From NCBI GenBank assembly GCA_025594325.1, contig JANHCV010000005.1:372001-436000 (forward strand): DNA of 64,000 bases. The letters run 5' to 3'. The stretch is from Blastocladiella emersonii ATCC 22665. Its lineage: Eukaryota > Fungi > Blastocladiomycota. Shown here piece after piece: positions 1-64,000 of this stretch. Under the pieces are notes generated by a model. It had not been told where the DNA came from. It ran no database searches and saw only the letters and a list, made by a program, of their open reading frames with translations. Numbering within the stretch: position 1 is the first letter of the stretch; every line of letters starts with the position of its first letter. Made by a program: the position numbers and the translations under genes.

Positions 1-582
1 CCGGTCGCGGACCTGCGTGCGGAACGCGTCCGTGTAGAAGGTGTTGTTGTCGATGTCGTCGCGGATCGCCACCGCCGGCGCGGGTGCGGCCGCGGCCAGC
101 GAGGAAGACGACGACGCTGCTGACGCCAACTCGCCAGCCGCGCGCTGCTTCTCGAGGACCTGGTACACGAGCGCGGTCGCGATCTTGCCGACCACGGCCG
201 CGAGCGCGTCGGCCGTCGCGACGCCGCGCGCCGCGATCGCCACAGCCAAATCAGTCTCGAGCTTGGCGTAACCCGCGCGCGAGAACAGGTACGTGTCGAG
301 GAGGAACACGGCGCCATCGTCGTCTTCGTCAAGCAGCGTCTCGACCACGGCGTCGCAGTCCTGCTGCGACAGCTGCAGCGTCGGCGCGAGCAGGTGGAAC
401 GGCAGGTAGCCCTTGAGCTCGACCTCGGAACGGAGTTTGGAGACGAGGTGCGCGTGCGTCGCCAGGTGCCCGTCCAGCGTGTGGAACGACGGCGGCAGCT
501 CGGCCTGCGCTAGCAGTAGGTCCAGCAGCGCGGTGAACTGGCCCGGCGCGAGCGGCGGCGTGGGGGTCGTGGTTGATGACAT
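1..582 (-). CDS. UFL1: Probable E3 UFM1-protein ligase 1 (UFL1)-like protein, 5' part only (continues past the window start)
   Basis: Manual translation from ATG at 582 (minus) is open for 194 codons to the window edge: MSSTTTPTPPLAPGQFTALLDLLLAQAELPPSFHTLDGHLATHAHLVSKLRSEVELKGYLPFHLLAPTLQLSQQDCDAVVETLL... The 'HTLDG...l..el...G.v....La..l.l' pattern resembles the UFL1 N-terminal domain, and codon bias is host-like. Family call is from memory of the motif. Confidence 0.55.
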   Translation of the reverse strand, partial: MSSTTTPTPPLAPGQFTALLDLLLAQAELPPSFHTLDGHLATHAHLVSKLRSEVELKGYLPFHLLAPTLQLSQQDCDAVVETLLDEDDDGAVFLLDTYLFSRAGYAKLETDLAVAIAARGVATADALAAVVGKIATALVYQVLEKQRAAGELASAASSSSSLAAAAPAPAVAIRDDIDNNTFYTDAFRTQVRDR

Positions 583-1032
583 GGTTGCTCGATGCGTTGC
601 GATGAGTATAGATGCGTGGCGGAGCGACAAGGGGGGCGGAGCAGGGAGCGAAGCGGGGAGATCGGCAGCCGAGCGAGGGAGGGCGCACGCCACCCTGCAC
701 GCCACCCGCACGTGGCGCTGAGCGACACGCCCGGCGCGCGCATGTCTCGCACCGCGCCGGAGACGCCCCCCTGCCGCCTGCGCGTGACGCACGGTGCGTT
801 GGCGCGGCCGCCGTGATGGGTGGGAACGCGGCCCTCGTGCCCCGCGCGCCGCACTGGCTGGCGTGGGACCGCCGCGATGGGAGACGCAGGTCCCTCCCTC
901 GTGGCCGCGCGCGCAACCACACGTTGGCGCCGCGGCGACTCGCCCGCGCGCAACCTTTGCTGGCCATCCCGCCACCGTGCACGCAAGGCAGCAAGCTCGG
1001 TGTCTGCGCAGGACGGCGAGCGGGCCCGGCCC

Positions 1033-1040
1033 TATAAAAA
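1033..1040 (+). promoter_or_regulatory. TATA-like box (TATAAAAA) upstream of the secreted-protein gene
   Basis: Isolated TATAAAAA in GC-rich DNA about 150 nt upstream of the ATG at 1184, followed by a pyrimidine-rich leader. Confidence 0.4.
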
Positions 1041-1183
1041 CCCGCCGCGCCGCCCCCGCACCCTCGCTCTCTCGCCTGCTCCTCACCCTCTGCATCTCGT
1101 TGGACGACAAGCCGGCCTTGCTCTCCTCCTCTAGCACCCATCCTTGCGACCTCCTCCAAACACCCACATTGCTCCCCTTCACC

Positions 1184-2067
1184 ATGTCGCCCTCGACCGC
1201 CTCCCTCGCCACCCTCGTCGTCGCGACGCTCGCCATCATCTCGGCCATCACGCCCGCGGCCTCGGCCCACTTCACGCTCACGGGCTCGCGCGAGCAGTCC
1301 ATGTGGCAGTCGAACCTCAAGTACTACCCGATCGCTGGTACGCGCGCTCTCTTTCTCGCGTGTGTGTGCGGGCGCGCGCGCTCGCGCGGGCCGCCGCTGT
1401 GATCGCGACTCTGATCTCACACCCACGACGCGCCCCCGCTCCCCTCCCGATCCCCGCAGGCAGCCCGAACGCGCGGCCCATCACCGACTGCCTGCAGGTG
1501 CCGTCCAAGACGCCGATCCCCGTGACGCCCGGGTCGACGCGCACCGAGGCGTACGACGTCGGCAACCACGCGACGCACGTGGGCGTGTGCAAGGGCGCCA
1601 TCATCGACGCCAAGACGGGCTCGACGGTCGCGACGCTGCCCGACGTGCTCAACTGCGTCGCCAACTCGCAGGCCTACTCGTGGACCGTGCCCAACATCAA
1701 CTGCCCCGCCTGCGTCCTCAAGGTGTCGGTGACGGCCGTCCACCTCGGCCCCGACCACGCCGAGAACTACGACTCGTGCCTCGACATCAGCATCGCCGGC
1801 GGCTCGGGCTCGGGCTCGGGCGGCAGCAACTCGGGCTACCCGAACGGCGGCAAGGGCAGCCGCCGCGTCACGGACCAGCTGCCCTCGGTCCAGGTCCCCG
1901 CCAACATCCCGACGGCCGCGCCCGCGATCCCCGCCGTCCCCGTCCCCGCGGCGCCCGCTGTCCCCGTCGTCCCGGTCCCCGTCAAGGCGCCCGAGCAGCG
2001 CAAGGTCGTGTTCCCGCGCCGCCCCTCAGCGGCCGCCGCTGCTGCTGTCGTCACGGCCGAGCACTAA
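1184..2067 (+). CDS. Secreted protein with N-terminal His after the signal peptide; LPMO/copper-binding (His-brace)-like, 253 aa, 2 exons
   Basis: Exons 1184-1337 and 1460-2067; intron 1338-1459 is GTACGC..CCGCAG and the spliced length of 762 nt is in frame. A 28-aa hydrophobic signal ends in A-S-A, then mature H-F-T-L. Second His in 'NHATHVGVC', C-terminal 'ENYDSCLDISI', several Cys, a GS linker and a P/A/V-rich tail. Confidence 0.7.
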
Positions 2068-2185
2068 GTGCCCGACCACCGGTGGCCGCGGCGGGCCCGC
2101 GGTCGCGAGTCGAGTCCAAGTCGGCGACGTTCTCGTTTGTGTTTTGTCGCACCATCTTCACCCATTTTGCACATCATCTCCATCC

Positions 2186-2208
2186 CATTCATTCATTCAT
2201 TCATTCAT
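2186..2208. repeat. (CATT)n microsatellite in the 3' region between convergent genes
   Basis: cattcattcattcattcattcat read directly. Confidence 0.85.
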
Positions 2209-2466
2209 CTGGTCCGGCGCGCTGGACGCGTCGGTGTAACCCATCATACATGCACACCCACGGTTTCGATCAACATGATTTGCGCGAGGAAGGGGAGCGG
2301 TCGCGAGCGAGTGTTGGCGGTGGTCGCTGAGCTCGCTCACTTGAGCGACGTTTGCGCGAGCGCGTCGGTTGCTCGAGAGCTCACTCGCGTCGCGAACGAA
2401 GAGGGTCAAGGTGAGGTAGGAAAACAATGAGATTCACAAAAAGGAGAAGACTCTTCAACACACAGC

Positions 2467-4482
2467 TCAGTCGCGCGCGTGGCGGTTGACCTTGTCCCAG
2501 ACGTCGGGCAGCAGGGTGCCGACCTTGTGCTTGGCGCGCATCTCGTCGAAGAGGCGGTGGTCGAACATCTGGCGCAGCTCGGCGCGGCTCATCATCGAGT
2601 CAGCGTACAGCGCCTGGTACCCCTGGACGCTGCGGACAAACTCCTCGAGGCGGGCGAGCGAGCGCTCGTGGTGGAAGTTGGGCGCGGTCGGGATCCCGTA
2701 GGCGCCAATGTCGACGTACAGCTGCTCGGCCGGGTGCGGCGGCGTCATGGACCCGGCGGGCGTCGTCACCGGCTGGGGCTCGTACCGGTGCGGGTGCTCG
2801 GCGAGGATCTTCTTGAGCACGGGCGCCGGGTCCTTGCGCAGCGCCAGCAGGTCCTCGGGCGGGCTGAGCAGGCGCATCGGGCACAGCCACAGCGGATACA
2901 GGTTGAACTCCTCGTCAAACTTCTTGAGCGACGCGTCGAGCGCCGGCATCGGTACCAGCATGTCCTGCGCCACGTGCTTGGTCACAAACTGCTCCTTGAT
3001 CTTGCCCGTCGACGTCAGCTTGAGCATGGCCACCTTGGGCGGGCCCGCCCACGCAAACAGGTACCGGTACCACGGCTCGTTGCCGAACGGCACAATCGAC
3101 GCCTGCTCCCAGAAAATGGACCGCGTGTGCCGGTGGTAGTAGTCGCGCAGCGGAATGTACTCGACGTACGGCGACGCCGCCTGCCCGTCCGCCGTCGTGT
3201 AGTTGAGCGCCGGCTTGGCCAGGTACGACTCGACGTGCTTGTAGAACCACGGCTTGTAGTAGCGGCCGATCGGGTTGTACACGGCGCCGCGCGGCACCGA
3301 CGGCGCCATGACCGCGGCCATGACCACCGACGACGTGGGCGAGTACATGAGCGACTCGACGAAATCGTTGCGGTTGTCGCGCGACTTGAGCTCGAACAGC
3401 GCGTTGGCGTCGGCGCGCGTGTGGCACGGGAAGTACTCCATGCGGATGAAGGGCTGGGCGCGGATGATCTTGATCTCGGCGCCGACCAGGAACCCGATGC
3501 ACCCGTGCGACCACGGCATCGCCGCGAACAGGTCCGGGTGGTTGTCCTTGTCGCACCGGATGTACTCGCCCGACGGCAGCACCACCTCGTACGCCGTGCA
3601 CGTGTGCTGGAACAGGCCGTACTTGTGCGACGACGTCTCGATGCCGAATCCGGAAATGAGGCCGCCGACCGTCAGCTCGTCGAGCTCGGGCAGCACCTGG
3701 ATCGTCCAGCCCTGCTTGATGAGCTCGCGCGAGAGGCGGCCCATGGTGCACCCGGGCTCGACCAGCACCACCTGGCGCGCCTCGTCGATCTCGATCGCGT
3801 CGCGCAGCGCCTGCACGTCGACGCCCGTCCACTTGTCCTTGTACACGGGCGCGCGCACCGACATGGTGAGGAAGCCCGGCCGCGACGTGCACAGGCGCGT
3901 CGCGCCGCGCGCCACCAGGTCCTTGATCTGCTGCTGGATCCCGCGCACGCGGTCCTCGTGGATCGCGCGGCGCACCGCCACGTCGCCGACCGACGGCATC
4001 GCCTGGTCCAGCACCCAGTCGCGCATCGCGTCCACGATGTCCCACCCGAGGCAGATCGGGTTCACAAACAGCGTCACGAACACGCCGCGGTAGTTGGTCA
4101 CGAAGTCGGCCAGCGCATCGAGCGCCGTCGACACGAACGGGCCCGTCACCGGGTTCTTGGCCAGCGGATCGACCGCGCCGACCGCCGCCTTGCCGGCGCG
4201 CAGCGTCAGCGCGAACAGCGGGCCCGCGATCGCGAAGAAGAGCTGGATCGCCCACACGAGCGGGGTGCGGATCGTGAAACCGGGCGCCGGGGCGCGGGGC
4301 GAGCCCGACGAGCGGGGCTTGGACGACGACGACGAAGCGCCGGTCTTGGTGGTGTTGCCGGTGGTAGTGCGGGGAGTCGACGGCTCCGTCGCGATCGCGG
4401 CGGCCTTGACAGCGGTCTTGCCGGGAGGCTGCTGCTGCTGCGCGGGCACAGCCGCGGTGGGCTGGGTAGCGGCGCGAGCCAT
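2467..4482 (-). CDS. DHCR24: Delta(24)-sterol reductase (DHCR24/DWF1 family, FAD-binding oxidoreductase)
   Basis: 671-aa uninterrupted ORF with family motifs: 'VLVEPGCTMGRL', 'VLPELDELTVGGLISGFGIETSSHKYGLF', 'LFAAMPWSHGCIGFL', 'IPLRDYYHRHTRSIFWE', 'QDMLVP', 'LYPLWLCP', 'LYVDIGAYG', 'GYQALYAD', 'LPDVWDKV'. Confidence 0.93.
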   Translation of the reverse strand: MARAATQPTAAVPAQQQQPPGKTAVKAAAIATEPSTPRTTTGNTTKTGASSSSSKPRSSGSPRAPAPGFTIRTPLVWAIQLFFAIAGPLFALTLRAGKAAVGAVDPLAKNPVTGPFVSTALDALADFVTNYRGVFVTLFVNPICLGWDIVDAMRDWVLDQAMPSVGDVAVRRAIHEDRVRGIQQQIKDLVARGATRLCTSRPGFLTMSVRAPVYKDKWTGVDVQALRDAIEIDEARQVVLVEPGCTMGRLSRELIKQGWTIQVLPELDELTVGGLISGFGIETSSHKYGLFQHTCTAYEVVLPSGEYIRCDKDNHPDLFAAMPWSHGCIGFLVGAEIKIIRAQPFIRMEYFPCHTRADANALFELKSRDNRNDFVESLMYSPTSSVVMAAVMAPSVPRGAVYNPIGRYYKPWFYKHVESYLAKPALNYTTADGQAASPYVEYIPLRDYYHRHTRSIFWEQASIVPFGNEPWYRYLFAWAGPPKVAMLKLTSTGKIKEQFVTKHVAQDMLVPMPALDASLKKFDEEFNLYPLWLCPMRLLSPPEDLLALRKDPAPVLKKILAEHPHRYEPQPVTTPAGSMTPPHPAEQLYVDIGAYGIPTAPNFHHERSLARLEEFVRSVQGYQALYADSMMSRAELRQMFDHRLFDEMRAKHKVGTLLPDVWDKVNRHARD

Positions 4483-4878
4483 GGTTGCTGCTGGATGTAG
4501 TCAGGGGGAGCCCCGATCGGACGGTTTCCGTGGAGGTTTTGATACAGAGCGTTCAGGCGGTCCGAGGAGGCAACGGCCGAGCAGGAACGGGAGCGCCGAG
4601 GGGGCGAGGGACCGGCCCGCCTTTTATCGCCCAGCCCCGCCGAACAAGCGCGTGGGCCCGACGGGCGAGGGACGCATCGGGGCGTGATTCAGGCGGATAT
4701 TTTTTCCCACGAGCGCCGACGGCCCGGCTTGCGACGCACCGTGGGAACGTGGAGGGGCCGCGCAAAACGAGGGTTTCTGGCAATTTTTGGCGGAGCTCAT
4801 CCCCACGTGGGGCGGACGAAGCCGCGTTGCATCACCGCGGCTGTGCGGTGCGGACTCTGACGGGTCGCCGCCCTTGTT

Positions 4879-4894
4879 CTCTCTCTCTCTCTCT
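4879..4894. repeat. (CT)8 tract / polypyrimidine tract at the outer boundary of the left arm
   Basis: ctctctctctctctct followed by ccaccgcacag; a CTGAC (branch-point-like) motif lies upstream. It looks like the 3' end of a 5'-UTR intron and coincides with the duplication breakpoint. Confidence 0.6.
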
Positions 4895-4925
4895 CCACCG
4901 CACAGTTAAATAGCAACGTAAACTG

Positions 4926-6497
4926 ATGAACGAGACCAAGCTGCACAAGACGGTGGTGATCGACGTGGTTGCGTTGACGCGGGACCTGGTGACGCCGGAC
5001 GCGACGCCGTTCCTCGCCGAGTACTTCGAGAACACTGCGGTCGACATCTCGCCCACCTTCCCGGCCGTGACGTGCTCGGCGCAGACCACGTACCTGACAG
5101 GCGTCGGCGTCGGCGAGCACGGCGTGACGGGCAACAACCTGTACGACCGTTTGTACGGCGAGCACCGCAACTGGCACCAGTCGGCGGGGCTCGTGCGGTC
5201 GCCGCGCCTGTTCCAGCGCGTCAAGGAGGCCGACCCGCGCGCCACCACGTTTTCGAATTGCTGGTGGTTCCCGATGGGCGACCGGTTCCTCGACTACGCC
5301 ATCACGCCGCGCCCGCAGTACCTGGCCGACGGCGGCAAGGCGGCCGATATCTGGACCAAGCCCGAGTCGCTGCGGCACTCGCTGCAGTCCCCTCCCGCCA
5401 GAGGTGGATTGGGCACGTTCCCGCTGCACAAGTTCTGGGGCCCCGGCGCGTCCATTGCGTCGACGCAGTGGATCGTCGACGCGACCATCCGGGTCGACCG
5501 CCAGTACGACCCGACCTTCTCGGTCGTGTACCTGCCGCACCTCGACTACACGCTGCAAAAGGTCGGTCCGGACCCGCGGCACCCGGCGGTCCTCGCGGAC
5601 CTGCGCGCCGTCGACGCCGAGGTGGCGCGGCTCGTCGCCCACTACGAGACTACGAACCCCGAAACGCGCATCATCATCCTCAGCGAGTACGGGATCCAGC
5701 CCGTGTCGCGGCCCGTGCACATCAACCGCGTGCTGCGCGAGGCCGGTTTCGTCGGAGTGCGCGCTGAGAACGGCGGCGAGACGCTCGACCCGTACGCGTC
5801 GCGCGCGTTTGCGATCCCGGACCACCAGGTCGCGCACGTCTACGTCAACGACCAGTCGGCCGATCCACCGCTCGGTAACGGGAATGTGAGCGCGGGCCAC
5901 GCGGCGGCGGTCGAGGCCGCGCGCGAGGTGCTGCTCGCGGTGCCCGGCGTCGCGCAGGTGCTGCGGCGCGATTTGGGCGAGGTCGACCGGTACTATGACC
6001 CGAGCAGTGGGCGTGTGCGCACGTCCGACCACCATTTTTGCGGGAAAACCGAGTCCCGCACGGGCGACCTCGTGGTGGTCGCCGACCACGACGCGTGGTT
6101 CACGTACTACTACTGGACGTCGCCCGACGCGGCGCCCGACTTCGCGTACACGATCAACATCCACCGCAAGCCCGGGTACGACCCGGTCGAAATGTTCTAC
6201 GCGTTCACGTCGCCGGTCCTCGGGTTCACGTACCTCGTGTTCAAGGCGCTGCTCGTGTACGCGCTGCGCATCCGCACCATTGTCGACGGGACCCGGTTCG
6301 ACGCGCACCGCATTGGCGGGTCGCATGGCGCCACGCGCGGGCTCGACCGCAGGTACTGGCCCGTGCTCGCGACCAAGCGGCGCGGCGATTTTGTGGCGGG
6401 TGCGGCGGGTCGTGGTGGGAGTGGGGTCGGCGAGCAGAGCAGTATCGCGGCCGAGGACGTGTACCACGTCATTTGGGCGCACCTCACGCGGCCGTGA
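4926..6497 (+). CDS. Alkaline phosphatase superfamily nucleotide pyrophosphatase/phosphodiesterase, bacterial EboF-like
   Basis: 523-aa intronless ORF with 'TVVIDVVAL', the nucleophile region 'FPAVTCSAQTTYLTG', 'HGVTGN', 'WHQS', 'YAITPRPQYLADG', 'LGTFPLHKFWGP', 'VYLPHLDY', 'ILSEYG', 'IHRKPGYDPVEMF' and 'GSHG'. This motif string matches bacterial EboF-type enzymes as I recall them. Confidence 0.88.
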   Translation: MNETKLHKTVVIDVVALTRDLVTPDATPFLAEYFENTAVDISPTFPAVTCSAQTTYLTGVGVGEHGVTGNNLYDRLYGEHRNWHQSAGLVRSPRLFQRVKEADPRATTFSNCWWFPMGDRFLDYAITPRPQYLADGGKAADIWTKPESLRHSLQSPPARGGLGTFPLHKFWGPGASIASTQWIVDATIRVDRQYDPTFSVVYLPHLDYTLQKVGPDPRHPAVLADLRAVDAEVARLVAHYETTNPETRIIILSEYGIQPVSRPVHINRVLREAGFVGVRAENGGETLDPYASRAFAIPDHQVAHVYVNDQSADPPLGNGNVSAGHAAAVEAAREVLLAVPGVAQVLRRDLGEVDRYYDPSSGRVRTSDHHFCGKTESRTGDLVVVADHDAWFTYYYWTSPDAAPDFAYTINIHRKPGYDPVEMFYAFTSPVLGFTYLVFKALLVYALRIRTIVDGTRFDAHRIGGSHGATRGLDRRYWPVLATKRRGDFVAGAAGRGGSGVGEQSSIAAEDVYHVIWAHLTRP

Positions 6498-7511
6498 ACA
6501 CGTTGTTGCTCGCGTTAGACTAAAATACATGCCTCTCATATTTCGCAACTGGTATCGTTCGTTTGCTCTCCTGCCTGCCTGGGCCCGTGGAGGCGATGAC
6601 GGCGAGAGCGACGCGTCCCTCAGAAAACGCGTCTCGCTGCTGCCGCCACGCGAGTTTCATTTCACCTGACCGCGTTCTTTCGAACAAGCCGAGCGCGCGA
6701 GGCGCGAGGCGTGATTGCAGCCCGTTTTCGGCAATCTTGGTCACGCACAATTACACTCGCGGTTTTGTCAAAATGACTTGGAGCCAACCTGAACCACATT
6801 GCGCTTGGTTTTCAATCGAGGGGTAGGGGCCCGCGCCACGGAGCGCGCGCGCGTGGGCCGCGAGGGAACGTGCGCCTTTGTCCAATTTGTGGCCAGGCGT
6901 GCGAGTCCTGAGCGCTTTCGAGTACACTGGGCCGAACCAAGGGGCTAGCGTGCGTTCCTCGATCGCCTTGTCCGCGAGCGCAGCAAACATGAGCATGTGC
7001 TGAAAGGGGGGTTTGGCGGCGAACCACGAGCGACCTGGTCCGCGATCCAGGCCGCTCTGCACCCCAAGCCAAGCGCCTTCTTCTTTTTTTAGACCCGTTT
7101 GATGCGTAGGTGTCCAACGTGCGTGAGGCCCGGGCTTGTCATTCCGTGTCTCAGGGTATTGGTGCGGTTCAAGGGTTCAAGACGGCCTTCATGGTCGTAG
7201 ATGGCGCGACTCTGTACTTGCGAGCCAGCCGCGCTCAATTCCACGATCGTTCTGTGTAGTGTGTAGGGATTGGAATCCGCTCTCGCGCGTGAAGCTTGCG
7301 CATGGCGTTGTTGTCAATGCTCAGCGCCGCCGCACGACGCGGCCCATGGCGCATGGGACGCGCAACCACCTGCTGGTCAGCATGCAAGGTTTCTGGTATT
7401 TGCGAATTAATGAGGGGATAAGCTCGTTTAGCGACAAAAGGAGCTTCGTTGGTGGTGCATTTTAGTCTCAGGCTCGCGGCGACAAGAAGAGAAAAATCGA
7501 GGGCTAAAGCC

Positions 7512-10483
7512 GCATCACCAAACCGCACCCCAGTCAAATAAAATCGATCGACCATCGATCCACCCTTTGAATGGGTCGGACCCAGTGCAAGGAGATTGAC
7601 GTCGACCCGATATGTTACTTTTCCGATTGACCCTTTGATCGATCTGACGCGTCGATCAAGTTTGCACGTGCACTTGAACGACGCGTCGTGTGACCTGTGA
7701 CCACTCGAACAACTATCGAACGAGATCTTTTCCCGCCCGATTGATAAAAGTAACATGTTGATCGGGTCCGCTGCAAACGTCGAACGATCACTCGCATGAC
7801 CCAGTCCTGACCTTGAACGACACACCGAATGAGACGCAATTTGATATATATACGCGGCCGCACGCGCAGGATGAGGTGGGAGGGACAGGAAGAGCCGACG
7901 ACGAAGGCCGCAGCTTGGTCGGCGACCCCCCGTGCGTGCGACGAGCGTCGCGTTGGCTCGCACGCGGGAGGCCGGCCGCAGCGCATGTCGCGAGCCCCGT
8001 CGCCTTGGCCGCGGTCGCCGTCAGTCCTGCTTCTTGACTGCTCGCGTTGTTGATGGACGGACTTGAGCTGTTCGACGGCCGACTCGAGCAGGTGGACCTT
8101 GAAGGCGGTCGGCGAGGGCAGCGGCGGGCGGTGCAGCTGGTTGACTTGAGGAGGTACTCGAGCAGCAGGTGGTGGGGACGCGCAGGGACCGAGGTGATCT
8201 CGTACGTCAGCGTGAGTCCGAGTTCTTGACCCGGCCGTGAACGCAACCCGACTCGACAGCGAGTGCAGCAGGAGCCCGGCTTGTTCAGCTACTGCGAATG
8301 CGTAATGGTCAACCAGGAGTCGGGATACAGGAAGGTCGGACCGGGTCGCAGACCTTGACCATGAACAAGTACGCGGCCGAGTGCGGGCTCGAGGGCAGCG
8401 CCGACCAGTCAGTCGGTGGGCGAGCCCCGCAGCAGCTTGTCGTGGTAAATCGAGCCTATGGGTGACGTGGCGGCGACGAGTGACCGATGATCAAGAAGGT
8501 GTTGGGCGAGCGGGTCGTGTCGGCAGGCACCAGGTCAGAACCCGAGCGCACCAGCTCGCGTGCGGTAGAACCGGACAGCGCCGACGTGCCGGGCGATTAA
8601 TCACGACGAGTACAAAAGGGGTGGAGCCCGTACCGCATGACCTCGGGCGTGCCGCGAGGGCGGACGACGAGGCGGACCTTGCCGCTGCAGCGTGGTGTAC
8701 TTGGTGACCTACTCGAGCCGGCCGTGTCAGTGTTGGTCCGCGAGGACGCCGACCGAGTCGCATGCCTCGAACTGGGACTCGCACGCGCAGCCGAGCGCGT
8801 GCTTGAGGCCAGCGACGACCCGAGCAGCGAGACCTCGCAGCGTGTTCTTGATCACAGTTGAGGTTTGTTGTCGTTGACCGAGGCTATGGGCGACGTGGCG
8901 GAGACAAGTGAGCAAAAAAGTCAGGTCAGGCGAAGAGTCCGATCGACGCGAGCACGCGAGCCACGTCGCCGGGACCCGCGCCGACGGACGACACGAGCGA
9001 GACCGCTCGGGGACTCGAAGCTCGGCGGTGCCCGCACGCAGTGCGAATCGCGCCGAGAACGCGAAGGAGAAGGACTATACCTTGCGGGCTTGGGCGCGTC
9101 GTGCGCGAGTTGACGCCGCAGGTGAGGGTCAGCCCACTTGCCGCTGCTTGGCGTACTCGGTGCCCTACTCATGGCGGCCGCGAACGTGTTAGTCTCGGTC
9201 CACAGGAGAGGTAGACCGAGTCGCACACCACGTACCTTGTCACGACCTTGTTCAGGATCGACGCCGGATGAGGGAGCGCGAGTCGCCGCGGCGCAGAGTC
9301 CGCAAAAGGGAACGCGGCTGAACCGAGCGGCGCGCTCACGTGACGTTTGCTTCGACGCGTTTCGCTCCTCCCTTCGCTGCAGCGGCGCTCTCTCCTCCTG
9401 GCGACAGCACCACGACGTCGCACCTATGACTGATCCATGAATTACTTGCTGCAAGCATGTGGCTGCGCCGTGAGCTCTGCAATTTGGTCGATACAGACCT
9501 GGTTGGCAAGCAAGCCGCGCCGCGGCGCTCCTCTCGCGTGGAGAAGGTCGTCACGGCGGTCGTGAGGGCTCTCACATCTTGAAGCTTTATGAGTCGCAAG
9601 TGAGGTGTTTTGAGCGCGTTGTTGCCCTCCGTCGCGCTTGGTCGAGCGGAAACGCGCACCTGGCTCGTCAACCTGGAGTTGGACGGCATGCAGCTCGAAA
9701 GCACGGTCGTTGAGCATTTCCACCTGTACCAGTCGGTGCCGCACGTTGTTCCGCCGGGCCTCTACGTCGTGCAGACGTTTCCTCTCTGTCCCACGCAGCC
9801 CGCCACGTGTGAGTTCCATCCACATCGTGCCGCTGTCGGCCATCTCGGCCTTCCTTCCCGTCGCGCCGAACGGGAACCGCCCCTCGTTGGCGCACTAGGG
9901 CGGGTACACCGAGTACCTCATCGCCGTGTACGACGACGACGCGAGCCTCACGCTGCTCATGATGCCGCAGATCTCCAACTTTCTTGACTTTGTGGACCGC
10001 CGCGATCCCGAAGGCGCGAACCCGACGTTTGGCAACGTGCTGGAAGCGCACGAGCCTGAGCATGGCGATACAGTGCAAAGTCGGTGCGCTACTTAACGGA
10101 TAGCTCATTCTCATCAGTTGATTCGGAGCTGCAAATTAGCTGGAACTCAATCGGCGCGAGTGGAGACGTCATTTGAGGCACGTCTCGCGCCGCTCGACCA
10201 CTTGTCTGACATTCTGCTGGGACAGATTGGCATTATATCAATCGGCGCGGGGCATATCTCGATCCACACTCGTTCGATGAGTCGTTCGACAAGCTTTTAA
10301 CTTGATCGATCAATCATGTACATAGGTCGAATGGCAAGAAAGTCGATCAACAGGTCGAATGACTTGAGCTCACGGCGATCGATACTCATTCAACGTGTGG
10401 ATCGATTTTCTTGGCCATGTCGCACGAAAACAAGTCGATCGACTCTGGATCGACTTGGCGGGTCCGGCGCGGTTTGGTGATGC
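7512..10483. mobile_element. Decayed element A bounded by ~210-bp degenerate terminal inverted repeats
   Basis: 7512-7724 and 10269-10483 are reverse-complement homologues with four colinear blocks: GCATCACCAAACCGC (exact), ATCGATCCACnnnTTGAATG, TCGATCAAGTT and TCGAACrACT(c)ATCGAACGAG. The interior has broken coding-like fragments. Confidence 0.5.
9638..10096 (+). pseudogene. Interrupted coding-like fragment inside element A (unidentified)
   Basis: The frame ...IHIVPLSAISAFLPVAPNGNRPSLAH-TAG(9896-9898)-GGYTEYLIAVYDDDASLTLLMMPQISNFLDFVDRRDPEG... continues in frame to TAA at 10094-10096 with host-like codon bias. Confidence 0.3.
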
Positions 10484-11555
10484 CCTCTTTTGAGACCGCA
10501 TCGCGGCCGGGTAGGGTGCCGACGCTCACGTGAGCGGGGCCCACGTGAGCGTCTCAAAAAACGCGTGACAGACGCGTCGTTTGTCATCTGACCGGTGTGG
10601 CGCAACGCGTCCTGGCCGTGCACGTGACCTGCTTCGGCCTAACCTGCGGGAACGCGACGGTCAACGCGGTTTGCGATGGTCGAGCGGATCGCTTTGCGCC
10701 GATCCTCGACCAGGCACGCGAGACTCCGAGCACATGAACGCGTGAGAGATGCAGAAGCGCGGCAAGCCGCCGGCGGAGTCCGTGCCTGGCGCGTGTGTTG
10801 GAAAACGGCGCCCGTGTTCGGTGCACATCCTTAAACGACGCGGTTCACCTGGGAGCCGCTAGCACGGGCTCCTTGACAGATGCGGGCGCGAGTTTAACGA
10901 TTGCACTCTGAGCGACTTGCGAGGCCTTATGAGCGTGGATTATAGTGAGTGAGGACCGCCATTTTGAACGAACGTGTGTCGTGGGAGCGATCCGCCCGTG
11001 TCAATGGTCCCGCCTATCTGTGCAATGTGGATCTTTTACAATATTGACGAGCAGCTCTGGCTCTGCTCTGCGCCGCCCTCTTTGCGTTGCAGTTCGTGTC
11101 GCCTGACGGCGCGCTCCTGACGCGGGCCACGGCCATGGTCACGCAGAGCGCCGCGAGCCGCGGCCGCCCACCCAGTTGGTTCGGACAGGTCACCAACACT
11201 CTCGGCGCGGCGCTCGCGGCTTCGGATGAGCTCCGCATGCACGCTGGTAAGGGCACAGCGTATGTGTGCGCGGACAGCTGTCCGCAGCCGCGAGCGAGAT
11301 CCCAAGCCTGCCCTCGAGTTTATGTTCATGGTTGGCGTCAGCTTTCTCGGACGCGTCGTCATGCCGCTCGCCGCGGACTCGGTTGACAAGATCTACTACG
11401 TCTTCCACATCGTATTACAGGCAGGACTATTTACATGGACGCCTCGCTCCGCCGCGCTGATTCGCCAGACGTGGCGGCGGGTGCAGTCGTCTTTGTGTAA
11501 GCGGGTCGCTGGAACTCGCTGTTCGCGTCCCCAACGGGAACCACTCGAGCTTCCG

Positions 11556-11870
11556 CTCTCCGAACTGTGGGGCGCCTTCGCCGCCGCCGCGTCCGCTCGC
11601 CGCGGCGAAAAGCTCACCCTCATGCTTAACGATAATGGCGTTGTCGAATCGACTTAACGATAAAGGCGTTGTCGGCTCGGCCTCCAAGTTGCTCTTGCCC
11701 TCCTCCCCAAGAATGCGAGTCCGCGCAACGTGCTCGCTCGAATGGGCAGTGCTCCGCTGGATCATCGCGACCCACGAGTTCCAGGTCAACTTTGAGTGGG
11801 TCCACAGCCACGCCGGGAACTCAGGCACCAGAACGCCGACGTGCTCGCCAACGAGGGCGCTGCCGCGCAT
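11556..11870 (+). pseudogene. Frameshifted RNase H domain relic (retroelement-type)
   Basis: 'SELWGAFAAAASARRGEKLTLMLNDNGVV' (E/D motif region), then '..W..LRWII...FQVNFEWVHSHAGNSG', and after a 1-nt shift at about 11827 'QNADVLANEG'. Together these give the RNase HI C-terminal W-V-x-x-H-x-G-x-x-G-N-x-x-A-D-x-L-A motif. A local 22-bp tandem duplication (11625-11646/11653-11674) also breaks the frame. Confidence 0.6.
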
Positions 11871-12504
11871 CTGCCACTGGGAGTCGTGGCCGCCGTCCGC
11901 GCGGACCCGGACACACCCTTCACGGTGCGCTGGTGCGGCTGGGACCTCAACTCAAACCCGGGGCGCGCTCCCCGCCGCCTGCACACAGCGTGCGGCACGT
12001 CTCCCTGCTCGCCCTGACTCCACCAGCATCACCGGTTCGTTCGCCGAGCAGCTTGGAGGCTCAAACCGTATCAAATGCACCGCGGTCTCTGTCGTGGACG
12101 CGCCGCTCGCCGCATGGTTCAAGCGGATGTACAACCACCTGCGCGAGCTCATTGACCCGCGTCTCGCTCTCCCCTCCGCGACGGCCATCGCCTTGAGCGC
12201 CGCGCAGGAGCATGCTTGGCGCCCGCGCTGCAACGCGCGCGATTGCTGACGCCGCGCCCGTGACTCAAGTCGGTGCCCTGCCGCAACTCAACGCAATCGA
12301 CCAGCCGCACCGCCATCCGCTGAAGCGCGCGCACCGCGCAGCACTTGATACGCGCTATGCTGCGGCGCGCTATGCTGCAACGCGCCGCTCTCATACCCTT
12401 GCCAAAATTACTGCCGTAGCGGCGATGTTGAGGACTCGTTCAACGGGCGCTTACACGAAATTCAAGCGAACGCTTACACGCAATTCAAGCGAACGCGCTC
12501 TCGC

Positions 12505-12587
12505 ACGGCGCAAGCGCCCAACGTGGCGCGGGCTTTAGCCCTCGATTGAAAACCAGACGCGAAGCGTCGAGGTGGCTCAAGTATAAT
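12505..12587 (-). repeat. 83-bp dispersed element head (copy in left arm)
   Basis: Reverse complement matches 27766-27848 at 81/83 positions. Confidence 0.85.
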
Positions 12588-15336
12588 TCGACCACGCCGG
12601 CCCGCTCCCCCAGTCATGGATTGGAACCCAAAGTCGGACGTCCTGGGCCATCCTGTTCTCGCCACTCTATCTTTGCGGGGCTGTGTACTGTGAGCGCCGT
12701 CTCCCTCAAGGCACTGCGGTGCGAGACGGCCAGCCACACACGCGTGAGACATGCGTACGTGATATCGCGACGCGTCCAAGTCGAGTCAAGTCGAGTCGAC
12801 GACGGTTCCGGCCAAACGAAAATCAGCTCATCTGAAGCGGTTGGTCGTTGGTTGCACACGGGCGCGAGCACCGTCATGAAAGAGGTGGTTGTAAGACGGG
12901 TTTCGCAAGTGGGTCAAGGACGATATGTTTGCTCCCCGCTCCGCTGACGCAGGCTGCGACATCAGTAAACACGCTTGCCTCGCTCAAGGTGTGCCAACAA
13001 GCGACATGGGTAAGTGCACGAGCCCCGCGTCCAACGGTTGCGTTCTGGTGAAAGTGAACCCGAGGAGAAAGGTTTGTTTACGCGGGCGGGCATGCCACAG
13101 CGTGCTCCGTTCCAAGTCGCTTTGAGGCTCGCCGCGCGAGGCAGAGCCAGAGATGCGGATCGAGTGCGTGGTCTCGTCAACGAGAGTTTCCGCCGAGCCT
13201 GTACTACATCGCTGGTGAATCAATCAACTTTCCTTCGCGCATTTTCTCCCCAGAAGGCTCAATCCGCAATGAGTGAGTACATGCAGAGCACAGCGTGCTC
13301 CAAGGTTTTTTCCCGCTGGTCGCACTAACTCCGTAGCTCATGCTCCAAGCGCCAGTTGCAAACAACATGCATGAATAAGCACAGCTGGTCGTTTCGCAAT
13401 TCATGCGGTTTGCGTGGCGTTCCAGGGGGAACGCGAGGCACAGGAGTGCATATCATTGATACCATAGAGTTGAACAGGTCTCACGAGGCCGTGACGGTTG
13501 AGAACTCTCTTTATATCCGCGGAGCAGGGCCAAACGAGAGAGGGAAGGAGCAACTTTCTCGGCTGGTCCAACGAAACGGAGGCAGCGGTGGGCACGCGCT
13601 CCGGATCAGTGGCACGATCACGGATCCGCGCTTTCACTTGGCCGCACCCGCGAGTCAGGAAATAGCAGGTTCTTTTGCGCTTGCTAACCAAACGCGCTGC
13701 GTTCGCGTGCAATTGATGGGACGCCGGTGCTGGAGCCCGCTGGTTTCGTGTGTAATCTATTTTTTTTTTTTTTCAACTGAGCTTGCCAGGGACATGTACG
13801 TCATTCTGAAGTGGACAGTTACCACTGACGGATCGCTCCGCAGCACAGGTTCGCCAGCAGTGACATGTGGTGGGAAGTACTGCTCAGGCGGAGCTCTCGA
13901 GCTCGCGGTCCGCATCCCGTCCGGGAATCTCGCGCTTGACAGCAAAAACAAGGAATTTCTCAACAACCCGACAACCAAGATGCTCGTATGCACTCTGCGG
14001 GGCACGCTTCAGCGCAGCACGACTGCTCGAGCGCGTTTGTTCTGCCCTGGTGGGCCATCCCGACCCTACGGGATCCGTCCGTGCCACCTGTGAAAAGCAT
14101 TGTGCCGTTGCCAAAACCTAGGCCAACACAAAGGCTGACAGGCTTGCTGAGCAAGAAGCTGTTGCACTTTCTTCGATTAAAGGTTTTTTTCTTCGCGCGG
14201 CTACAATGGCAAATCAGACCTGCAGCGGATCTTGTGCGGCCATTTCACCGCCCACGACAAATCCCAATTCGCTCAGCTGGTGTGAGCGCCATTTCCATCA
14301 ACGAGCGCATATTTACTAGCCGCCCCCAGATGGACTGCGTCGTCGCAGCACGCACGCCAAGCACCAGCTCCGTTGGCGAGTTGCTGCCCATTTTGCAGAT
14401 CTCACGCGTCCCACGTACTTGGAATCTCGTGAGCCTGGTTGAGGTTCGGTGCAACGTGCTCCGCTCAAGTTTCAATGACCCGCGTCGTTGGGCGTCGCGC
14501 TTCCGTGGGTTGTGGCAAAGCAGGTCACGCGCCCTGCCAAGACGCGTTGCGCCACAGCGGATAGATGGCAAACGACGCGTTTGCCATGCGTTTTGTCCAA
14601 GTTACTTACATGGATCGCGCTCTCATGCGTTCATCGCCCTACTCCCGCCGCGAAGCGTCCTAAAATTGAGAGCTTTAGTCTTCAACATGGATCGTTGTGA
14701 CGGGCTGTTTCAGCTGCAGCGCGCCACACAACCACGGAAGCACAAGCCCACTGTCCGACCGCGCTTCTGTTGACCTTCCAGCCGAACGGTGAGGGCACAA
14801 ACTGGACCGACGCGCATATCAACCCAAGAGACCGACTTTCTCGCTCTGGACGCCGCTTGGAGCTCGATCTTTGCAGCGCAGTGAACCACTAGCTGGGCAG
14901 CGTGCAACCACGCTTGACAGCCGTTTCGCAATGGAGCTCATGATCCCGTTTTCAGATGTGAAACCCCTCCTAAAGTCAATTATATTCAATCGGGGGATAA
15001 TGATTTCTGACCAGTGCAAGTTGCGTAAGTCAACACCAGATGGGCTCACACACTTGGAGTGGCCGCCGTTGCCAGAATAAGCTCGCGATTACTCGCTGGA
15101 GGTTACTGTGCCGTCATTGAACGCAATTGCCCCGGTCCTAGTGCCTGTTGTCAACACTGGGAGTACCTTGATCAGCAGGTGCAGCGAGCGTCAGCAACTG
15201 CACGCTGTCCTGGGAGGCGCGATACGACTTCAAATACTGCGGATCACGATGTGAGATATGTATTAGGTGTACGATAGACTGTATAAGACCGCAATAGGGA
15301 CAAAAAGGAAGGCCCCGCGACCGCGGGGCAGGCACG

Positions 15337-15347
15337 AAAAAAGAAAA
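15337..15347 (-). terminator. Pol III terminator (T4-C-T6) of the left tRNA-Ser
   Basis: Oligo-T run immediately 3' of the tRNA on the minus strand. Confidence 0.7.
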
Positions 15348-15429
15348 CGACAACGGCAGGGTTCGAACCTGCGCACGCATAGCGTAACCGCTTAGTAGGC
15401 GGTCTCCTTAACCACTCGGACACGTTGTC
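15348..15429 (-). tRNA. tRNA-Ser, anticodon ACT (82 nt, long variable arm)
   Basis: GACAACG TG TCCGAGTGGTTAAGGA G ACCGC CTACTAA GCGGT TACGCTATGCGT GC GCAGG TTCGAAC CCTGC CGTTGTC G. All stems pair, A and B boxes are intact, the variable stem has 4 bp and the discriminator is G73. The layout is that of eukaryotic tRNA-Ser(GCT), but position 34 is A. Confidence 0.92.
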
Positions 15430-15534
15430 GAAGTCGCCATCCCGCTGGCTGACCTCATACCACCTTTGGTCTTTCTCACCACTCCCTGCAACGTAATCTA
15501 CGCAACGCATCAACACCCCTCCAAAAATCTCGAG

Positions 15535-17568
15535 ATGGAGGCGTCAAGTGGTGGTGGTGGCGTCGTCGTCGCGGCTCGCGACGGCGGCCCCGCCGCTCCC
15601 ACCCCTGCGCCCCCTGACCTGGCCGCCACCACAGCGACGTCGTCCTCGTCGTCGTCGCTGTCGTCGTCGTCGCCGGCTCCCATGGACGAGGATGTATCGA
15701 CCACCTCGCCCTCAGCATCAACAACCAACGCCACAGCCGCTGCTGCGGCTGGTGCGCAGCCCAACGCCACCCTCCACGGTGCCCTCTCCCCCTCGCCCCC
15801 CTCGCCCGCTGAGGGCTTCTACAACGAAGAGTACCCGCCCGCGGCGCATCAACTCGTCCATGCGCAAGGCCCGTTCCCCGCCTCGGAGCACTACACGCTT
15901 GCGTTCCGCGTCGCTGACGTCCGCCCCGCCGGCACCCCCGCCAAGGAGCTGTGCCAGCCGTCCCTCACCGTCAAGGAGCTCATCACGGACAAGCTCTCGC
16001 ACATGGGCCTGCGCAAGGGCATCCGCTCGGTCCGCACCGTGCACTGGACCGACGGCAACTACGTCCACGCCCGCTTCCGCAAGCTTGCGTCCGCGCAGTG
16101 GGTCATGCGCGGCGGGCTGCCCATTGGCCCTGGCACCAAGTGCACCACCACCGGCGGCAGGGTCGGCGAGGACCTGGTCCCGCGCGACGCGACCGAGAAC
16201 CGCGTCAGCCACATGTATGCCAAGGTCATCGTCTCCAACGTCCCCGACGCGTGGTCAGGCGAGCTGCTCATGTCGCTGCTGGTCCAGTACGCGATCGGCA
16301 GCGAGACGCGCGCTGCGCTCCTCTCCCTCGACAAGCCCGACCCCAGTCGCACCCGCACCGCGTCGCTCCTCCTGCCCCGCCACGACGCGCTCTCGCTCAT
16401 CCACAACGTCCGCTGCTCTGTCATCAACAACTGCGCCATCTCGTTTGACGCCACGGTCGTGCAAAAGGACCGCCGCGGGTACACGGTGCCCAACTCGCTC
16501 TGGCTCCACGGCCTGCCCGCCGGCACCACCGAGGGCGTGCTGTACGACTACTTTGAAAGCATGGGCGTCAAGCTGCACGGCGTGCGCGTGCGCCGCGCGC
16601 TTCGCTCGGGCGAGGAGCGCCTGACGCGCACCGCGTGCGTCCGCATGCCGCTGCCCAAGGACGTCCAGGACGGTCTCAGAATGGGCGTCCTCCCCATGAA
16701 GGGCACGTCCGTCTTCCTGCGCAAGGACGGCGAGCGGTGCTGCCACTGCTGCGGGTCCGACGCGCACTGGTCCACGTCGTGCGACGCCGAGAACCCCGCC
16801 AACCCGGTCCGCCGCTCCACGCGCAAGCCCAAGCCGTTGCCGCCGTCGTCGCGACCCTCCAACGCCAGCAACACGTCCACGTCGTCGCGCAAGCGCCAGC
16901 GCGACAGCATGGTCGTCACGCCGTTGGCGACCGTATTGCCCGCAGGTCGCGCCAGTCCAGGTTTGTCCTGGTCCAAGGTCGTCACCTCCTCCTCGCCCGC
17001 GCCCACGCCCGCGCCCGCGCGCGCCGCCAGCGCCGCCGTCTCGCTCGCGTCGTCGCTCGCCAAGGCCACGCTCCCCATGACGCTCAACCTCGCCGCGGCC
17101 GCTGCGCGCAAGGAGGGCCCGCTCGCCGCGTTCGGCCGCCGGTATGGCTGCCTCCCTGATGGCCCTGCCTCTGCCGAGGCCAAGGCCCTGTTCCAGACCC
17201 TCGCGTGCCAGGTGGGTGCGGTCTTGGCGGAAGCGGCCGCTGCGTCCAAGCTTGCGTCCACCATCATCAACCTCGCCACAGCCGAGCGCGCCGCCGCCAA
17301 GGCCATTGCCCAGCGCACCGCGGCCCACGCCGCCGCCAAGGACGCGATTGACGCGGTACGTGCTGCCGCCGCTGCTACGGCTGCTGCCGCCGAGGGCGCG
17401 GACGGCGCCGAGTCCATGGAGGGCGTGACTGCAACAGCACCCAGCACCGACGAGGCTGCTGCTGCGTTGTCGTCCGCCACCGCCGCGTCGCCCGCGCCGC
17501 CCGCAGGCAGCGCCAGCGACGGCGAGGCCGCCGCGGCGCTCGCTGGGATCGCAGCAGCTGCCGCCTAG
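15535..17568 (+). CDS. Gag/ORF1p-like nucleic-acid-binding protein (RRM-like domains + CCHC zinc knuckle)
   Basis: First ATG at 15535. RRM-like segments 'KVIVSNVPDAWSGELLMSLLVQY' and 'SLWLHGLPAGTTEGVLYDYFESMG', a perfect C-x2-C-x4-H-x4-C knuckle 'CHCCGSDAHWSTSC', then an Ala-rich helical region. No introns. Confidence 0.72.
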   Translation: MEASSGGGGVVVAARDGGPAAPTPAPPDLAATTATSSSSSSLSSSSPAPMDEDVSTTSPSASTTNATAAAAAGAQPNATLHGALSPSPPSPAEGFYNEEYPPAAHQLVHAQGPFPASEHYTLAFRVADVRPAGTPAKELCQPSLTVKELITDKLSHMGLRKGIRSVRTVHWTDGNYVHARFRKLASAQWVMRGGLPIGPGTKCTTTGGRVGEDLVPRDATENRVSHMYAKVIVSNVPDAWSGELLMSLLVQYAIGSETRAALLSLDKPDPSRTRTASLLLPRHDALSLIHNVRCSVINNCAISFDATVVQKDRRGYTVPNSLWLHGLPAGTTEGVLYDYFESMGVKLHGVRVRRALRSGEERLTRTACVRMPLPKDVQDGLRMGVLPMKGTSVFLRKDGERCCHCCGSDAHWSTSCDAENPANPVRRSTRKPKPLPPSSRPSNASNTSTSSRKRQRDSMVVTPLATVLPAGRASPGLSWSKVVTSSSPAPTPAPARAASAAVSLASSLAKATLPMTLNLAAAAARKEGPLAAFGRRYGCLPDGPASAEAKALFQTLACQVGAVLAEAAAASKLASTIINLATAERAAAKAIAQRTAAHAAAKDAIDAVRAAAAATAAAAEGADGAESMEGVTATAPSTDEAAAALSSATAASPAPPAGSASDGEAAAALAGIAAAAA

Positions 17569-18864
17569 GTTGTCCGGGACCGCGCGCGCGCCGCCGAGGC
17601 TGCTGCGCAGGAGGCCGAGGCGCACGCGCGCGTCCAGGTCGCCAACGCCGCCGCCGCCGAGGCCGCCGCGCGCCAGGCCGCTGCCGAGGCCAAGACCGAG
17701 GCGTTGCACGCCGCTGCTGCCCGCTCGCGCGCCGAGCGCGCCAAGTCCGAGGCCGAGGCCCTCGCCGCCACCAACCACAAGCTCGCCAAGGAGGAGAAGG
17801 CCGCCGAGCTCACGCTGCGCAAGGGCAAGCGCCGCGCAGGCGCCGCTGACGCCAGGGCTGCTGCCTCCGCAGCTGCAGACGCCGCCGCCACCATCAAGGC
17901 CCAGAAGGCGCGGGTCACCAAGCTCGTGGACCAGATCGACCTCGCCAACGAGCGCGCGGCAGGCGCCGCCAGCGCGTCCGAGGAGTTTGGCCGCAACATC
18001 CGGCGCATGTTCAACGCGCTCGCAGCGGGCGTGGAGGACGGCCGCATCTCGATCGCGCCCGAGGTGGAGCAGGAGTTCAAGGACATCCAGGCCAACGTGG
18101 CGACCGTGTTCCACAACGTCCTCATCCACGGGTACGGGCCCCTTGGCGACGAGGACCTCATGGACAACGACAATGACTACGTGCCGTCCGACAGCGACTC
18201 GTCCGACGCTGAGGACGACTACGACTCAGACGCGCCCATGGACGACTACCAGGCCCTGGGGGCCCAGCTCGACTGCGCCGACTGCGGGGGCCAGTTTGAT
18301 GGCCAGGCCTGCACCCTCGCCAACATGTGCAGCGCGCGCGCCGCCACACACGCCAAGCTCGCCAAGAAGATTGCTGCTGGGGCAGCTGCCGAGGCGGCCA
18401 TGCTCAAGGCCAAGACCAAGAAGCTCGAGGACATGGGCTTCGGCAAGATGGACCGGACCTTCATGATCAACGCCATCTATGGGCCCTCCTCGCCATCGCC
18501 GTTGGCGTCCGCCCAGCGCGCCGCCTCATCACCGTCATCATCGTCGCTGCTGGCGTGGCTGTCGGAGCCCTCATCCTCGCGCACCCCCGCCTACTTGCTG
18601 GCCGCCGTCAAGCTGTCGACACCCTCGCCCTTGCCTGCGTCCACGTATGCGCGCGCTGGCCCGCCACCACCGGCCCCCTACCTGTCGCTGCTGCCCCCTG
18701 CAGCTGCTGCCCACGCCGCCGCTGCCGGATTGCCAGCTGTGGTGCACCTCGCCACGTCGCCGGCGGCCCCTGCGCCGGCCCACCCACCAACCACCCCCAA
18801 CCGCCAAGATGGTGTCGGGAGCGCGACCGTGACGGTTGGGACCCAGAGCGCCAAGGCGCTCTAG
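17569..18864 (+). CDS. In-frame continuation of the ORF1-like frame beyond a single TAG (Ala/Lys/Glu-rich coiled coil, acidic tract, Cys cluster)
   Basis: Same frame as 15535-17568. After TAG at 17566-17568 it reads VVRDRARAAEAAAQEAEAHARVQVAN... and stays open to TAG at 18862-18864 with unchanged codon bias. Contains 'CADCGGQFDGQACTLANMC'. Confidence 0.55.
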   Translation, partial: VVRDRARAAEAAAQEAEAHARVQVANAAAAEAAARQAAAEAKTEALHAAAARSRAERAKSEAEALAATNHKLAKEEKAAELTLRKGKRRAGAADARAAASAAADAAATIKAQKARVTKLVDQIDLANERAAGAASASEEFGRNIRRMFNALAAGVEDGRISIAPEVEQEFKDIQANVATVFHNVLIHGYGPLGDEDLMDNDNDYVPSDSDSSDAEDDYDSDAPMDDYQALGAQLDCADCGGQFDGQACTLANMCSARAATHAKLAKKIAAGAAAEAAMLKAKTKKLEDMGFGKMDRTFMINAIYGPSSPSPLASAQRAASSPSSSSLLAWLSEPSSSRTPAYLLAAVKLSTPSPLPASTYARAGPPPPAPYLSLLPPAAAAHAAAAGLPAVVHLATSPAAPAPAHPPTTPNRQDGVGSATVTVGTQSAKAL

Positions 18865-21800
18865 GTTGAAGTTCTGCACAGCCACACCCCGCGACGGCCG
18901 GCCTGACGGTTAGCCAGAGCGGCGCTTGGTTGCTCGTACGCGTCTAGCGCGTGTGTCCGCATACTGTCGTCCCTCCTTCACAGTTCGATGAGCTCCCAAT
19001 ATTAATTTTGTTCTCTCGGACACGTTGTCGATCGAATTTAGTGTCATAACTTTATCGCGCTACGGTCTAATATATACTTTTGCGACGCAGAGCTCGGATA
19101 AATTACCCGAACCGCTGAAAATTGCTTCAAACGGCGCACGAAAATTCTCACATGCTGTCGTGGACCCAGTCATCATGTTCTGTAAAGGAGAGCCAATTCC
19201 AACGGCTGGATCCCGAGAAATCGGCACCGCGAAATTCGACCCTCCAAATATGCACTTAACGATTCGCTCGTCTTTCCACCGTACTTGCCACGGTAAAATT
19301 TCTCAGAGTATCCACGAGTAATATAATGAGTTTTTACGTTGTAACCGTACCATCTTCGAGCCAACACAAAATGTTTAGGCCCATCCCCACGAATTTTGAC
19401 TGCAGTCAAATTCAAGCGTTTACTGACCTTGACTCCCCGAAATTACTCGAGCTGGCCATGAGAGATATCCAAACCATCCGCACCGTAAAGCAATAGCTAA
19501 ACTCAATTCCCCTGCCGTATCGGGCAGAGGAAAGGGTGGTCCCCACATCTACGCGCGAACCATGTTGCCAAGTCCAAACGGCCAATTTCAGACCCACCTC
19601 CTCCGTGACCTCAAAAAGACAACGGGAGTGGTTGGGCCGCTGAAATGAGACGAAGTTGCTGGTTCGAATTTCTAGTTGCCCTGAGCCTTTGCTCCAGGCC
19701 CTGCACGACAGTTTCGTTGAGTTGCGCAGTTCAAGATGCTAAGTGAAGGGCTGCTGCTCCCTTCATAGCCTCACAGCGGACGTCAGAAATTTTGATCACC
19801 AGCGCAATGAAAAAAAAAAAGGTGGATGCTCCTCGTATGCACCGGGCAATTTACTCGTCAATTTACCATATTCCCAACACTCGAATTCATCAGAGTATTC
19901 ACGAGTAAACTAACGAGTTTTCAAGTTCTTCATCGCACCCGTTTCAATCCGAAAGCAAAAATGTCCGGGACATGCCAATACAACTCGACAAGTCAAATTC
20001 AAACTCCAACTAACCCTTACACATCTAAAGAAATAGCTGCCTTGCAGGGAGGGTTTTGCTGAGCAATTCTCACCAAGCCTGCAAAATTTCTATTTATCTT
20101 TGCGCCGTCAGGGATACGAAAAAGAGTGGTCCTACAATTACGCGCGAATCCTACAACCGCGTCCCAAAGTGTCAATTTTGCCCACGGCTTGGAAACCACG
20201 AAAAAACCCACCACTGTTTAGTCGTCGACACAGCATGAGAGAGCGAGGACTCAACATTTCGTGTTGTTTAACGTATTGCTCCGAATTTTCAAAGCCAAAT
20301 TTACTCAGCGCAGTAGCCCAGCAAGCTAAGTTGAGGGTGTCCTCTCCGCTCACTAGTTAGTTGCCTCTTAAATGTGCCCGAGTACCTCAATTCTGATTGC
20401 CTGTACATACCAAAATGAGGATGGTAAAATAGTGAGTTGCTTGGGAACTCGGCGATCATGATTTATTCAGGTATTTTGATGAGGGGCAGTCAGCGATCAT
20501 GATTTATGCATGTCAATGTCATGGTCCGCACGCAAATTGCAGCGCCAAATTCAAAACGCGTGTCTCGCTGGATCCCGTGCAAGCTCACGGTTCCCACCAT
20601 CGGAAATCGCGGATCACAAATTGTGCGGCCAGCTGCAAATTTGCACTCAATTCTTGGGCCGGGTCGGGCGAGGGTCGAAATCGCAAACAAAGATTTCCGG
20701 TCAATGCAATACCTGAGTGTGATGGGGGAGGTCAGGGGGATTTTTCGCTGGTGGTCGCGGTGGTCAGAGTTGCCCTTGGAGAAAGTTGGACTCTTCACCA
20801 CAACGGCTCAGTCGATTGCGCTGTTCTTGACGGTGATGAACTGATCGTGGTGGGAGCTACAAAAGAGCTAATTAAGCTTTGGGGTGGTTGGAAGCCGGGT
20901 GTCGAGAAAAAAATGGCGATCGGATTCTCAACGCTAACACACCGCCGGGGTTGATTCGAGAAGCTAACCTCGAAAGTCGTTCCTGCGCAACGGAGTGAAG
21001 GATGTGACTCGCGGAAATATACACAGCGCTCAGAGGAGCACGGAAACGATAGACACTGTTTGAATTCATGGGGTCGCGAATCGAGTACATCATCCAATCC
21101 AGAGGGTAAACAGGCTTTCTCCTGGCGGCAAACTGGTCAACTACCTCTACCTCGGTAGATAAACTTGGTTTCCTGGCTGGGATTGCAGTTTACAGAGGGC
21201 GAAACGTGTGTTCGCCTGAAGGGGTTTGCGGTACGCATGCTGTTGCGGATTGCGCTTGCGGATCGAGCTTTTTAGATGGACGCCTACCGGCGCGGCAAGC
21301 CAAGCGGCCAAGAAGAGTTCGGAGTTCTCCAACATCTGTCTGAACGTGATCGCATGCTGGTTTAACTCGTACTAGTTGACGAGAGCGAGCGAGTGAAGGA
21401 CCGCTTCCGCTAGCACGAATGGACAACAATTGCCAGCCTCGAGTAAAGCTGGTGAGCCCTGGTACTTAGCTTGCTCACAAGTCAGCGCTTCTGCGAGAGC
21501 GCGCGGGACGGTCGCTCAACCAGTGAAGCACGTCCACGGCGCTGAACCGGCACGTTGCAAATCTTTCCAGACTTGAATGAGGTGCATGCGATCCAGTTGG
21601 TGCGATTGAGCGCCTGGAACGCATCAAAGGCCACTTCAGAGAGTTGCGAATGGTGCTATCCCTTTGCTTGAACACAGGGTTGCGGAACGGCCATGCTCAA
21701 GCTGCCTCTGACGCTGGTAGAACATGTAACACCGCGTGATCGAGCTTCACTATCTGCCACGCGACGCTTTTAGAGTTGAAACGCGAAGTGAACGTTTCCA

Positions 21801-24800
21801 GCTTCATGGTAGAGTCATGGATCAGTAGGCGACATTCTGTTCGTCACTCAAGGGCGGGTCTCCGACTTGGCGAGCGGCCCTATCAACTAGCTGAAGCTGC
21901 CGGCGGTCAAATCAAACGCGGACATGACTTCTGATGCGCTGGGAGCGACAGGCGCGGCTCGTCAGCGGCTGGCGATGCATGTGTTACGGGTTCGGCGCGG
22001 CGCTCGAATCGCGCAAGAAGACATAAACTAAGCGCAATTTGAGAGAAGTCCATGGGTTTAAGACATTACATCAAGTGTTATCTGCAGCATACGTAAAATA
22101 TGCCCGGAAGGTGGAGGGAGCAACTGAGTGAGCTGTGGCAGGCGTGTGAACTCCACCGTCCGACGCCACCGCAGGGTCACGTTGGCCGCGTCCGTTCACG
22201 CTTGGCATGCGAGCTCGTTCAGGCGCAAGATTCCCTCAAAACGCGATGAATGCCCTTTGCGGCTCGCTTGAGAACCTCGCGTGAGCTGCGGTGCGATCCG
22301 GCCGCTGCGATGTGCTTGGTACTCGCTCTCACACAGCAGAGTTCGGCCACATCAGCAATATTCGCCTGTCGTCGCGCGGGCAAGAGAGCCGAAGGCATGA
22401 GCTCGCTCTTGGTCTGTCCGTACGACTGTGACACGGTTATCAGACCCGGCTCGCTTCTTGGCCCCTGTTTACGAAGGAAACGGTGGGCGCTCGCTGTGGA
22501 CACGAATGCGCGGAATGGAACGGCGAGGTGCGACCCCAGGAACTGTCATGACAAGGGTCTCGTCGCTTCCAAAGCCTAACCAACATCTAAGCTTTCATCG
22601 ACTCGAGAACAAAGGGGGTAACCGCGCGGCCGCGTCACGACCCGGAACGCGCCGTGCCCTGCCAGTTCCTCCCTCCTCCCTCCTCCCTCCTCCCCTCGCA
22701 GTCCTGCTTTCAAGTGCAGCTAGTCGTTTTCTTTTTTTTTTTTTAACCGCGCGTTTCAAGGCTAGCGAAACTGAGCGAGAGTCGTGGCACGGCGGGTTGC
22801 GAGACGGGCTGCGAGACGCGTCGCGAAAACACGTGTGCGGTCACGCGCACGTGACACAGCTTGGCGTGGACTTTGCCGCGAGCGCGCGTCGGGCGGCCGA
22901 GTGACTCTTTCGCCGCGCCGCGGTCGGTCCACGCTCCCTTGCTCATCACCACTCGCTGCAATGTATCACCCGTCCGCCAACGAAGCACACTACGATCTCG
23001 ACGCACGGCAACCACGCGGCGACCGTCAACAGGTACGCGTCGCGTCCCGCTGCCGCGCCCGCCGCCGCGCGCTTGGCTCCCATCGCGCCGACCGTCGTGT
23101 TGCGCTCCCGTGGCGGTGCGCCCGGTGTGGTGCCCTTCACACTCAGCTCTGGCGCGTCGACGACGCGCTGTGAGACCAGCGGTGTCGTCGCTGCCGCGCG
23201 TGCGCACCGTCGTACGCGGGCTCCGCCGCGCTCGTTCCTCGGGCGCAGCACGGCGCAGCGCAAGGGGACCCCACCGGGCTACCAGCCGCGTGCGCGCTCG
23301 TCAAAGGTGCTGACACCTGTGCGGTGCCCATGTAGCCGCCGGCGCGCGTCTGCCACCAGGGACTCGACATTTGCTGACACATGGACCTGGGACCATTAAG
23401 TCAGCCTCGCTCGCGACGGTACGCCGTCTCCGCCACACCACCACCGCGTGTCTCATGCACTCACGCTGCACGCTCGCGCCAGTAGCGCCGACAGGCTCGC
23501 TCAAGCGGTTCGGCCGCGCCCACCACGTGGGCCAAGTCCCAGTCGCAGGTACGCTTGACTCTTCTCGTGGCTGCGCAAGAGTTGGTGCGCGACTGACATG
23601 CTCGCTCACATTGCTCCTCGTAGCCCCTCGTGATCCACTGGTCTCTCGCTGCACCATCGAACCGCCACCTCTCGACGGATCAACAACTGATGCGCAGCAT
23701 CCGCAAGCTGTAGGTTGCCGATTCCTAAGACGACTCGGTACGCCCTCGTCACACGCCGCTCGAGGCGCAGCGCGACTCACATGAGCTCTCGGACCTTTGT
23801 TGCTTGTAGCAGCGATCTCTGACCACCATCTCGCCCGGCCGGTTTCTGTACTCGGCATCGTGCCGCGAGCTGACCGCGGATCGCGTCAAGCACGAGGCGC
23901 GTGCTGTCCGGTCGGTCACGGGCGGCGAACCGGAGACGGCGTCCGCGGTCCGCTCCGGTACCTGCTTGTCGTGCATCGTCGTCGCGCATGGGCGTTGATT
24001 CCGACTCGCATGCCGCGCGACCCGCGGCGGTGGCGACCTGACCTGTATCTGAGATCTCCCTGTACGCAATACACTCGCACATTTGCTCCAAAGGCAGGAA
24101 ATAGACATCCCTGACTACTTGTCTCCTGCCTTTTTCTGTCGGCATCACCACCAGGTTGTAGGCCATACCAGGCCAGCCGCCAGCTCCTATTGGCAACATA
24201 TGTCAGATTGCGCATAGAATTAACCCATAGACGACAATGGCACACTGGTGTCCCTCACCCCACCCCCTCATATCTCCACCACTTTTTACTCTACACTCTC
24301 GAAACTTTGCTCAGCAAAATTGTAGCTATCGATACTGTCAGGGCCCGAGATTTTTAGCGTGGCGCACCGCCTAACGGCTGAGCTGGGAGGCGCCGCCAAA
24401 GTTATGAACTTCGCGCGAGCGCCCGCCCTGACAACACCTTTGCATGGATCTGGTTCAAAATTCTTTTGAACGTACTATGCATAGGTTGCTACCACTTTGC
24501 GGAGTTAGAAGATGTGGAGTTGAAAATTGAGGGCGTGGGAGTCGTGGGACGCTCGGGTCCACGCGTTTTGGAGCCAAGATCGCCCCGTTCTCCATCCAGG
24601 TGCGAGAAATCGCGACGCAGCCGGCACCCACGTGTGCGCCTCGTTGCTCCCTATCGGATAAGCTTGAGACCAAGTTTGTGGCTTGCGGGGGGAGCGAGAA
24701 AACCGCCGAAAACCCGATCGGACCCGCTGAAATCGGGGTTGGACAGCCGTGTCCCTAGCCGTCCCCGCCCCGCCACCCAGCCCGCCGTCCGCCGAGCGGC

Positions 24801-24912
24801 CTCGCCGCCATCTCCCCCTCCACTTCCTCACCCTTCCTGCAAAGAAAGACCCTAACCACCATCAACAACATATCATGTTATCAACAAGACGGCTCACGCC
24901 GAGCTGGGGCCT

Positions 24913-25959
24913 GTGAGCACGCGCTCGCGTGGGACCCGCTGTCGTCCCACCTCTCTCCTCCTCGCGTCCCCGCGACACCGTCGCCAATCGCCTCGCCCCC
25001 GAACACGCCATCGGACCCGCCACCTGCGCCGGGCAAGTGTCGCTGCGTCGACTCGCATGCACCTTCGTCGTCCGCGGCCGCGGCTCTCGCCGCCCAACCT
25101 GCTCCTGCTCGCCCCGTCTCGCTGTCGGACTCTGACCCCCGATTGCGACGACGAGGAGAGTTCTGGCAGCAACGACGACGAACAAGAGTCCAAGGCCGCC
25201 GACCTCGAGGCCCGCAGGGCGCACCGGGCCACCGCGGCGCGTGCGCGGTCTCGACCGCCTGACGCAGCCGTTGCTGATGAAGGTCTCAGTGCTAGCGCCG
25301 CCGGCGCACCCTTCTCGCAGAACGGGGCGGCGGGTTTCGACGACGGCGACGTCCGCAACATGGCCAACTTGCCTGGTTCAGACGGCAAAGAAGAATACGG
25401 TGCGTCAGTTCACTACACTGGGCCCGCGCGACATGCACTGACGCTAGCTGACTGACACAGGGCCCACTTTGTCGGCCGAAACGCGCGACAAAGGCCGGCA
25501 AGACACCGATCGAGAGAAGGACCCAGGCGGTGGCGTGTGCAAGCTCACGTTCGAGGTCGGCGACGGCGTCCTCAGCTGGACCATCATCGACTTCTTGATC
25601 CAGAAGTGCTGGTAGACAAGACCAGCGACCTCGGCTTCACCGACCGCCTCATCAAGCCGGTGCTCTCGACGGTACGCCAAGGCGACGGCCCGCGCATAAG
25701 AACATGCGCTCCCCGCCCCCAAGGTCGCTGTCGCTCGCCGTATGTGGGCGAGACGCCGCTCCCCACGGCCACGCCCGCCGAGAACTCCGACTCGATCAAG
25801 CCGTCCGTGGTCTTCCTCACGATCATCAGCTACAAGGGTCACGACGGCGACTCGTCCCCGCAGATCATGTGCAAGGAGACGACGAATCGATACGCTTTGT
25901 CCCGCCACACCGGTCCCAAGGAAATCTTCATGTCAGTCGATGATCGTGAGATGTTGTAG
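24913..25959 (+). pseudogene. Broken intron-containing gene of unknown family in the spacer
   Basis: Codon-biased segments are joined by a clean intron (GTGCGT at about 25400, CTGAC branch motif, ACACAG at about 25459) giving ...KEEY/GPTLSAETRDK...GVCKLTFEVGDGVLSWTIIDFLIQK. An apparent 1-nt loss then shifts the frame to VLVDKTSDLGFTDRLIKPVLST. No in-frame ATG upstream. Confidence 0.35.
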
Positions 25960-26380
25960 TGGATTGCGGACGGCGCAATGAATGTTATTGGGCATCCACA
26001 TTTTTGGTGGGGAGGGAGGAACAGCGGCGAGCGACAGCGAGGTGAAAAATAATCGGGGCGAGGCTTAGGTGAGTTTTGTGCGGTGCGGCGGCGCCTGTTT
26101 CAAAAAGCTAAGTCCAGGGACGCTGGTGTGCCAAACCCCGGTCGGCTATGGGTTAACCCGTCCTGGGCAGGCTTGAGTTAGTCTGCCCATAGCAGTCAAT
26201 TATTTGATGCGCTCTTCTTACCTTTGTCAGAGATTACGTGTTGGAATGACAGTACATTAGATACACAAAGCACGGACCGAATCGGTTATTGCTCCCAGCA
26301 GCTTCCTCTCCAGGGCAGTGCGAGTCGCGAGTTTGAGGCTCAAGTTGAATCGTCAAACTTTTCTTGGCGGGAGCCGGCGC

Positions 26381-27589
26381 TCAACTTGCCGCCAACGCGG
26401 CCCGAATCGCTTTCCTTTGATCGCTATAAAGCATATTAGAATTGAGCCACCACTCCACAGTTTCCGTGTGACCAAGTCGGGCGGCTTCAATAACATGCTC
26501 GAACTCAAAGTCTGTGAAGCAGGTCAGCGGGCGCACAAAGTAGTTTTCGCCCCGCTTCCTTTGGTCTCGCAGCCAATACAAGCAGCGAATAGCTTGCGCT
26601 TTGGTCGCAACATGCAGCAGTCGAACAGAGCGGCGCGCAAGAGTGTGAAATGGGCGAATGACAGGTTCGTGTGCATATTCGCCGTTGGCCAAGTAGCGAA
26701 ATGCATCAGGTGGTCCGACCATCCACTCAAGCACATGGGACTGGTCGCGCTTGATCGCTCCGAGTACAACCTTGGTCCAACTTGGGGTTTCGTGAGCCCA
26801 TCCATTGCCAACATCTTCGCCAAATTCGGGAAATGCAAGGGGGAGATGATCAAGAACATTTGCAAAGCCACGCTCAATGGCGCGCTCAGCAAGACCAATA
26901 AGCTTTCTGCGTCGGTATTCATTTGAAGCTTCAAGCTCAGCATCTGTTGGCATGCTGTCGTCGCTATCGTAATCTGCGACATTCGTGACTTTGGTGGAAC
27001 GCTGTACAAACCTGGGCGCGGCGCGATGGTAGCTGACGATCCAAGTGAGGGCAAGGCCTTGGTTGTGATTGAACGCAACGTCAAAGGCGCGGTCAGAGTC
27101 AATGTGAAGGCCCGCCATTTGCCACCAGCGCAGCACGTCCAACTGGCCCGAAGCAGCGGCCGAGTCTACTGCGTCATGAGCAAAGCTGGCGGCACAAACA
27201 TCGCCTGCAGCATTGCGCCACACGTTGAGAAGTTTGAGGTCGCTGGACGATGAAGCGAGCTTGATGTAGAAGGCGCACTCGTCCGTGTTTTCTGGGGCCG
27301 GGAGCGACTTAAATAAGTTAAGCACTTTGGCACGTAGCTTCGTGTGCAGCGGACGCAACGCAGCAGACCGAAAGCGCCAAGCGAGCGGGTCACACGAAAG
27401 AAAGCGAAGCGTGTTTGACAAAGGACCGGGGAGAGCGTGGATCAGGTGCATAGCTTGGTCGGGCAGGGAGCCGTTCCCCTCCAAGCGGTCATCAAGCGCG
27501 AGCATAATAATCGTCTGCACAATTTCGATAGGCAAGCGCGGCGGGGGCTTCTGGGTCCGTTGCATATAGTCTTCATCATTTTGCTTCAT
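26381..27589 (-). CDS. F-box-like + ankyrin-like repeat protein (single copy, in the spacer)
   Basis: Open 402-aa frame from ATG at 27589, with N-terminal 'RLPIEIVQTIIMLAL' (F-box-like) and ankyrin-like units 'AVDSAAASGQLDVLRWW', 'AIKRDQSHVLEWM', 'ATKAQAIRCLYWL' and 'AARLGHTETVEWW'. Intronless. Confidence 0.65.
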   Translation of the reverse strand: MKQNDEDYMQRTQKPPPRLPIEIVQTIIMLALDDRLEGNGSLPDQAMHLIHALPGPLSNTLRFLSCDPLAWRFRSAALRPLHTKLRAKVLNLFKSLPAPENTDECAFYIKLASSSSDLKLLNVWRNAAGDVCAASFAHDAVDSAAASGQLDVLRWWQMAGLHIDSDRAFDVAFNHNQGLALTWIVSYHRAAPRFVQRSTKVTNVADYDSDDSMPTDAELEASNEYRRRKLIGLAERAIERGFANVLDHLPLAFPEFGEDVGNGWAHETPSWTKVVLGAIKRDQSHVLEWMVGPPDAFRYLANGEYAHEPVIRPFHTLARRSVRLLHVATKAQAIRCLYWLRDQRKRGENYFVRPLTCFTDFEFEHVIEAARLGHTETVEWWLNSNMLYSDQRKAIRAALAAS

Positions 27590-27765
27590 GGTGGCCAGGG
27601 TTGTTACATTCGCAACGGGAGCGGCGGGAGGCGGCGGGCGTCCGTTTCGGAGCGCCGCCCAAACAAGCCTCGCTCGCCTTCCAGAGCCGAGATCCCGTGA
27701 CATGGTGTGATAGAAAACGCGTCTCGCGTCGGGCGCGAGACACTTTGCTTATGGGTCAGAACCAT

Positions 27766-27848
27766 ATTATACTTGAGGCACCTAGACGCTTCGCGTCTGG
27801 TTTTCAATCGAGGGCTAAAGCCCGCGCCACGTTGGGCGCTTGCGCCGT
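27766..27848 (+). repeat. 83-bp dispersed element head (spacer copy) with two hairpins
   Basis: ATTATACTTGAGGCACCTAGACGCTTCGCGTCTGGTTTTCAATCGAGGGCTAAAGCCCGCGCCACGTTGGGCGCTTGCGCCGT contains GACGC-TTC-GCGTC and GGGC-TAAA-GCCC and matches 39995-40077 and the reverse complement of 12505-12587. Confidence 0.85.
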
Positions 27849-27866
27849 TTCGCGCGTGGCAGTACA

Positions 27867-27994
27867 GCGCGTCGCAGCTTCGCGCGTTGCAGCTTTGTGC
27901 GTCGCAGCTTTGCGCGTCGCAGCTTTGCGCGTCGCAGCTTTGCGCGTCGCAGCTTTGCGCGTCGCAGCTTTGCGCGTCGCAGCTTTGCGCGTCG
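27867..27994 (+). repeat. 15-bp minisatellite (GCGCGTCGCAGCTTT) x8 plus partial
   Basis: Eight contiguous units counted from 27867 to 27986 (first three with single substitutions) plus a partial unit to 27994; no spacers. Confidence 0.95.
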
Positions 27995-30900
27995 AGTGGT
28001 GCGTCCACGATGGCGGTCACGGTGCTTCATGTGTTTTGGGTTGAGAAGGCGCTCGGCGAGCGATCCGGTGACGCTGGTGCGGAGCCCGCCCCCGATCTAG
28101 CCCTTGTCGACCGCCGCGAGGGCGTTTACGATGCGGATGTCTTCCAGTGCCGCGGAGACGATTGCGCGCGAAGTTCATAACTTTGGCGGCGCCTCCCAGC
28201 TCAGCCGTTAGGCGGTGCGCCACGCTAAAAATCTCGGGCCCTGACAGTATCGATAGCTACAATTTTGCTGAGCAAAGTTTCGAGAGTGTAGAGTAAAAAG
28301 TGGTGGAGATATGAGGGGGTGGGGTGAGGGACACCAGTGTGCCATTGTCGTCTATGGGTTAATTCTATGCGCAATCTGACATATGTTGCCAATAGGAGCT
28401 GGCGGCTGGCCTGGTATGGCCTACAACCTGGTGGTGATGCCGACAGAAAAAGGCAGGAGACAAGTAGTCAGGGATGTCTATTTCCTGCCTTTGGAGCAAA
28501 TGTGCGAGTGTATTGCGTACAGGGAGATCTCAGATACAGGTCAGGTCGCCACCGCCGCGGGTCGCGCGGCATGCGAGTCGGAATCAACGCCCATGCGCGA
28601 CGACGATGCACGACAAGCAGGTACCGGAGCGGACCGCGGACGCCGTCTCCGGTTCGCCGCCCGTGACCGACCGGACAGCACGCGCCTCGTGCTTGACGCG
28701 ATCCGCGGTCAGCTCGCGGCACGATGCCGAGTACAGAAACCGGCCGGGCGAGATGGTGGTCAGAGATCGCTGCTACAAGCAACAAAGGTCCGAGAGCTCA
28801 TGTGAGTCGCGCTGCGCCTCGAGCGGCGTGTGACGAGGGCGTACCGAGTCGTCTTAGGAATCGGCAACCTACAGCTTGCGGATGCTGCGCATCAGTTGTT
28901 GATCCGTCGAGAGGTGGCGGTTCGATGGTGCAGCGAGAGACCAGTGGATCACGAGGGGCTACGAGGAGCAATGTGAGCGAGCATGTCAGTCGCGCACCAA
29001 CTCTTGCGCAGCCACGAGAAGAGTCAAGCGTACCTGCGACTGGGACTTGGCCCACGTGGTGGGCGCGGCCGAACCGCTTGAGCGAGCCTGTCGGCGCTAC
29101 TGGCGCGAGCGTGCAGCGTGAGTGCATGAGACACGCGGTGGTGGTGTGGCGGAGACGGCGTACCGTCGCGAGCGAGGCTGACTTAATGGTCCCAGGTCCA
29201 TGTGTCAGCAAATGTCGAGTCCCTGGTGGCAGACGCGCGCCGGCGGCTACATGGGCACCGCACAGGTGTCAGCACCTTTGACGAGCGCGCACGCGGCTGG
29301 TAGCCCGGTGGGGTCCCCTTGCGCTGCGCCGTGCTGCGCCCGAGGAACGAGCGCGGCGGAGCCCGCGTACGACGGTGCGCACGCGCGGCAGCGACGACAC
29401 CGCTGGTCTCACAGCGCGTCGTCGACGCGCCAGAGCTGAGTGTGAAGGGCACCACACCGGGCGCACCGCCACGGGAGCGCAACACGACGGTCGGCGCGAT
29501 GGGAGCCAAGCGCGCGGCGGCGGGCGCGGCAGCGGGACGCGACGCGTACCTGTTGACGGTCGCCGCGTGGTTGCCGTGCGTCGAGATCGTAGTGTGCTTC
29601 GTTGGCGGACGGGTGATACATTGCAGCGAGTGGTGATGAGCAAGGGAGCGTGGACCGACCGCGGCGCGGCGAAAGAGTCACTCGGCCGCCCGACGCGCGC
29701 TCGCGGCAAAGTCCACGCCAAGCTGTGTCACGTGCGCGTGACCGCACACGTGTTTTCGCGACGCGTCTCGCAGCCCGTCTCGCAACCCGCCGTGCCACGA
29801 CTCTCGCTCAGTTTCGCTAGCCTTGAAACGCGCGGTTAAAAAAAAAAAAAGAAAACGACTAGCTGCACTTGAAAGCAGGACTGCGAGGGGAGGAGGGAGG
29901 AGGGAGGAGGGAGGAACTGGCAGGGCACGGCGCGTTCCGGGTCGTGACGCGGCCGCGCGGTTACCCCCTTTGTTCTCGAGTCGATGAAAGCTTAGATGTT
30001 GGTTAGGCTTTGGAAGCGACGAGACCCTTGTCATGACAGTTCCTGGGGTCGCACCTCGCCGTTCCATTCCGCGCATTCGTGTCCACAGCGAGCGCCCACC
30101 GTTTCCTTCGTAAACAGGGGCCAAGAAGCGAGCCGGGTCTGATAACCGTGTCACAGTCGTACGGACAGACCAAGAGCGAGCTCATGCCTTCGGCTCTCTT
30201 GCCCGCGCGACGACAGGCGAATATTGCTGATGTGGCCGAACTCTGCTGTGTGAGAGCGAGTACCAAGCACATCGCAGCGGCCGGATCGCACCGCAGCTCA
30301 CGCGAGGTTCTCAAGCGAGCCGCAAAGGGCATTCATCGCGTTTTGAGGGAATCTTGCGCCTGAACGAGCTCGCATGCCAAGCGTGAACGGACGCGGCCAA
30401 CGTGACCCTGCGGTGGCGTCGGACGGTGGAGTTCACACGCCTGCCACAGCTCACTCAGTTGCTCCCTCCACCTTCCGGGCATATTTTACGTATGCTGCAG
30501 ATAACACTTGATGTAATGTCTTAAACCCATGGACTTCTCTCAAATTGCGCTTAGTTTATGTCTTCTTGCGCGATTCGAGCGCCGCGCCGAACCCGTAACA
30601 CATGCATCGCCAGCCGCTGACGAGCCGCGCCTGTCGCTCCCAGCGCATCAGAAGTCATGTCCGCGTTTGATTTGACCGCCGGCAGCTTCAGCTAGTTGAT
30701 AGGGCCGCTCGCCAAGTCGGAGACCCGCCCTTGAGTGACGAACAGAATGTCGCCTACTGATCCATGACTCTACCATGAAGCTGGAAACGTTCACTTCGCG
30801 TTTCAACTCTAAAAGCGTCGCGTGGCAGATAGTGAAGCTCGATCACGCGGTGTTACATGTTCTACCAGCGTCAGAGGCAGCTTGAGCATGGCCGTTCCGC

Positions 30901-33717
30901 AACCCTGTGTTCAAGCAAAGGGATAGCACCATTCGCAACTCTCTGAAGTGGCCTTTGATGCGTTCCAGGCGCTCAATCGCACCAACTGGATCGCATGCAC
31001 CTCATTCAAGTCTGGAAAGATTTGCAACGTGCCGGTTCAGCGCCGTGGACGTGCTTCACTGGTTGAGCGACCGTCCCGCGCGCTCTCGCAGAAGCGCTGA
31101 CTTGTGAGCAAGCTAAGTACCAGGGCTCACCAGCTTTACTCGAGGCTGGCAATTGTTGTCCATTCGTGCTAGCGGAAGCGGTCCTTCACTCGCTCGCTCT
31201 CGTCAACTAGTACGAGTTAAACCAGCATGCGATCACGTTCAGACAGATGTTGGAGAACTCCGAACTCTTCTTGGCCGCTTGGCTTGCCGCGCCGGTAGGC
31301 GTCCATCTAAAAAGCTCGATCCGCAAGCGCAATCCGCAACAGCATGCGTACCGCAAACCCCTTCAGGCGAACACACGTTTCGCCCTCTGTAAACTGCAAT
31401 CCCAGCCAGGAAACCAAGTTTATCTACCGAGGTAGAGGTAGTTGACCAGTTTGCCGCCAGGAGAAAGCCTGTTTACCCTCTGGATTGGATGATGTACTCG
31501 ATTCGCGACCCCATGAATTCAAACAGTGTCTATCGTTTCCGTGCTCCTCTGAGCGCTGTGTATATTTCCGCGAGTCACATCCTTCACTCCGTTGCGCAGG
31601 AACGACTTTCGAGGTTAGCTTCTCGAATCAACCCCGGCGGTGTGTTAGCGTTGAGAATCCGATCGCCATTTTTTTCTCGACACCCGGCTTCCAACCACCC
31701 CAAAGCTTAATTAGCTCTTTTGTAGCTCCCACCACGATCAGTTCATCACCGTCAAGAACAGCGCAATCGACTGAGCCGTTGTGGTGAAGAGTCCAACTTT
31801 CTCCAAGGGCAACTCTGACCACCGCGACCACCAGCGAAAAATCCCCCTGACCTCCCCCATCACACTCAGGTATTGCATTGACCGGAAATCTTTGTTTGCG
31901 ATTTCGACCCTCGCCCGACCCGGCCCAAGAATTGAGTGCAAATTTGCAGCTGGCCGCACAATTTGTGATCCGCGATTTCCGATGGTGGGAACCGTGAGCT
32001 TGCACGGGATCCAGCGAGACACGCGTTTTGAATTTGGCGCTGCAATTTGCGTGCGGACCATGACATTGACATGCATAAATCATGATCGCTGACTGCCCCT
32101 CATCAAAATACCTGAATAAATCATGATCGCCGAGTTCCCAAGCAACTCACTATTTTACCATCCTCATTTTGGTATGTACAGGCAATCAGAATTGAGGTAC
32201 TCGGGCACATTTAAGAGGCAACTAACTAGTGAGCGGAGAGGACACCCTCAACTTAGCTTGCTGGGCTACTGCGCTGAGTAAATTTGGCTTTGAAAATTCG
32301 GAGCAATACGTTAAACAACACGAAATGTTGAGTCCTCGCTCTCTCATGCTGTGTCGACGACTAAACAGTGGTGGGTTTTTTCGTGGTTTCCAAGCCGTGG
32401 GCAAAATTGACACTTTGGGACGCGGTTGTAGGATTCGCGCGTAATTGTAGGACCACTCTTTTTCGTATCCCTGACGGCGCAAAGATAAATAGAAATTTTG
32501 CAGGCTTGGTGAGAATTGCTCAGCAAAACCCTCCCTGCAAGGCAGCTATTTCTTTAGATGTGTAAGGGTTAGTTGGAGTTTGAATTTGACTTGTCGAGTT
32601 GTATTGGCATGTCCCGGACATTTTTGCTTTCGGATTGAAACGGGTGCGATGAAGAACTTGAAAACTCGTTAGTTTACTCGTGAATACTCTGATGAATTCG
32701 AGTGTTGGGAATATGGTAAATTGACGAGTAAATTGCCCGGTGCATACGAGGAGCATCCACCTTTTTTTTTTTCATTGCGCTGGTGATCAAAATTTCTGAC
32801 GTCCGCTGTGAGGCTATGAAGGGAGCAGCAGCCCTTCACTTAGCATCTTGAACTGCGCAACTCAACGAAACTGTCGTGCAGGGCCTGGAGCAAAGGCTCA
32901 GGGCAACTAGAAATTCGAACCAGCAACTTCGTCTCATTTCAGCGGCCCAACCACTCCCGTTGTCTTTTTGAGGTCACGGAGGAGGTGGGTCTGAAATTGG
33001 CCGTTTGGACTTGGCAACATGGTTCGCGCGTAGATGTGGGGACCACCCTTTCCTCTGCCCGATACGGCAGGGGAATTGAGTTTAGCTATTGCTTTACGGT
33101 GCGGATGGTTTGGATATCTCTCATGGCCAGCTCGAGTAATTTCGGGGAGTCAAGGTCAGTAAACGCTTGAATTTGACTGCAGTCAAAATTCGTGGGGATG
33201 GGCCTAAACATTTTGTGTTGGCTCGAAGATGGTACGGTTACAACGTAAAAACTCATTATATTACTCGTGGATACTCTGAGAAATTTTACCGTGGCAAGTA
33301 CGGTGGAAAGACGAGCGAATCGTTAAGTGCATATTTGGAGGGTCGAATTTCGCGGTGCCGATTTCTCGGGATCCAGCCGTTGGAATTGGCTCTCCTTTAC
33401 AGAACATGATGACTGGGTCCACGACAGCATGTGAGAATTTTCGTGCGCCGTTTGAAGCAATTTTCAGCGGTTCGGGTAATTTATCCGAGCTCTGCGTCGC
33501 AAAAGTATATATTAGACCGTAGCGCGATAAAGTTATGACACTAAATTCGATCGACAACGTGTCCGAGAGAACAAAATTAATATTGGGAGCTCATCGAACT
33601 GTGAAGGAGGGACGACAGTATGCGGACACACGCGCTAGACGCGTACGAGCAACCAAGCGCCGCTCTGGCTAACCGTCAGGCCGGCCGTCGCGGGGTGTGG
33701 CTGTGCAGAACTTCAAC

Positions 33718-35013
33718 CTAGAGCGCCTTGGCGCTCTGGGTCCCAACCGTCACGGTCGCGCTCCCGACACCATCTTGGCGGTTGGGGGTGGTTGGTGGGT
33801 GGGCCGGCGCAGGGGCCGCCGGCGACGTGGCGAGGTGCACCACAGCTGGCAATCCGGCAGCGGCGGCGTGGGCAGCAGCTGCAGGGGGCAGCAGCGACAG
33901 GTAGGGGGCCGGTGGTGGCGGGCCAGCGCGCGCATACGTGGACGCAGGCAAGGGCGAGGGTGTCGACAGCTTGACGGCGGCCAGCAAGTAGGCGGGGGTG
34001 CGCGAGGATGAGGGCTCCGACAGCCACGCCAGCAGCGACGATGATGACGGTGATGAGGCGGCGCGCTGGGCGGACGCCAACGGCGATGGCGAGGAGGGCC
34101 CATAGATGGCGTTGATCATGAAGGTCCGGTCCATCTTGCCGAAGCCCATGTCCTCGAGCTTCTTGGTCTTGGCCTTGAGCATGGCCGCCTCGGCAGCTGC
34201 CCCAGCAGCAATCTTCTTGGCGAGCTTGGCGTGTGTGGCGGCGCGCGCGCTGCACATGTTGGCGAGGGTGCAGGCCTGGCCATCAAACTGGCCCCCGCAG
34301 TCGGCGCAGTCGAGCTGGGCCCCCAGGGCCTGGTAGTCGTCCATGGGCGCGTCTGAGTCGTAGTCGTCCTCAGCGTCGGACGAGTCGCTGTCGGACGGCA
34401 CGTAGTCATTGTCGTTGTCCATGAGGTCCTCGTCGCCAAGGGGCCCGTACCCGTGGATGAGGACGTTGTGGAACACGGTCGCCACGTTGGCCTGGATGTC
34501 CTTGAACTCCTGCTCCACCTCGGGCGCGATCGAGATGCGGCCGTCCTCCACGCCCGCTGCGAGCGCGTTGAACATGCGCCGGATGTTGCGGCCAAACTCC
34601 TCGGACGCGCTGGCGGCGCCTGCCGCGCGCTCGTTGGCGAGGTCGATCTGGTCCACGAGCTTGGTGACCCGCGCCTTCTGGGCCTTGATGGTGGCGGCGG
34701 CGTCTGCAGCTGCGGAGGCAGCAGCCCTGGCGTCAGCGGCGCCTGCGCGGCGCTTGCCCTTGCGCAGCGTGAGCTCGGCGGCCTTCTCCTCCTTGGCGAG
34801 CTTGTGGTTGGTGGCGGCGAGGGCCTCGGCCTCGGACTTGGCGCGCTCGGCGCGCGAGCGGGCAGCAGCGGCGTGCAACGCCTCGGTCTTGGCCTCGGCA
34901 GCGGCCTGGCGCGCGGCGGCCTCGGCGGCGGCGGCGTTGGCGACCTGGACGCGCGCGTGCGCCTCGGCCTCCTGCGCAGCAGCCTCGGCGGCGCGCGCGC
35001 GGTCCCGGACAAC
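33718..35013 (-). CDS. Mirror copy of the post-amber continuation of ORF1
   Basis: The ORF-track translation (33718-34878) is identical to 17704-18864. Confidence 0.55.
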   Translation of the reverse strand, partial: VVRDRARAAEAAAQEAEAHARVQVANAAAAEAAARQAAAEAKTEALHAAAARSRAERAKSEAEALAATNHKLAKEEKAAELTLRKGKRRAGAADARAAASAAADAAATIKAQKARVTKLVDQIDLANERAAGAASASEEFGRNIRRMFNALAAGVEDGRISIAPEVEQEFKDIQANVATVFHNVLIHGYGPLGDEDLMDNDNDYVPSDSDSSDAEDDYDSDAPMDDYQALGAQLDCADCGGQFDGQACTLANMCSARAATHAKLAKKIAAGAAAEAAMLKAKTKKLEDMGFGKMDRTFMINAIYGPSSPSPLASAQRAASSPSSSSLLAWLSEPSSSRTPAYLLAAVKLSTPSPLPASTYARAGPPPPAPYLSLLPPAAAAHAAAAGLPAVVHLATSPAAPAPAHPPTTPNRQDGVGSATVTVGTQSAKAL

Positions 35014-37047
35014 CTAGGCGGCAGCTGCTGCGATCCCAGCGAGCGCCGCGGCGGCCTCGCCGTCGCTGGCGCTGCCTGCGGGCGGCGCGGGCGACGCGGC
35101 GGTGGCGGACGACAACGCAGCAGCAGCCTCGTCGGTGCTGGGTGCTGTTGCAGTCACGCCCTCCATGGACTCGGCGCCGTCCGCGCCCTCGGCGGCAGCA
35201 GCCGTAGCAGCGGCGGCAGCACGTACCGCGTCAATCGCGTCCTTGGCGGCGGCGTGGGCCGCGGTGCGCTGGGCAATGGCCTTGGCGGCGGCGCGCTCGG
35301 CTGTGGCGAGGTTGATGATGGTGGACGCAAGCTTGGACGCAGCGGCCGCTTCCGCCAAGACCGCACCCACCTGGCACGCGAGGGTCTGGAACAGGGCCTT
35401 GGCCTCGGCAGAGGCAGGGCCATCAGGGAGGCAGCCATACCGGCGGCCGAACGCGGCGAGCGGGCCCTCCTTGCGCGCAGCGGCCGCGGCGAGGTTGAGC
35501 GTCATGGGGAGCGTGGCCTTGGCGAGCGACGACGCGAGCGAGACGGCGGCGCTGGCGGCGCGCGCGGGCGCGGGCGTGGGCGCGGGCGAGGAGGAGGTGA
35601 CGACCTTGGACCAGGACAAACCTGGACTGGCGCGACCTGCGGGCAATACGGTCGCCAACGGCGTGACGACCATGCTGTCGCGCTGGCGCTTGCGCGACGA
35701 CGTGGACGTGTTGCTGGCGTTGGAGGGTCGCGACGACGGCGGCAACGGCTTGGGCTTGCGCGTGGAGCGGCGGACCGGGTTGGCGGGGTTCTCGGCGTCG
35801 CACGACGTGGACCAGTGCGCGTCGGACCCGCAGCAGTGGCAGCACCGCTCGCCGTCCTTGCGCAGGAAGACGGACGTGCCCTTCATGGGGAGGACGCCCA
35901 TTCTGAGACCGTCCTGGACGTCCTTGGGCAGCGGCATGCGGACGCACGCGGTGCGCGTCAGGCGCTCCTCGCCCGAGCGAAGCGCGCGGCGCACGCGCAC
36001 GCCGTGCAGCTTGACGCCCATGCTTTCAAAGTAGTCGTACAGCACGCCCTCGGTGGTGCCGGCGGGCAGGCCGTGGAGCCAGAGCGAGTTGGGCACCGTG
36101 TACCCGCGGCGGTCCTTTTGCACGACCGTGGCGTCAAACGAGATGGCGCAGTTGTTGATGACAGAGCAGCGGACGTTGTGGATGAGCGAGAGCGCGTCGT
36201 GGCGGGGCAGGAGGAGCGACGCGGTGCGGGTGCGACTGGGGTCGGGCTTGTCGAGGGAGAGGAGCGCAGCGCGCGTCTCGCTGCCGATCGCGTACTGGAC
36301 CAGCAGCGACATGAGCAGCTCGCCTGACCACGCGTCGGGGACGTTGGAGACGATGACCTTGGCATACATGTGGCTGACGCGGTTCTCGGTCGCGTCGCGC
36401 GGGACCAGGTCCTCGCCGACCCTGCCGCCGGTGGTGGTGCACTTGGTGCCAGGGCCAATGGGCAGCCCGCCGCGCATGACCCACTGCGCGGACGCAAGCT
36501 TGCGGAAGCGGGCGTGGACGTAGTTGCCGTCGGTCCAGTGCACGGTGCGGACCGAGCGGATGCCCTTGCGCAGGCCCATGTGCGAGAGCTTGTCCGTGAT
36601 GAGCTCCTTGACGGTGAGGGACGGCTGGCACAGCTCCTTGGCGGGGGTGCCGGCGGGGCGGACGTCAGCGACGCGGAACGCAAGCGTGTAGTGCTCCGAG
36701 GCGGGGAACGGGCCTTGCGCATGGACGAGTTGATGCGCCGCGGGCGGGTACTCTTCGTTGTAGAAGCCCTCAGCGGGCGAGGGGGGCGAGGGGGAGAGGG
36801 CACCGTGGAGGGTGGCGTTGGGCTGCGCACCAGCCGCAGCAGCGGCTGTGGCGTTGGTTGTTGATGCTGAGGGCGAGGTGGTCGATACATCCTCGTCCAT
36901 GGGAGCCGGCGACGACGACGACAGCGACGACGACGAGGACGACGTCGCTGTGGTGGCGGCCAGGTCAGGGGGCGCAGGGGTGGGAGCGGCGGGGCCGCCG
37001 TCGCGAGCCGCGACGACGACGCCACCACCACCACTTGACGCCTCCAT
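35014..37047 (-). CDS. Mirror copy of the Gag/ORF1p-like protein
   Basis: Translation identical to the left copy, including the TAG. Confidence 0.72.
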   Translation of the reverse strand: MEASSGGGGVVVAARDGGPAAPTPAPPDLAATTATSSSSSSLSSSSPAPMDEDVSTTSPSASTTNATAAAAAGAQPNATLHGALSPSPPSPAEGFYNEEYPPAAHQLVHAQGPFPASEHYTLAFRVADVRPAGTPAKELCQPSLTVKELITDKLSHMGLRKGIRSVRTVHWTDGNYVHARFRKLASAQWVMRGGLPIGPGTKCTTTGGRVGEDLVPRDATENRVSHMYAKVIVSNVPDAWSGELLMSLLVQYAIGSETRAALLSLDKPDPSRTRTASLLLPRHDALSLIHNVRCSVINNCAISFDATVVQKDRRGYTVPNSLWLHGLPAGTTEGVLYDYFESMGVKLHGVRVRRALRSGEERLTRTACVRMPLPKDVQDGLRMGVLPMKGTSVFLRKDGERCCHCCGSDAHWSTSCDAENPANPVRRSTRKPKPLPPSSRPSNASNTSTSSRKRQRDSMVVTPLATVLPAGRASPGLSWSKVVTSSSPAPTPAPARAASAAVSLASSLAKATLPMTLNLAAAAARKEGPLAAFGRRYGCLPDGPASAEAKALFQTLACQVGAVLAEAAAASKLASTIINLATAERAAAKAIAQRTAAHAAAKDAIDAVRAAAAATAAAAEGADGAESMEGVTATAPSTDEAAAALSSATAASPAPPAGSASDGEAAAALAGIAAAAA

Positions 37048-37152
37048 CTCGAGATTTTTGGAGGGGTGTTGATGCGTTGCGTAGATTACGTTGCAGGGAG
37101 TGGTGAGAAAGACCAAAGGTGGTATGAGGTCAGCCAGCGGGATGGCGACTTC

Positions 37153-37234
37153 GACAACGTGTCCGAGTGGTTAAGGAGACCGCCTACTAAGCGGTTACGC
37201 TATGCGTGCGCAGGTTCGAACCCTGCCGTTGTCG
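37153..37234 (+). tRNA. tRNA-Ser, anticodon ACT (mirror copy)
   Basis: Same 82-nt cloverleaf; anticodon ACT at 37186-37188. Confidence 0.92.
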
Positions 37235-37245
37235 TTTTCTTTTTT
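37235..37245 (+). terminator. Pol III terminator (TTTTCTTTTTT)
   Basis: Oligo-T directly after tRNA G73. Confidence 0.7.
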
Positions 37246-39994
37246 CGTGCCTGCCCCGCGGTCGCGGGGCCTTCCTTTTTGTCCCTATTGCGGTCTTATA
37301 CAGTCTATCGTACACCTAATACATATCTCACATCGTGATCCGCAGTATTTGAAGTCGTATCGCGCCTCCCAGGACAGCGTGCAGTTGCTGACGCTCGCTG
37401 CACCTGCTGATCAAGGTACTCCCAGTGTTGACAACAGGCACTAGGACCGGGGCAATTGCGTTCAATGACGGCACAGTAACCTCCAGCGAGTAATCGCGAG
37501 CTTATTCTGGCAACGGCGGCCACTCCAAGTGTGTGAGCCCATCTGGTGTTGACTTACGCAACTTGCACTGGTCAGAAATCATTATCCCCCGATTGAATAT
37601 AATTGACTTTAGGAGGGGTTTCACATCTGAAAACGGGATCATGAGCTCCATTGCGAAACGGCTGTCAAGCGTGGTTGCACGCTGCCCAGCTAGTGGTTCA
37701 CTGCGCTGCAAAGATCGAGCTCCAAGCGGCGTCCAGAGCGAGAAAGTCGGTCTCTTGGGTTGATATGCGCGTCGGTCCAGTTTGTGCCCTCACCGTTCGG
37801 CTGGAAGGTCAACAGAAGCGCGGTCGGACAGTGGGCTTGTGCTTCCGTGGTTGTGTGGCGCGCTGCAGCTGAAACAGCCCGTCACAACGATCCATGTTGA
37901 AGACTAAAGCTCTCAATTTTAGGACGCTTCGCGGCGGGAGTAGGGCGATGAACGCATGAGAGCGCGATCCATGTAAGTAACTTGGACAAAACGCATGGCA
38001 AACGCGTCGTTTGCCATCTATCCGCTGTGGCGCAACGCGTCTTGGCAGGGCGCGTGACCTGCTTTGCCACAACCCACGGAAGCGCGACGCCCAACGACGC
38101 GGGTCATTGAAACTTGAGCGGAGCACGTTGCACCGAACCTCAACCAGGCTCACGAGATTCCAAGTACGTGGGACGCGTGAGATCTGCAAAATGGGCAGCA
38201 ACTCGCCAACGGAGCTGGTGCTTGGCGTGCGTGCTGCGACGACGCAGTCCATCTGGGGGCGGCTAGTAAATATGCGCTCGTTGATGGAAATGGCGCTCAC
38301 ACCAGCTGAGCGAATTGGGATTTGTCGTGGGCGGTGAAATGGCCGCACAAGATCCGCTGCAGGTCTGATTTGCCATTGTAGCCGCGCGAAGAAAAAAACC
38401 TTTAATCGAAGAAAGTGCAACAGCTTCTTGCTCAGCAAGCCTGTCAGCCTTTGTGTTGGCCTAGGTTTTGGCAACGGCACAATGCTTTTCACAGGTGGCA
38501 CGGACGGATCCCGTAGGGTCGGGATGGCCCACCAGGGCAGAACAAACGCGCTCGAGCAGTCGTGCTGCGCTGAAGCGTGCCCCGCAGAGTGCATACGAGC
38601 ATCTTGGTTGTCGGGTTGTTGAGAAATTCCTTGTTTTTGCTGTCAAGCGCGAGATTCCCGGACGGGATGCGGACCGCGAGCTCGAGAGCTCCGCCTGAGC
38701 AGTACTTCCCACCACATGTCACTGCTGGCGAACCTGTGCTGCGGAGCGATCCGTCAGTGGTAACTGTCCACTTCAGAATGACGTACATGTCCCTGGCAAG
38801 CTCAGTTGAAAAAAAAAAAAAATAGATTACACACGAAACCAGCGGGCTCCAGCACCGGCGTCCCATCAATTGCACGCGAACGCAGCGCGTTTGGTTAGCA
38901 AGCGCAAAAGAACCTGCTATTTCCTGACTCGCGGGTGCGGCCAAGTGAAAGCGCGGATCCGTGATCGTGCCACTGATCCGGAGCGCGTGCCCACCGCTGC
39001 CTCCGTTTCGTTGGACCAGCCGAGAAAGTTGCTCCTTCCCTCTCTCGTTTGGCCCTGCTCCGCGGATATAAAGAGAGTTCTCAACCGTCACGGCCTCGTG
39101 AGACCTGTTCAACTCTATGGTATCAATGATATGCACTCCTGTGCCTCGCGTTCCCCCTGGAACGCCACGCAAACCGCATGAATTGCGAAACGACCAGCTG
39201 TGCTTATTCATGCATGTTGTTTGCAACTGGCGCTTGGAGCATGAGCTACGGAGTTAGTGCGACCAGCGGGAAAAAACCTTGGAGCACGCTGTGCTCTGCA
39301 TGTACTCACTCATTGCGGATTGAGCCTTCTGGGGAGAAAATGCGCGAAGGAAAGTTGATTGATTCACCAGCGATGTAGTACAGGCTCGGCGGAAACTCTC
39401 GTTGACGAGACCACGCACTCGATCCGCATCTCTGGCTCTGCCTCGCGCGGCGAGCCTCAAAGCGACTTGGAACGGAGCACGCTGTGGCATGCCCGCCCGC
39501 GTAAACAAACCTTTCTCCTCGGGTTCACTTTCACCAGAACGCAACCGTTGGACGCGGGGCTCGTGCACTTACCCATGTCGCTTGTTGGCACACCTTGAGC
39601 GAGGCAAGCGTGTTTACTGATGTCGCAGCCTGCGTCAGCGGAGCGGGGAGCAAACATATCGTCCTTGACCCACTTGCGAAACCCGTCTTACAACCACCTC
39701 TTTCATGACGGTGCTCGCGCCCGTGTGCAACCAACGACCAACCGCTTCAGATGAGCTGATTTTCGTTTGGCCGGAACCGTCGTCGACTCGACTTGACTCG
39801 ACTTGGACGCGTCGCGATATCACGTACGCATGTCTCACGCGTGTGTGGCTGGCCGTCTCGCACCGCAGTGCCTTGAGGGAGACGGCGCTCACAGTACACA
39901 GCCCCGCAAAGATAGAGTGGCGAGAACAGGATGGCCCAGGACGTCCGACTTTGGGTTCCAATCCATGACTGGGGGAGCGGGCCGGCGTGGTCGA

Positions 39995-40077
39995 ATTATA
40001 CTTGAGCCACCTCGACGCTTCGCGTCTGGTTTTCAATCGAGGGCTAAAGCCCGCGCCACGTTGGGCGCTTGCGCCGT
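39995..40077 (+). repeat. 83-bp dispersed element head (right-arm copy)
   Basis: 81/83 match to 27766-27848, same orientation. Confidence 0.85.
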
Positions 40078-40711
40078 GCGAGAGCGCGTTCGCTTGAATT
40101 GCGTGTAAGCGTTCGCTTGAATTTCGTGTAAGCGCCCGTTGAACGAGTCCTCAACATCGCCGCTACGGCAGTAATTTTGGCAAGGGTATGAGAGCGGCGC
40201 GTTGCAGCATAGCGCGCCGCAGCATAGCGCGTATCAAGTGCTGCGCGGTGCGCGCGCTTCAGCGGATGGCGGTGCGGCTGGTCGATTGCGTTGAGTTGCG
40301 GCAGGGCACCGACTTGAGTCACGGGCGCGGCGTCAGCAATCGCGCGCGTTGCAGCGCGGGCGCCAAGCATGCTCCTGCGCGGCGCTCAAGGCGATGGCCG
40401 TCGCGGAGGGGAGAGCGAGACGCGGGTCAATGAGCTCGCGCAGGTGGTTGTACATCCGCTTGAACCATGCGGCGAGCGGCGCGTCCACGACAGAGACCGC
40501 GGTGCATTTGATACGGTTTGAGCCTCCAAGCTGCTCGGCGAACGAACCGGTGATGCTGGTGGAGTCAGGGCGAGCAGGGAGACGTGCCGCACGCTGTGTG
40601 CAGGCGGCGGGGAGCGCGCCCCGGGTTTGAGTTGAGGTCCCAGCCGCACCAGCGCACCGTGAAGGGTGTGTCCGGGTCCGCGCGGACGGCGGCCACGACT
40701 CCCAGTGGCAG

Positions 40712-41026
40712 ATGCGCGGCAGCGCCCTCGTTGGCGAGCACGTCGGCGTTCTGGTGCCTGAGTTCCCGGCGTGGCTGTGGACCCACTCAAAGTTGACCTG
40801 GAACTCGTGGGTCGCGATGATCCAGCGGAGCACTGCCCATTCGAGCGAGCACGTTGCGCGGACTCGCATTCTTGGGGAGGAGGGCAAGAGCAACTTGGAG
40901 GCCGAGCCGACAACGCCTTTATCGTTAAGTCGATTCGACAACGCCATTATCGTTAAGCATGAGGGTGAGCTTTTCGCCGCGGCGAGCGGACGCGGCGGCG
41001 GCGAAGGCGCCCCACAGTTCGGAGAG
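40712..41026 (-). pseudogene. Mirror copy of the RNase H relic
   Basis: Mirror of 11556-11870. Confidence 0.6.
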
Positions 41027-42098
41027 CGGAAGCTCGAGTGGTTCCCGTTGGGGACGCGAACAGCGAGTTCCAGCGACCCGCTTACACAAAGACGACTGCA
41101 CCCGCCGCCACGTCTGGCGAATCAGCGCGGCGGAGCGAGGCGTCCATGTAAATAGTCCTGCCTGTAATACGATGTGGAAGACGTAGTAGATCTTGTCAAC
41201 CGAGTCCGCGGCGAGCGGCATGACGACGCGTCCGAGAAAGCTGACGCCAACCATGAACATAAACTCGAGGGCAGGCTTGGGATCTCGCTCGCGGCTGCGG
41301 ACAGCTGTCCGCGCACACATACGCTGTGCCCTTACCAGCGTGCATGCGGAGCTCATCCGAAGCCGCGAGCGCCGCGCCGAGAGTGTTGGTGACCTGTCCG
41401 AACCAACTGGGTGGGCGGCCGCGGCTCGCGGCGCTCTGCGTGACCATGGCCGTGGCCCGCGTCAGGAGCGCGCCGTCAGGCGACACGAACTGCAACGCAA
41501 AGAGGGCGGCGCAGAGCAGAGCCAGAGCTGCTCGTCAATATTGTAAAAGATCCACATTGCACAGATAGGCGGGACCATTGACACGGGCGGATCGCTCCCA
41601 CGACACACGTTCGTTCAAAATGGCGGTCCTCACTCACTATAATCCACGCTCATAAGGCCTCGCAAGTCGCTCAGAGTGCAATCGTTAAACTCGCGCCCGC
41701 ATCTGTCAAGGAGCCCGTGCTAGCGGCTCCCAGGTGAACCGCGTCGTTTAAGGATGTGCACCGAACACGGGCGCCGTTTTCCAACACACGCGCCAGGCAC
41801 GGACTCCGCCGGCGGCTTGCCGCGCTTCTGCATCTCTCACGCGTTCATGTGCTCGGAGTCTCGCGTGCCTGGTCGAGGATCGGCGCAAAGCGATCCGCTC
41901 GACCATCGCAAACCGCGTTGACCGTCGCGTTCCCGCAGGTTAGGCCGAAGCAGGTCACGTGCACGGCCAGGACGCGTTGCGCCACACCGGTCAGATGACA
42001 AACGACGCGTCTGTCACGCGTTTTTTGAGACGCTCACGTGGGCCCCGCTCACGTGAGCGTCGGCACCCTACCCGGCCGCGATGCGGTCTCAAAAGAGG

Positions 42099-45070
42099 GC
42101 ATCACCAAACCGCGCCGGACCCGCCAAGTCGATCCAGAGTCGATCGACTTGTTTTCGTGCGACATGGCCAAGAAAATCGATCCACACGTTGAATGAGTAT
42201 CGATCGCCGTGAGCTCAAGTCATTCGACCTGTTGATCGACTTTCTTGCCATTCGACCTATGTACATGATTGATCGATCAAGTTAAAAGCTTGTCGAACGA
42301 CTCATCGAACGAGTGTGGATCGAGATATGCCCCGCGCCGATTGATATAATGCCAATCTGTCCCAGCAGAATGTCAGACAAGTGGTCGAGCGGCGCGAGAC
42401 GTGCCTCAAATGACGTCTCCACTCGCGCCGATTGAGTTCCAGCTAATTTGCAGCTCCGAATCAACTGATGAGAATGAGCTATCCGTTAAGTAGCGCACCG
42501 ACTTTGCACTGTATCGCCATGCTCAGGCTCGTGCGCTTCCAGCACGTTGCCAAACGTCGGGTTCGCGCCTTCGGGATCGCGGCGGTCCACAAAGTCAAGA
42601 AAGTTGGAGATCTGCGGCATCATGAGCAGCGTGAGGCTCGCGTCGTCGTCGTACACGGCGATGAGGTACTCGGTGTACCCGCCCTAGTGCGCCAACGAGG
42701 GGCGGTTCCCGTTCGGCGCGACGGGAAGGAAGGCCGAGATGGCCGACAGCGGCACGATGTGGATGGAACTCACACGTGGCGGGCTGCGTGGGACAGAGAG
42801 GAAACGTCTGCACGACGTAGAGGCCCGGCGGAACAACGTGCGGCACCGACTGGTACAGGTGGAAATGCTCAACGACCGTGCTTTCGAGCTGCATGCCGTC
42901 CAACTCCAGGTTGACAAGCCAGGTGCGCGTTTCCGCTCGACCAAGCGCGACGGAGGGCAACAACGCGCTCAAAACACCTCACTTGCGACTCATAAAGCTT
43001 CAAGATGTGAGAGCCCTCACGACCGCCGTGACGACCTTCTCCACGCGAGAGGAGCGCCGCGGCGCGGCTTGCTTGCCAACCAGGTCTGTATCGACCAAAT
43101 TGCAGAGCTCACGGCGCAGCCACATGCTTGCAGCAAGTAATTCATGGATCAGTCATAGGTGCGACGTCGTGGTGCTGTCGCCAGGAGGAGAGAGCGCCGC
43201 TGCAGCGAAGGGAGGAGCGAAACGCGTCGAAGCAAACGTCACGTGAGCGCGCCGCTCGGTTCAGCCGCGTTCCCTTTTGCGGACTCTGCGCCGCGGCGAC
43301 TCGCGCTCCCTCATCCGGCGTCGATCCTGAACAAGGTCGTGACAAGGTACGTGGTGTGCGACTCGGTCTACCTCTCCTGTGGACCGAGACTAACACGTTC
43401 GCGGCCGCCATGAGTAGGGCACCGAGTACGCCAAGCAGCGGCAAGTGGGCTGACCCTCACCTGCGGCGTCAACTCGCGCACGACGCGCCCAAGCCCGCAA
43501 GGTATAGTCCTTCTCCTTCGCGTTCTCGGCGCGATTCGCACTGCGTGCGGGCACCGCCGAGCTTCGAGTTCCCGAGCGGTCTCGCTCGTGTCGTCCGTCG
43601 GCGCGGGTCCCGGCGACGTGGCTCGCGTGCTCGCGTCGATCGGACTCTTCGCCTGACCTGACTTTTTTGCTCACTTGTCTCCGCCACGTCGCCCATAGCC
43701 TCGGTCAACGACAACAAACCTCAACTGTGATCAAGAACACGCTGCGAGGTCTCGCTGCTCGGGTCGTCGCTGGCCTCAAGCACGCGCTCGGCTGCGCGTG
43801 CGAGTCCCAGTTCGAGGCATGCGACTCGGTCGGCGTCCTCGCGGACCAACACTGACACGGCCGGCTCGAGTAGGTCACCAAGTACACCACGCTGCAGCGG
43901 CAAGGTCCGCCTCGTCGTCCGCCCTCGCGGCACGCCCGAGGTCATGCGGTACGGGCTCCACCCCTTTTGTACTCGTCGTGATTAATCGCCCGGCACGTCG
44001 GCGCTGTCCGGTTCTACCGCACGCGAGCTGGTGCGCTCGGGTTCTGACCTGGTGCCTGCCGACACGACCCGCTCGCCCAACACCTTCTTGATCATCGGTC
44101 ACTCGTCGCCGCCACGTCACCCATAGGCTCGATTTACCACGACAAGCTGCTGCGGGGCTCGCCCACCGACTGACTGGTCGGCGCTGCCCTCGAGCCCGCA
44201 CTCGGCCGCGTACTTGTTCATGGTCAAGGTCTGCGACCCGGTCCGACCTTCCTGTATCCCGACTCCTGGTTGACCATTACGCATTCGCAGTAGCTGAACA
44301 AGCCGGGCTCCTGCTGCACTCGCTGTCGAGTCGGGTTGCGTTCACGGCCGGGTCAAGAACTCGGACTCACGCTGACGTACGAGATCACCTCGGTCCCTGC
44401 GCGTCCCCACCACCTGCTGCTCGAGTACCTCCTCAAGTCAACCAGCTGCACCGCCCGCCGCTGCCCTCGCCGACCGCCTTCAAGGTCCACCTGCTCGAGT
44501 CGGCCGTCGAACAGCTCAAGTCCGTCCATCAACAACGCGAGCAGTCAAGAAGCAGGACTGACGGCGACCGCGGCCAAGGCGACGGGGCTCGCGACATGCG
44601 CTGCGGCCGGCCTCCCGCGTGCGAGCCAACGCGACGCTCGTCGCACGCACGGGGGGTCGCCGACCAAGCTGCGGCCTTCGTCGTCGGCTCTTCCTGTCCC
44701 TCCCACCTCATCCTGCGCGTGCGGCCGCGTATATATATCAAATTGCGTCTCATTCGGTGTGTCGTTCAAGGTCAGGACTGGGTCATGCGAGTGATCGTTC
44801 GACGTTTGCAGCGGACCCGATCAACATGTTACTTTTATCAATCGGGCGGGAAAAGATCTCGTTCGATAGTTGTTCGAGTGGTCACAGGTCACACGACGCG
44901 TCGTTCAAGTGCACGTGCAAACTTGATCGACGCGTCAGATCGATCAAAGGGTCAATCGGAAAAGTAACATATCGGGTCGACGTCAATCTCCTTGCACTGG
45001 GTCCGACCCATTCAAAGGGTGGATCGATGGTCGATCGATTTTATTTGACTGGGGTGCGGTTTGGTGATGC
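42099..45070. mobile_element. Mirror copy of decayed TIR element A
   Basis: Mirror of 7512-10483; both observed arm-to-arm SNPs lie in it. Confidence 0.5.
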
Positions 45071-46084
45071 GGCTTTAGCCCTCGATTTTTCTCTTCTTGT
45101 CGCCGCGAGCCTGAGACTAAAATGCACCACCAACGAAGCTCCTTTTGTCGCTAAACGAGCTTATCCCCTCATTAATTCGCAAATACCAGAAACCTTGCAT
45201 GCTGACCAGCAGGTGGTTGCGCGTCCCATGCGCCATGGGCCGCGTCGTGCGGCGGCGCTGAGCATTGACAACAACGCCATGCGCAAGCTTCACGCGCGAG
45301 AGCGGATTCCAATCCCTACACACTACACAGAACGATCGTGGAATTGAGCGCGGCTGGCTCGCAAGTACAGAGTCGCGCCATCTACGACCATGAAGGCCGT
45401 CTTGAACCCTTGAACCGCACCAATACCCTGAGACACGGAATGACAAGCCCGGGCCTCACGCACGTTGGACACCTACGCATCAAACGGGTCTAAAAAAAGA
45501 AGAAGGCGCTTGGCTTGGGGTGCAGAGCGGCCTGGATCGCGGACCAGGTCGCTCGTGGTTCGCCGCCAAACCCCCCTTTCAGCACATGCTCATGTTTGCT
45601 GCGCTCGCGGACAAGGCGATCGAGGAACGCACGCTAGCCCCTTGGTTCGGCCCAGTGTACTCGAAAGCGCTCAGGACTCGCACGCCTGGCCACAAATTGG
45701 ACAAAGGCGCACGTTCCCTCGCGGCCCACGCGCGCGCGCTCCGTGGCGCGGGCCCCTACCCCTCGATTGAAAACCAAGCGCAATGTGGTTCAGGTTGGCT
45801 CCAAGTCATTTTGACAAAACCGCGAGTGTAATTGTGCGTGACCAAGATTGCCGAAAACGGGCTGCAATCACGCCTCGCGCCTCGCGCGCTCGGCTTGTTC
45901 GAAAGAACGCGGTCAGGTGAAATGAAACTCGCGTGGCGGCAGCAGCGAGACGCGTTTTCTGAGGGACGCGTCGCTCTCGCCGTCATCGCCTCCACGGGCC
46001 CAGGCAGGCAGGAGAGCAAACGAACGATACCAGTTGCGAAATATGAGAGGCATGTATTTTAGTCTAACGCGAGCAACAACGTGT

Positions 46085-47656
46085 TCACGGCCGCGTGAGG
46101 TGCGCCCAAATGACGTGGTACACGTCCTCGGCCGCGATACTGCTCTGCTCGCCGACCCCACTCCCACCACGACCCGCCGCACCCGCCACAAAATCGCCGC
46201 GCCGCTTGGTCGCGAGCACGGGCCAGTACCTGCGGTCGAGCCCGCGCGTGGCGCCATGCGACCCGCCAATGCGGTGCGCGTCGAACCGGGTCCCGTCGAC
46301 AATGGTGCGGATGCGCAGCGCGTACACGAGCAGCGCCTTGAACACGAGGTACGTGAACCCGAGGACCGGCGACGTGAACGCGTAGAACATTTCGACCGGG
46401 TCGTACCCGGGCTTGCGGTGGATGTTGATCGTGTACGCGAAGTCGGGCGCCGCGTCGGGCGACGTCCAGTAGTAGTACGTGAACCACGCGTCGTGGTCGG
46501 CGACCACCACGAGGTCGCCCGTGCGGGACTCGGTTTTCCCGCAAAAATGGTGGTCGGACGTGCGCACACGCCCACTGCTCGGGTCATAGTACCGGTCGAC
46601 CTCGCCCAAATCGCGCCGCAGCACCTGCGCGACGCCGGGCACCGCGAGCAGCACCTCGCGCGCGGCCTCGACCGCCGCCGCGTGGCCCGCGCTCACATTC
46701 CCGTTACCGAGCGGTGGATCGGCCGACTGGTCGTTGACGTAGACGTGCGCGACCTGGTGGTCCGGGATCGCAAACGCGCGCGACGCGTACGGGTCGAGCG
46801 TCTCGCCGCCGTTCTCAGCGCGCACTCCGACGAAACCGGCCTCGCGCAGCACGCGGTTGATGTGCACGGGCCGCGACACGGGCTGGATCCCGTACTCGCT
46901 GAGGATGATGATGCGCGTTTCGGGGTTCGTAGTCTCGTAGTGGGCGACGAGCCGCGCCACCTCGGCGTCGACGGCGCGCAGGTCCGCGAGGACCGCCGGG
47001 TGCCGCGGGTCCGGACCGACCTTTTGCAGCGTGTAGTCGAGGTGCGGCAGGTACACGACCGAGAAGGTCGGGTCGTACTGGCGGTCGACCCGGATGGTCG
47101 CGTCGACGATCCACTGCGTCGACGCAATGGACGCGCCGGGGCCCCAGAACTTGTGCAGCGGGAACGTGCCCAATCCACCTCTGGCGGGAGGGGACTGCAG
47201 CGAGTGCCGCAGCGACTCGGGCTTGGTCCAGATATCGGCCGCCTTGCCGCCGTCGGCCAGGTACTGCGGGCGCGGCGTGATGGCGTAGTCGAGGAACCGG
47301 TCGCCCATCGGGAACCACCAGCAATTCGAAAACGTGGTGGCGCGCGGGTCGGCCTCCTTGACGCGCTGGAACAGGCGCGGCGACCGCACGAGCCCCGCCG
47401 ACTGGTGCCAGTTGCGGTGCTCGCCGTACAAACGGTCGTACAGGTTGTTGCCCGTCACGCCGTGCTCGCCGACGCCGACGCCTGTCAGGTACGTGGTCTG
47501 CGCCGAGCACGTCACGGCCGGGAAGGTGGGCGAGATGTCGACCGCAGTGTTCTCGAAGTACTCGGCGAGGAACGGCGTCGCGTCCGGCGTCACCAGGTCC
47601 CGCGTCAACGCAACCACGTCGATCACCACCGTCTTGTGCAGCTTGGTCTCGTTCAT
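46085..47656 (-). CDS. Second copy of the EboF-like phosphodiesterase
   Basis: Translation identical to 4926-6497. Only 33 bp of upstream sequence is shared with the left copy. Confidence 0.85.
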   Translation of the reverse strand: MNETKLHKTVVIDVVALTRDLVTPDATPFLAEYFENTAVDISPTFPAVTCSAQTTYLTGVGVGEHGVTGNNLYDRLYGEHRNWHQSAGLVRSPRLFQRVKEADPRATTFSNCWWFPMGDRFLDYAITPRPQYLADGGKAADIWTKPESLRHSLQSPPARGGLGTFPLHKFWGPGASIASTQWIVDATIRVDRQYDPTFSVVYLPHLDYTLQKVGPDPRHPAVLADLRAVDAEVARLVAHYETTNPETRIIILSEYGIQPVSRPVHINRVLREAGFVGVRAENGGETLDPYASRAFAIPDHQVAHVYVNDQSADPPLGNGNVSAGHAAAVEAAREVLLAVPGVAQVLRRDLGEVDRYYDPSSGRVRTSDHHFCGKTESRTGDLVVVADHDAWFTYYYWTSPDAAPDFAYTINIHRKPGYDPVEMFYAFTSPVLGFTYLVFKALLVYALRIRTIVDGTRFDAHRIGGSHGATRGLDRRYWPVLATKRRGDFVAGAAGRGGSGVGEQSSIAAEDVYHVIWAHLTRP

Positions 47657-47801
47657 CAGTTTACGTTGCTATTTAACTGTGCGGTGGAGGGAGAGGACCG
47701 GCAGCGCGCCCTCGCCGAGCTTTGGTCGACTTCACCGCACCCCACCGTACGGCAAAACAAGCGCGGTTCGGAAAATTACGTGTATTCACAAGCTGCTGCG
47801 A

Positions 47802-50048
47802 TCACGGGCCGACTGCGCCCGCTGGCCGCAGCTGTCGGTAGCACTCGAGACTGCACGCGTACGCGTACGGCTTCGCGGCCGCCGCCGCGGCGGGCTCGGA
47901 TACGGCCATCTTGTACTTGAACTCGGCCGTGCACCCAGCGCGGTCGCACCGCGGTTTCTCCTTGCTTGGCGGCTCGCGGGGTGCGCCGCCGGGGAAGACC
48001 TCGTCGAGTTCCATGCCAATGGGGAGGGCGAGGAGGGCGCGGACGTGGCGTGTTGGTGGTCCCAGCTCGGCGTCACCCGTAGCAGCGGTGGCGACGGGGA
48101 CCGTGACGACGCTGGTGCCGACGGTGCGAACGACGTAGCGGAGCGAGGCCTGGGCGCGGATGAGGTCGGCGGCGGCGCGTTCCTCGGCGGCGCGCTCCTC
48201 GACCTGCTCGGCGCGGGTCTTGCGCGAGGCCTGCTTCTTGAGGAGGCGGTGGATGGTCGCGTCCTTGGCGTCCTCGGCCTTTTGCTGGCTCTGCAGCTTG
48301 CGGCGGCGCTGCTGCTCGGACCGCCGCAGCGCATCCTCTTCCTCGGTGCGCTGAACCTTGCGCCTGGTGCGCGACGAGAAGAGGGCTACACGAAGGAATG
48401 TCAGCGACGCGGTTGGTGGATCGGATACGAGTGCAGTACCATCGAGCGCGTCGAGATCCATCTCGTTGCCGGCCTCCTGGGCGCGCTGCGCGCGCTGGCG
48501 GATCGTGTTTTTGCTGCGGTCGCGGGCGAGGTCGGCCTCGGCGGCGAGGTGGCGGAGGAACTCGTCGTCGTCCATGTCGTCCTCCTGCTCGAGCGTGGCG
48601 GCCTCGCCATCGTTCTCCTCCTCCTCCTCCCCGTCCACGTCGACGTCCATGTCCTGCCCCTCGATATCGACCTCGTCGCCCTCGGGTCCGTCATCGTCGG
48701 CAGCGAGCGAGCTGGTCATGGCTTCGTGGTCGAGGTCCATGTCCTCGAACTCGGGCTCGGCGGGCGGCTCGTCGTCCTCGGGGACCGGCGCGGCCTTGGC
48801 GCGGGACGCGGTGGCGCGGCGCTTCGATTTCGGGGCAGCGGCGGCCTTCTTGGGTTTCGCCTTGCCCTTGCCCTTGGCGACGGCGGGGGCGGGAGCTGGG
48901 ACGTGTTCGCTCGCGTCGTCGTCGGCGTCGTCGTGGACTAGTTCGTCGGTCTGCTCGGCCGCCTCCTCCTCCTGGGCCACGGCAGCGGCGGCGGCAGCAG
49001 CGGCGGCAGCAGCGGCGGCAGCGGCAGAGCGAGACGCACGCCGACCAATCGAAGCAGCTGGCACAGCCGGTGCGGGTACGGCCTTCTTGGCGGCAGCCGC
49101 GCCGCGCGTGCGTTTCGCTGGTGCAGCAGCAGCAGCGGCGGGCAGCGGCGTGTCGATCTGGACGACGACCGAGTCGAAGACGAGCTTAGCGGGCGGGCGG
49201 ACCTTGCGCGTCGACGTGCGGGTCGTAACAGCGCTGGTGACGGGCGGCGGGACGGGCGACGCCGACTCGTCTTGGCCGGGTGTGGACGCGGGTGGGCCCG
49301 ACGATGCGTCGGCCCACGAGTTGGCGTCGCGCGACGTGTCGTCGGCTTCTTCATCGGCGTGGGCGAGCTCGTCCTCGTCCGAGTTGTCGGCGTAGTCGGC
49401 AAACGAGCGGGGCACGGTGGCGCGGGCCGAGCGGCGGCGGGGCGGGGTCACGACAGCGGCAGTGGGGGCCGCATTCCGAGTAGAAGTGCGGCGGGTCGAT
49501 GCGCGCTGCGGCGGCGACGCGACCAGCTCGTCCTCCTCCTCGACCGCGTCCTCCTCGACGGGCGGCGGCGCGGTGCGCGTGGTACGGCGGCGCTTGGCGG
49601 GCGACTCGGCGCCGGTCGCTGGAGCCGCGGCGGCGGCGCGCTTGGGCTTCGCAGCGCGCACCGACGCAGCAGCCGCCGCGGCCTCCTCGCGCGCAGCGGC
49701 AGCCATCTCGGCCTTTTCGCGCTTGCTGAGGAACATTTCGCGGCGCGCGGCGGACGCTGAGGGAGCGGCGGCGCCGCCGTCGTTGTCCGAGTCCTCGGCC
49801 GAGAAGATGGATGCGTTGAGGAGCAGCGACTGCGCCTGCGGCTGCGGGGCGGTCGGCGATCCCACGGGGCCAGTGCTGGTGGATGCGGACGGGCTGCCCG
49901 TGGCGCTGTCGGGGCTCACAATGTCGCTGTTGCGCCGGCCGCGGACGCGCGCCGACATGCGCACGGGCGGAGGGGGCGGCGCGGAAGATGCGGTGAGGGT
50001 GCTCGCGCGCGCGGAGCGGCGGCGCGCGGGCGCGGTGTCGTCGGTCAT
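47802..50048 (-). CDS. IES2: INO80 complex subunit B / Ies2-like (PAPA-1 domain + HIT-type Zn finger)
   Basis: Long low-complexity N-terminus, then 'TEEEDALRRSEQQRRRKLQSQQKAEDAKDATIHRLLKKQAS' (PAPA-1-like) and C-terminal 'CDRAGC...KY...YACSLECYRQL'. Probable 54-nt intron at 48386-48439. Confidence 0.78.
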   Translation of the reverse strand: MTDDTAPARRRSARASTLTASSAPPPPPVRMSARVRGRRNSDIVSPDSATGSPSASTSTGPVGSPTAPQPQAQSLLLNASIFSAEDSDNDGGAAAPSASAARREMFLSKREKAEMAAAAREEAAAAAASVRAAKPKRAAAAAPATGAESPAKRRRTTRTAPPPVEEDAVEEEDELVASPPQRASTRRTSTRNAAPTAAVVTPPRRRSARATVPRSFADYADNSDEDELAHADEEADDTSRDANSWADASSGPPASTPGQDESASPVPPPVTSAVTTRTSTRKVRPPAKLVFDSVVVQIDTPLPAAAAAAPAKRTRGAAAAKKAVPAPAVPAASIGRRASRSAAAAAAAAAAAAAAAVAQEEEAAEQTDELVHDDADDDASEHVPAPAPAVAKGKGKAKPKKAAAAPKSKRRATASRAKAAPVPEDDEPPAEPEFEDMDLDHEAMTSSLAADDDGPEGDEVDIEGQDMDVDVDGEEEEENDGEAATLEQEDDMDDDEFLRHLAAEADLARDRSKNTIRQRAQRAQEAGNEMDLDALDGTALVSDPPTASLTFLRVALFSSRTRRKVQRTEEEDALRRSEQQRRRKLQSQQKAEDAKDATIHRLLKKQASRKTRAEQVEERAAEERAAADLIRAQASLRYVVRTVGTSVVTVPVATAATGDAELGPPTRHVRALLALPIGMELDEVFPGGAPREPPSKEKPRCDRAGCTAEFKYKMAVSEPAAAAAAKPYAYACSLECYRQLRPAGAVGP

Positions 50049-50473
50049 GGTAGAGATGCGTTGCAGATGGTGGTGTGCGCGGGTCAGCGCGGATGCATGT
50101 ACGATGAGAGGTCGAGAGAGAGAGCAGGAGAGAGGGGGCGAAGGCGATCGCGACGAGAAACAGGAACGCGGGCGTACACGTGCCCCGCGCCGCGCTATAC
50201 GCGGCGTAATATATCAGCCCGCCGTGGGGGCACGGTCCGGCGAATGCATGGCATCACGGCGCACACGACGCGCAACCGCTTGGTGCAACGCGGATCTGTA
50301 AGCCGGAATAGAACGCTGCAGCGGCCGTCTCGAACGTCGCCGTCGCCGTCGCCGCCGCCGCCGCCGACCTGCCCTCTCCTTCCCCCCGCTTGCTCGACGT
50401 GCTGCGGCCGCTCCTCCCGTGCGCGCCACCACGCCCGCCCGGAGCTCTGCCCGCCCGCTTGTGCGACCTGCAC

Positions 50474-53149
50474 ATGCTCTCCGCCGTCGCTGCCGCCGCG
50501 ACCTCGTCGTCAGCGACCCGCTCGCTCTCCCCGCACCGCGCATCTCAGCTCGCCGCCTCGCTCGCCTCGGCCATGTCCTCGTCCTCGATGCACGCTCCCG
50601 CCCCGCATCAGTCCTCGGGCGGATCAGGCCTCCCGCCGCCGCCCATCCCGCCGCGCCCGAGCGCCGCCGCGCTGCTGTCCCTGACCACTTCTGCGGTGAC
50701 CGTCGCGACCGCGGAGGTCGTCGCGTCTGCGCCACCACCACCCGCTGCGACCATGGCCTCGCCGCCGCTCCCCTCGCGCCACGTGCCGTCGTCGCTCGAG
50801 CCCTTCACCGTCGACGACGCGCCTGCCCTTGCCACCACCACCACTGCGCCGGCGCCACCGCCCCTGCCGCGCCTCGGCACCCTGCGCACGCTCGGGTCGC
50901 GCATGACGCGCTCGCTCGTCACCAAGACCGCCCCGCCGACCGACCCGGTGCCGCACGCGCACCTGCACCACGAGCCGCCGCCGTCTTCCGAGCTGGACTC
51001 TGCGGCAACCACAACCTCGGCGTCGCCGACCGCGACCTCGCCCGCGACCGCGCGGACCACGGGGTTCCGCGCCGCCGCGCGCGCGTGGAAGGTGTCGGCG
51101 TCGGTCGTGGCGCGCCGCGGGGTCGAGGCCGCGACGCGCGCGGCGGCGGCGGCCGCTGTCTCGGTCACCTCGTCCGCATCCCAGGAACCCGTCGTCACGA
51201 GCGACGCGTCGTCGGCCGACTCGGTCTCCACGTCTTCGTCGTCTTCGCCCGCGATCAACGCGTCAACGCTCAGCGGCGCGACCGACGTGGTCGTGGTGCA
51301 GCACCCGGACGGGTCGCGGCGCGGCACCCCGTTCCACGTGCGGTTCGGCCGGTTCAAGGTCCTGCGCCCCGAGAACCACCGCGTCGCCATAGTCGTCAAC
51401 GGCCGCGTCCTGCCCTACGTCCTGCGCGTCGGGTCCGACGGCGTCGCTACGTGGTGGCGCGACGAGACGGGGAACCTCGTGGTCCGTGCGCCCTCGGTTG
51501 CACGCGCTGGGACCGACGAAGACCCGGTGTCACCCGTCGTCGCCGCCGAGCCGCGCGGGCGCGTCAAGGGCGAGCCCGAAGGGAATGGTGACGCGCGCGA
51601 GCGATCCCATTCGCGCGGGTCGCGGTGGGCCGCCGCGCTACGCTCGACGACCGGCCGGTCACGCAGCGGGTCCGGCTCGCTCCCGCCACTCGACCGCGAG
51701 GCCGCTGCTGCGCTGACCTCGGTCCTCGCTGCCGACTCCCCTGACGTCCCGCAGCCCGCGCGCTCGACCGGATCACCGCCCACCCTCGCCGCCTCGGTCA
51801 CGGGCGACGCGATCCCGCGCACCGCCTCGCCGACCCACGTCAGCAGCGACTCGTCGTCCGACGACGCTGTGCAGGTGCCAATCCCCCAAACGCCCGCCGA
51901 CTCGCTCATGACCGACGTCCCGCTCGGCCCGCCCGCCCCCGCGCCTGCGCCCATCTCGACCGCCCCGCTCCCCGCGCGCACGCTTTCTGGGGGAAGTGGT
52001 GGCGCCGAGAGCCCGTCGCGCCGGCACCGCCTGCTGCACAAGCTGCCGTCGACCTTCTCCTCCGGCACCTCGCCGCGGACGTCTTTCGAGGACAGCGACG
52101 CCGCGCCGCCAGTCCCACGCCGGTCCAACTCGTCCTCCACCACCTCCTCCTCCACCGCTGAAAACATGCTCACCCTGACCCCCGCCGAACTCGCCGCCGT
52201 CCCTTTGCACTGGGGCGCCAACGACATCCAGTACGTGACGGGCCCGAACCGTCGGGGCGGGTGGGACCGCGTGCCCGCGCGCATCTGGCTCTGGCCCGCG
52301 ACCTCCACGCGCGTCGTCGTCAGCGACATTGACGGGACCATCACGCGGTCCGACGCGCTGGGCCTGATCCTGCCCGCGGTGTTTGGGATGACGTACGCGC
52401 ACCTCGGCGTCGCGCAGCTGTACGCGGCGATCGCCGCGCAGGGGTTCGCGTTCCTGTACCTCACGTCGCGCGGGATCGGGCAGGCGCAGGCGACGAGGAG
52501 CTACCTCGCGTCGGTGCGGCAGGCCGCGGGGGAGGCGGATACCTTGACGCTGCCCGACGGACCCGTCTTGACGTCGCCCGACGGCCTCCTGACGGCGCTC
52601 CGCCGCGAGGTCGCCGCGCAGCCCAACGCGCAGACGCCCGCCGAGTTCAAGGCACACACGCTGCGCCAGGTCTCGGCGCTGTTCGACTCCCCCTCCGCGA
52701 CGCCCGTCTTTGTCGCCGGGTTCGGCAACCGCGAGACCGACGCCGCCGCGTACGCGGCCGCCGGGATCCCGCCGTCGCACACGTTCCTGGTCGACCCGGC
52801 GGGCGCCGTGTCGGTCGTGGCCCCCGGCAAGTGGATGTCGGCTACGGGTGTTCCCGCGGCGGACGCGGCGGCGGCGGTGCGCGAAGTCGACGTGTACGGC
52901 CCGTGGAGCGCGTCCGCGTCACCGACCGCTGCGAGTCCCGCGGGGCCGCTGACGGTCGCAAGGGAACCCGAACAGCAACCCACGACGACGACAAGCTACA
53001 CCGCGCTGCTCGACCACGTCCACGACCTGTTCCCGGCGCTCCCGACGGCGGCGCACGCGGCGATTGAGCTCGTCGATATGTCGCCGCCCGTGTCGAGTGC
53101 GCGGCTCGGACCACGGGGTGATGATACCCAAGAGGTCAGGTTGATGTAA
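50474..53149 (+). CDS. PAH1: Lipin / phosphatidate phosphatase (NLIP + LNS2 HAD domain)
   Basis: NLIP 'TLSGATDVVVVQHPDGSRRGTPFHVRFGRF' and catalytic 'VVSDIDGTITRSD', 'FLYLTSRGIGQ', 'LPDGPVLTSP' and 'AGFGNRETD'. First ATG of the ORF is at 50474. Confidence 0.9.
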   Translation: MLSAVAAAATSSSATRSLSPHRASQLAASLASAMSSSSMHAPAPHQSSGGSGLPPPPIPPRPSAAALLSLTTSAVTVATAEVVASAPPPPAATMASPPLPSRHVPSSLEPFTVDDAPALATTTTAPAPPPLPRLGTLRTLGSRMTRSLVTKTAPPTDPVPHAHLHHEPPPSSELDSAATTTSASPTATSPATARTTGFRAAARAWKVSASVVARRGVEAATRAAAAAAVSVTSSASQEPVVTSDASSADSVSTSSSSSPAINASTLSGATDVVVVQHPDGSRRGTPFHVRFGRFKVLRPENHRVAIVVNGRVLPYVLRVGSDGVATWWRDETGNLVVRAPSVARAGTDEDPVSPVVAAEPRGRVKGEPEGNGDARERSHSRGSRWAAALRSTTGRSRSGSGSLPPLDREAAAALTSVLAADSPDVPQPARSTGSPPTLAASVTGDAIPRTASPTHVSSDSSSDDAVQVPIPQTPADSLMTDVPLGPPAPAPAPISTAPLPARTLSGGSGGAESPSRRHRLLHKLPSTFSSGTSPRTSFEDSDAAPPVPRRSNSSSTTSSSTAENMLTLTPAELAAVPLHWGANDIQYVTGPNRRGGWDRVPARIWLWPATSTRVVVSDIDGTITRSDALGLILPAVFGMTYAHLGVAQLYAAIAAQGFAFLYLTSRGIGQAQATRSYLASVRQAAGEADTLTLPDGPVLTSPDGLLTALRREVAAQPNAQTPAEFKAHTLRQVSALFDSPSATPVFVAGFGNRETDAAAYAAAGIPPSHTFLVDPAGAVSVVAPGKWMSATGVPAADAAAAVREVDVYGPWSASASPTAASPAGPLTVAREPEQQPTTTTSYTALLDHVHDLFPALPTAAHAAIELVDMSPPVSSARLGPRGDDTQEVRLM

Positions 53150-53215
53150 TAAAGACTGGTTATCGTGTGTATATAGGGCAAAAGTAGTTGGTTCATTTAC
53201 AGACTCTCTCGACAG

Positions 53216-56200
53216 CTAACCCACGGCGGCGAGCGCGACCTCATCCCCGCCCTGCGAAGGCGGCGCCGCCTGCTCGGCGGCCAGGATCGACGTGATGGGC
53301 GGGAGCACGATCCGCGGCGACGGCGGCGTCTGCGCGGGCGTCGGGCCCGACCCGCGGCGGCCGCCGCCCACCACGACGGACGCCGTGACGACGGGTGGCG
53401 CCGGCGGCATCTCGAGCGGGTACAGGTCGGCCGCCGACGGCGGGGTCGGGAACAGGACCCCGCCCGCCGAGGAGGTGATCGGGTTCGGCCCGTGCTCGTA
53501 CCGCCGCGCACCAGGCGCGTACCGCTGATGCGGATGCGGGGGCAGCGTCGCGGGCGTGCGCGGCGGCGGGACACGCAGGACGGGCCGCGGCGCCATCACC
53601 GGTGCCGCCACGGGTGCGGGCGGCTCGTACGCGCGCCAGTCGGTGAGCCCGGCCGTTCCCGCGACCCACCCCGCGCCCGTCTTGATCCCGGTACCGCGGT
53701 GCGGCGTCCAGAACTGCGCGGCCGCGTCGCGCGCGAACCCGGCCTCGGCCGCCGCGACGTACCAGTGCGCGATCGCCGGCATCGCCGCGCAGGGTCCCGC
53801 GCCCGCGCCGCGCGCCGCGAGCGACATGGCGGCCGCGAGGTCGCGGACAGCGGCGATCTCGCGCGGGGTCGGCGGCGCCGCGAGCGCGAGGGCGAGGTAC
53901 ACGGCGACGGCGTGGTACAGGGCCTCGACGAGCGTCACGCCGACGACCGCGGCGGCAGCGGAGGTGCGGGAGCGGAGAGCCCACCGCGCGAGGTGCACGA
54001 GGCTCGCGGCGGCGTCGAGGCAGATCGAGACCGAGGGCGAGGCCGCAAGGTTCGCCCCCGGCGTCCGCGCGACGTTCAGCGCGTGTGGGCGGTGCAGCGC
54101 GATCATGGCCGAGTAGTACAGGCAGTGCAGGTCGAGGACGTGCGGGTGCGGCGGCTGCGCGGCGGTTCCATGCTCAATGTCGAGGTCCAGCTCGAGTGCC
54201 ACGGGCCACGCGTTGCGCGCGTCCGTCAGCCGCGCGTGCAGGTCGTGCAGGTCGGCCTGCGCGACGGGCGCGCCGCGCGGGTGGCTGACGGCGTCGACGA
54301 CGGCTGCGGCTGCGCGGAGGAGGTTCGCCTGGGCTGCGTCGAACGCGGACGGCGAAGCGGTGGGGGACGGGAACAGGTCGGCGGGAAGCGACACGGGCCG
54401 GTCTAGGAGCGACGCGAGCCGGACGTGGTCGCGGACGAGCGCGGGGAGGAGCGCGCGAATGGGAGCAGATGAGCTGGTGTTGATGAGCGTCGCGCCCTCG
54501 ACCGCGCGCACCGCCGACCCGACAGCCGTCCACGCCGCCGCGTAGTGGCCGCGCGCGAGGTGCGTCTGGCCGAGCACGTACATTGCCGCGACCGCGTACA
54601 CGAGCCCGCTTTCGGACGGCGCGGCAAGCGCGACCGCCGCATCCTGCGCGACCGCCGCGATCCACCCCGCCACAGTCGCCGCGTGCAGCGGCGGGACGCG
54701 TTCGGCAAACGACGAGGCCGCGAGCGCCGCGACGGCGAGGACGAGCGGGGCGGCCGTCGGGTCGCTGGGCGACGCCGCGACGGCGTCCCGCGCCGAGGCG
54801 AGCCACTGCTGCACGGGGGAAGGCAGCGCGTGCCCCGCCTCGGCGCAGTACACGTGCACGAGGTCGGTCGCGGTGCGCCAGTCGTCGAGCAGCGCGGCGA
54901 GCGAGCGCGAGTGTGTGGGGGGTGCGGGAGGGGCTGAGCGCGGCGCGGCGGGAGGGGCGTAGGCGGGCTGCTGCGGCGGAGGGGCCGGGTGGGTATGGTA
55001 CGCAGGCACGGGCACTGGAGCTGGCGCTGCTGGCGCGGGAGCAGGAGCAGCGTGGTAATGCTGCTGGGTGCGCGGGTGATGGCGGTTCTCGGCGGGCGGG
55101 TAGCTCACGGGGTGCGCCGCCTGCTGCGGCTGCGGGTGCTGCGGGTAGTCGTAGGCGGCGGTCGCTGACGACGCGGCCCACGACGACGGCGGCGACGCAG
55201 CGACGCGGTGGTCGGGCTGCTGCTGCTGGTACCGCGGCGCAGCAGCGTACCCATGGTGCTGGTGCTGGTGAATCGAGGGCGGGCTGGCCGAGAGCGAGCC
55301 GTGGTAGCTGCTGGTGGCGTGGATTGGGGCGGCGGGATGCGGCGGCGGCGGGGGCGGCTGGTAGTGCGACGGCGCCGGCTGCTGCTGAGCGTGGGGGTGG
55401 GGGTGGTACTGGATCTGGTGGTAGTGGTGGAGCGCCGGCGGCGGCTGCGGTGTTGATCCGTTGACGGACGGCGAGCTGGCGGGTGCTGGCGCGGGGGCGG
55501 GGGCGGCAGGCAGGAGCTGCGGGCCGGCGTGGTGCTGCGGCGCCTCGTCCTCGTCGCCGCTGCGGTCGACGGCGAGGACCTGCTCGAGGTCCGAGACGCG
55601 CTGCTGCAGGGCGTTGATGTAGTTTCTACGCGGGCCTGGCAACGGACAAGTGCGTGAGCAATGGAACCAGGACGGGCGAGGATGGCAGGGACGAGAGGCC
55701 TGTGTGATCGGGAGGCCGCCGAGCGCGACGCGCGGGCAGGCGGCGGCAATCGGGATCCGGGGCGCTGGGTGCGGGGGGATGGATCCGTGGCGTCGGGCGC
55801 GCGCGAGGCGGATCGGATGCCGGCGAGGCTTGCCGCGTTCGCGCGCGTGTGGCGCCTCCCACGCTGAGCCACGCGCGCCACGGTGCCCGATGCGCCGGCC
55901 CGATTCAGCCGGGCACGCGCGCCCCCGCACCACTTGTTTCCGTGCCGTGCCGCGCCGCACCGCAGAGCACGGCAGAGCGCAGCACGCTTCGGCGAGGAGG
56001 AGGACAAGGGAGACGAGACACGCGTTTCGGATCCGTGCTGACCGACCATGGCGACGCGTCAACTGGCCGCGGCCGCGGGCGTGCAAACCCGAGCCGGGCC
56101 GGCGCCCGATCCGATCCCGCATGAGCGAGCGCGTGTGCGGGTGTGGGAGTGAGGGAGACGATGCATGGGAGAGGGTTTCCGGGAGAACTTTGTGCCGCCG

Positions 56201-57584
56201 CCGCAGCAAGGGGAGCAAATCCGAGACAGGCGCTCGTCGCCGTCGCCGTCACCGCCAAGCCGTGGCCCGGTGCAATCACCGAGATCGAGGCCGTTGCGCG
56301 GGAGACGCGCGAGCGGTTGCGCGGCATGAGACCCCACGGCGATGACAAGGCTACGAACGCGTGCAGCGGAGACGCGTGCAGCGGCCACGACGCGTCGCGG
56401 GAGACGGCGGTCTGGTGGCGGGCAGGCGCGGACAAGGCCTTGGCGAAGGCGGCGGCGGCGGCGATCTCGGAACGCCATGGCCGTGCCGAGCCAGCGGCTC
56501 CGGCGGCGTCGGGTCGGCAGGGATGAGGCATTTCGGGACGAGCGACGGGAGTGGAGGGAAGGGGAGGGAGAAGACCAGCCGGGCCGACGATGGCGCAGCT
56601 ACGAAAGAAGAGAAATGTACCCGTACCTCGCTTGCGCATCACGGTGCGGTACGCGCAGTCGTCGGGCTGCCCGAGTCCCTTGCAGGGCCCGCACGGCACG
56701 TTTCCGTCGCACTACGTGTTCAGGAGTCGGGGGAGACGCGTGTGGTGTGTGGGTGAGCATCACGATCGCAGCGCCATGGGAGACGTCAGCCGCCATCGCC
56801 CGCGAACAAACCGTACCTTGATCTTGCGCCGCCGGCACGTATCGCACGCCTTGGTCAGCCGCTTGCGCCGCCGCGGCGGCACCTGGTCGGCGGCACCCGA
56901 GCCCGTCGTGGCGGCGGCCGTGGGGCCGGCCTCGTCGTTGGACCCGGACGCGTCCGCAGTGGGGGCGGCGGGGGCGGAGGTAGTCGACGACGACGGCTTA
57001 CGCGCGCGGCGCGTGTTCGCGGCAGGCGTACTTGTTCCGGCGGCACCGCGGCCGGTCCCGTGGGACGCGCCGCCCGCCGCTGCCGGGAGACGCGCTTCCG
57101 AACCGACACCGTCGGCGACGCCTTGGCGACCGCTCGCGGACGAGTTGCCGCGCTTGCGCTTGCGCTGCGGGCCGGCCGTGTCGGACCACTCGTCGTCGTC
57201 GTCGTCGTCGTCATCTTCGGCGTACTGCGGGCGCGCCGACGCCGCCGCGGCGTAGTGGTACTGCTTGTGGTGGTCATGGCCGGCGTGGTGGCCGCCGCCG
57301 TACTGCGACTGCTGCTGCGGCATGAAGCGCGCGTCGCCGCTGCTGCCGTCGTGCCCGTTGGCGGCGGGATGGTGATGGAACCGCTGATGCGCGTGGCCGG
57401 GCGCCGGTGCGCGGTACGCGTCGTGATCGCCGGCGGCTGCGGCGGCCGCGGCCGTGAGCGCGTCGAGGCCCGACGCCGACGAGTTGGTGGAGGTGGAGGT
57501 AGGGCCGGCGGGCGCCATGGGTGGCGAGGCGAGAGAGGGAGGGGAGGTGGAGTGGCGATCGAGGCAAGGAGGGGGAGCGTCCAT
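53216..57584 (-). CDS. Zn(II)2Cys6 fungal transcription factor with C-terminal fungal TF middle-homology-like region, 3 exons
   Basis: Exons 57584-56817, 56711-56627 and 55635-53216; introns 56816-56712 and 56626-55636 are GT..AG and the spliced length of 3273 nt is in frame. This reconstitutes 'ACDTCRRRKIK/CDGNVPCGPCKGLGQPDDCAY..KRG/PRRNYINALQQRVSDLEQ', and later 'LHCLYYSAMIALHRP' and 'SICLDAAASLV'. Confidence 0.88.
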
Positions 57585-59086
57585 GACGGACGCGTGGGTG
57601 TGGAGGAGAACCGGGTGCAAGCAGTGAGGAGAGGGAGCGCGGGCGCGGACGCGGAGCACAGAGGTCGGCTTTGACTCTAGCGGAGCCGGCGATGGGCGAT
57701 GCGGCGGGACGCGCTTGGCGGGGTGGGGGGCGCGCGGGGAGCGGGGGAGCTGGGGCGGGGCGGCCGGAATGCGGACACGGGTGGGAGACACGGCGCCGCG
57801 GTCGGGAGAAGGGGAGGGAGGGGAGAGCGAGCGAGAGCGGCCGCGCGACTTGGGCGGGGAGGGCGGCGGCGACGGCGACCCCGACTCAAGCACGCACGCA
57901 CGCGGATGAATGTGGAGAACAAGGCAGCCCCCGGGTCGGTAAGAATAGCGGAGGCCGGCCGGCGATGGCGGTGGCTCCGGTGGCGACGGCCGCGCGCGCG
58001 CCGGGACGCCGTGACGCCGACGCCGGCCGCCGCGGCAATCCGGATCGGGGCCGCACCTGGCCGCCCTGCAACGGCTCGCACCCGGAGAAAAAATCGGCCA
58101 CGCGCCGGACCCCGGTCCCAAGCGCCCGGCGCCCTTGTCCGCGCCGACGCGACGCGAGGCGCGGGTTCGCTGAACCCAACGAACAAGCCGAGCTCGGAGC
58201 TCATCACTGCGTGCACGCACTCGTCGTGGCCGTGGCCGTGGCCAGCGCGTCTCGCCGCGACGCGTCGCCACGATGGCCGCAGGAGCAAACCCTCCGCCGC
58301 GGCGGTCACGGCGGCGATGGCGGCAGGGCTTACGTGTCGCGGACTTCGGAAGAGCACCACCTTCCGGCACCAGGTGCGCACTTCTCCTCCCTGCCTGCCT
58401 GCCCCGCGCGGACAACAGCCGGCCGGCCCGGATGGACCTCCTTCCCCAACTCTTCCGTGCCGTCGCCGCGGGCGGATCGCGGCACTTTGGGCCCGCGTGG
58501 CGAATCGTGTCGTATTTACAACGGCCGCCGTGAAGCCGAGCACCAGATGGCCGCGATCCGCTTCGCCCACCATCGCACCCTCGTTCCTGGCGACTAATGA
58601 ACGCGACCATGAAGCGCGCTGCGCCGTCCCGTCTCCACCAAACCGGAACAAGGCCGAGGTCGCCGCCAGCCACCATGTCCATCCGGGCGTACCGCAATGT
58701 AGTAAGAAAATCGGTCGCGTGGTTCCCGAGCTGCGAGAACAACGGGGAGCGAAAAATACGCCCGTGTGCGGCCGCCGGTCTGATCGGGTCGCTGATGCCG
58801 GCTAAACGCTCTTCCGTTCTAACACGACGCGTCGCTTCACGTCGTGTTTCTGGACCCGCCAGAGTTTCAGAGGTGGTTGCATCACACGCGGACGAGGGGG
58901 AGTGAGAACGAAATAGAGCTGCTGCATTCATGAGGGGAACGTGATGGGCAGGCGGGCGCGAGTGGGTGGTGGTGTGGTGGTGGAGAATGAACAAAAAGTC
59001 GGGATCGGGAGGAGAGCGCGCGTGTCCGCGAGCGGATCACGCGCGAGGTGTGCAGGAGGTCGCGAGCGAGGCGACGGGCGAGCGGC

Positions 59087-60500
59087 TTAGCGGCGGTACT
59101 CCTCGCGGCGGGGGACCGGGCTGCGGCTGCGCGAGTAGCGGCGCGACTCCTCGCGACGGGGCTCCTCGCGGCGGGGCGAGCGCGAGCGGCGGCGGCTCTC
59201 GCGACGGGGGCTACGGTCACGGCTGCGGTCGCGGCGGTACGCGGGGCTGCGGCTGCGGCGGCGCTCGTCCTACATGGTCCGGTGTGAGCGCGTTGCGCGC
59301 GCCGATGCGCTCCGAGAAGAGTGTAACGTACGCGGCGGGGACTGCGACTGCGACTGCGGCCACGGCCGCCACTGCTGCCGGTGGTGTCGACAATGTAGAT
59401 GGTCTTGCCCATGAAGTTGCTGCGGTCCATCTTGCGCACACAGTGGCGCACGTCCTCGGGGTACGTGAACTCGACGATGCTACACGCGTAACGGAGGGTC
59501 AGTCGCTGGTTCGGCGAGCGAGAGCGATCGAGACAAGCGAAAGCGTACCCCTCGCGGCGAGCAAAGTCGACGTCGGCGAACTGGACCTTGCCGATGGCGC
59601 GGAAGTGGTCCTTGAGCTGCTGCCAGGTCACGTCGGGGAGGTTCTCGACAATGACGCGGTGGCCGGTGCCCTGGCGACTATGGGAGGAGAAGAGGGGGAG
59701 GAGAAGGGGTTGGACCGCGCGCGCAGGGTGAACTTGTGTGAGCGAGAGGAACCAAGCGGATCGACACGAGTCGCGCCCGCCACGATACCGAGCCGTCGTC
59801 GCCGTCCGGACCTGGGGCTAATGACCTGGTCGCGTCCTACGCGCCCACGCGAGACACGGGCGGCGATACCCAGTGCCCGCGACGCACGTCGCCACGTCCG
59901 CTCCCACGGTGTCCCACGAATGACACCCGCCCGTGCAGAGCCCCAGACACTACCAAACGCACGGACGCCGGACCACAGGAACCGACGAGCAGGATGGACA
60001 TGGACGACGACGCGCACGAGCCAGGAACAGGAGCAGGAGCAGGAACATGCCAGCGGACAGACGAGCTCGGGCGGCGCGACCCATCATCGGTTGAACCAGG
60101 AAACATACGCGGAACCGGTGAGGCGGGGACGAGCGGGCTCGACCGAGACACTAGATGGCGGGCGAGAAGGATTTGGTCAGCGTGCTTGTTTGGAGCCAGC
60201 AAGGCAAGCGGGGAGAGAAGCACGTACACCTGGCCCATGAACTCGGTGCGGTTCAGCTTGTCGATGCAGTTGCGGGCCATGTCCTCGGTGGTGAACTCCT
60301 ACGAGCGCGTCGCGCGGCGTGTCGCCTGAGTGAGCGCCCTCGAGGACGTAGAGCAAGCGAGGGAAACGTACAACGAAGCCGTAGCCATCCTTGATAGTCA
60401 GCTCAATGTGGTCGCGGAACTCGCCGAGGAAATCCTGCAGGTCGTCGCGGGTGACCGAGTGCGGCAGGTTGCCGATGAAGCAGCGCGTGAAGCCCGACAT
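59087..60500 (-). CDS. SR-family splicing factor (two RRMs + RS domain; SRSF4/5/6- or Srp2-like), multi-exon
   Basis: RRM1 'RCFIGNLPHSVTRDDL...KDGYGFV', RRM2 'HRVIVENLPDVTWQQLKDHFRAIGKVQFADV' and an RS tail 'RSRSRSPRR/DERRRSRSPAYRRDRSRDRSPRR...EEYRR*' ending at TAA 59089-59087. Several GT..AG introns, including a 431-nt one at 60108-59678. Confidence 0.88.
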
Positions 60501-60851
60501 GGTGGTGGGTGGTAGAGGCGAGGAGCGGTCGGTGGAGCGAGCTGCGTGGAGTTGCGTAGCGTTCGCCGAGTCGGTGCGATTCCTCTGAGGTTCAGCGAGC
60601 GAGGGGATGGTCGGCTGCGCCGAAGCAGGGGGGCGGAGCACCAACGCGCGGAAAAGCGTCGCGGCTTGGCGCATCAGCTGACACGGCCTGACACCGCGAA
60701 TCGCCTCGCCTTTTCGCGCTTCTCGCCGTCGGCTCTTCTTGCTCCCGGAGATCCGCTTTTGCTACGAATCAAGCTCATACCCGACTGCGTGCAACGGCTT
60801 TGTGACCGCTCGAGACCTCGCTTCGCATCACTCGACCGCCGCCAAATCATC

Positions 60852-61738
60852 ATGGTCAAGCTCACGGCCGACCTCATCCAATCGGCGGACGCCTTCATCA
60901 ACTGCGTCGACGACCGCGAGCTCAACCTGCGCGGTGTGTAATCGCGTCTCCTTCTCGACTCTCTTTCGAGACCAGCTCCCCGCTGACGCGTGGTGGCGGT
61001 ACATGCCCGTAGGCCGCCGCATCCCCGCGATTGAGAACCTGGGCGCGACCAAGAACCAGTTTGACCTGATCAACCTGGCCGACAACGAGATCCGCGTGCT
61101 GGGCAACATCCCACAGCTGCCGCGGCTCAAGGGCCTGCTGCTCGCGGGCAACCGGATCGCGACCATCGAGGAGGGCCTCGAGGTGTCGGTCCCGGAGCTC
61201 ACCTCGCTGATCCTCACCAACAACCAGGTGAGCGAGCTCGGCGACCTCGACGCGCTCGCGCCGCTGACCCAGCTCACGCACCTGTCGCTGCTCGGCAACC
61301 CCGTCGCGCGCAACCCCGACTACCGCGCCTACGCCATCTTCCGCATCCCGTCCCTGCGCGTGCTCGACTTTGAGCGCGTCCGCGACGCCGAGCGCAAGGC
61401 CGCCCGTGCCATGTTTACCGCCGAGGACGGGTCCGCCAACGACCGCGCCAAGCTCCACGCGTCGTCGCGGTCCATGGACGTGGACGCGGAGCCAAGCGGA
61501 GCGGTGCCCGCGGTGCCCGCGGCCAAGTCTATGGCTACGGCGGGGATGAGTCCCGAGGAGACGGCTAAAATCATGGTGCGCTTGTCCGCCTCATTCGAGC
61601 TGCTGCCCTGCTGGACCACTCATTATCTTCACCGTACCGTAGGAGGCGATCCGGAATGCCACGTCGCTCGACGAGATCCAGCGGTTGGAAGAGCAGCTCG
61701 CGCGCGGCAAGGTGCCAGCAAACTCGCGCCGGTCGTAA
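60852..61738 (+). CDS. SNRPA1: U2 snRNP protein A' (leucine-rich repeat), 246 aa, 3 exons
   Basis: Exons 60852-60933, 61013-61575 and 61643-61738 (741 nt, in frame). 'MVKLTADLI...RELNLRG/RRIPAIENLGAT', LRRs, LRRcap 'YRAYAIFRIPSLRVLDF' and C-terminal 'AIRNATSLDEIQRLEEQL'. Confidence 0.93.
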
Positions 61739-62053
61739 CGAGTGCAACACGAGGTGCCTCGCCTCGACCAGTTTTCTCTCCCCACAAAAATACAACGCGT
61801 TCAAAAATTGTACCGCCATGTGCGAATGAACGACGCGCCGGCTGACAGACGTGCCACGCTGCTCACGGCGGGCTGGCGGCGCCATCGGGCAGCAGAGTGG
61901 TGGCAAAAACATCGCGTCGCCCTCTCTTCGCGCGTCGCGGCGCTCGCGCTCCCTCTGCGCCCCTCGCAGCGTGTATCGCCGTGGCCCCTCTCGCACGCGC
62001 ACGCGTCTCCTCCCCGCCCGCAACTCCACGCAACGCAACGAACGATTGTCGCC

Positions 62054-63839
62054 ATGGCCGCCGCCGCCGTGCAGACCCCGATCCCCGCGGCCGAGCTGGC
62101 CGACGTGCCGTCCGCGCCCGTCATCATGGCTTTCTCGTCGTACTACGACGACCTGTACCGCCAAGTCCGCGCCAAGACCATTCCGTGGGAGGTAGGCGGA
62201 ACGACGCTCGGTTTATCGGACGCTCGGCTGACGCGGCGAACGTGTGTAACAAACAGGGCTACCAGCGCGCTTCCATGATCAGCGACAGCGACCTGGCCAT
62301 GATCCAGGAGTACGACCGCCAGTCGGCGCCGCTCAAGCAGCAGCTGATCCAGACGGTAAGCGGACGCGGGCGGATCGCGCGGGCGACGGGTCGCTGACGC
62401 CAAGCGTGCCGCGCATGTAGCAACCGGGCGCCTACATCCCGCTCCTCGTGCGCCTGCTGAGCGCGCTGCTGCGCGAGGACACGGTCCAGTACCTGCTCGC
62501 CCTCATCGACGAGGTGCTCATGAGTACGATGCGCTTTCGCTGCGGGTTCGCTCCACCCGGCTGACGCGGCATCTCGCGTCTAGGCCACCCTGACGCGGCC
62601 GCGCAGTTCCACAAGCTCTCGGTGCTCGACGCGTCGCTGCCCTACGCGCCGTTCCTCAAGTGCGTGCGCACAACCGGTTCGGCGGTACCGAAGCGAGACT
62701 TACCTCCTCGCGCGCCGCGCCGCGTCTGTGTTTAGGCTCCTCGGCAAGGACGACCCCTTCACGTCGCTTGCCTCGGCCAAGATCGTCACGCTCCTCCTCT
62801 GGTACGCTCAATCGCGAGCGTCGCGTCGCTTGCCACCACGTCGCGTACCGCCGATCCACTCACCGCGACACGTCCACGCAGCACGCAGAAGAGCACGGAC
62901 CAGCCGACGGTCGACCTGGGTGTGCTGTTCGCGGCGCTCAACTCGAGCCTGCACAACCCGTCGCCGGACGTGGTGGACGCGACGGTGCAGCACCTGCAGA
63001 GTCTGCTGAGCGTGCCGAGTCTGCGCCTGCCCATTTACGACTACCAGGGCGGCAAGCTCGTGTCGGGTCTGCTCGACGTGCTGGTGGCGCAGGCGAGCCC
63101 GCAGCAGCAGTACCAGGTGATCTTCTGCCTGTGGCTGCTGTCGTTCGAGTCGGACGCGGCCAAGGAGATGGAGGGCAAGTTCCACGTGGTGACGCCGCTT
63201 ACGGACATTGCCAAGGGCGCCATCAAGGAGAAGGTGATCCGCGTGGTGCTGGCGCTGTTCCGCAACCTGTCGCAGCTGGCGCCGGCCGAGACGACCGTGT
63301 CGATGATCGGCAGCAAGCTGCTGCCCTTCCTCGACGTGCTCAAGCAGCGCAAGTTTGCCGACACGGAGGTGGCCGACGACATCGAGCACCTGCAGCTGCA
63401 CCTGCGCGAGTCGCTGCAGCGGCTGTCGTCGTTTGACGAGTACGTGGGCGAGGTGGTGTCGGGCAAGCTCGAGTGGTCACCCGCGCACGAGTCGGAGATC
63501 TTCTGGAAGCAGAACATTGCGCGGTTCGCGGACCGCGACAACGAGCTCGTCCGCGCGCTCGCCCGGCTCCTCGTCACGAGCAGCGACCCGATCGTGCTCC
63601 AGGTGGCCGCGCACGACCTCGGCCAGTACATCAAGCACCACCCGACGGGCAAGAAGCTGCTGCAGGATATCGGGGCCAAGCACCGGCTCATGGAGATGAT
63701 GACGCACGAGAACGCGGACGTGCGGTACCAGGCGCTCATGGCCGTGCAGAAGCTCGTGTCGCAGAGCTGGTACGTTTTCTTGGGTTGCGGCCATGGCCAG
63801 GCGCTGACCACTCCCGCTCGATTGTGTAGGACGACGTGA
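62054..63839 (+). CDS. VMA13: V-type proton ATPase subunit H, multi-exon
   Basis: 'RAKTIPWE/GYQRASMIS', 'QYQVIFCLWLLSF', 'KEKVIRVVLA', 'LSSFDEYVGEVVSGKLEWSPAHESEIFW', 'VAAHDLGQY' and 'VRYQALMAVQKL'. Short GT..AG introns; final exon ends at TGA 63837-63839. Confidence 0.93.
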
Positions 63840-64000
63840 TCTCCTCCATCGTGTCGCGCGCGTGCGCTCCTCTCCCTTACCCTCTGATCCCCTGCTGTCT
63901 CGCTCGCTGAATTCGACCATTTCACGCAACATGCTCGTGTGGCGAAGGGGTGGGGCGGGTGTGTGGCGCAGCACCCAGGCCCTTGAGTCGGCCTTCTTGG

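Follow-up and report, generated by a model that had tools for sequence, protein, structure and literature searches.

The question raised by this locus is how a segment of 19.5 kb came to stand twice, in opposite orientations, in a 64-kb stretch of the Blastocladiella emersonii genome (the whole stretch that was analysed, called the window below). A sequence-only reading had described a 42.8-kb near-identical palindrome here and offered three options for it: a recent inverted duplication by template switch or fold-back, a palindrome kept identical by gene conversion, or an artefact of the assembly. The genome paper contains neither the word "palindrome" nor the word "inverted" (PMC9730499). What is new beyond that earlier reading is the anatomy of the breakpoints and, as far as the sequence can tell, this anatomy favours the first of the three options, chiefly through the inner junctions. 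We consider it on balance probable that the palindrome is a real and evolutionarily young fold-back (template-switch) inverted segmental duplication with adjacent loss; as a structure it is probably a well-known, ordinary kind of recent duplication.

Geometry and contents of the arms

A repeat search of the window returned one pair of inverted arms, each of 19,531 nt and 3,747 nt apart: the left arm at 4887-24417 (forward strand) and the right arm at 28165-47695 (reverse strand), which is its reverse complement. A 19.5-kb match cannot be the product of chance. The full pairwise alignment of the arms, which the sequence-only reading had called for, covers 19,531 nt with three mismatches and no indels (99.98% identity), and the near-identical palindrome is confirmed base by base, with p + p' = 52582 throughout. 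The mismatches lie at 4892, 9012 and 9666; because of the first, the clean core (4893-24417) begins only after it and holds the other two, while positions 4887-4892 match at 5 of 6 within a CT tract. The edges were also found where they had been placed, the outer one in this CT tract and the inner one in a CGCGCG motif. Homopolymers have equal lengths in both arms, namely the previously reported T14 at 13760-13773 against A14 at 38809-38822, and further runs at 19810-19820 against 32762-32772 and at 22732-22744 against 29838-29850. Equal length is weak evidence here, since the assembler uses homopolymer-compressed reads and polishing pools the reads of both arms (PMC9730499).

The palindrome lies at 377-420 kb, internal to a contig of 2.21 Mb, in an assembly of 32.65 Mb and 21 contigs. 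Both ends of the spacer (24418-28164; 3,747 nt) are pieces of dispersed repeats, yet in its entirety it occurs once in the assembly, where its middle (26158-27763) has no second match. Both outer junction regions are single in the genome, the arm itself aside. A genome-wide search with the arm gave no third near-full-length copy, and outside both arms it returned dispersed-repeat pieces only. When the left flank was compared with the right flank, and the spacer with itself, by sensitive blastn, only weak matches at the level of composition were found and no decayed homology beyond the arm ends; there is thus no evidence for an older, larger palindrome with the same centre.

Each arm carries an intact ORF of an ENPP-type phosphodiesterase gene (Phosphodiest, PF01663, E 2.7e-46). 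The left copy is at 4926-6497 on the forward strand (523 codons, GC3 0.91), with its ATG 33 nt inside the arm, and the right copy, with an identical ORF, is at 46085-47656 on the reverse strand. Each arm also has a tRNA-Ser with the anticodon ACT, at 15347-15430 (reverse strand) on the left and 37152-37235 (forward strand) on the right. The earlier claim that an intact enzyme gene and a tRNA are doubled therefore holds for the coding sequence; it fails for the upstream region of the enzyme gene, as only the 33 nt before the ATG are common to both copies. The ATG of the right copy is 145 nt from the stop of an upstream PAPA-1 gene on the same strand.

The arms consist mostly of repeat and transposon debris. 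An open frame at 15412-18861 (forward strand; mirror copy 33721-37170) has a GC3 of 0.86-0.87 and host-like codon use, is split by one stop at 17566-17568, and matched no family in Pfam; the block of tRNA plus ORF at 15344-19024 recurs at 97% on contig C1. A 3.5-kb dispersed repeat at 20598-24092 (forward strand; mirror copy 28490-31984) has many copies at 83-93%, as well as four of at least 99.86% that lie within 130 kb, and another dispersed family occupies 7511-10483. In the spacer, an ORF of 440 codons (26381-27703, reverse strand) has Ank_4 as its best match, at an E value of 0.017 that is below the cut-off, and possibly encodes a degenerate ankyrin-repeat protein, which we give as a lead only. 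Among the scanned ORFs of arms and spacer, the ENPP gene alone passed the Pfam cut-off.

Both substitutions of the core fall in the repeat family at 7511-10483, and their polarity can be read from its other copies. At 9012 the left arm has G and the right arm A (43570, other strand), and the family copies have A, which makes the left arm derived; at 9666 the left arm has C and the right arm T (42916, other strand), and the family copies have C, which makes the right arm derived. Each arm thus carries one derived transition. The two sites are within 4.8 kb of the outer end, for which the probability under uniform scatter is about 0.06, and such clustering could hint at conversion or at a collapse of the inner part. 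The HiFi reads have a mean length of 10.5 kb at a depth of about 190x (PMC9730499), so the inner 14.7 kb of each arm are beyond unique anchoring by most reads, and smoothing could have removed differences in that part. The orientation of the spacer in the assembly may be arbitrary.

Anatomy of the breakpoints

The left boundary between arm and spacer, 24417/24418, lies inside a dispersed element, "A" (24220-26157, forward strand), with a terminus at about 24220 (TTAACCCATAGACGAC) and unrelated flanks in five other copies. Element A is unbroken across this boundary, here and likewise in the five other copies, and the boundary is therefore ancestral sequence.

The right inner junction, 28164/28165, is different. 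It is reached through a second dispersed element, "C" (27988-28173, forward strand), of which there are more than 20 copies at 94-98% and which is truncated here: its match to the window stops at 28173, whereas nine other copies run about 336 nt further, into sequence that the window lacks. Nine base pairs at 28165-28173 (forward strand), CGCGCGAAG, are part of the inverted arm and equally of element C's interior. They are family sequence of element C, found in 8 of the 9 other copies (the remaining copy has AGCGCGAAG), and at the same time the reverse complement of CTTCGCGCG at 24409-24417 (forward strand), inside element A. Elements A and C, joined here, are unrelated and share these 9 bp and nothing beyond; in 2,000,000 simulated junctions drawn from the window, the chance of a microhomology of at least 9 bp was 1.3e-4. 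With element C cut at 28173, its continuation missing and a 9-bp microhomology to the inverted arm, the right inner junction is, judged from these sequences, novel, and the proposal of the sequence-only reading on this point is borne out. NAHR between inverted repeats or transposons was rejected as its origin, because the junction joins unrelated elements with only 9 bp in common.

The outer right junction (47690-47695) falls in a GA/CT tract with 5 of 6 extra matches and joins the arm 107-112 nt past the stop codon of the PAPA-1-domain gene of the right flank, a single-copy gene at 47802-50048 on the reverse strand. In the left flank, a FAD_binding_4-domain gene (2467-4482, reverse strand) is divergent from the left ENPP copy, with 443 nt between them. 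Which of the two outer junctions is new we infer from this gene geometry only.

A fold-back origin and its alternatives

A mechanism that would fit this anatomy starts from an ancestral order in which the left flank was followed by the 19.5-kb segment, the spacer, the remainder of element C, further sequence and the right flank. An end broken or stalled inside element C, and ending in CGCGCGAAG, would have paired with the inverted 9-mer CTTCGCGCG lying 3.75 kb behind it in element A, either on the same strand or on its sister. From CTTCGCGCG, synthesis would then have copied the 19.5-kb segment backwards until a second join, in the CT/GA tract, linked this copy with the right flank just past the PAPA-1 stop, with loss of the sequence between the break in element C and the right flank. 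The product would be an arm, a single-copy spacer and an inverted arm, each arm later gaining one transition. The young age and the order of these events, as well as the choice between one replicative event and a break with fold-back and later healing, are matters that we infer.

Origin-dependent inverted-repeat amplification (ODIRA) in yeast likewise involves a switch of template at the replication fork, at inverted repeats that are short and interrupted, and its product is an inverted triplication that has two junctions of this type. The present locus is a duplication that has only one, with a loss next to it; as the genome-wide search gave no third near-full-length copy and a single junction is of the short-inverted-repeat type, ODIRA was rejected. 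A known parallel is the human constitutional inverted duplication, which likewise has an original copy, a few kb of single-copy spacer and an inverted copy, a short inverted microhomology joining the spacer's distal end to the start of the inverted copy, and a loss beyond the spacer, with a second junction that stabilises the product (Hermetz et al., 2014, PMC3907307). Fold-back inverted duplications are defined by a single-copy spacer and inverted microhomology; in the sequenced human cases the spacer measures 766-70,466 bp, with a median of 3,428 bp, and 13 of 21 junctions have 2-8 bp of inverted microhomology (PMC3907307), compared with 3,747 bp and 9 bp in B. emersonii. Unlike the human cases, which are de novo events in patients, are healed by a telomere or a translocation and extend over hundreds of kb to Mb, the present duplication is 19.5 kb in size, interstitial and rejoined to the same contig, and belongs to a fungal strain, being fixed there or at the least present in its assembly (PMC3907307). 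In S. cerevisiae, foldback-inversion gross chromosomal rearrangements involve hairpins or fold-backs at short inverted sequences, including hairpins with large loops, and secondary rearrangements that stabilise the products (Li, Putnam, Kolodner, 2020, PMC7467729). Those events were selected in mutant backgrounds and their secondary joins are mostly by homology, whereas the second join here lies in a low-complexity CT tract (PMC7467729).

Could the arms be old? The same fold-back origin may have been followed by a long history in which recurrent arm-to-arm gene conversion keeps the arms near-identical, as in sex-chromosome palindromes, and we regard this as unlikely but deserving serious weight. 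The ampliconic palindromes of the human Y chromosome have large, gene-carrying inverted arms, over 99.9% identical, on either side of a unique spacer, with gene conversion from arm to arm, while the present arms are mostly transposon debris and show no evidence of being older than their identity suggests; we know of no orthologous palindrome for them. Conversion does seem to act in this region, since an older and partly homogenised inverted pair that encloses the palindrome (C17:331591-343887 and 463523-473543) has a 5.5-kb core of 0-0.4% divergence between flanks that diverge by 1-9%, which is a conversion-like pattern, and the position of both core substitutions near the outer arm end would agree with it. 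Yet no diverged homology is seen outside the arms, and their identity extends all the way to the two original breakpoints, the places at which conversion should work least well. Indels and arm-private insertions are also absent despite the transposon-rich surroundings. Nothing demands an old age, and gene conversion is not needed.

Another explanation is that a single-copy segment was written twice by the assembly, either because haplotigs were mis-joined or because reads were chimeric or folded back. Purging reduced the published assembly from 247 to 21 contigs, the arms exceed most read lengths, a repeat edge that had collapsed and was traversed twice would yield near-perfect identity, and the further mirrored match pairs in repeat searches of the assembly could mean a systematic cause. 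We nevertheless find this improbable. Both ends of the spacer attach to the same arm end, which requires two copies of the arm in any linear molecule; the flanks are unique and gene-bearing, inside a 2.2-Mb contig; and at the junction a transposon is cut short, with 9 bp of microhomology. Fold-back read chimeras would lack the 3.7-kb spacer and, being individually unique, would be outvoted at a HiFi depth of about 190x, and the derived substitution of each arm is within read reach of that arm's own unique flank. A fold-back chimera in the strict sense, having a tiny spacer or none, a position at a contig end and no differences between arms, was rejected in view of the 3,747-nt spacer, the position inside the contig and one derived substitution per arm.

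Long identical inverted arms that would allow inversion of the spacer, together with a doubled intact enzyme gene, might also bring to mind a cassette programmed to flip-flop, or an ENPP-type gene whose amplification was selected. However, repeat debris makes up the greater part of each arm, the tested ORFs of arms and spacer hold no recombinase and no Pfam domain besides ENPP, and the second ENPP copy retains only 33 nt of the upstream sequence that the copies share. We give this explanation hardly any credence. A site-specific invertible segment was rejected on the missing recombinase domain in these ORFs and on arms of 19.5 kb in place of short sites.

Consequences and genomic context

The recent fold-back duplication, if real, would be a clean natural case in an early-diverging fungus, in which sister copies of the transposons allow both parents of the key breakpoint to be rebuilt; this is rarely possible outside events found in patients or selected in the laboratory. 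It would leave both the ENPP-type gene and tRNA-Ser(ACU) in two copies, with foreign sequence upstream of the right ENPP-type copy. Identical inverted arms of this length should permit the spacer to flip by ordinary homologous recombination. For users of the assembly, short reads will mis-map across the arms and the spacer orientation may not be fixed.

It is also conceivable, though doubtful in our view, that B. emersonii carries an exceptionally large population of fold-back inverted duplications, of which this palindrome is a newly arisen member. Hints of this are the several further mirrored match pairs in the repeat searches and the older inverted pair around the palindrome. If this were true, the fungus would be a natural system for reading, in a single genome, how palindromes are born, become homogenised and decay, and the population might reflect a peculiarity of the machinery that suppresses hairpins and fold-backs.

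Of the genes for fold-back suppression, Mre11 is present. The SAE2/CtIP profile (PF08573) found no match in this genome, and equally none in any control genome, so that its silence carries no information. Repeat searches also returned further mirrored match pairs on contigs C3, C5 and C16, as hints at the level of coordinates.

Geometry and setting of the inverted pair

A repeat search of the window returned a single large inverted pair, 4887-24417 (+) and 28165-47695 (-), with arms of 19,531 nt and a gap of 3,747 nt. The sequence-only reading had proposed that the arms pair without indels at p + p' = 52582, and this was upheld by a base-by-base comparison, in which only three mismatches were found, at 4892, 9012 (G vs A) and 9666 (C vs T). 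The first of them explains why that reading began its clean core at 4893. Its remaining factual statements also held. Homopolymer runs of 11-14 nt are equally long in the two arms, and the breakpoints lie in a CT tract (outer) and in CGCGCG (inner).

The window is 372001-436000 of contig C17 (2,209,773 nt) of the genome assembly analyzed here, G000, which holds 32.65 Mb in 21 contigs. The published assembly of ATCC 22665 comprises 34.27 Mb in 21 contigs (N50 2.02 Mb); its PacBio HiFi reads (mean 10.5 kb, roughly 190x) were processed with La Jolla Assembler, purge_dups and Pilon (PMC9730499). The words "palindrome" and "inverted" are absent from that paper. Ordinary eukaryotic genes flank the palindrome: the left flank has a gene with a FAD_binding_4 domain, the right flank PAPA-1 and lipin genes.

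Junctions and a proposed fold-back origin

The inner junctions were analyzed by whole-genome searches with 1.4-kb probes spanning each, followed by alignment to the fetched copies. On the left, a dispersed repeat (element A, 24220-26157) starts at about 24220 with the sequence TTAACCCATAGACGAC. In five other copies the flanks are unrelated before ~24220, and all five run uninterrupted across 24417/24418 into spacer sequence; the boundary between the left arm and the spacer is therefore undisturbed ancestral sequence. On the right, a second dispersed repeat (element C, 27988-28173) is 96.8-97.9% identical to nine fetched copies, all of which share ~336 nt more beyond 28173, starting AGTGTGCAC. 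This continuation was searched for in the window and was not found anywhere; in its place stands the reverse complement of element A. The nine bases at 28165-28173, CGCGCGAAG, are common to both parents, being element C sequence as well as the reverse complement of 24409-24417, and on both sides of them the two elements are unrelated. Among 2,000,000 simulated junctions from this window, a microhomology of at least 9 bp had a probability of 1.3e-4. Element A itself opens with TTAACCC, and its first 200 nt (24220-24417) are ~97-98% identical between copies, compared with ~90-93% over the next kb.

The sequence at each outer junction is single-copy in the genome, leaving aside the arm itself. 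Past 4893/47689, five of the six next bases still match, within the CT/GA tract. The left copy of the phosphodiesterase gene (ENPP; 4926-6497, +) has a divergent neighbor gene 443 nt away; for the right copy (46085-47656, -), the nearest upstream feature is the stop codon of PAPA-1, a gene on the same strand, 145 nt from the ATG. This gene geometry favors the left outer junction as the ancestral one, though only tentatively, because the arms are identical near the spacer and the assembled orientation of the spacer may be arbitrary. Upstream of the ATG the two copies have just 33 nt in common.

The palindrome works like a fold-back (template-switch) inverted duplication, and each defining feature tested was found in it. 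In a human series of 21 sequenced cases, spacers span 766-70,466 bp (median 3,428 bp) and 13 junctions show inverted microhomology of 2-8 bp (PMC3907307); the values here are 3,747 bp and 9 bp, although our palindrome is small and interstitial by comparison. In yeast, foldback inversions likewise start from hairpins, some of them large-loop, and secondary rearrangements then fix them (PMC7467729). Based on these known features and the two values, we propose that a 3' end within element C, left by a break or by the collapse of a fork, would have found its pairing partner in the 9-mer lying 3.75 kb behind, either on its own strand or on the sister strand. Starting at the 9-mer, synthesis would then copy 19.5 kb backwards, and a second switch or end-join within the CT tract would reattach the copy to the right flank. 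Two switches in a single replicative event would fit the sequence, and so would a fold-back that then broke and healed. Since the joined elements have no relationship to each other, the junction cannot stem from homologous recombination between inverted transposons. Nor is the palindrome established as conversion-maintained, as a NAHR product, as an ODIRA triplication or as a site-specific switch. Among the genes that suppress fold-backs, Mre11 is present; a SAE2/CtIP domain search gave no match here and none in control genomes either, and is thus uninformative. The locus is chiefly valuable as a clean, datable example, and it also calls for caution when the region is annotated or reads are mapped to it.

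Age of the duplication and the question of an artefact

The arms differ at 2 of 19,525 sites (~1e-4), and their identity reaches flush to both breakpoints. Sister copies of the repeat family that holds both sites carry A at 9012 and C at 9666, so each arm has one derived change (left A to G, right C to T), as two real copies mutating independently should. Decayed remnants of homology beyond the arms were sought at both ends and none were found. A young event is the simplest reading of these sequences, with the caveat that both surviving differences fall within the outer 4.8 kb. Differences in the inner arms could be lost in assembly because 9666 and the spacer are 14.7 kb apart, more than the length of most reads, and gene conversion clearly acts nearby, judging by an older inverted pair that encloses the palindrome.

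Could the palindrome be produced by the assembly itself? The arms are longer than the reads, the assembly was heavily purged (247 contigs to 21; PMC9730499), and many such structures occur in this single assembly. Equal homopolymer lengths are no evidence either way, because the assembly was homopolymer-compressed and the polishing pooled. Nevertheless, we regard an artefact as rather improbable. The spacer is joined by both its ends to one and the same end of the arm sequence, and therefore any linear molecule with the spacer needs two arm copies. Chimeras formed by fold-back at the level of reads have no 3.7-kb spacer, and each one is individually unique. The junction here bears a biological signature. 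Moreover, the palindrome is internal to a long contig with unique, gene-bearing flanks, and reads can connect the derived substitution private to each arm with that arm's own flank.

Arm and spacer content and neighboring inverted repeats

By codon-position GC, only two stretches per arm are host-like coding. One is the intact 523-codon ORF at 4926-6497, with a full-length type I phosphodiesterase/nucleotide pyrophosphatase domain (PF01663, E 2.7e-46); the other is a frame of 1,149 codons (stop to stop, 15412-18861) interrupted by one stop, with no Pfam or NCBIfam family match and only weak, non-specific language-model matches. At 15347-15430 (mirror copy 37152-37235) there is a tRNA-Ser whose anticodon, ACT, sits in a normal-looking loop (C-T-ACT-A-A). 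Contig C1 has a 97% copy of the block of tRNA and ORF (15344-19024), in which the tRNA (positions 4968-5051 of the C1 piece analyzed) is a Ser-TGA and both the acceptor and the anticodon stem show compensatory changes. The remainder of the arm is repeat material, including the family at 7511-10483 that contains sites 9012 and 9666, and a 3.5-kb family at 20598-24092 (mirror 28490-31984) whose ORFs show no Pfam domain. The other arm and spacer ORFs that were scanned against Pfam all stayed below the cut-off.

The spacer has four parts: the continuation of element A to 26157, a stretch (26158-27763) without any other match in a genome search, a small dispersed element (27764-27994) adjoining element C, and the element C piece at the right end. 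The small element has a 15-nt tandem array whose copy number varies widely across the genome: some copies of the element have a few units, others over a dozen. Within the matchless stretch, a 440-codon ORF (26381-27703, -) resembles, as a lead only, a degenerate ankyrin-repeat protein, with an atlas feature score of 0.96 to ankyrin-repeat clusters and only a sub-threshold Pfam match (Ank_4, E 0.017). It has repeated motifs like G-x-L-D-V-L-R-W-W, and it lacks host-like codon use, being missing from the high-GC3 list.

In the neighborhood examined (C17:323001-484000), the palindrome sits within the ~120-kb interval between the arms of the older inverted pair, C17:331591-343887 and 463523-473543, which are 97.9-98.6% identical overall. 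A 5.5-kb core (C17:337091-342590) is 0-0.4% diverged against 1-9% in its flanks, a pattern suggestive of gene conversion acting on an old inverted duplication. A 2.3-kb insertion sits in the left arm of this pair, at C17:334378-336741. Within the core lies a copy of the 3.5-kb repeat, and its identity to the palindrome-arm copies is 99.86% or more. Four copies at this level of identity lie within 130 kb (window 20598-24092 and 28490-31984, C17:337789-341284 and C17:466131-469625), and the many copies elsewhere are 83-93% identical; the four may reflect very recent activity or local homogenization.

Several repeat-search matches pair up as mirror images whose scores are equal and whose coordinates add up to a constant: C16:192082-195417 / 213317-216652, C5:923620-927025 / 934261-937666, C3:644595-649730 / 674003-679139 and C3:70127-70622 / 118263-118758. 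Their coordinates suggest further large palindromes with copies of the same transposon families. On C17, another inverted pair of 1,059 nt (444126-445183 / 458911-459969) has 99.06% identity, its copies lying 13.7 kb apart.

Follow-up and report, generated by a model that had tools for sequence, protein, structure and literature searches.

An element carrying only an ORF1, lodged at the 5' end of a tRNA-Ser gene of Blastocladiella emersonii, is most likely a non-autonomous (HAL1-like) derivative of a target-specific non-LTR (LINE-type) retrotransposon of this fungus, a reading to which we give a probability of about 85%. A sequence-only reading of the 64-kb stretch of DNA analysed here (the window) had proposed a non-autonomous, sequence-specific retroelement that leaves its tRNA gene intact. 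This proposal is supported by an empty site, a second insertion, a 3' tail shared with copies bearing reverse transcriptase (RT), and the homology of the ORF1.

The insertion is bracketed by a 17-mer, CTCGGACACGTTGTCGA, which is found on the forward strand at 15415-15431 and 19015-19031 and on the reverse strand at 33551-33567 and 37151-37167 (four matches in the window against 0.02 expected). The earlier positions for this pair and its mirror are confirmed, and the mirroring reflects a perfect 19.5-kb palindrome: both pairs lie within an inverted repeat of 19,531 nt with 100% identity (4887-24417 and 28165-47695), and 15347-19031 was checked to be identical to the reverse complement of 33551-37235. 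On the reverse strand, ARAGORN predicts a tRNA-Ser with the anticodon ACT at 15347-15430, and the Rfam tRNA model (RF00005) is matched at 15348-15429 (56.7 bits, E = 8.8e-11). Given these Rfam bounds, the 17-mer corresponds to tRNA nucleotides +1 to +15 plus -1 and -2, as the sequence-only reading had it. The left copy of the target-site duplication (TSD), at 15415-15431, runs from +15 to +1 and on to -1 and -2 within this intact gene, which is the regenerated target and stands head-to-head with the element. The right copy (19015-19031) is an orphan tRNA head, and ARAGORN, Rfam and the empty-site comparison all bear out this earlier distinction between the two. The whole insertion is mirrored in the other palindrome arm at 33551-37234 on the reverse strand, as orphan head, element (33568-37148, reverse strand), TSD and tRNA-Ser (37153-37234, forward strand).

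An unoccupied paralogue of this tRNA-Ser(ACT) gene (L011/L012; 95% identical) has its tRNA head joined straight to the homologue of window position 19032 onward, and provides the empty site that had been suggested as a check. L011/L012 matches both flanks of the insertion (95% over 158 bp on the left and 86% over ~750 bp on the right); the segment at 19032-19800, the former upstream flank of the tRNA gene, is 86% identical over ~750-785 bp to the L011/L012 sequence abutting the tRNA head. Because of this empty paralogous site, the interval in the window can be recognised as an insertion. A second copy is present at C1:2107881-2111462, being 97.4% identical to the window copy over 3,580 nt and flanked by CTCGGACACGCCATC, which represents +1 to +15 of the adjoining tRNA-Ser(TGA) and forms a 15-bp TSD. 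Copies at the same tRNA position had been anticipated, and the C1 copy and the window copy (contig C17) are indeed inserted at the same nucleotide of different tRNA-Ser genes, with the C1 duplication derived from its own tRNA. Either half of the ORF occurs in only three genomic copies, two of which are the palindrome pair, and none of the three is truncated at the 5' end. The independent insertions of the ORF1-only unit therefore number only two (n = 2).

The two insertions might instead go back to a full-length LINE that inserted once, lost its ORF2 on site, and was then copied at the DNA level together with its surroundings. Large duplications and palindromes abound in this genome, and one of the three copies is itself a palindromic duplicate, which would fit such a history. 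However, no flanking homology beyond the similarity of the tRNAs is shared by the C17 and C1 copies, and the homology between them is bounded exactly by the element ends. Since the flanks, the tRNA isoacceptors and the TSDs, each taken from the local tRNA, differ between the two, the ORF1-only form is deduced to have inserted at least two times, and segmental duplication appears highly improbable.

The element is preceded by two extra nucleotides at the 5' junction (AG, 15432-15433, forward strand), where the pairwise alignment shows ACCTC in the C1 copy. Sequence common to both copies begins at 15434 with a 5' UTR (15434-15534, forward strand; 98% identity, three genomic copies only), followed on the same strand by an ORF1 frame of 1,109 codons (15535-18864) and a 3' UTR without poly(A) (18865-19014), the last part of which (18928-19014) is the tail shared with the RT-bearing copies. 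What had been described as one intronless frame is in fact interrupted by an in-frame TAG at 17566-17568 (forward strand), a codon that reads CAG in the C1 copy. The C1 frame is broken as well, by one extra base ~20 nt downstream of the TAG position, and hence both ORF1-only copies are disrupted by different lesions. Pfam searches identified no RT, endonuclease (APE), RNase H or recombinase in the element, in agreement with the sequence-only reading, which had also correctly noticed that no poly(A) tail is present. No terminal repeats (LTRs or TIRs) are reported within the element, and the ORF1 frame shows no similarity to the RT ORF.

Both copies are annotated as protein-coding by NCBI (H9P43_004790 and H9P43_000781), which raises the question of whether this is a domesticated gene, derived from a LINE ORF1, retained for a cellular RNA-binding function and merely situated beside tRNA genes. 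Both copies keep their first 677 codons open, with dN/dS values that stay under 1 (0.36 and 0.60), but the mutational spectrum is dominated by CpG transitions and these ratios say little about selection. The gene models bridge the stop and the frameshift by different and implausible introns, one of ~31 nt, and in H9P43_004790 an ad hoc intron spans the TAG. Moreover, no orthologue was found in 1.84 billion representative proteins, and insertion is evident from the TSDs, from the 3' tail of LINE type and from the paralogue that lacks the element. A host gene is accordingly a very unlikely explanation.

The mobile-element reading is strengthened by the relatives of the ORF1 itself. In BLASTP comparisons the ORF matches the ORF1s of two metagenome contigs, L068 (68.9 bits, E = 1e-15) and L067 (59.3 bits, E = 6e-13), whereas none of 100 shuffles exceeds 24.6 bits; its identity as the ORF1 of a LINE, which had been put forward for checking, is thereby established by homology to full-length ORF1+ORF2 elements. 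These contigs carry full-length elements of the ORF1 plus APE-RT-RNaseH type, in which the ORF1 overlaps an ORF2 with Exo_endo_phos, RVT_1 and RNase_H domains, and these ORF2s share 36-41% identity with the RT/RNaseH ORF of B. emersonii. By reading the sequence, the ends of the metagenome relatives seem to abut strings resembling inverted tRNA 5' heads. A CCHC zinc knuckle (CX2CX4HX4C, aa 403-416; 16741-16782, forward strand), seen already in the sequence-only reading, is invariant in the alignment of four ORF1s. Neither the knuckle nor an RRM is recognised by Pfam in the ORF1, and the profile matches of the knuckle region to retroviral nucleocapsid knuckles are weak (E = 0.03-0.1); the ORF1 of L068 gives a sub-threshold zf-CCHC match (E = 0.0035). 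Just upstream, aa 320-400 (16492-16734, forward strand) form the block best conserved with the metagenome ORF1s, and the alignments together with a low-confidence model point weakly to an RRM-like domain. The AF2 models of the ORF1s are poor (pLDDT 42 and 47; range 42-47) and show a beta-alpha-beta-beta-alpha-beta topology, for which the best 50 Foldseek matches in the PDB are all RRMs (E = 0.008-0.07, obtained with a low-confidence model), and profile searches with the ORF1 likewise give weak matches to RRM proteins.

Relatives bearing an RT/RNase H are also present within the B. emersonii genome. Over its last 87 nt the element matches, at 87-88% identity, the tails of four RT/RNase H copies that have lost their 5' parts (C6, C1, C5 and C17b), including a nearly identical 65-nt core for which a three-way structure is predicted. 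All seven genomic 3' ends terminate in TTGTTCT, and the junction motif TTGTTCTYTCSGA is found exactly at these seven known ends and nowhere else in the genome. The four partner copies are truncated at the 5' end to 3.05 kb (C6), 2.6 kb (C1), ~3.3 kb (C5) and 1.15 kb (C17b), and they encode an RNase H after the RT, followed by a Cys/His motif. The partner RT gives generic matches to PDB structures (R2, 2e-7; L1 ORF2p, 5e-6), and the L1/Tx1 link raised by the sequence-only reading is not supported. The C6 copy adjoins an intact tRNA-Ser(TGA) with a 14-bp TSD, and at C17b the TSD measures 16 bp; for the C5 copy no clear tRNA target or TSD was found. At five of the six independent 3' junctions the adjoining sequence is the head of a tRNA, or one resembling it, with its end at +14/+15 or +16; tRNA-Ser genes account for four of these five. 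In this assembly none of the partner copies was found to possess an APE domain or a complete 5' end, and the expectation of an RT-bearing partner sharing the 3' end therefore holds for the tail and the target, but not for a full-length copy or one with an endonuclease domain.

LINE RTs are capable of template switching, and only the last 87 nt of the element are common to the partner; each 3.58-kb copy might consequently be a chimeric one-off, made when the partner RT jumped from its own tail to an ORF1-containing RNA, without any stable lineage. However, both copies share the junction between the unique part and the tail as well as the 5' end. The identity of these two boundaries points to one origin, after which the element inserted at least twice, and separate chimeric events are hardly credible.

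Direct repeats made from a tRNA end also resemble bacterial attL and attR sites, and the sequence-only reading had named as its alternative an att-type recombination, by which an integrative DNA element that brought a tRNA head with it would have joined the tRNA 5' end. No recombinase, integrase or transposase is present in the element, however, the repeats range from 14 to 17 bp with extra nucleotides at the 5' junction, and the partner copies are truncated at the 5' end to differing extents, as is characteristic of target-primed reverse transcription. Since the repeats vary in sequence from site to site, each being identical to the local tRNA, this exceedingly improbable alternative is excluded, and on sequence grounds the flanking repeats are true target-site duplications. 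The variable truncations of the partner further suggest that the element moves via an RNA intermediate and is mobilised in trans, although the ORF1-only unit, having neither poly(A) nor 5'-truncated copies, bears none of the usual traces of such an intermediate. It is from relatives 30-41% identical that we infer both the mobilisation in trans and which enzyme makes the nick.

In the mechanism we propose, the partner ORF2 protein would recognise the structured 3' tail of the element RNA in trans. The first nick would fall within the D-loop/A-box on the strand with the tRNA sense, following +14 or +15 (GTCCGAG^TGG), and its 3'-OH would prime reverse transcription on the target. The other strand would be cut 14-17 nt away, at tRNA +1 or just upstream, and fill-in of the staggered cut would duplicate the tRNA head (its first 15 nt and at most 2 nt in front of them). 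The tRNA gene then standing head-to-head against the element 5' end would be complete, with both internal boxes (A and B), and an orphan head would remain at the element 3' end with the old upstream flank. A gene regenerated in this way could be targeted again, and in C1 the ORF1-only element forms a tandem with an older, truncated RT/RNaseH copy at the same tRNA gene, the ORF1-only element lying on the upstream side. The system is probably inactive in this strain, since both ORF1-only copies are frame-broken and no endonuclease-bearing partner is found in the assembly.

Textbooks illustrate safe-harbour strategies by site-specific LINEs and tRNA-associated retrotransposons. The closest published geometry we found is that of NLTR-A from Dictyostelium purpureum, a non-LTR retrotransposon with an RNase H downstream of the RT that lies 2-6 bp upstream of tRNA nucleotide +1 and could not be assigned to a known RNH-bearing clade (Spaller et al. 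2016, PMC5006619). The likeness is one of geometry: in B. emersonii there are 2-5 extra nucleotides between the TSD (ending at +1 to -2) and the element 5' end. In the text of PMC5006619 on NLTR-A, 'target site duplication' or 'TSD' has no occurrence and orphan tRNA heads are unmentioned; an ORF1-only derivative, unlike in B. emersonii, is not described there. The Dictyostelium elements TRE5-A and TRE3 are non-LTR retrotransposons that also use tRNA genes as safe harbours, with TRE5 placed ~50 bp upstream and TRE3 ~100 bp downstream of the gene through targeting by Pol III factors (PMC5006619; PMC3706591), but they use no fixed nucleotide inside the gene and their TSDs lack tRNA sequence. TRE5-type targeting outside the gene was rejected for B. 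emersonii, where tRNA +15 marks the 3' junction and -2/+1 the 5' junction.

Among site-specific LINEs, R1/R2 (28S), Mutsu (5S), Keno/Utopia (U2) and Dewa (tRNA-Leu spacer) resemble the B. emersonii element in entering multicopy RNA genes at one set nucleotide, in many cases with no poly(A), and in their tandem or repeated occupation (PMC3706591, PMC4640811). In the literature compared, such LINEs either interrupt their target (R1/R2, Keno/Utopia, Mutsu) or adjoin tRNA genes (TRE5, TRE3 and, in the spacer, Dewa), whereas the B. emersonii cut spans the 5' end of the gene and the duplication restores it. Dada DNA transposons likewise occupy specific positions inside tRNA and snRNA genes, but have a DDE-transposase, 6-7 bp TSDs and terminal inverted repeats, with no reverse transcription (PMC3706591). 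For the ORF1-only organisation the counterpart is HAL1 ('half-L1'), a mammalian non-autonomous L1 derivative (PMC5753468, citing Smit 1999 and Bao & Jurka 2010), which similarly keeps a LINE ORF1 without an ORF2 and presumably depends on the autonomous relative for its mobilisation in trans. HAL1 belongs to the poly(A)-tailed and weakly site-selective L1 family, whereas the B. emersonii element has a structured non-poly(A) tail, a strict one-nucleotide target in tRNA-Ser, an ORF1 of ~1,100 codons and a zoosporic fungus as its host.

Tentatively, with somewhat less than an even chance, the B. emersonii family, its GC-rich relatives from metagenomes and possibly Dictyostelium NLTR-A may form an undescribed APE-RT-RNaseH LINE lineage. 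Its endonuclease would read the DNA of the tRNA D-arm/A-box directly and nick at +14/+15, with a cut that always spans the gene 5' end and is hence 'self-healing', allowing the target to be used again and built into tandem arrays. The ORF1-only element would then be a dedicated parasite of this machinery that keeps its ORF1 because the encoded protein works in cis on the element RNA. As a HAL1-like parasite of a parasite in an early-diverging fungus, the element raises the questions of whether the 65-nt structured tail is sufficient for trans-mobilisation and whether the ORF1 protein is required in cis. The first nick would lie in the internal promoter region of the tRNA, yet the 14-17-bp duplication rebuilds a gene that can be targeted again; the same geometry may account for the unexplained '2-6 bp upstream' specificity of NLTR-A. 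An endonuclease that cuts tRNA-Ser genes at a fixed site would also be of interest for targeted-insertion tools.

String matching recovers the 17-mer CTCGGACACGTTGTCGA four times in the window, against 0.02 matches predicted by shuffles: at 15415-31 and 19015-31 on the plus strand, and at 33551-67 and 37151-67 on the minus strand. The sequence-only reading of a repeat standing on both sides of an element, with a mirrored second pair, is thereby reproduced. The minus-strand pair is accounted for by a perfect inverted repeat in the window (4887-24417 / 28165-47695; 19,531 nt per arm, 100% identical, spacer of 3,747 nt), and a scripted comparison showed 33551-37235 to be the exact reverse complement of 15347-19031. 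The whole insertion and its tRNA are duplicated in both arms of this palindrome; hence the palindrome is younger than the insertion, or its arms have been held identical by conversion. A minus-strand tRNA-Ser(ACT) was placed at 15347-15430 by ARAGORN and at 15348-15429 by the Rfam tRNA model (56.7 bits, E = 8.8e-11). Since the Rfam boundary falls at 15429, the 17-bp repeat comprises tRNA positions +1 to +15 and two upstream bases, in accordance with the earlier proposal that it is a tRNA head.

Two unoccupied tRNA-Ser(ACT) loci (L011 and L012, C17:254.8/258.0 kb) match both sides of the insertion. The left flank including the tRNA is 95% identical over 158 bp, the right flank is 86% identical over about 750-785 bp, and between them the tRNA head runs straight into the homologue of window position 19032 onward. 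These loci thus represent a paralogous empty site. In the whole genome (32.65 Mb, 21 contigs) the ORF is present in three copies only, the two in the palindrome and one at C1:2107881-2111462, which is 97.4% identical to the window copy over 3,580 nt. The C1 copy lies head-to-head with another gene, tRNA-Ser(TGA), and is flanked by CTCGGACACGCCATC, which is +1 to +15 of that adjacent tRNA; the flanks of the C1 and window copies are otherwise unrelated. A further copy at the same tRNA position, with a 15-bp target-site duplication (TSD) from its own tRNA-Ser(TGA), is thus found as had been anticipated. An att-type recombination product had been considered as an alternative, in which the repeat would be a recombination core. 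However, the flanking repeats vary by site, each is identical to the local tRNA target, and the 5' junctions are extended by AG (2 nt) or ACCTC (5 nt), which argues for staggered-cut duplication and against an att core. The empty site, the second insertion and the junctions together show that the interval is an insertion, with the 17-bp repeat as its TSD.

The 3.58-kb interval between the repeats holds one long frame (15535-18864, plus strand), and no poly(A) was found within it, as first noted. The frame was also described as intronless; it is indeed single, but it is broken by one in-frame TAG (17566-68). A genuine intron removing this stop was considered and rejected, because the other frame past 17568 is Pro/Arg-rich junk and the two NCBI models propose differing ad hoc introns. 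The lesions differ between copies, with the TAG in the window copy (15434-19014) and one extra base in the C1 copy, and the models H9P43_000781 (P0001) and H9P43_004790 (P0002) span the stop or frameshift by different improbable introns. These two models and H9P43_004659 (P0005) are annotation artefacts over transposon remnants. One of the three is a fusion of the LINE RNase H with the C-terminal domain of an ERAP1-like aminopeptidase. Between the two ORF1-only copies there are 94 differences, among them 89 transitions and 79 that involve a CpG, and T/A states at these sites are about three times more frequent in the window copy than in C1:2107881-2111462. The divergence is almost purely CpG decay, and this pattern suggests cytosine-methylation-driven repeat mutation in B. 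emersonii.

The last 87 nt of the element (18928-19014) recur with 87-88% identity at four other genomic loci, each of them the 3' tail of a 5'-truncated copy of an RT/RNase H LINE: C6:87.7 kb (about 3.05 kb), C1:2105.2 kb (2.6 kb), C5:292.9 kb (about 3.3 kb) and C17:739.3 kb (1.15 kb). All four tails finish with ...TTGTTCT, and the copies form one family, hereafter the partner. In its ORF, an RNase H domain (E = 4e-13) precedes a CX1CX7HX3C motif. Whether a full-length ORF1+ORF2 (APE-RT) partner shares the 3' end had been posed as a check; RT/RNase H copies do share the tail, but all of them are 5'-truncated and lack an APE. The C6 copy adjoins an intact tRNA-Ser(TGA) with a 14-bp TSD, at C17 the TSD measures 16 bp and lies within a tRNA-like relic, and no clear TSD was seen at the C5 locus. 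The C1 copy lies directly 3' of the ORF1-only element, and there a single 15-nt head is shared as TSD, on the right side of the newer insertion and on the left side of the older; this pair is a tandem double hit on one tRNA gene. Across the genome, the junction motif TTGTTCTYTCSGA is present at all seven known 3' ends and nowhere else, and four of 17 GTGTCCGAGTGGT heads stand beside insertions. A 65-nt core of the tail is nearly identical between the ORF1-only and partner families. The predicted fold of this core is a three-way structure in which the first hairpin keeps its stem and the loop varies, with slight covariation support.

Database searches with the ORF itself gave little. Pfam returned chance matches only (Tudor_2, Imm71, Decapeptide) for both ORF halves and four sub-domains. 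For the 677-aa N-terminal query, the word-indexed search (5.8 billion proteins) yielded two B. emersonii gene models and nothing else, and HMMER, run exhaustively over 1.84 billion representatives, matched only the query's own gene model. The RT/RNase H ORF of the partner is 36-41% identical to P0006 and P0007, the ORF2 proteins of two GC-rich JGI metagenome contigs (L067 and L068), in which Exo_endo_phos, RVT_1 and RNase_H all exceed the Pfam cut-offs. In these relatives a long ORF1 (1,078 aa on L068) lies upstream of ORF2 and overlaps it. The B. emersonii ORF aligns with the ORF1 of L068 over 310 aa (68.9 bits, E = 1e-15) and with that of L067 over 172 aa (59.3 bits, E = 6e-13), whereas 100 shuffles of the L068 ORF1 reached at most 24.6 bits. 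The B. emersonii ORF is thus a LINE ORF1. A search with the L068 ORF1 core matched only itself, and a metagenome scan for further relatives gave one unrelated RNase H locus only.

The conserved ORF1 block includes an LWL-x-G-(L/V)-P strand, an invariant CX2CX4HX4C knuckle and an NP...W motif. The two AlphaFold models are of low confidence (pLDDT 41.7 and 47.4), yet their topology is beta-alpha-beta-beta-alpha-beta, and the top 50 Foldseek hits obtained with them are all RRM domains (E = 0.008-0.07), a weak support. Profile searches likewise matched nucleocapsid knuckles and RRM proteins weakly, and an ESM Atlas feature search (scores ≤ 0.86) gave leads toward CCHC / ZCCHC3-type RNA-binding clusters. 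An RRM plus CCHC protein is therefore plausible.

If the junction geometry is taken literally, a nick would fall in the tRNA-sense strand after +14/+15 (GTCCGAG^TGG, inside the A-box/D-loop), and the 3'-OH at this nick would prime the synthesis of cDNA from the tail ...UUGUUCU. The other strand would be cut at +1 or just upstream. Repair would then copy the tRNA head, so that the element's 5' end adjoins a complete tRNA gene, while the former upstream flank keeps an orphan head. The relatives' ends may show the same tRNA-head arrangement, by our own reading of short strings: 14 nt after the element's 3' end on L067 read as an inverted class-II tRNA head, and L068 opens on another copy's 3' end together with 16 nt of inverted tRNA head, a layout that resembles the tandem on C1. 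For the truncated tRNA-like stretch that lies downstream of the element on L067, Rfam gave a T-arm-like match only and no confirmation. Both ends of L068 (1-104 and 8826-8928) consist of the same element 3' end of about 100 nt, which indicates head-to-tail tandem copies with the 16-nt tRNA head between them, or else an array of this kind that was wrapped around in assembly.

Among known systems, ORF1-only L1 derivatives (HAL1) have been described for mammals (PMC5753468). Dada DNA transposons strictly target the inside of tRNA genes, while the LINEs Dewa and TRE5-A target a tRNA-Leu spacer and integrate near, not in, tRNA genes, respectively (PMC3706591). NLTR-A of D. purpureum was described by Spaller et al. 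2016 (PMC5006619) with no mention of TSDs; it lies 2-6 bp upstream of tRNA +1, in agreement with the B. emersonii 5' junctions, and by analogy it may use the same mechanism. Our literature search on Blastocladiella retrotransposons found no paper.

PF14529 (APE) has no match anywhere in the genome. Matches to PF03372 were rejected as the partner's APE, being located in other LINE families (C11, C21, C9) and not beside partner RT copies; a full-length APE-RT-RNH element of another LINE family is present at C11:2.228 Mb. RT copies near contig ends of C19, C5, C17 and C4 are segmental duplicates that show 92-96% identity with the partner and have neither an APE part nor the shared 3' tail. Their RT begins about 270-310 residues nearer the N-terminus than in P0006/P0007, and no APE match was found beside them. 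As no partner RT copy has an adjacent APE, this assembly holds no endonuclease-bearing partner, and the family looks inactive in this strain, unless a master copy is unassembled. Partner RT/RNase H remnants lie within about 10 kb of contig ends in three fetched stretches (L063, C19:2006501-2016500; L064, C5; L065, C17:29001-39000), and likewise near the ends of C21, C6 and C2. The segmental duplications around them are 91-95% identical across the whole 10 kb fetched, and these duplications resemble subtelomeric blocks of repeats in which a single old LINE insertion is carried along.

Several other features were observed around the tRNA and the palindrome. The anticodon of the window tRNA-Ser, ACT, is normally avoided; at least four well-formed copies of this tRNA exist (window 15348-15429; L011 1434-1515; L012 1503-1584), and the two unoccupied paralogues are themselves arranged as a small inverted pair. 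Beside the window tRNA are two inverted repeats of 109 nt (10558-10666 / 14486-14594; 81% identity, 3.8 kb apart; mirrored at 37988-38096 / 41916-42024), which may represent the termini of a degenerate TIR element. The palindrome spacer contains an array of 15-nt tandem repeats with CGCAGCTTTGCGCGT-type units (27813-28022), and an 83-nt block at 27766-27848 recurs at 39995-40077 and, inverted, at 12505-12587.
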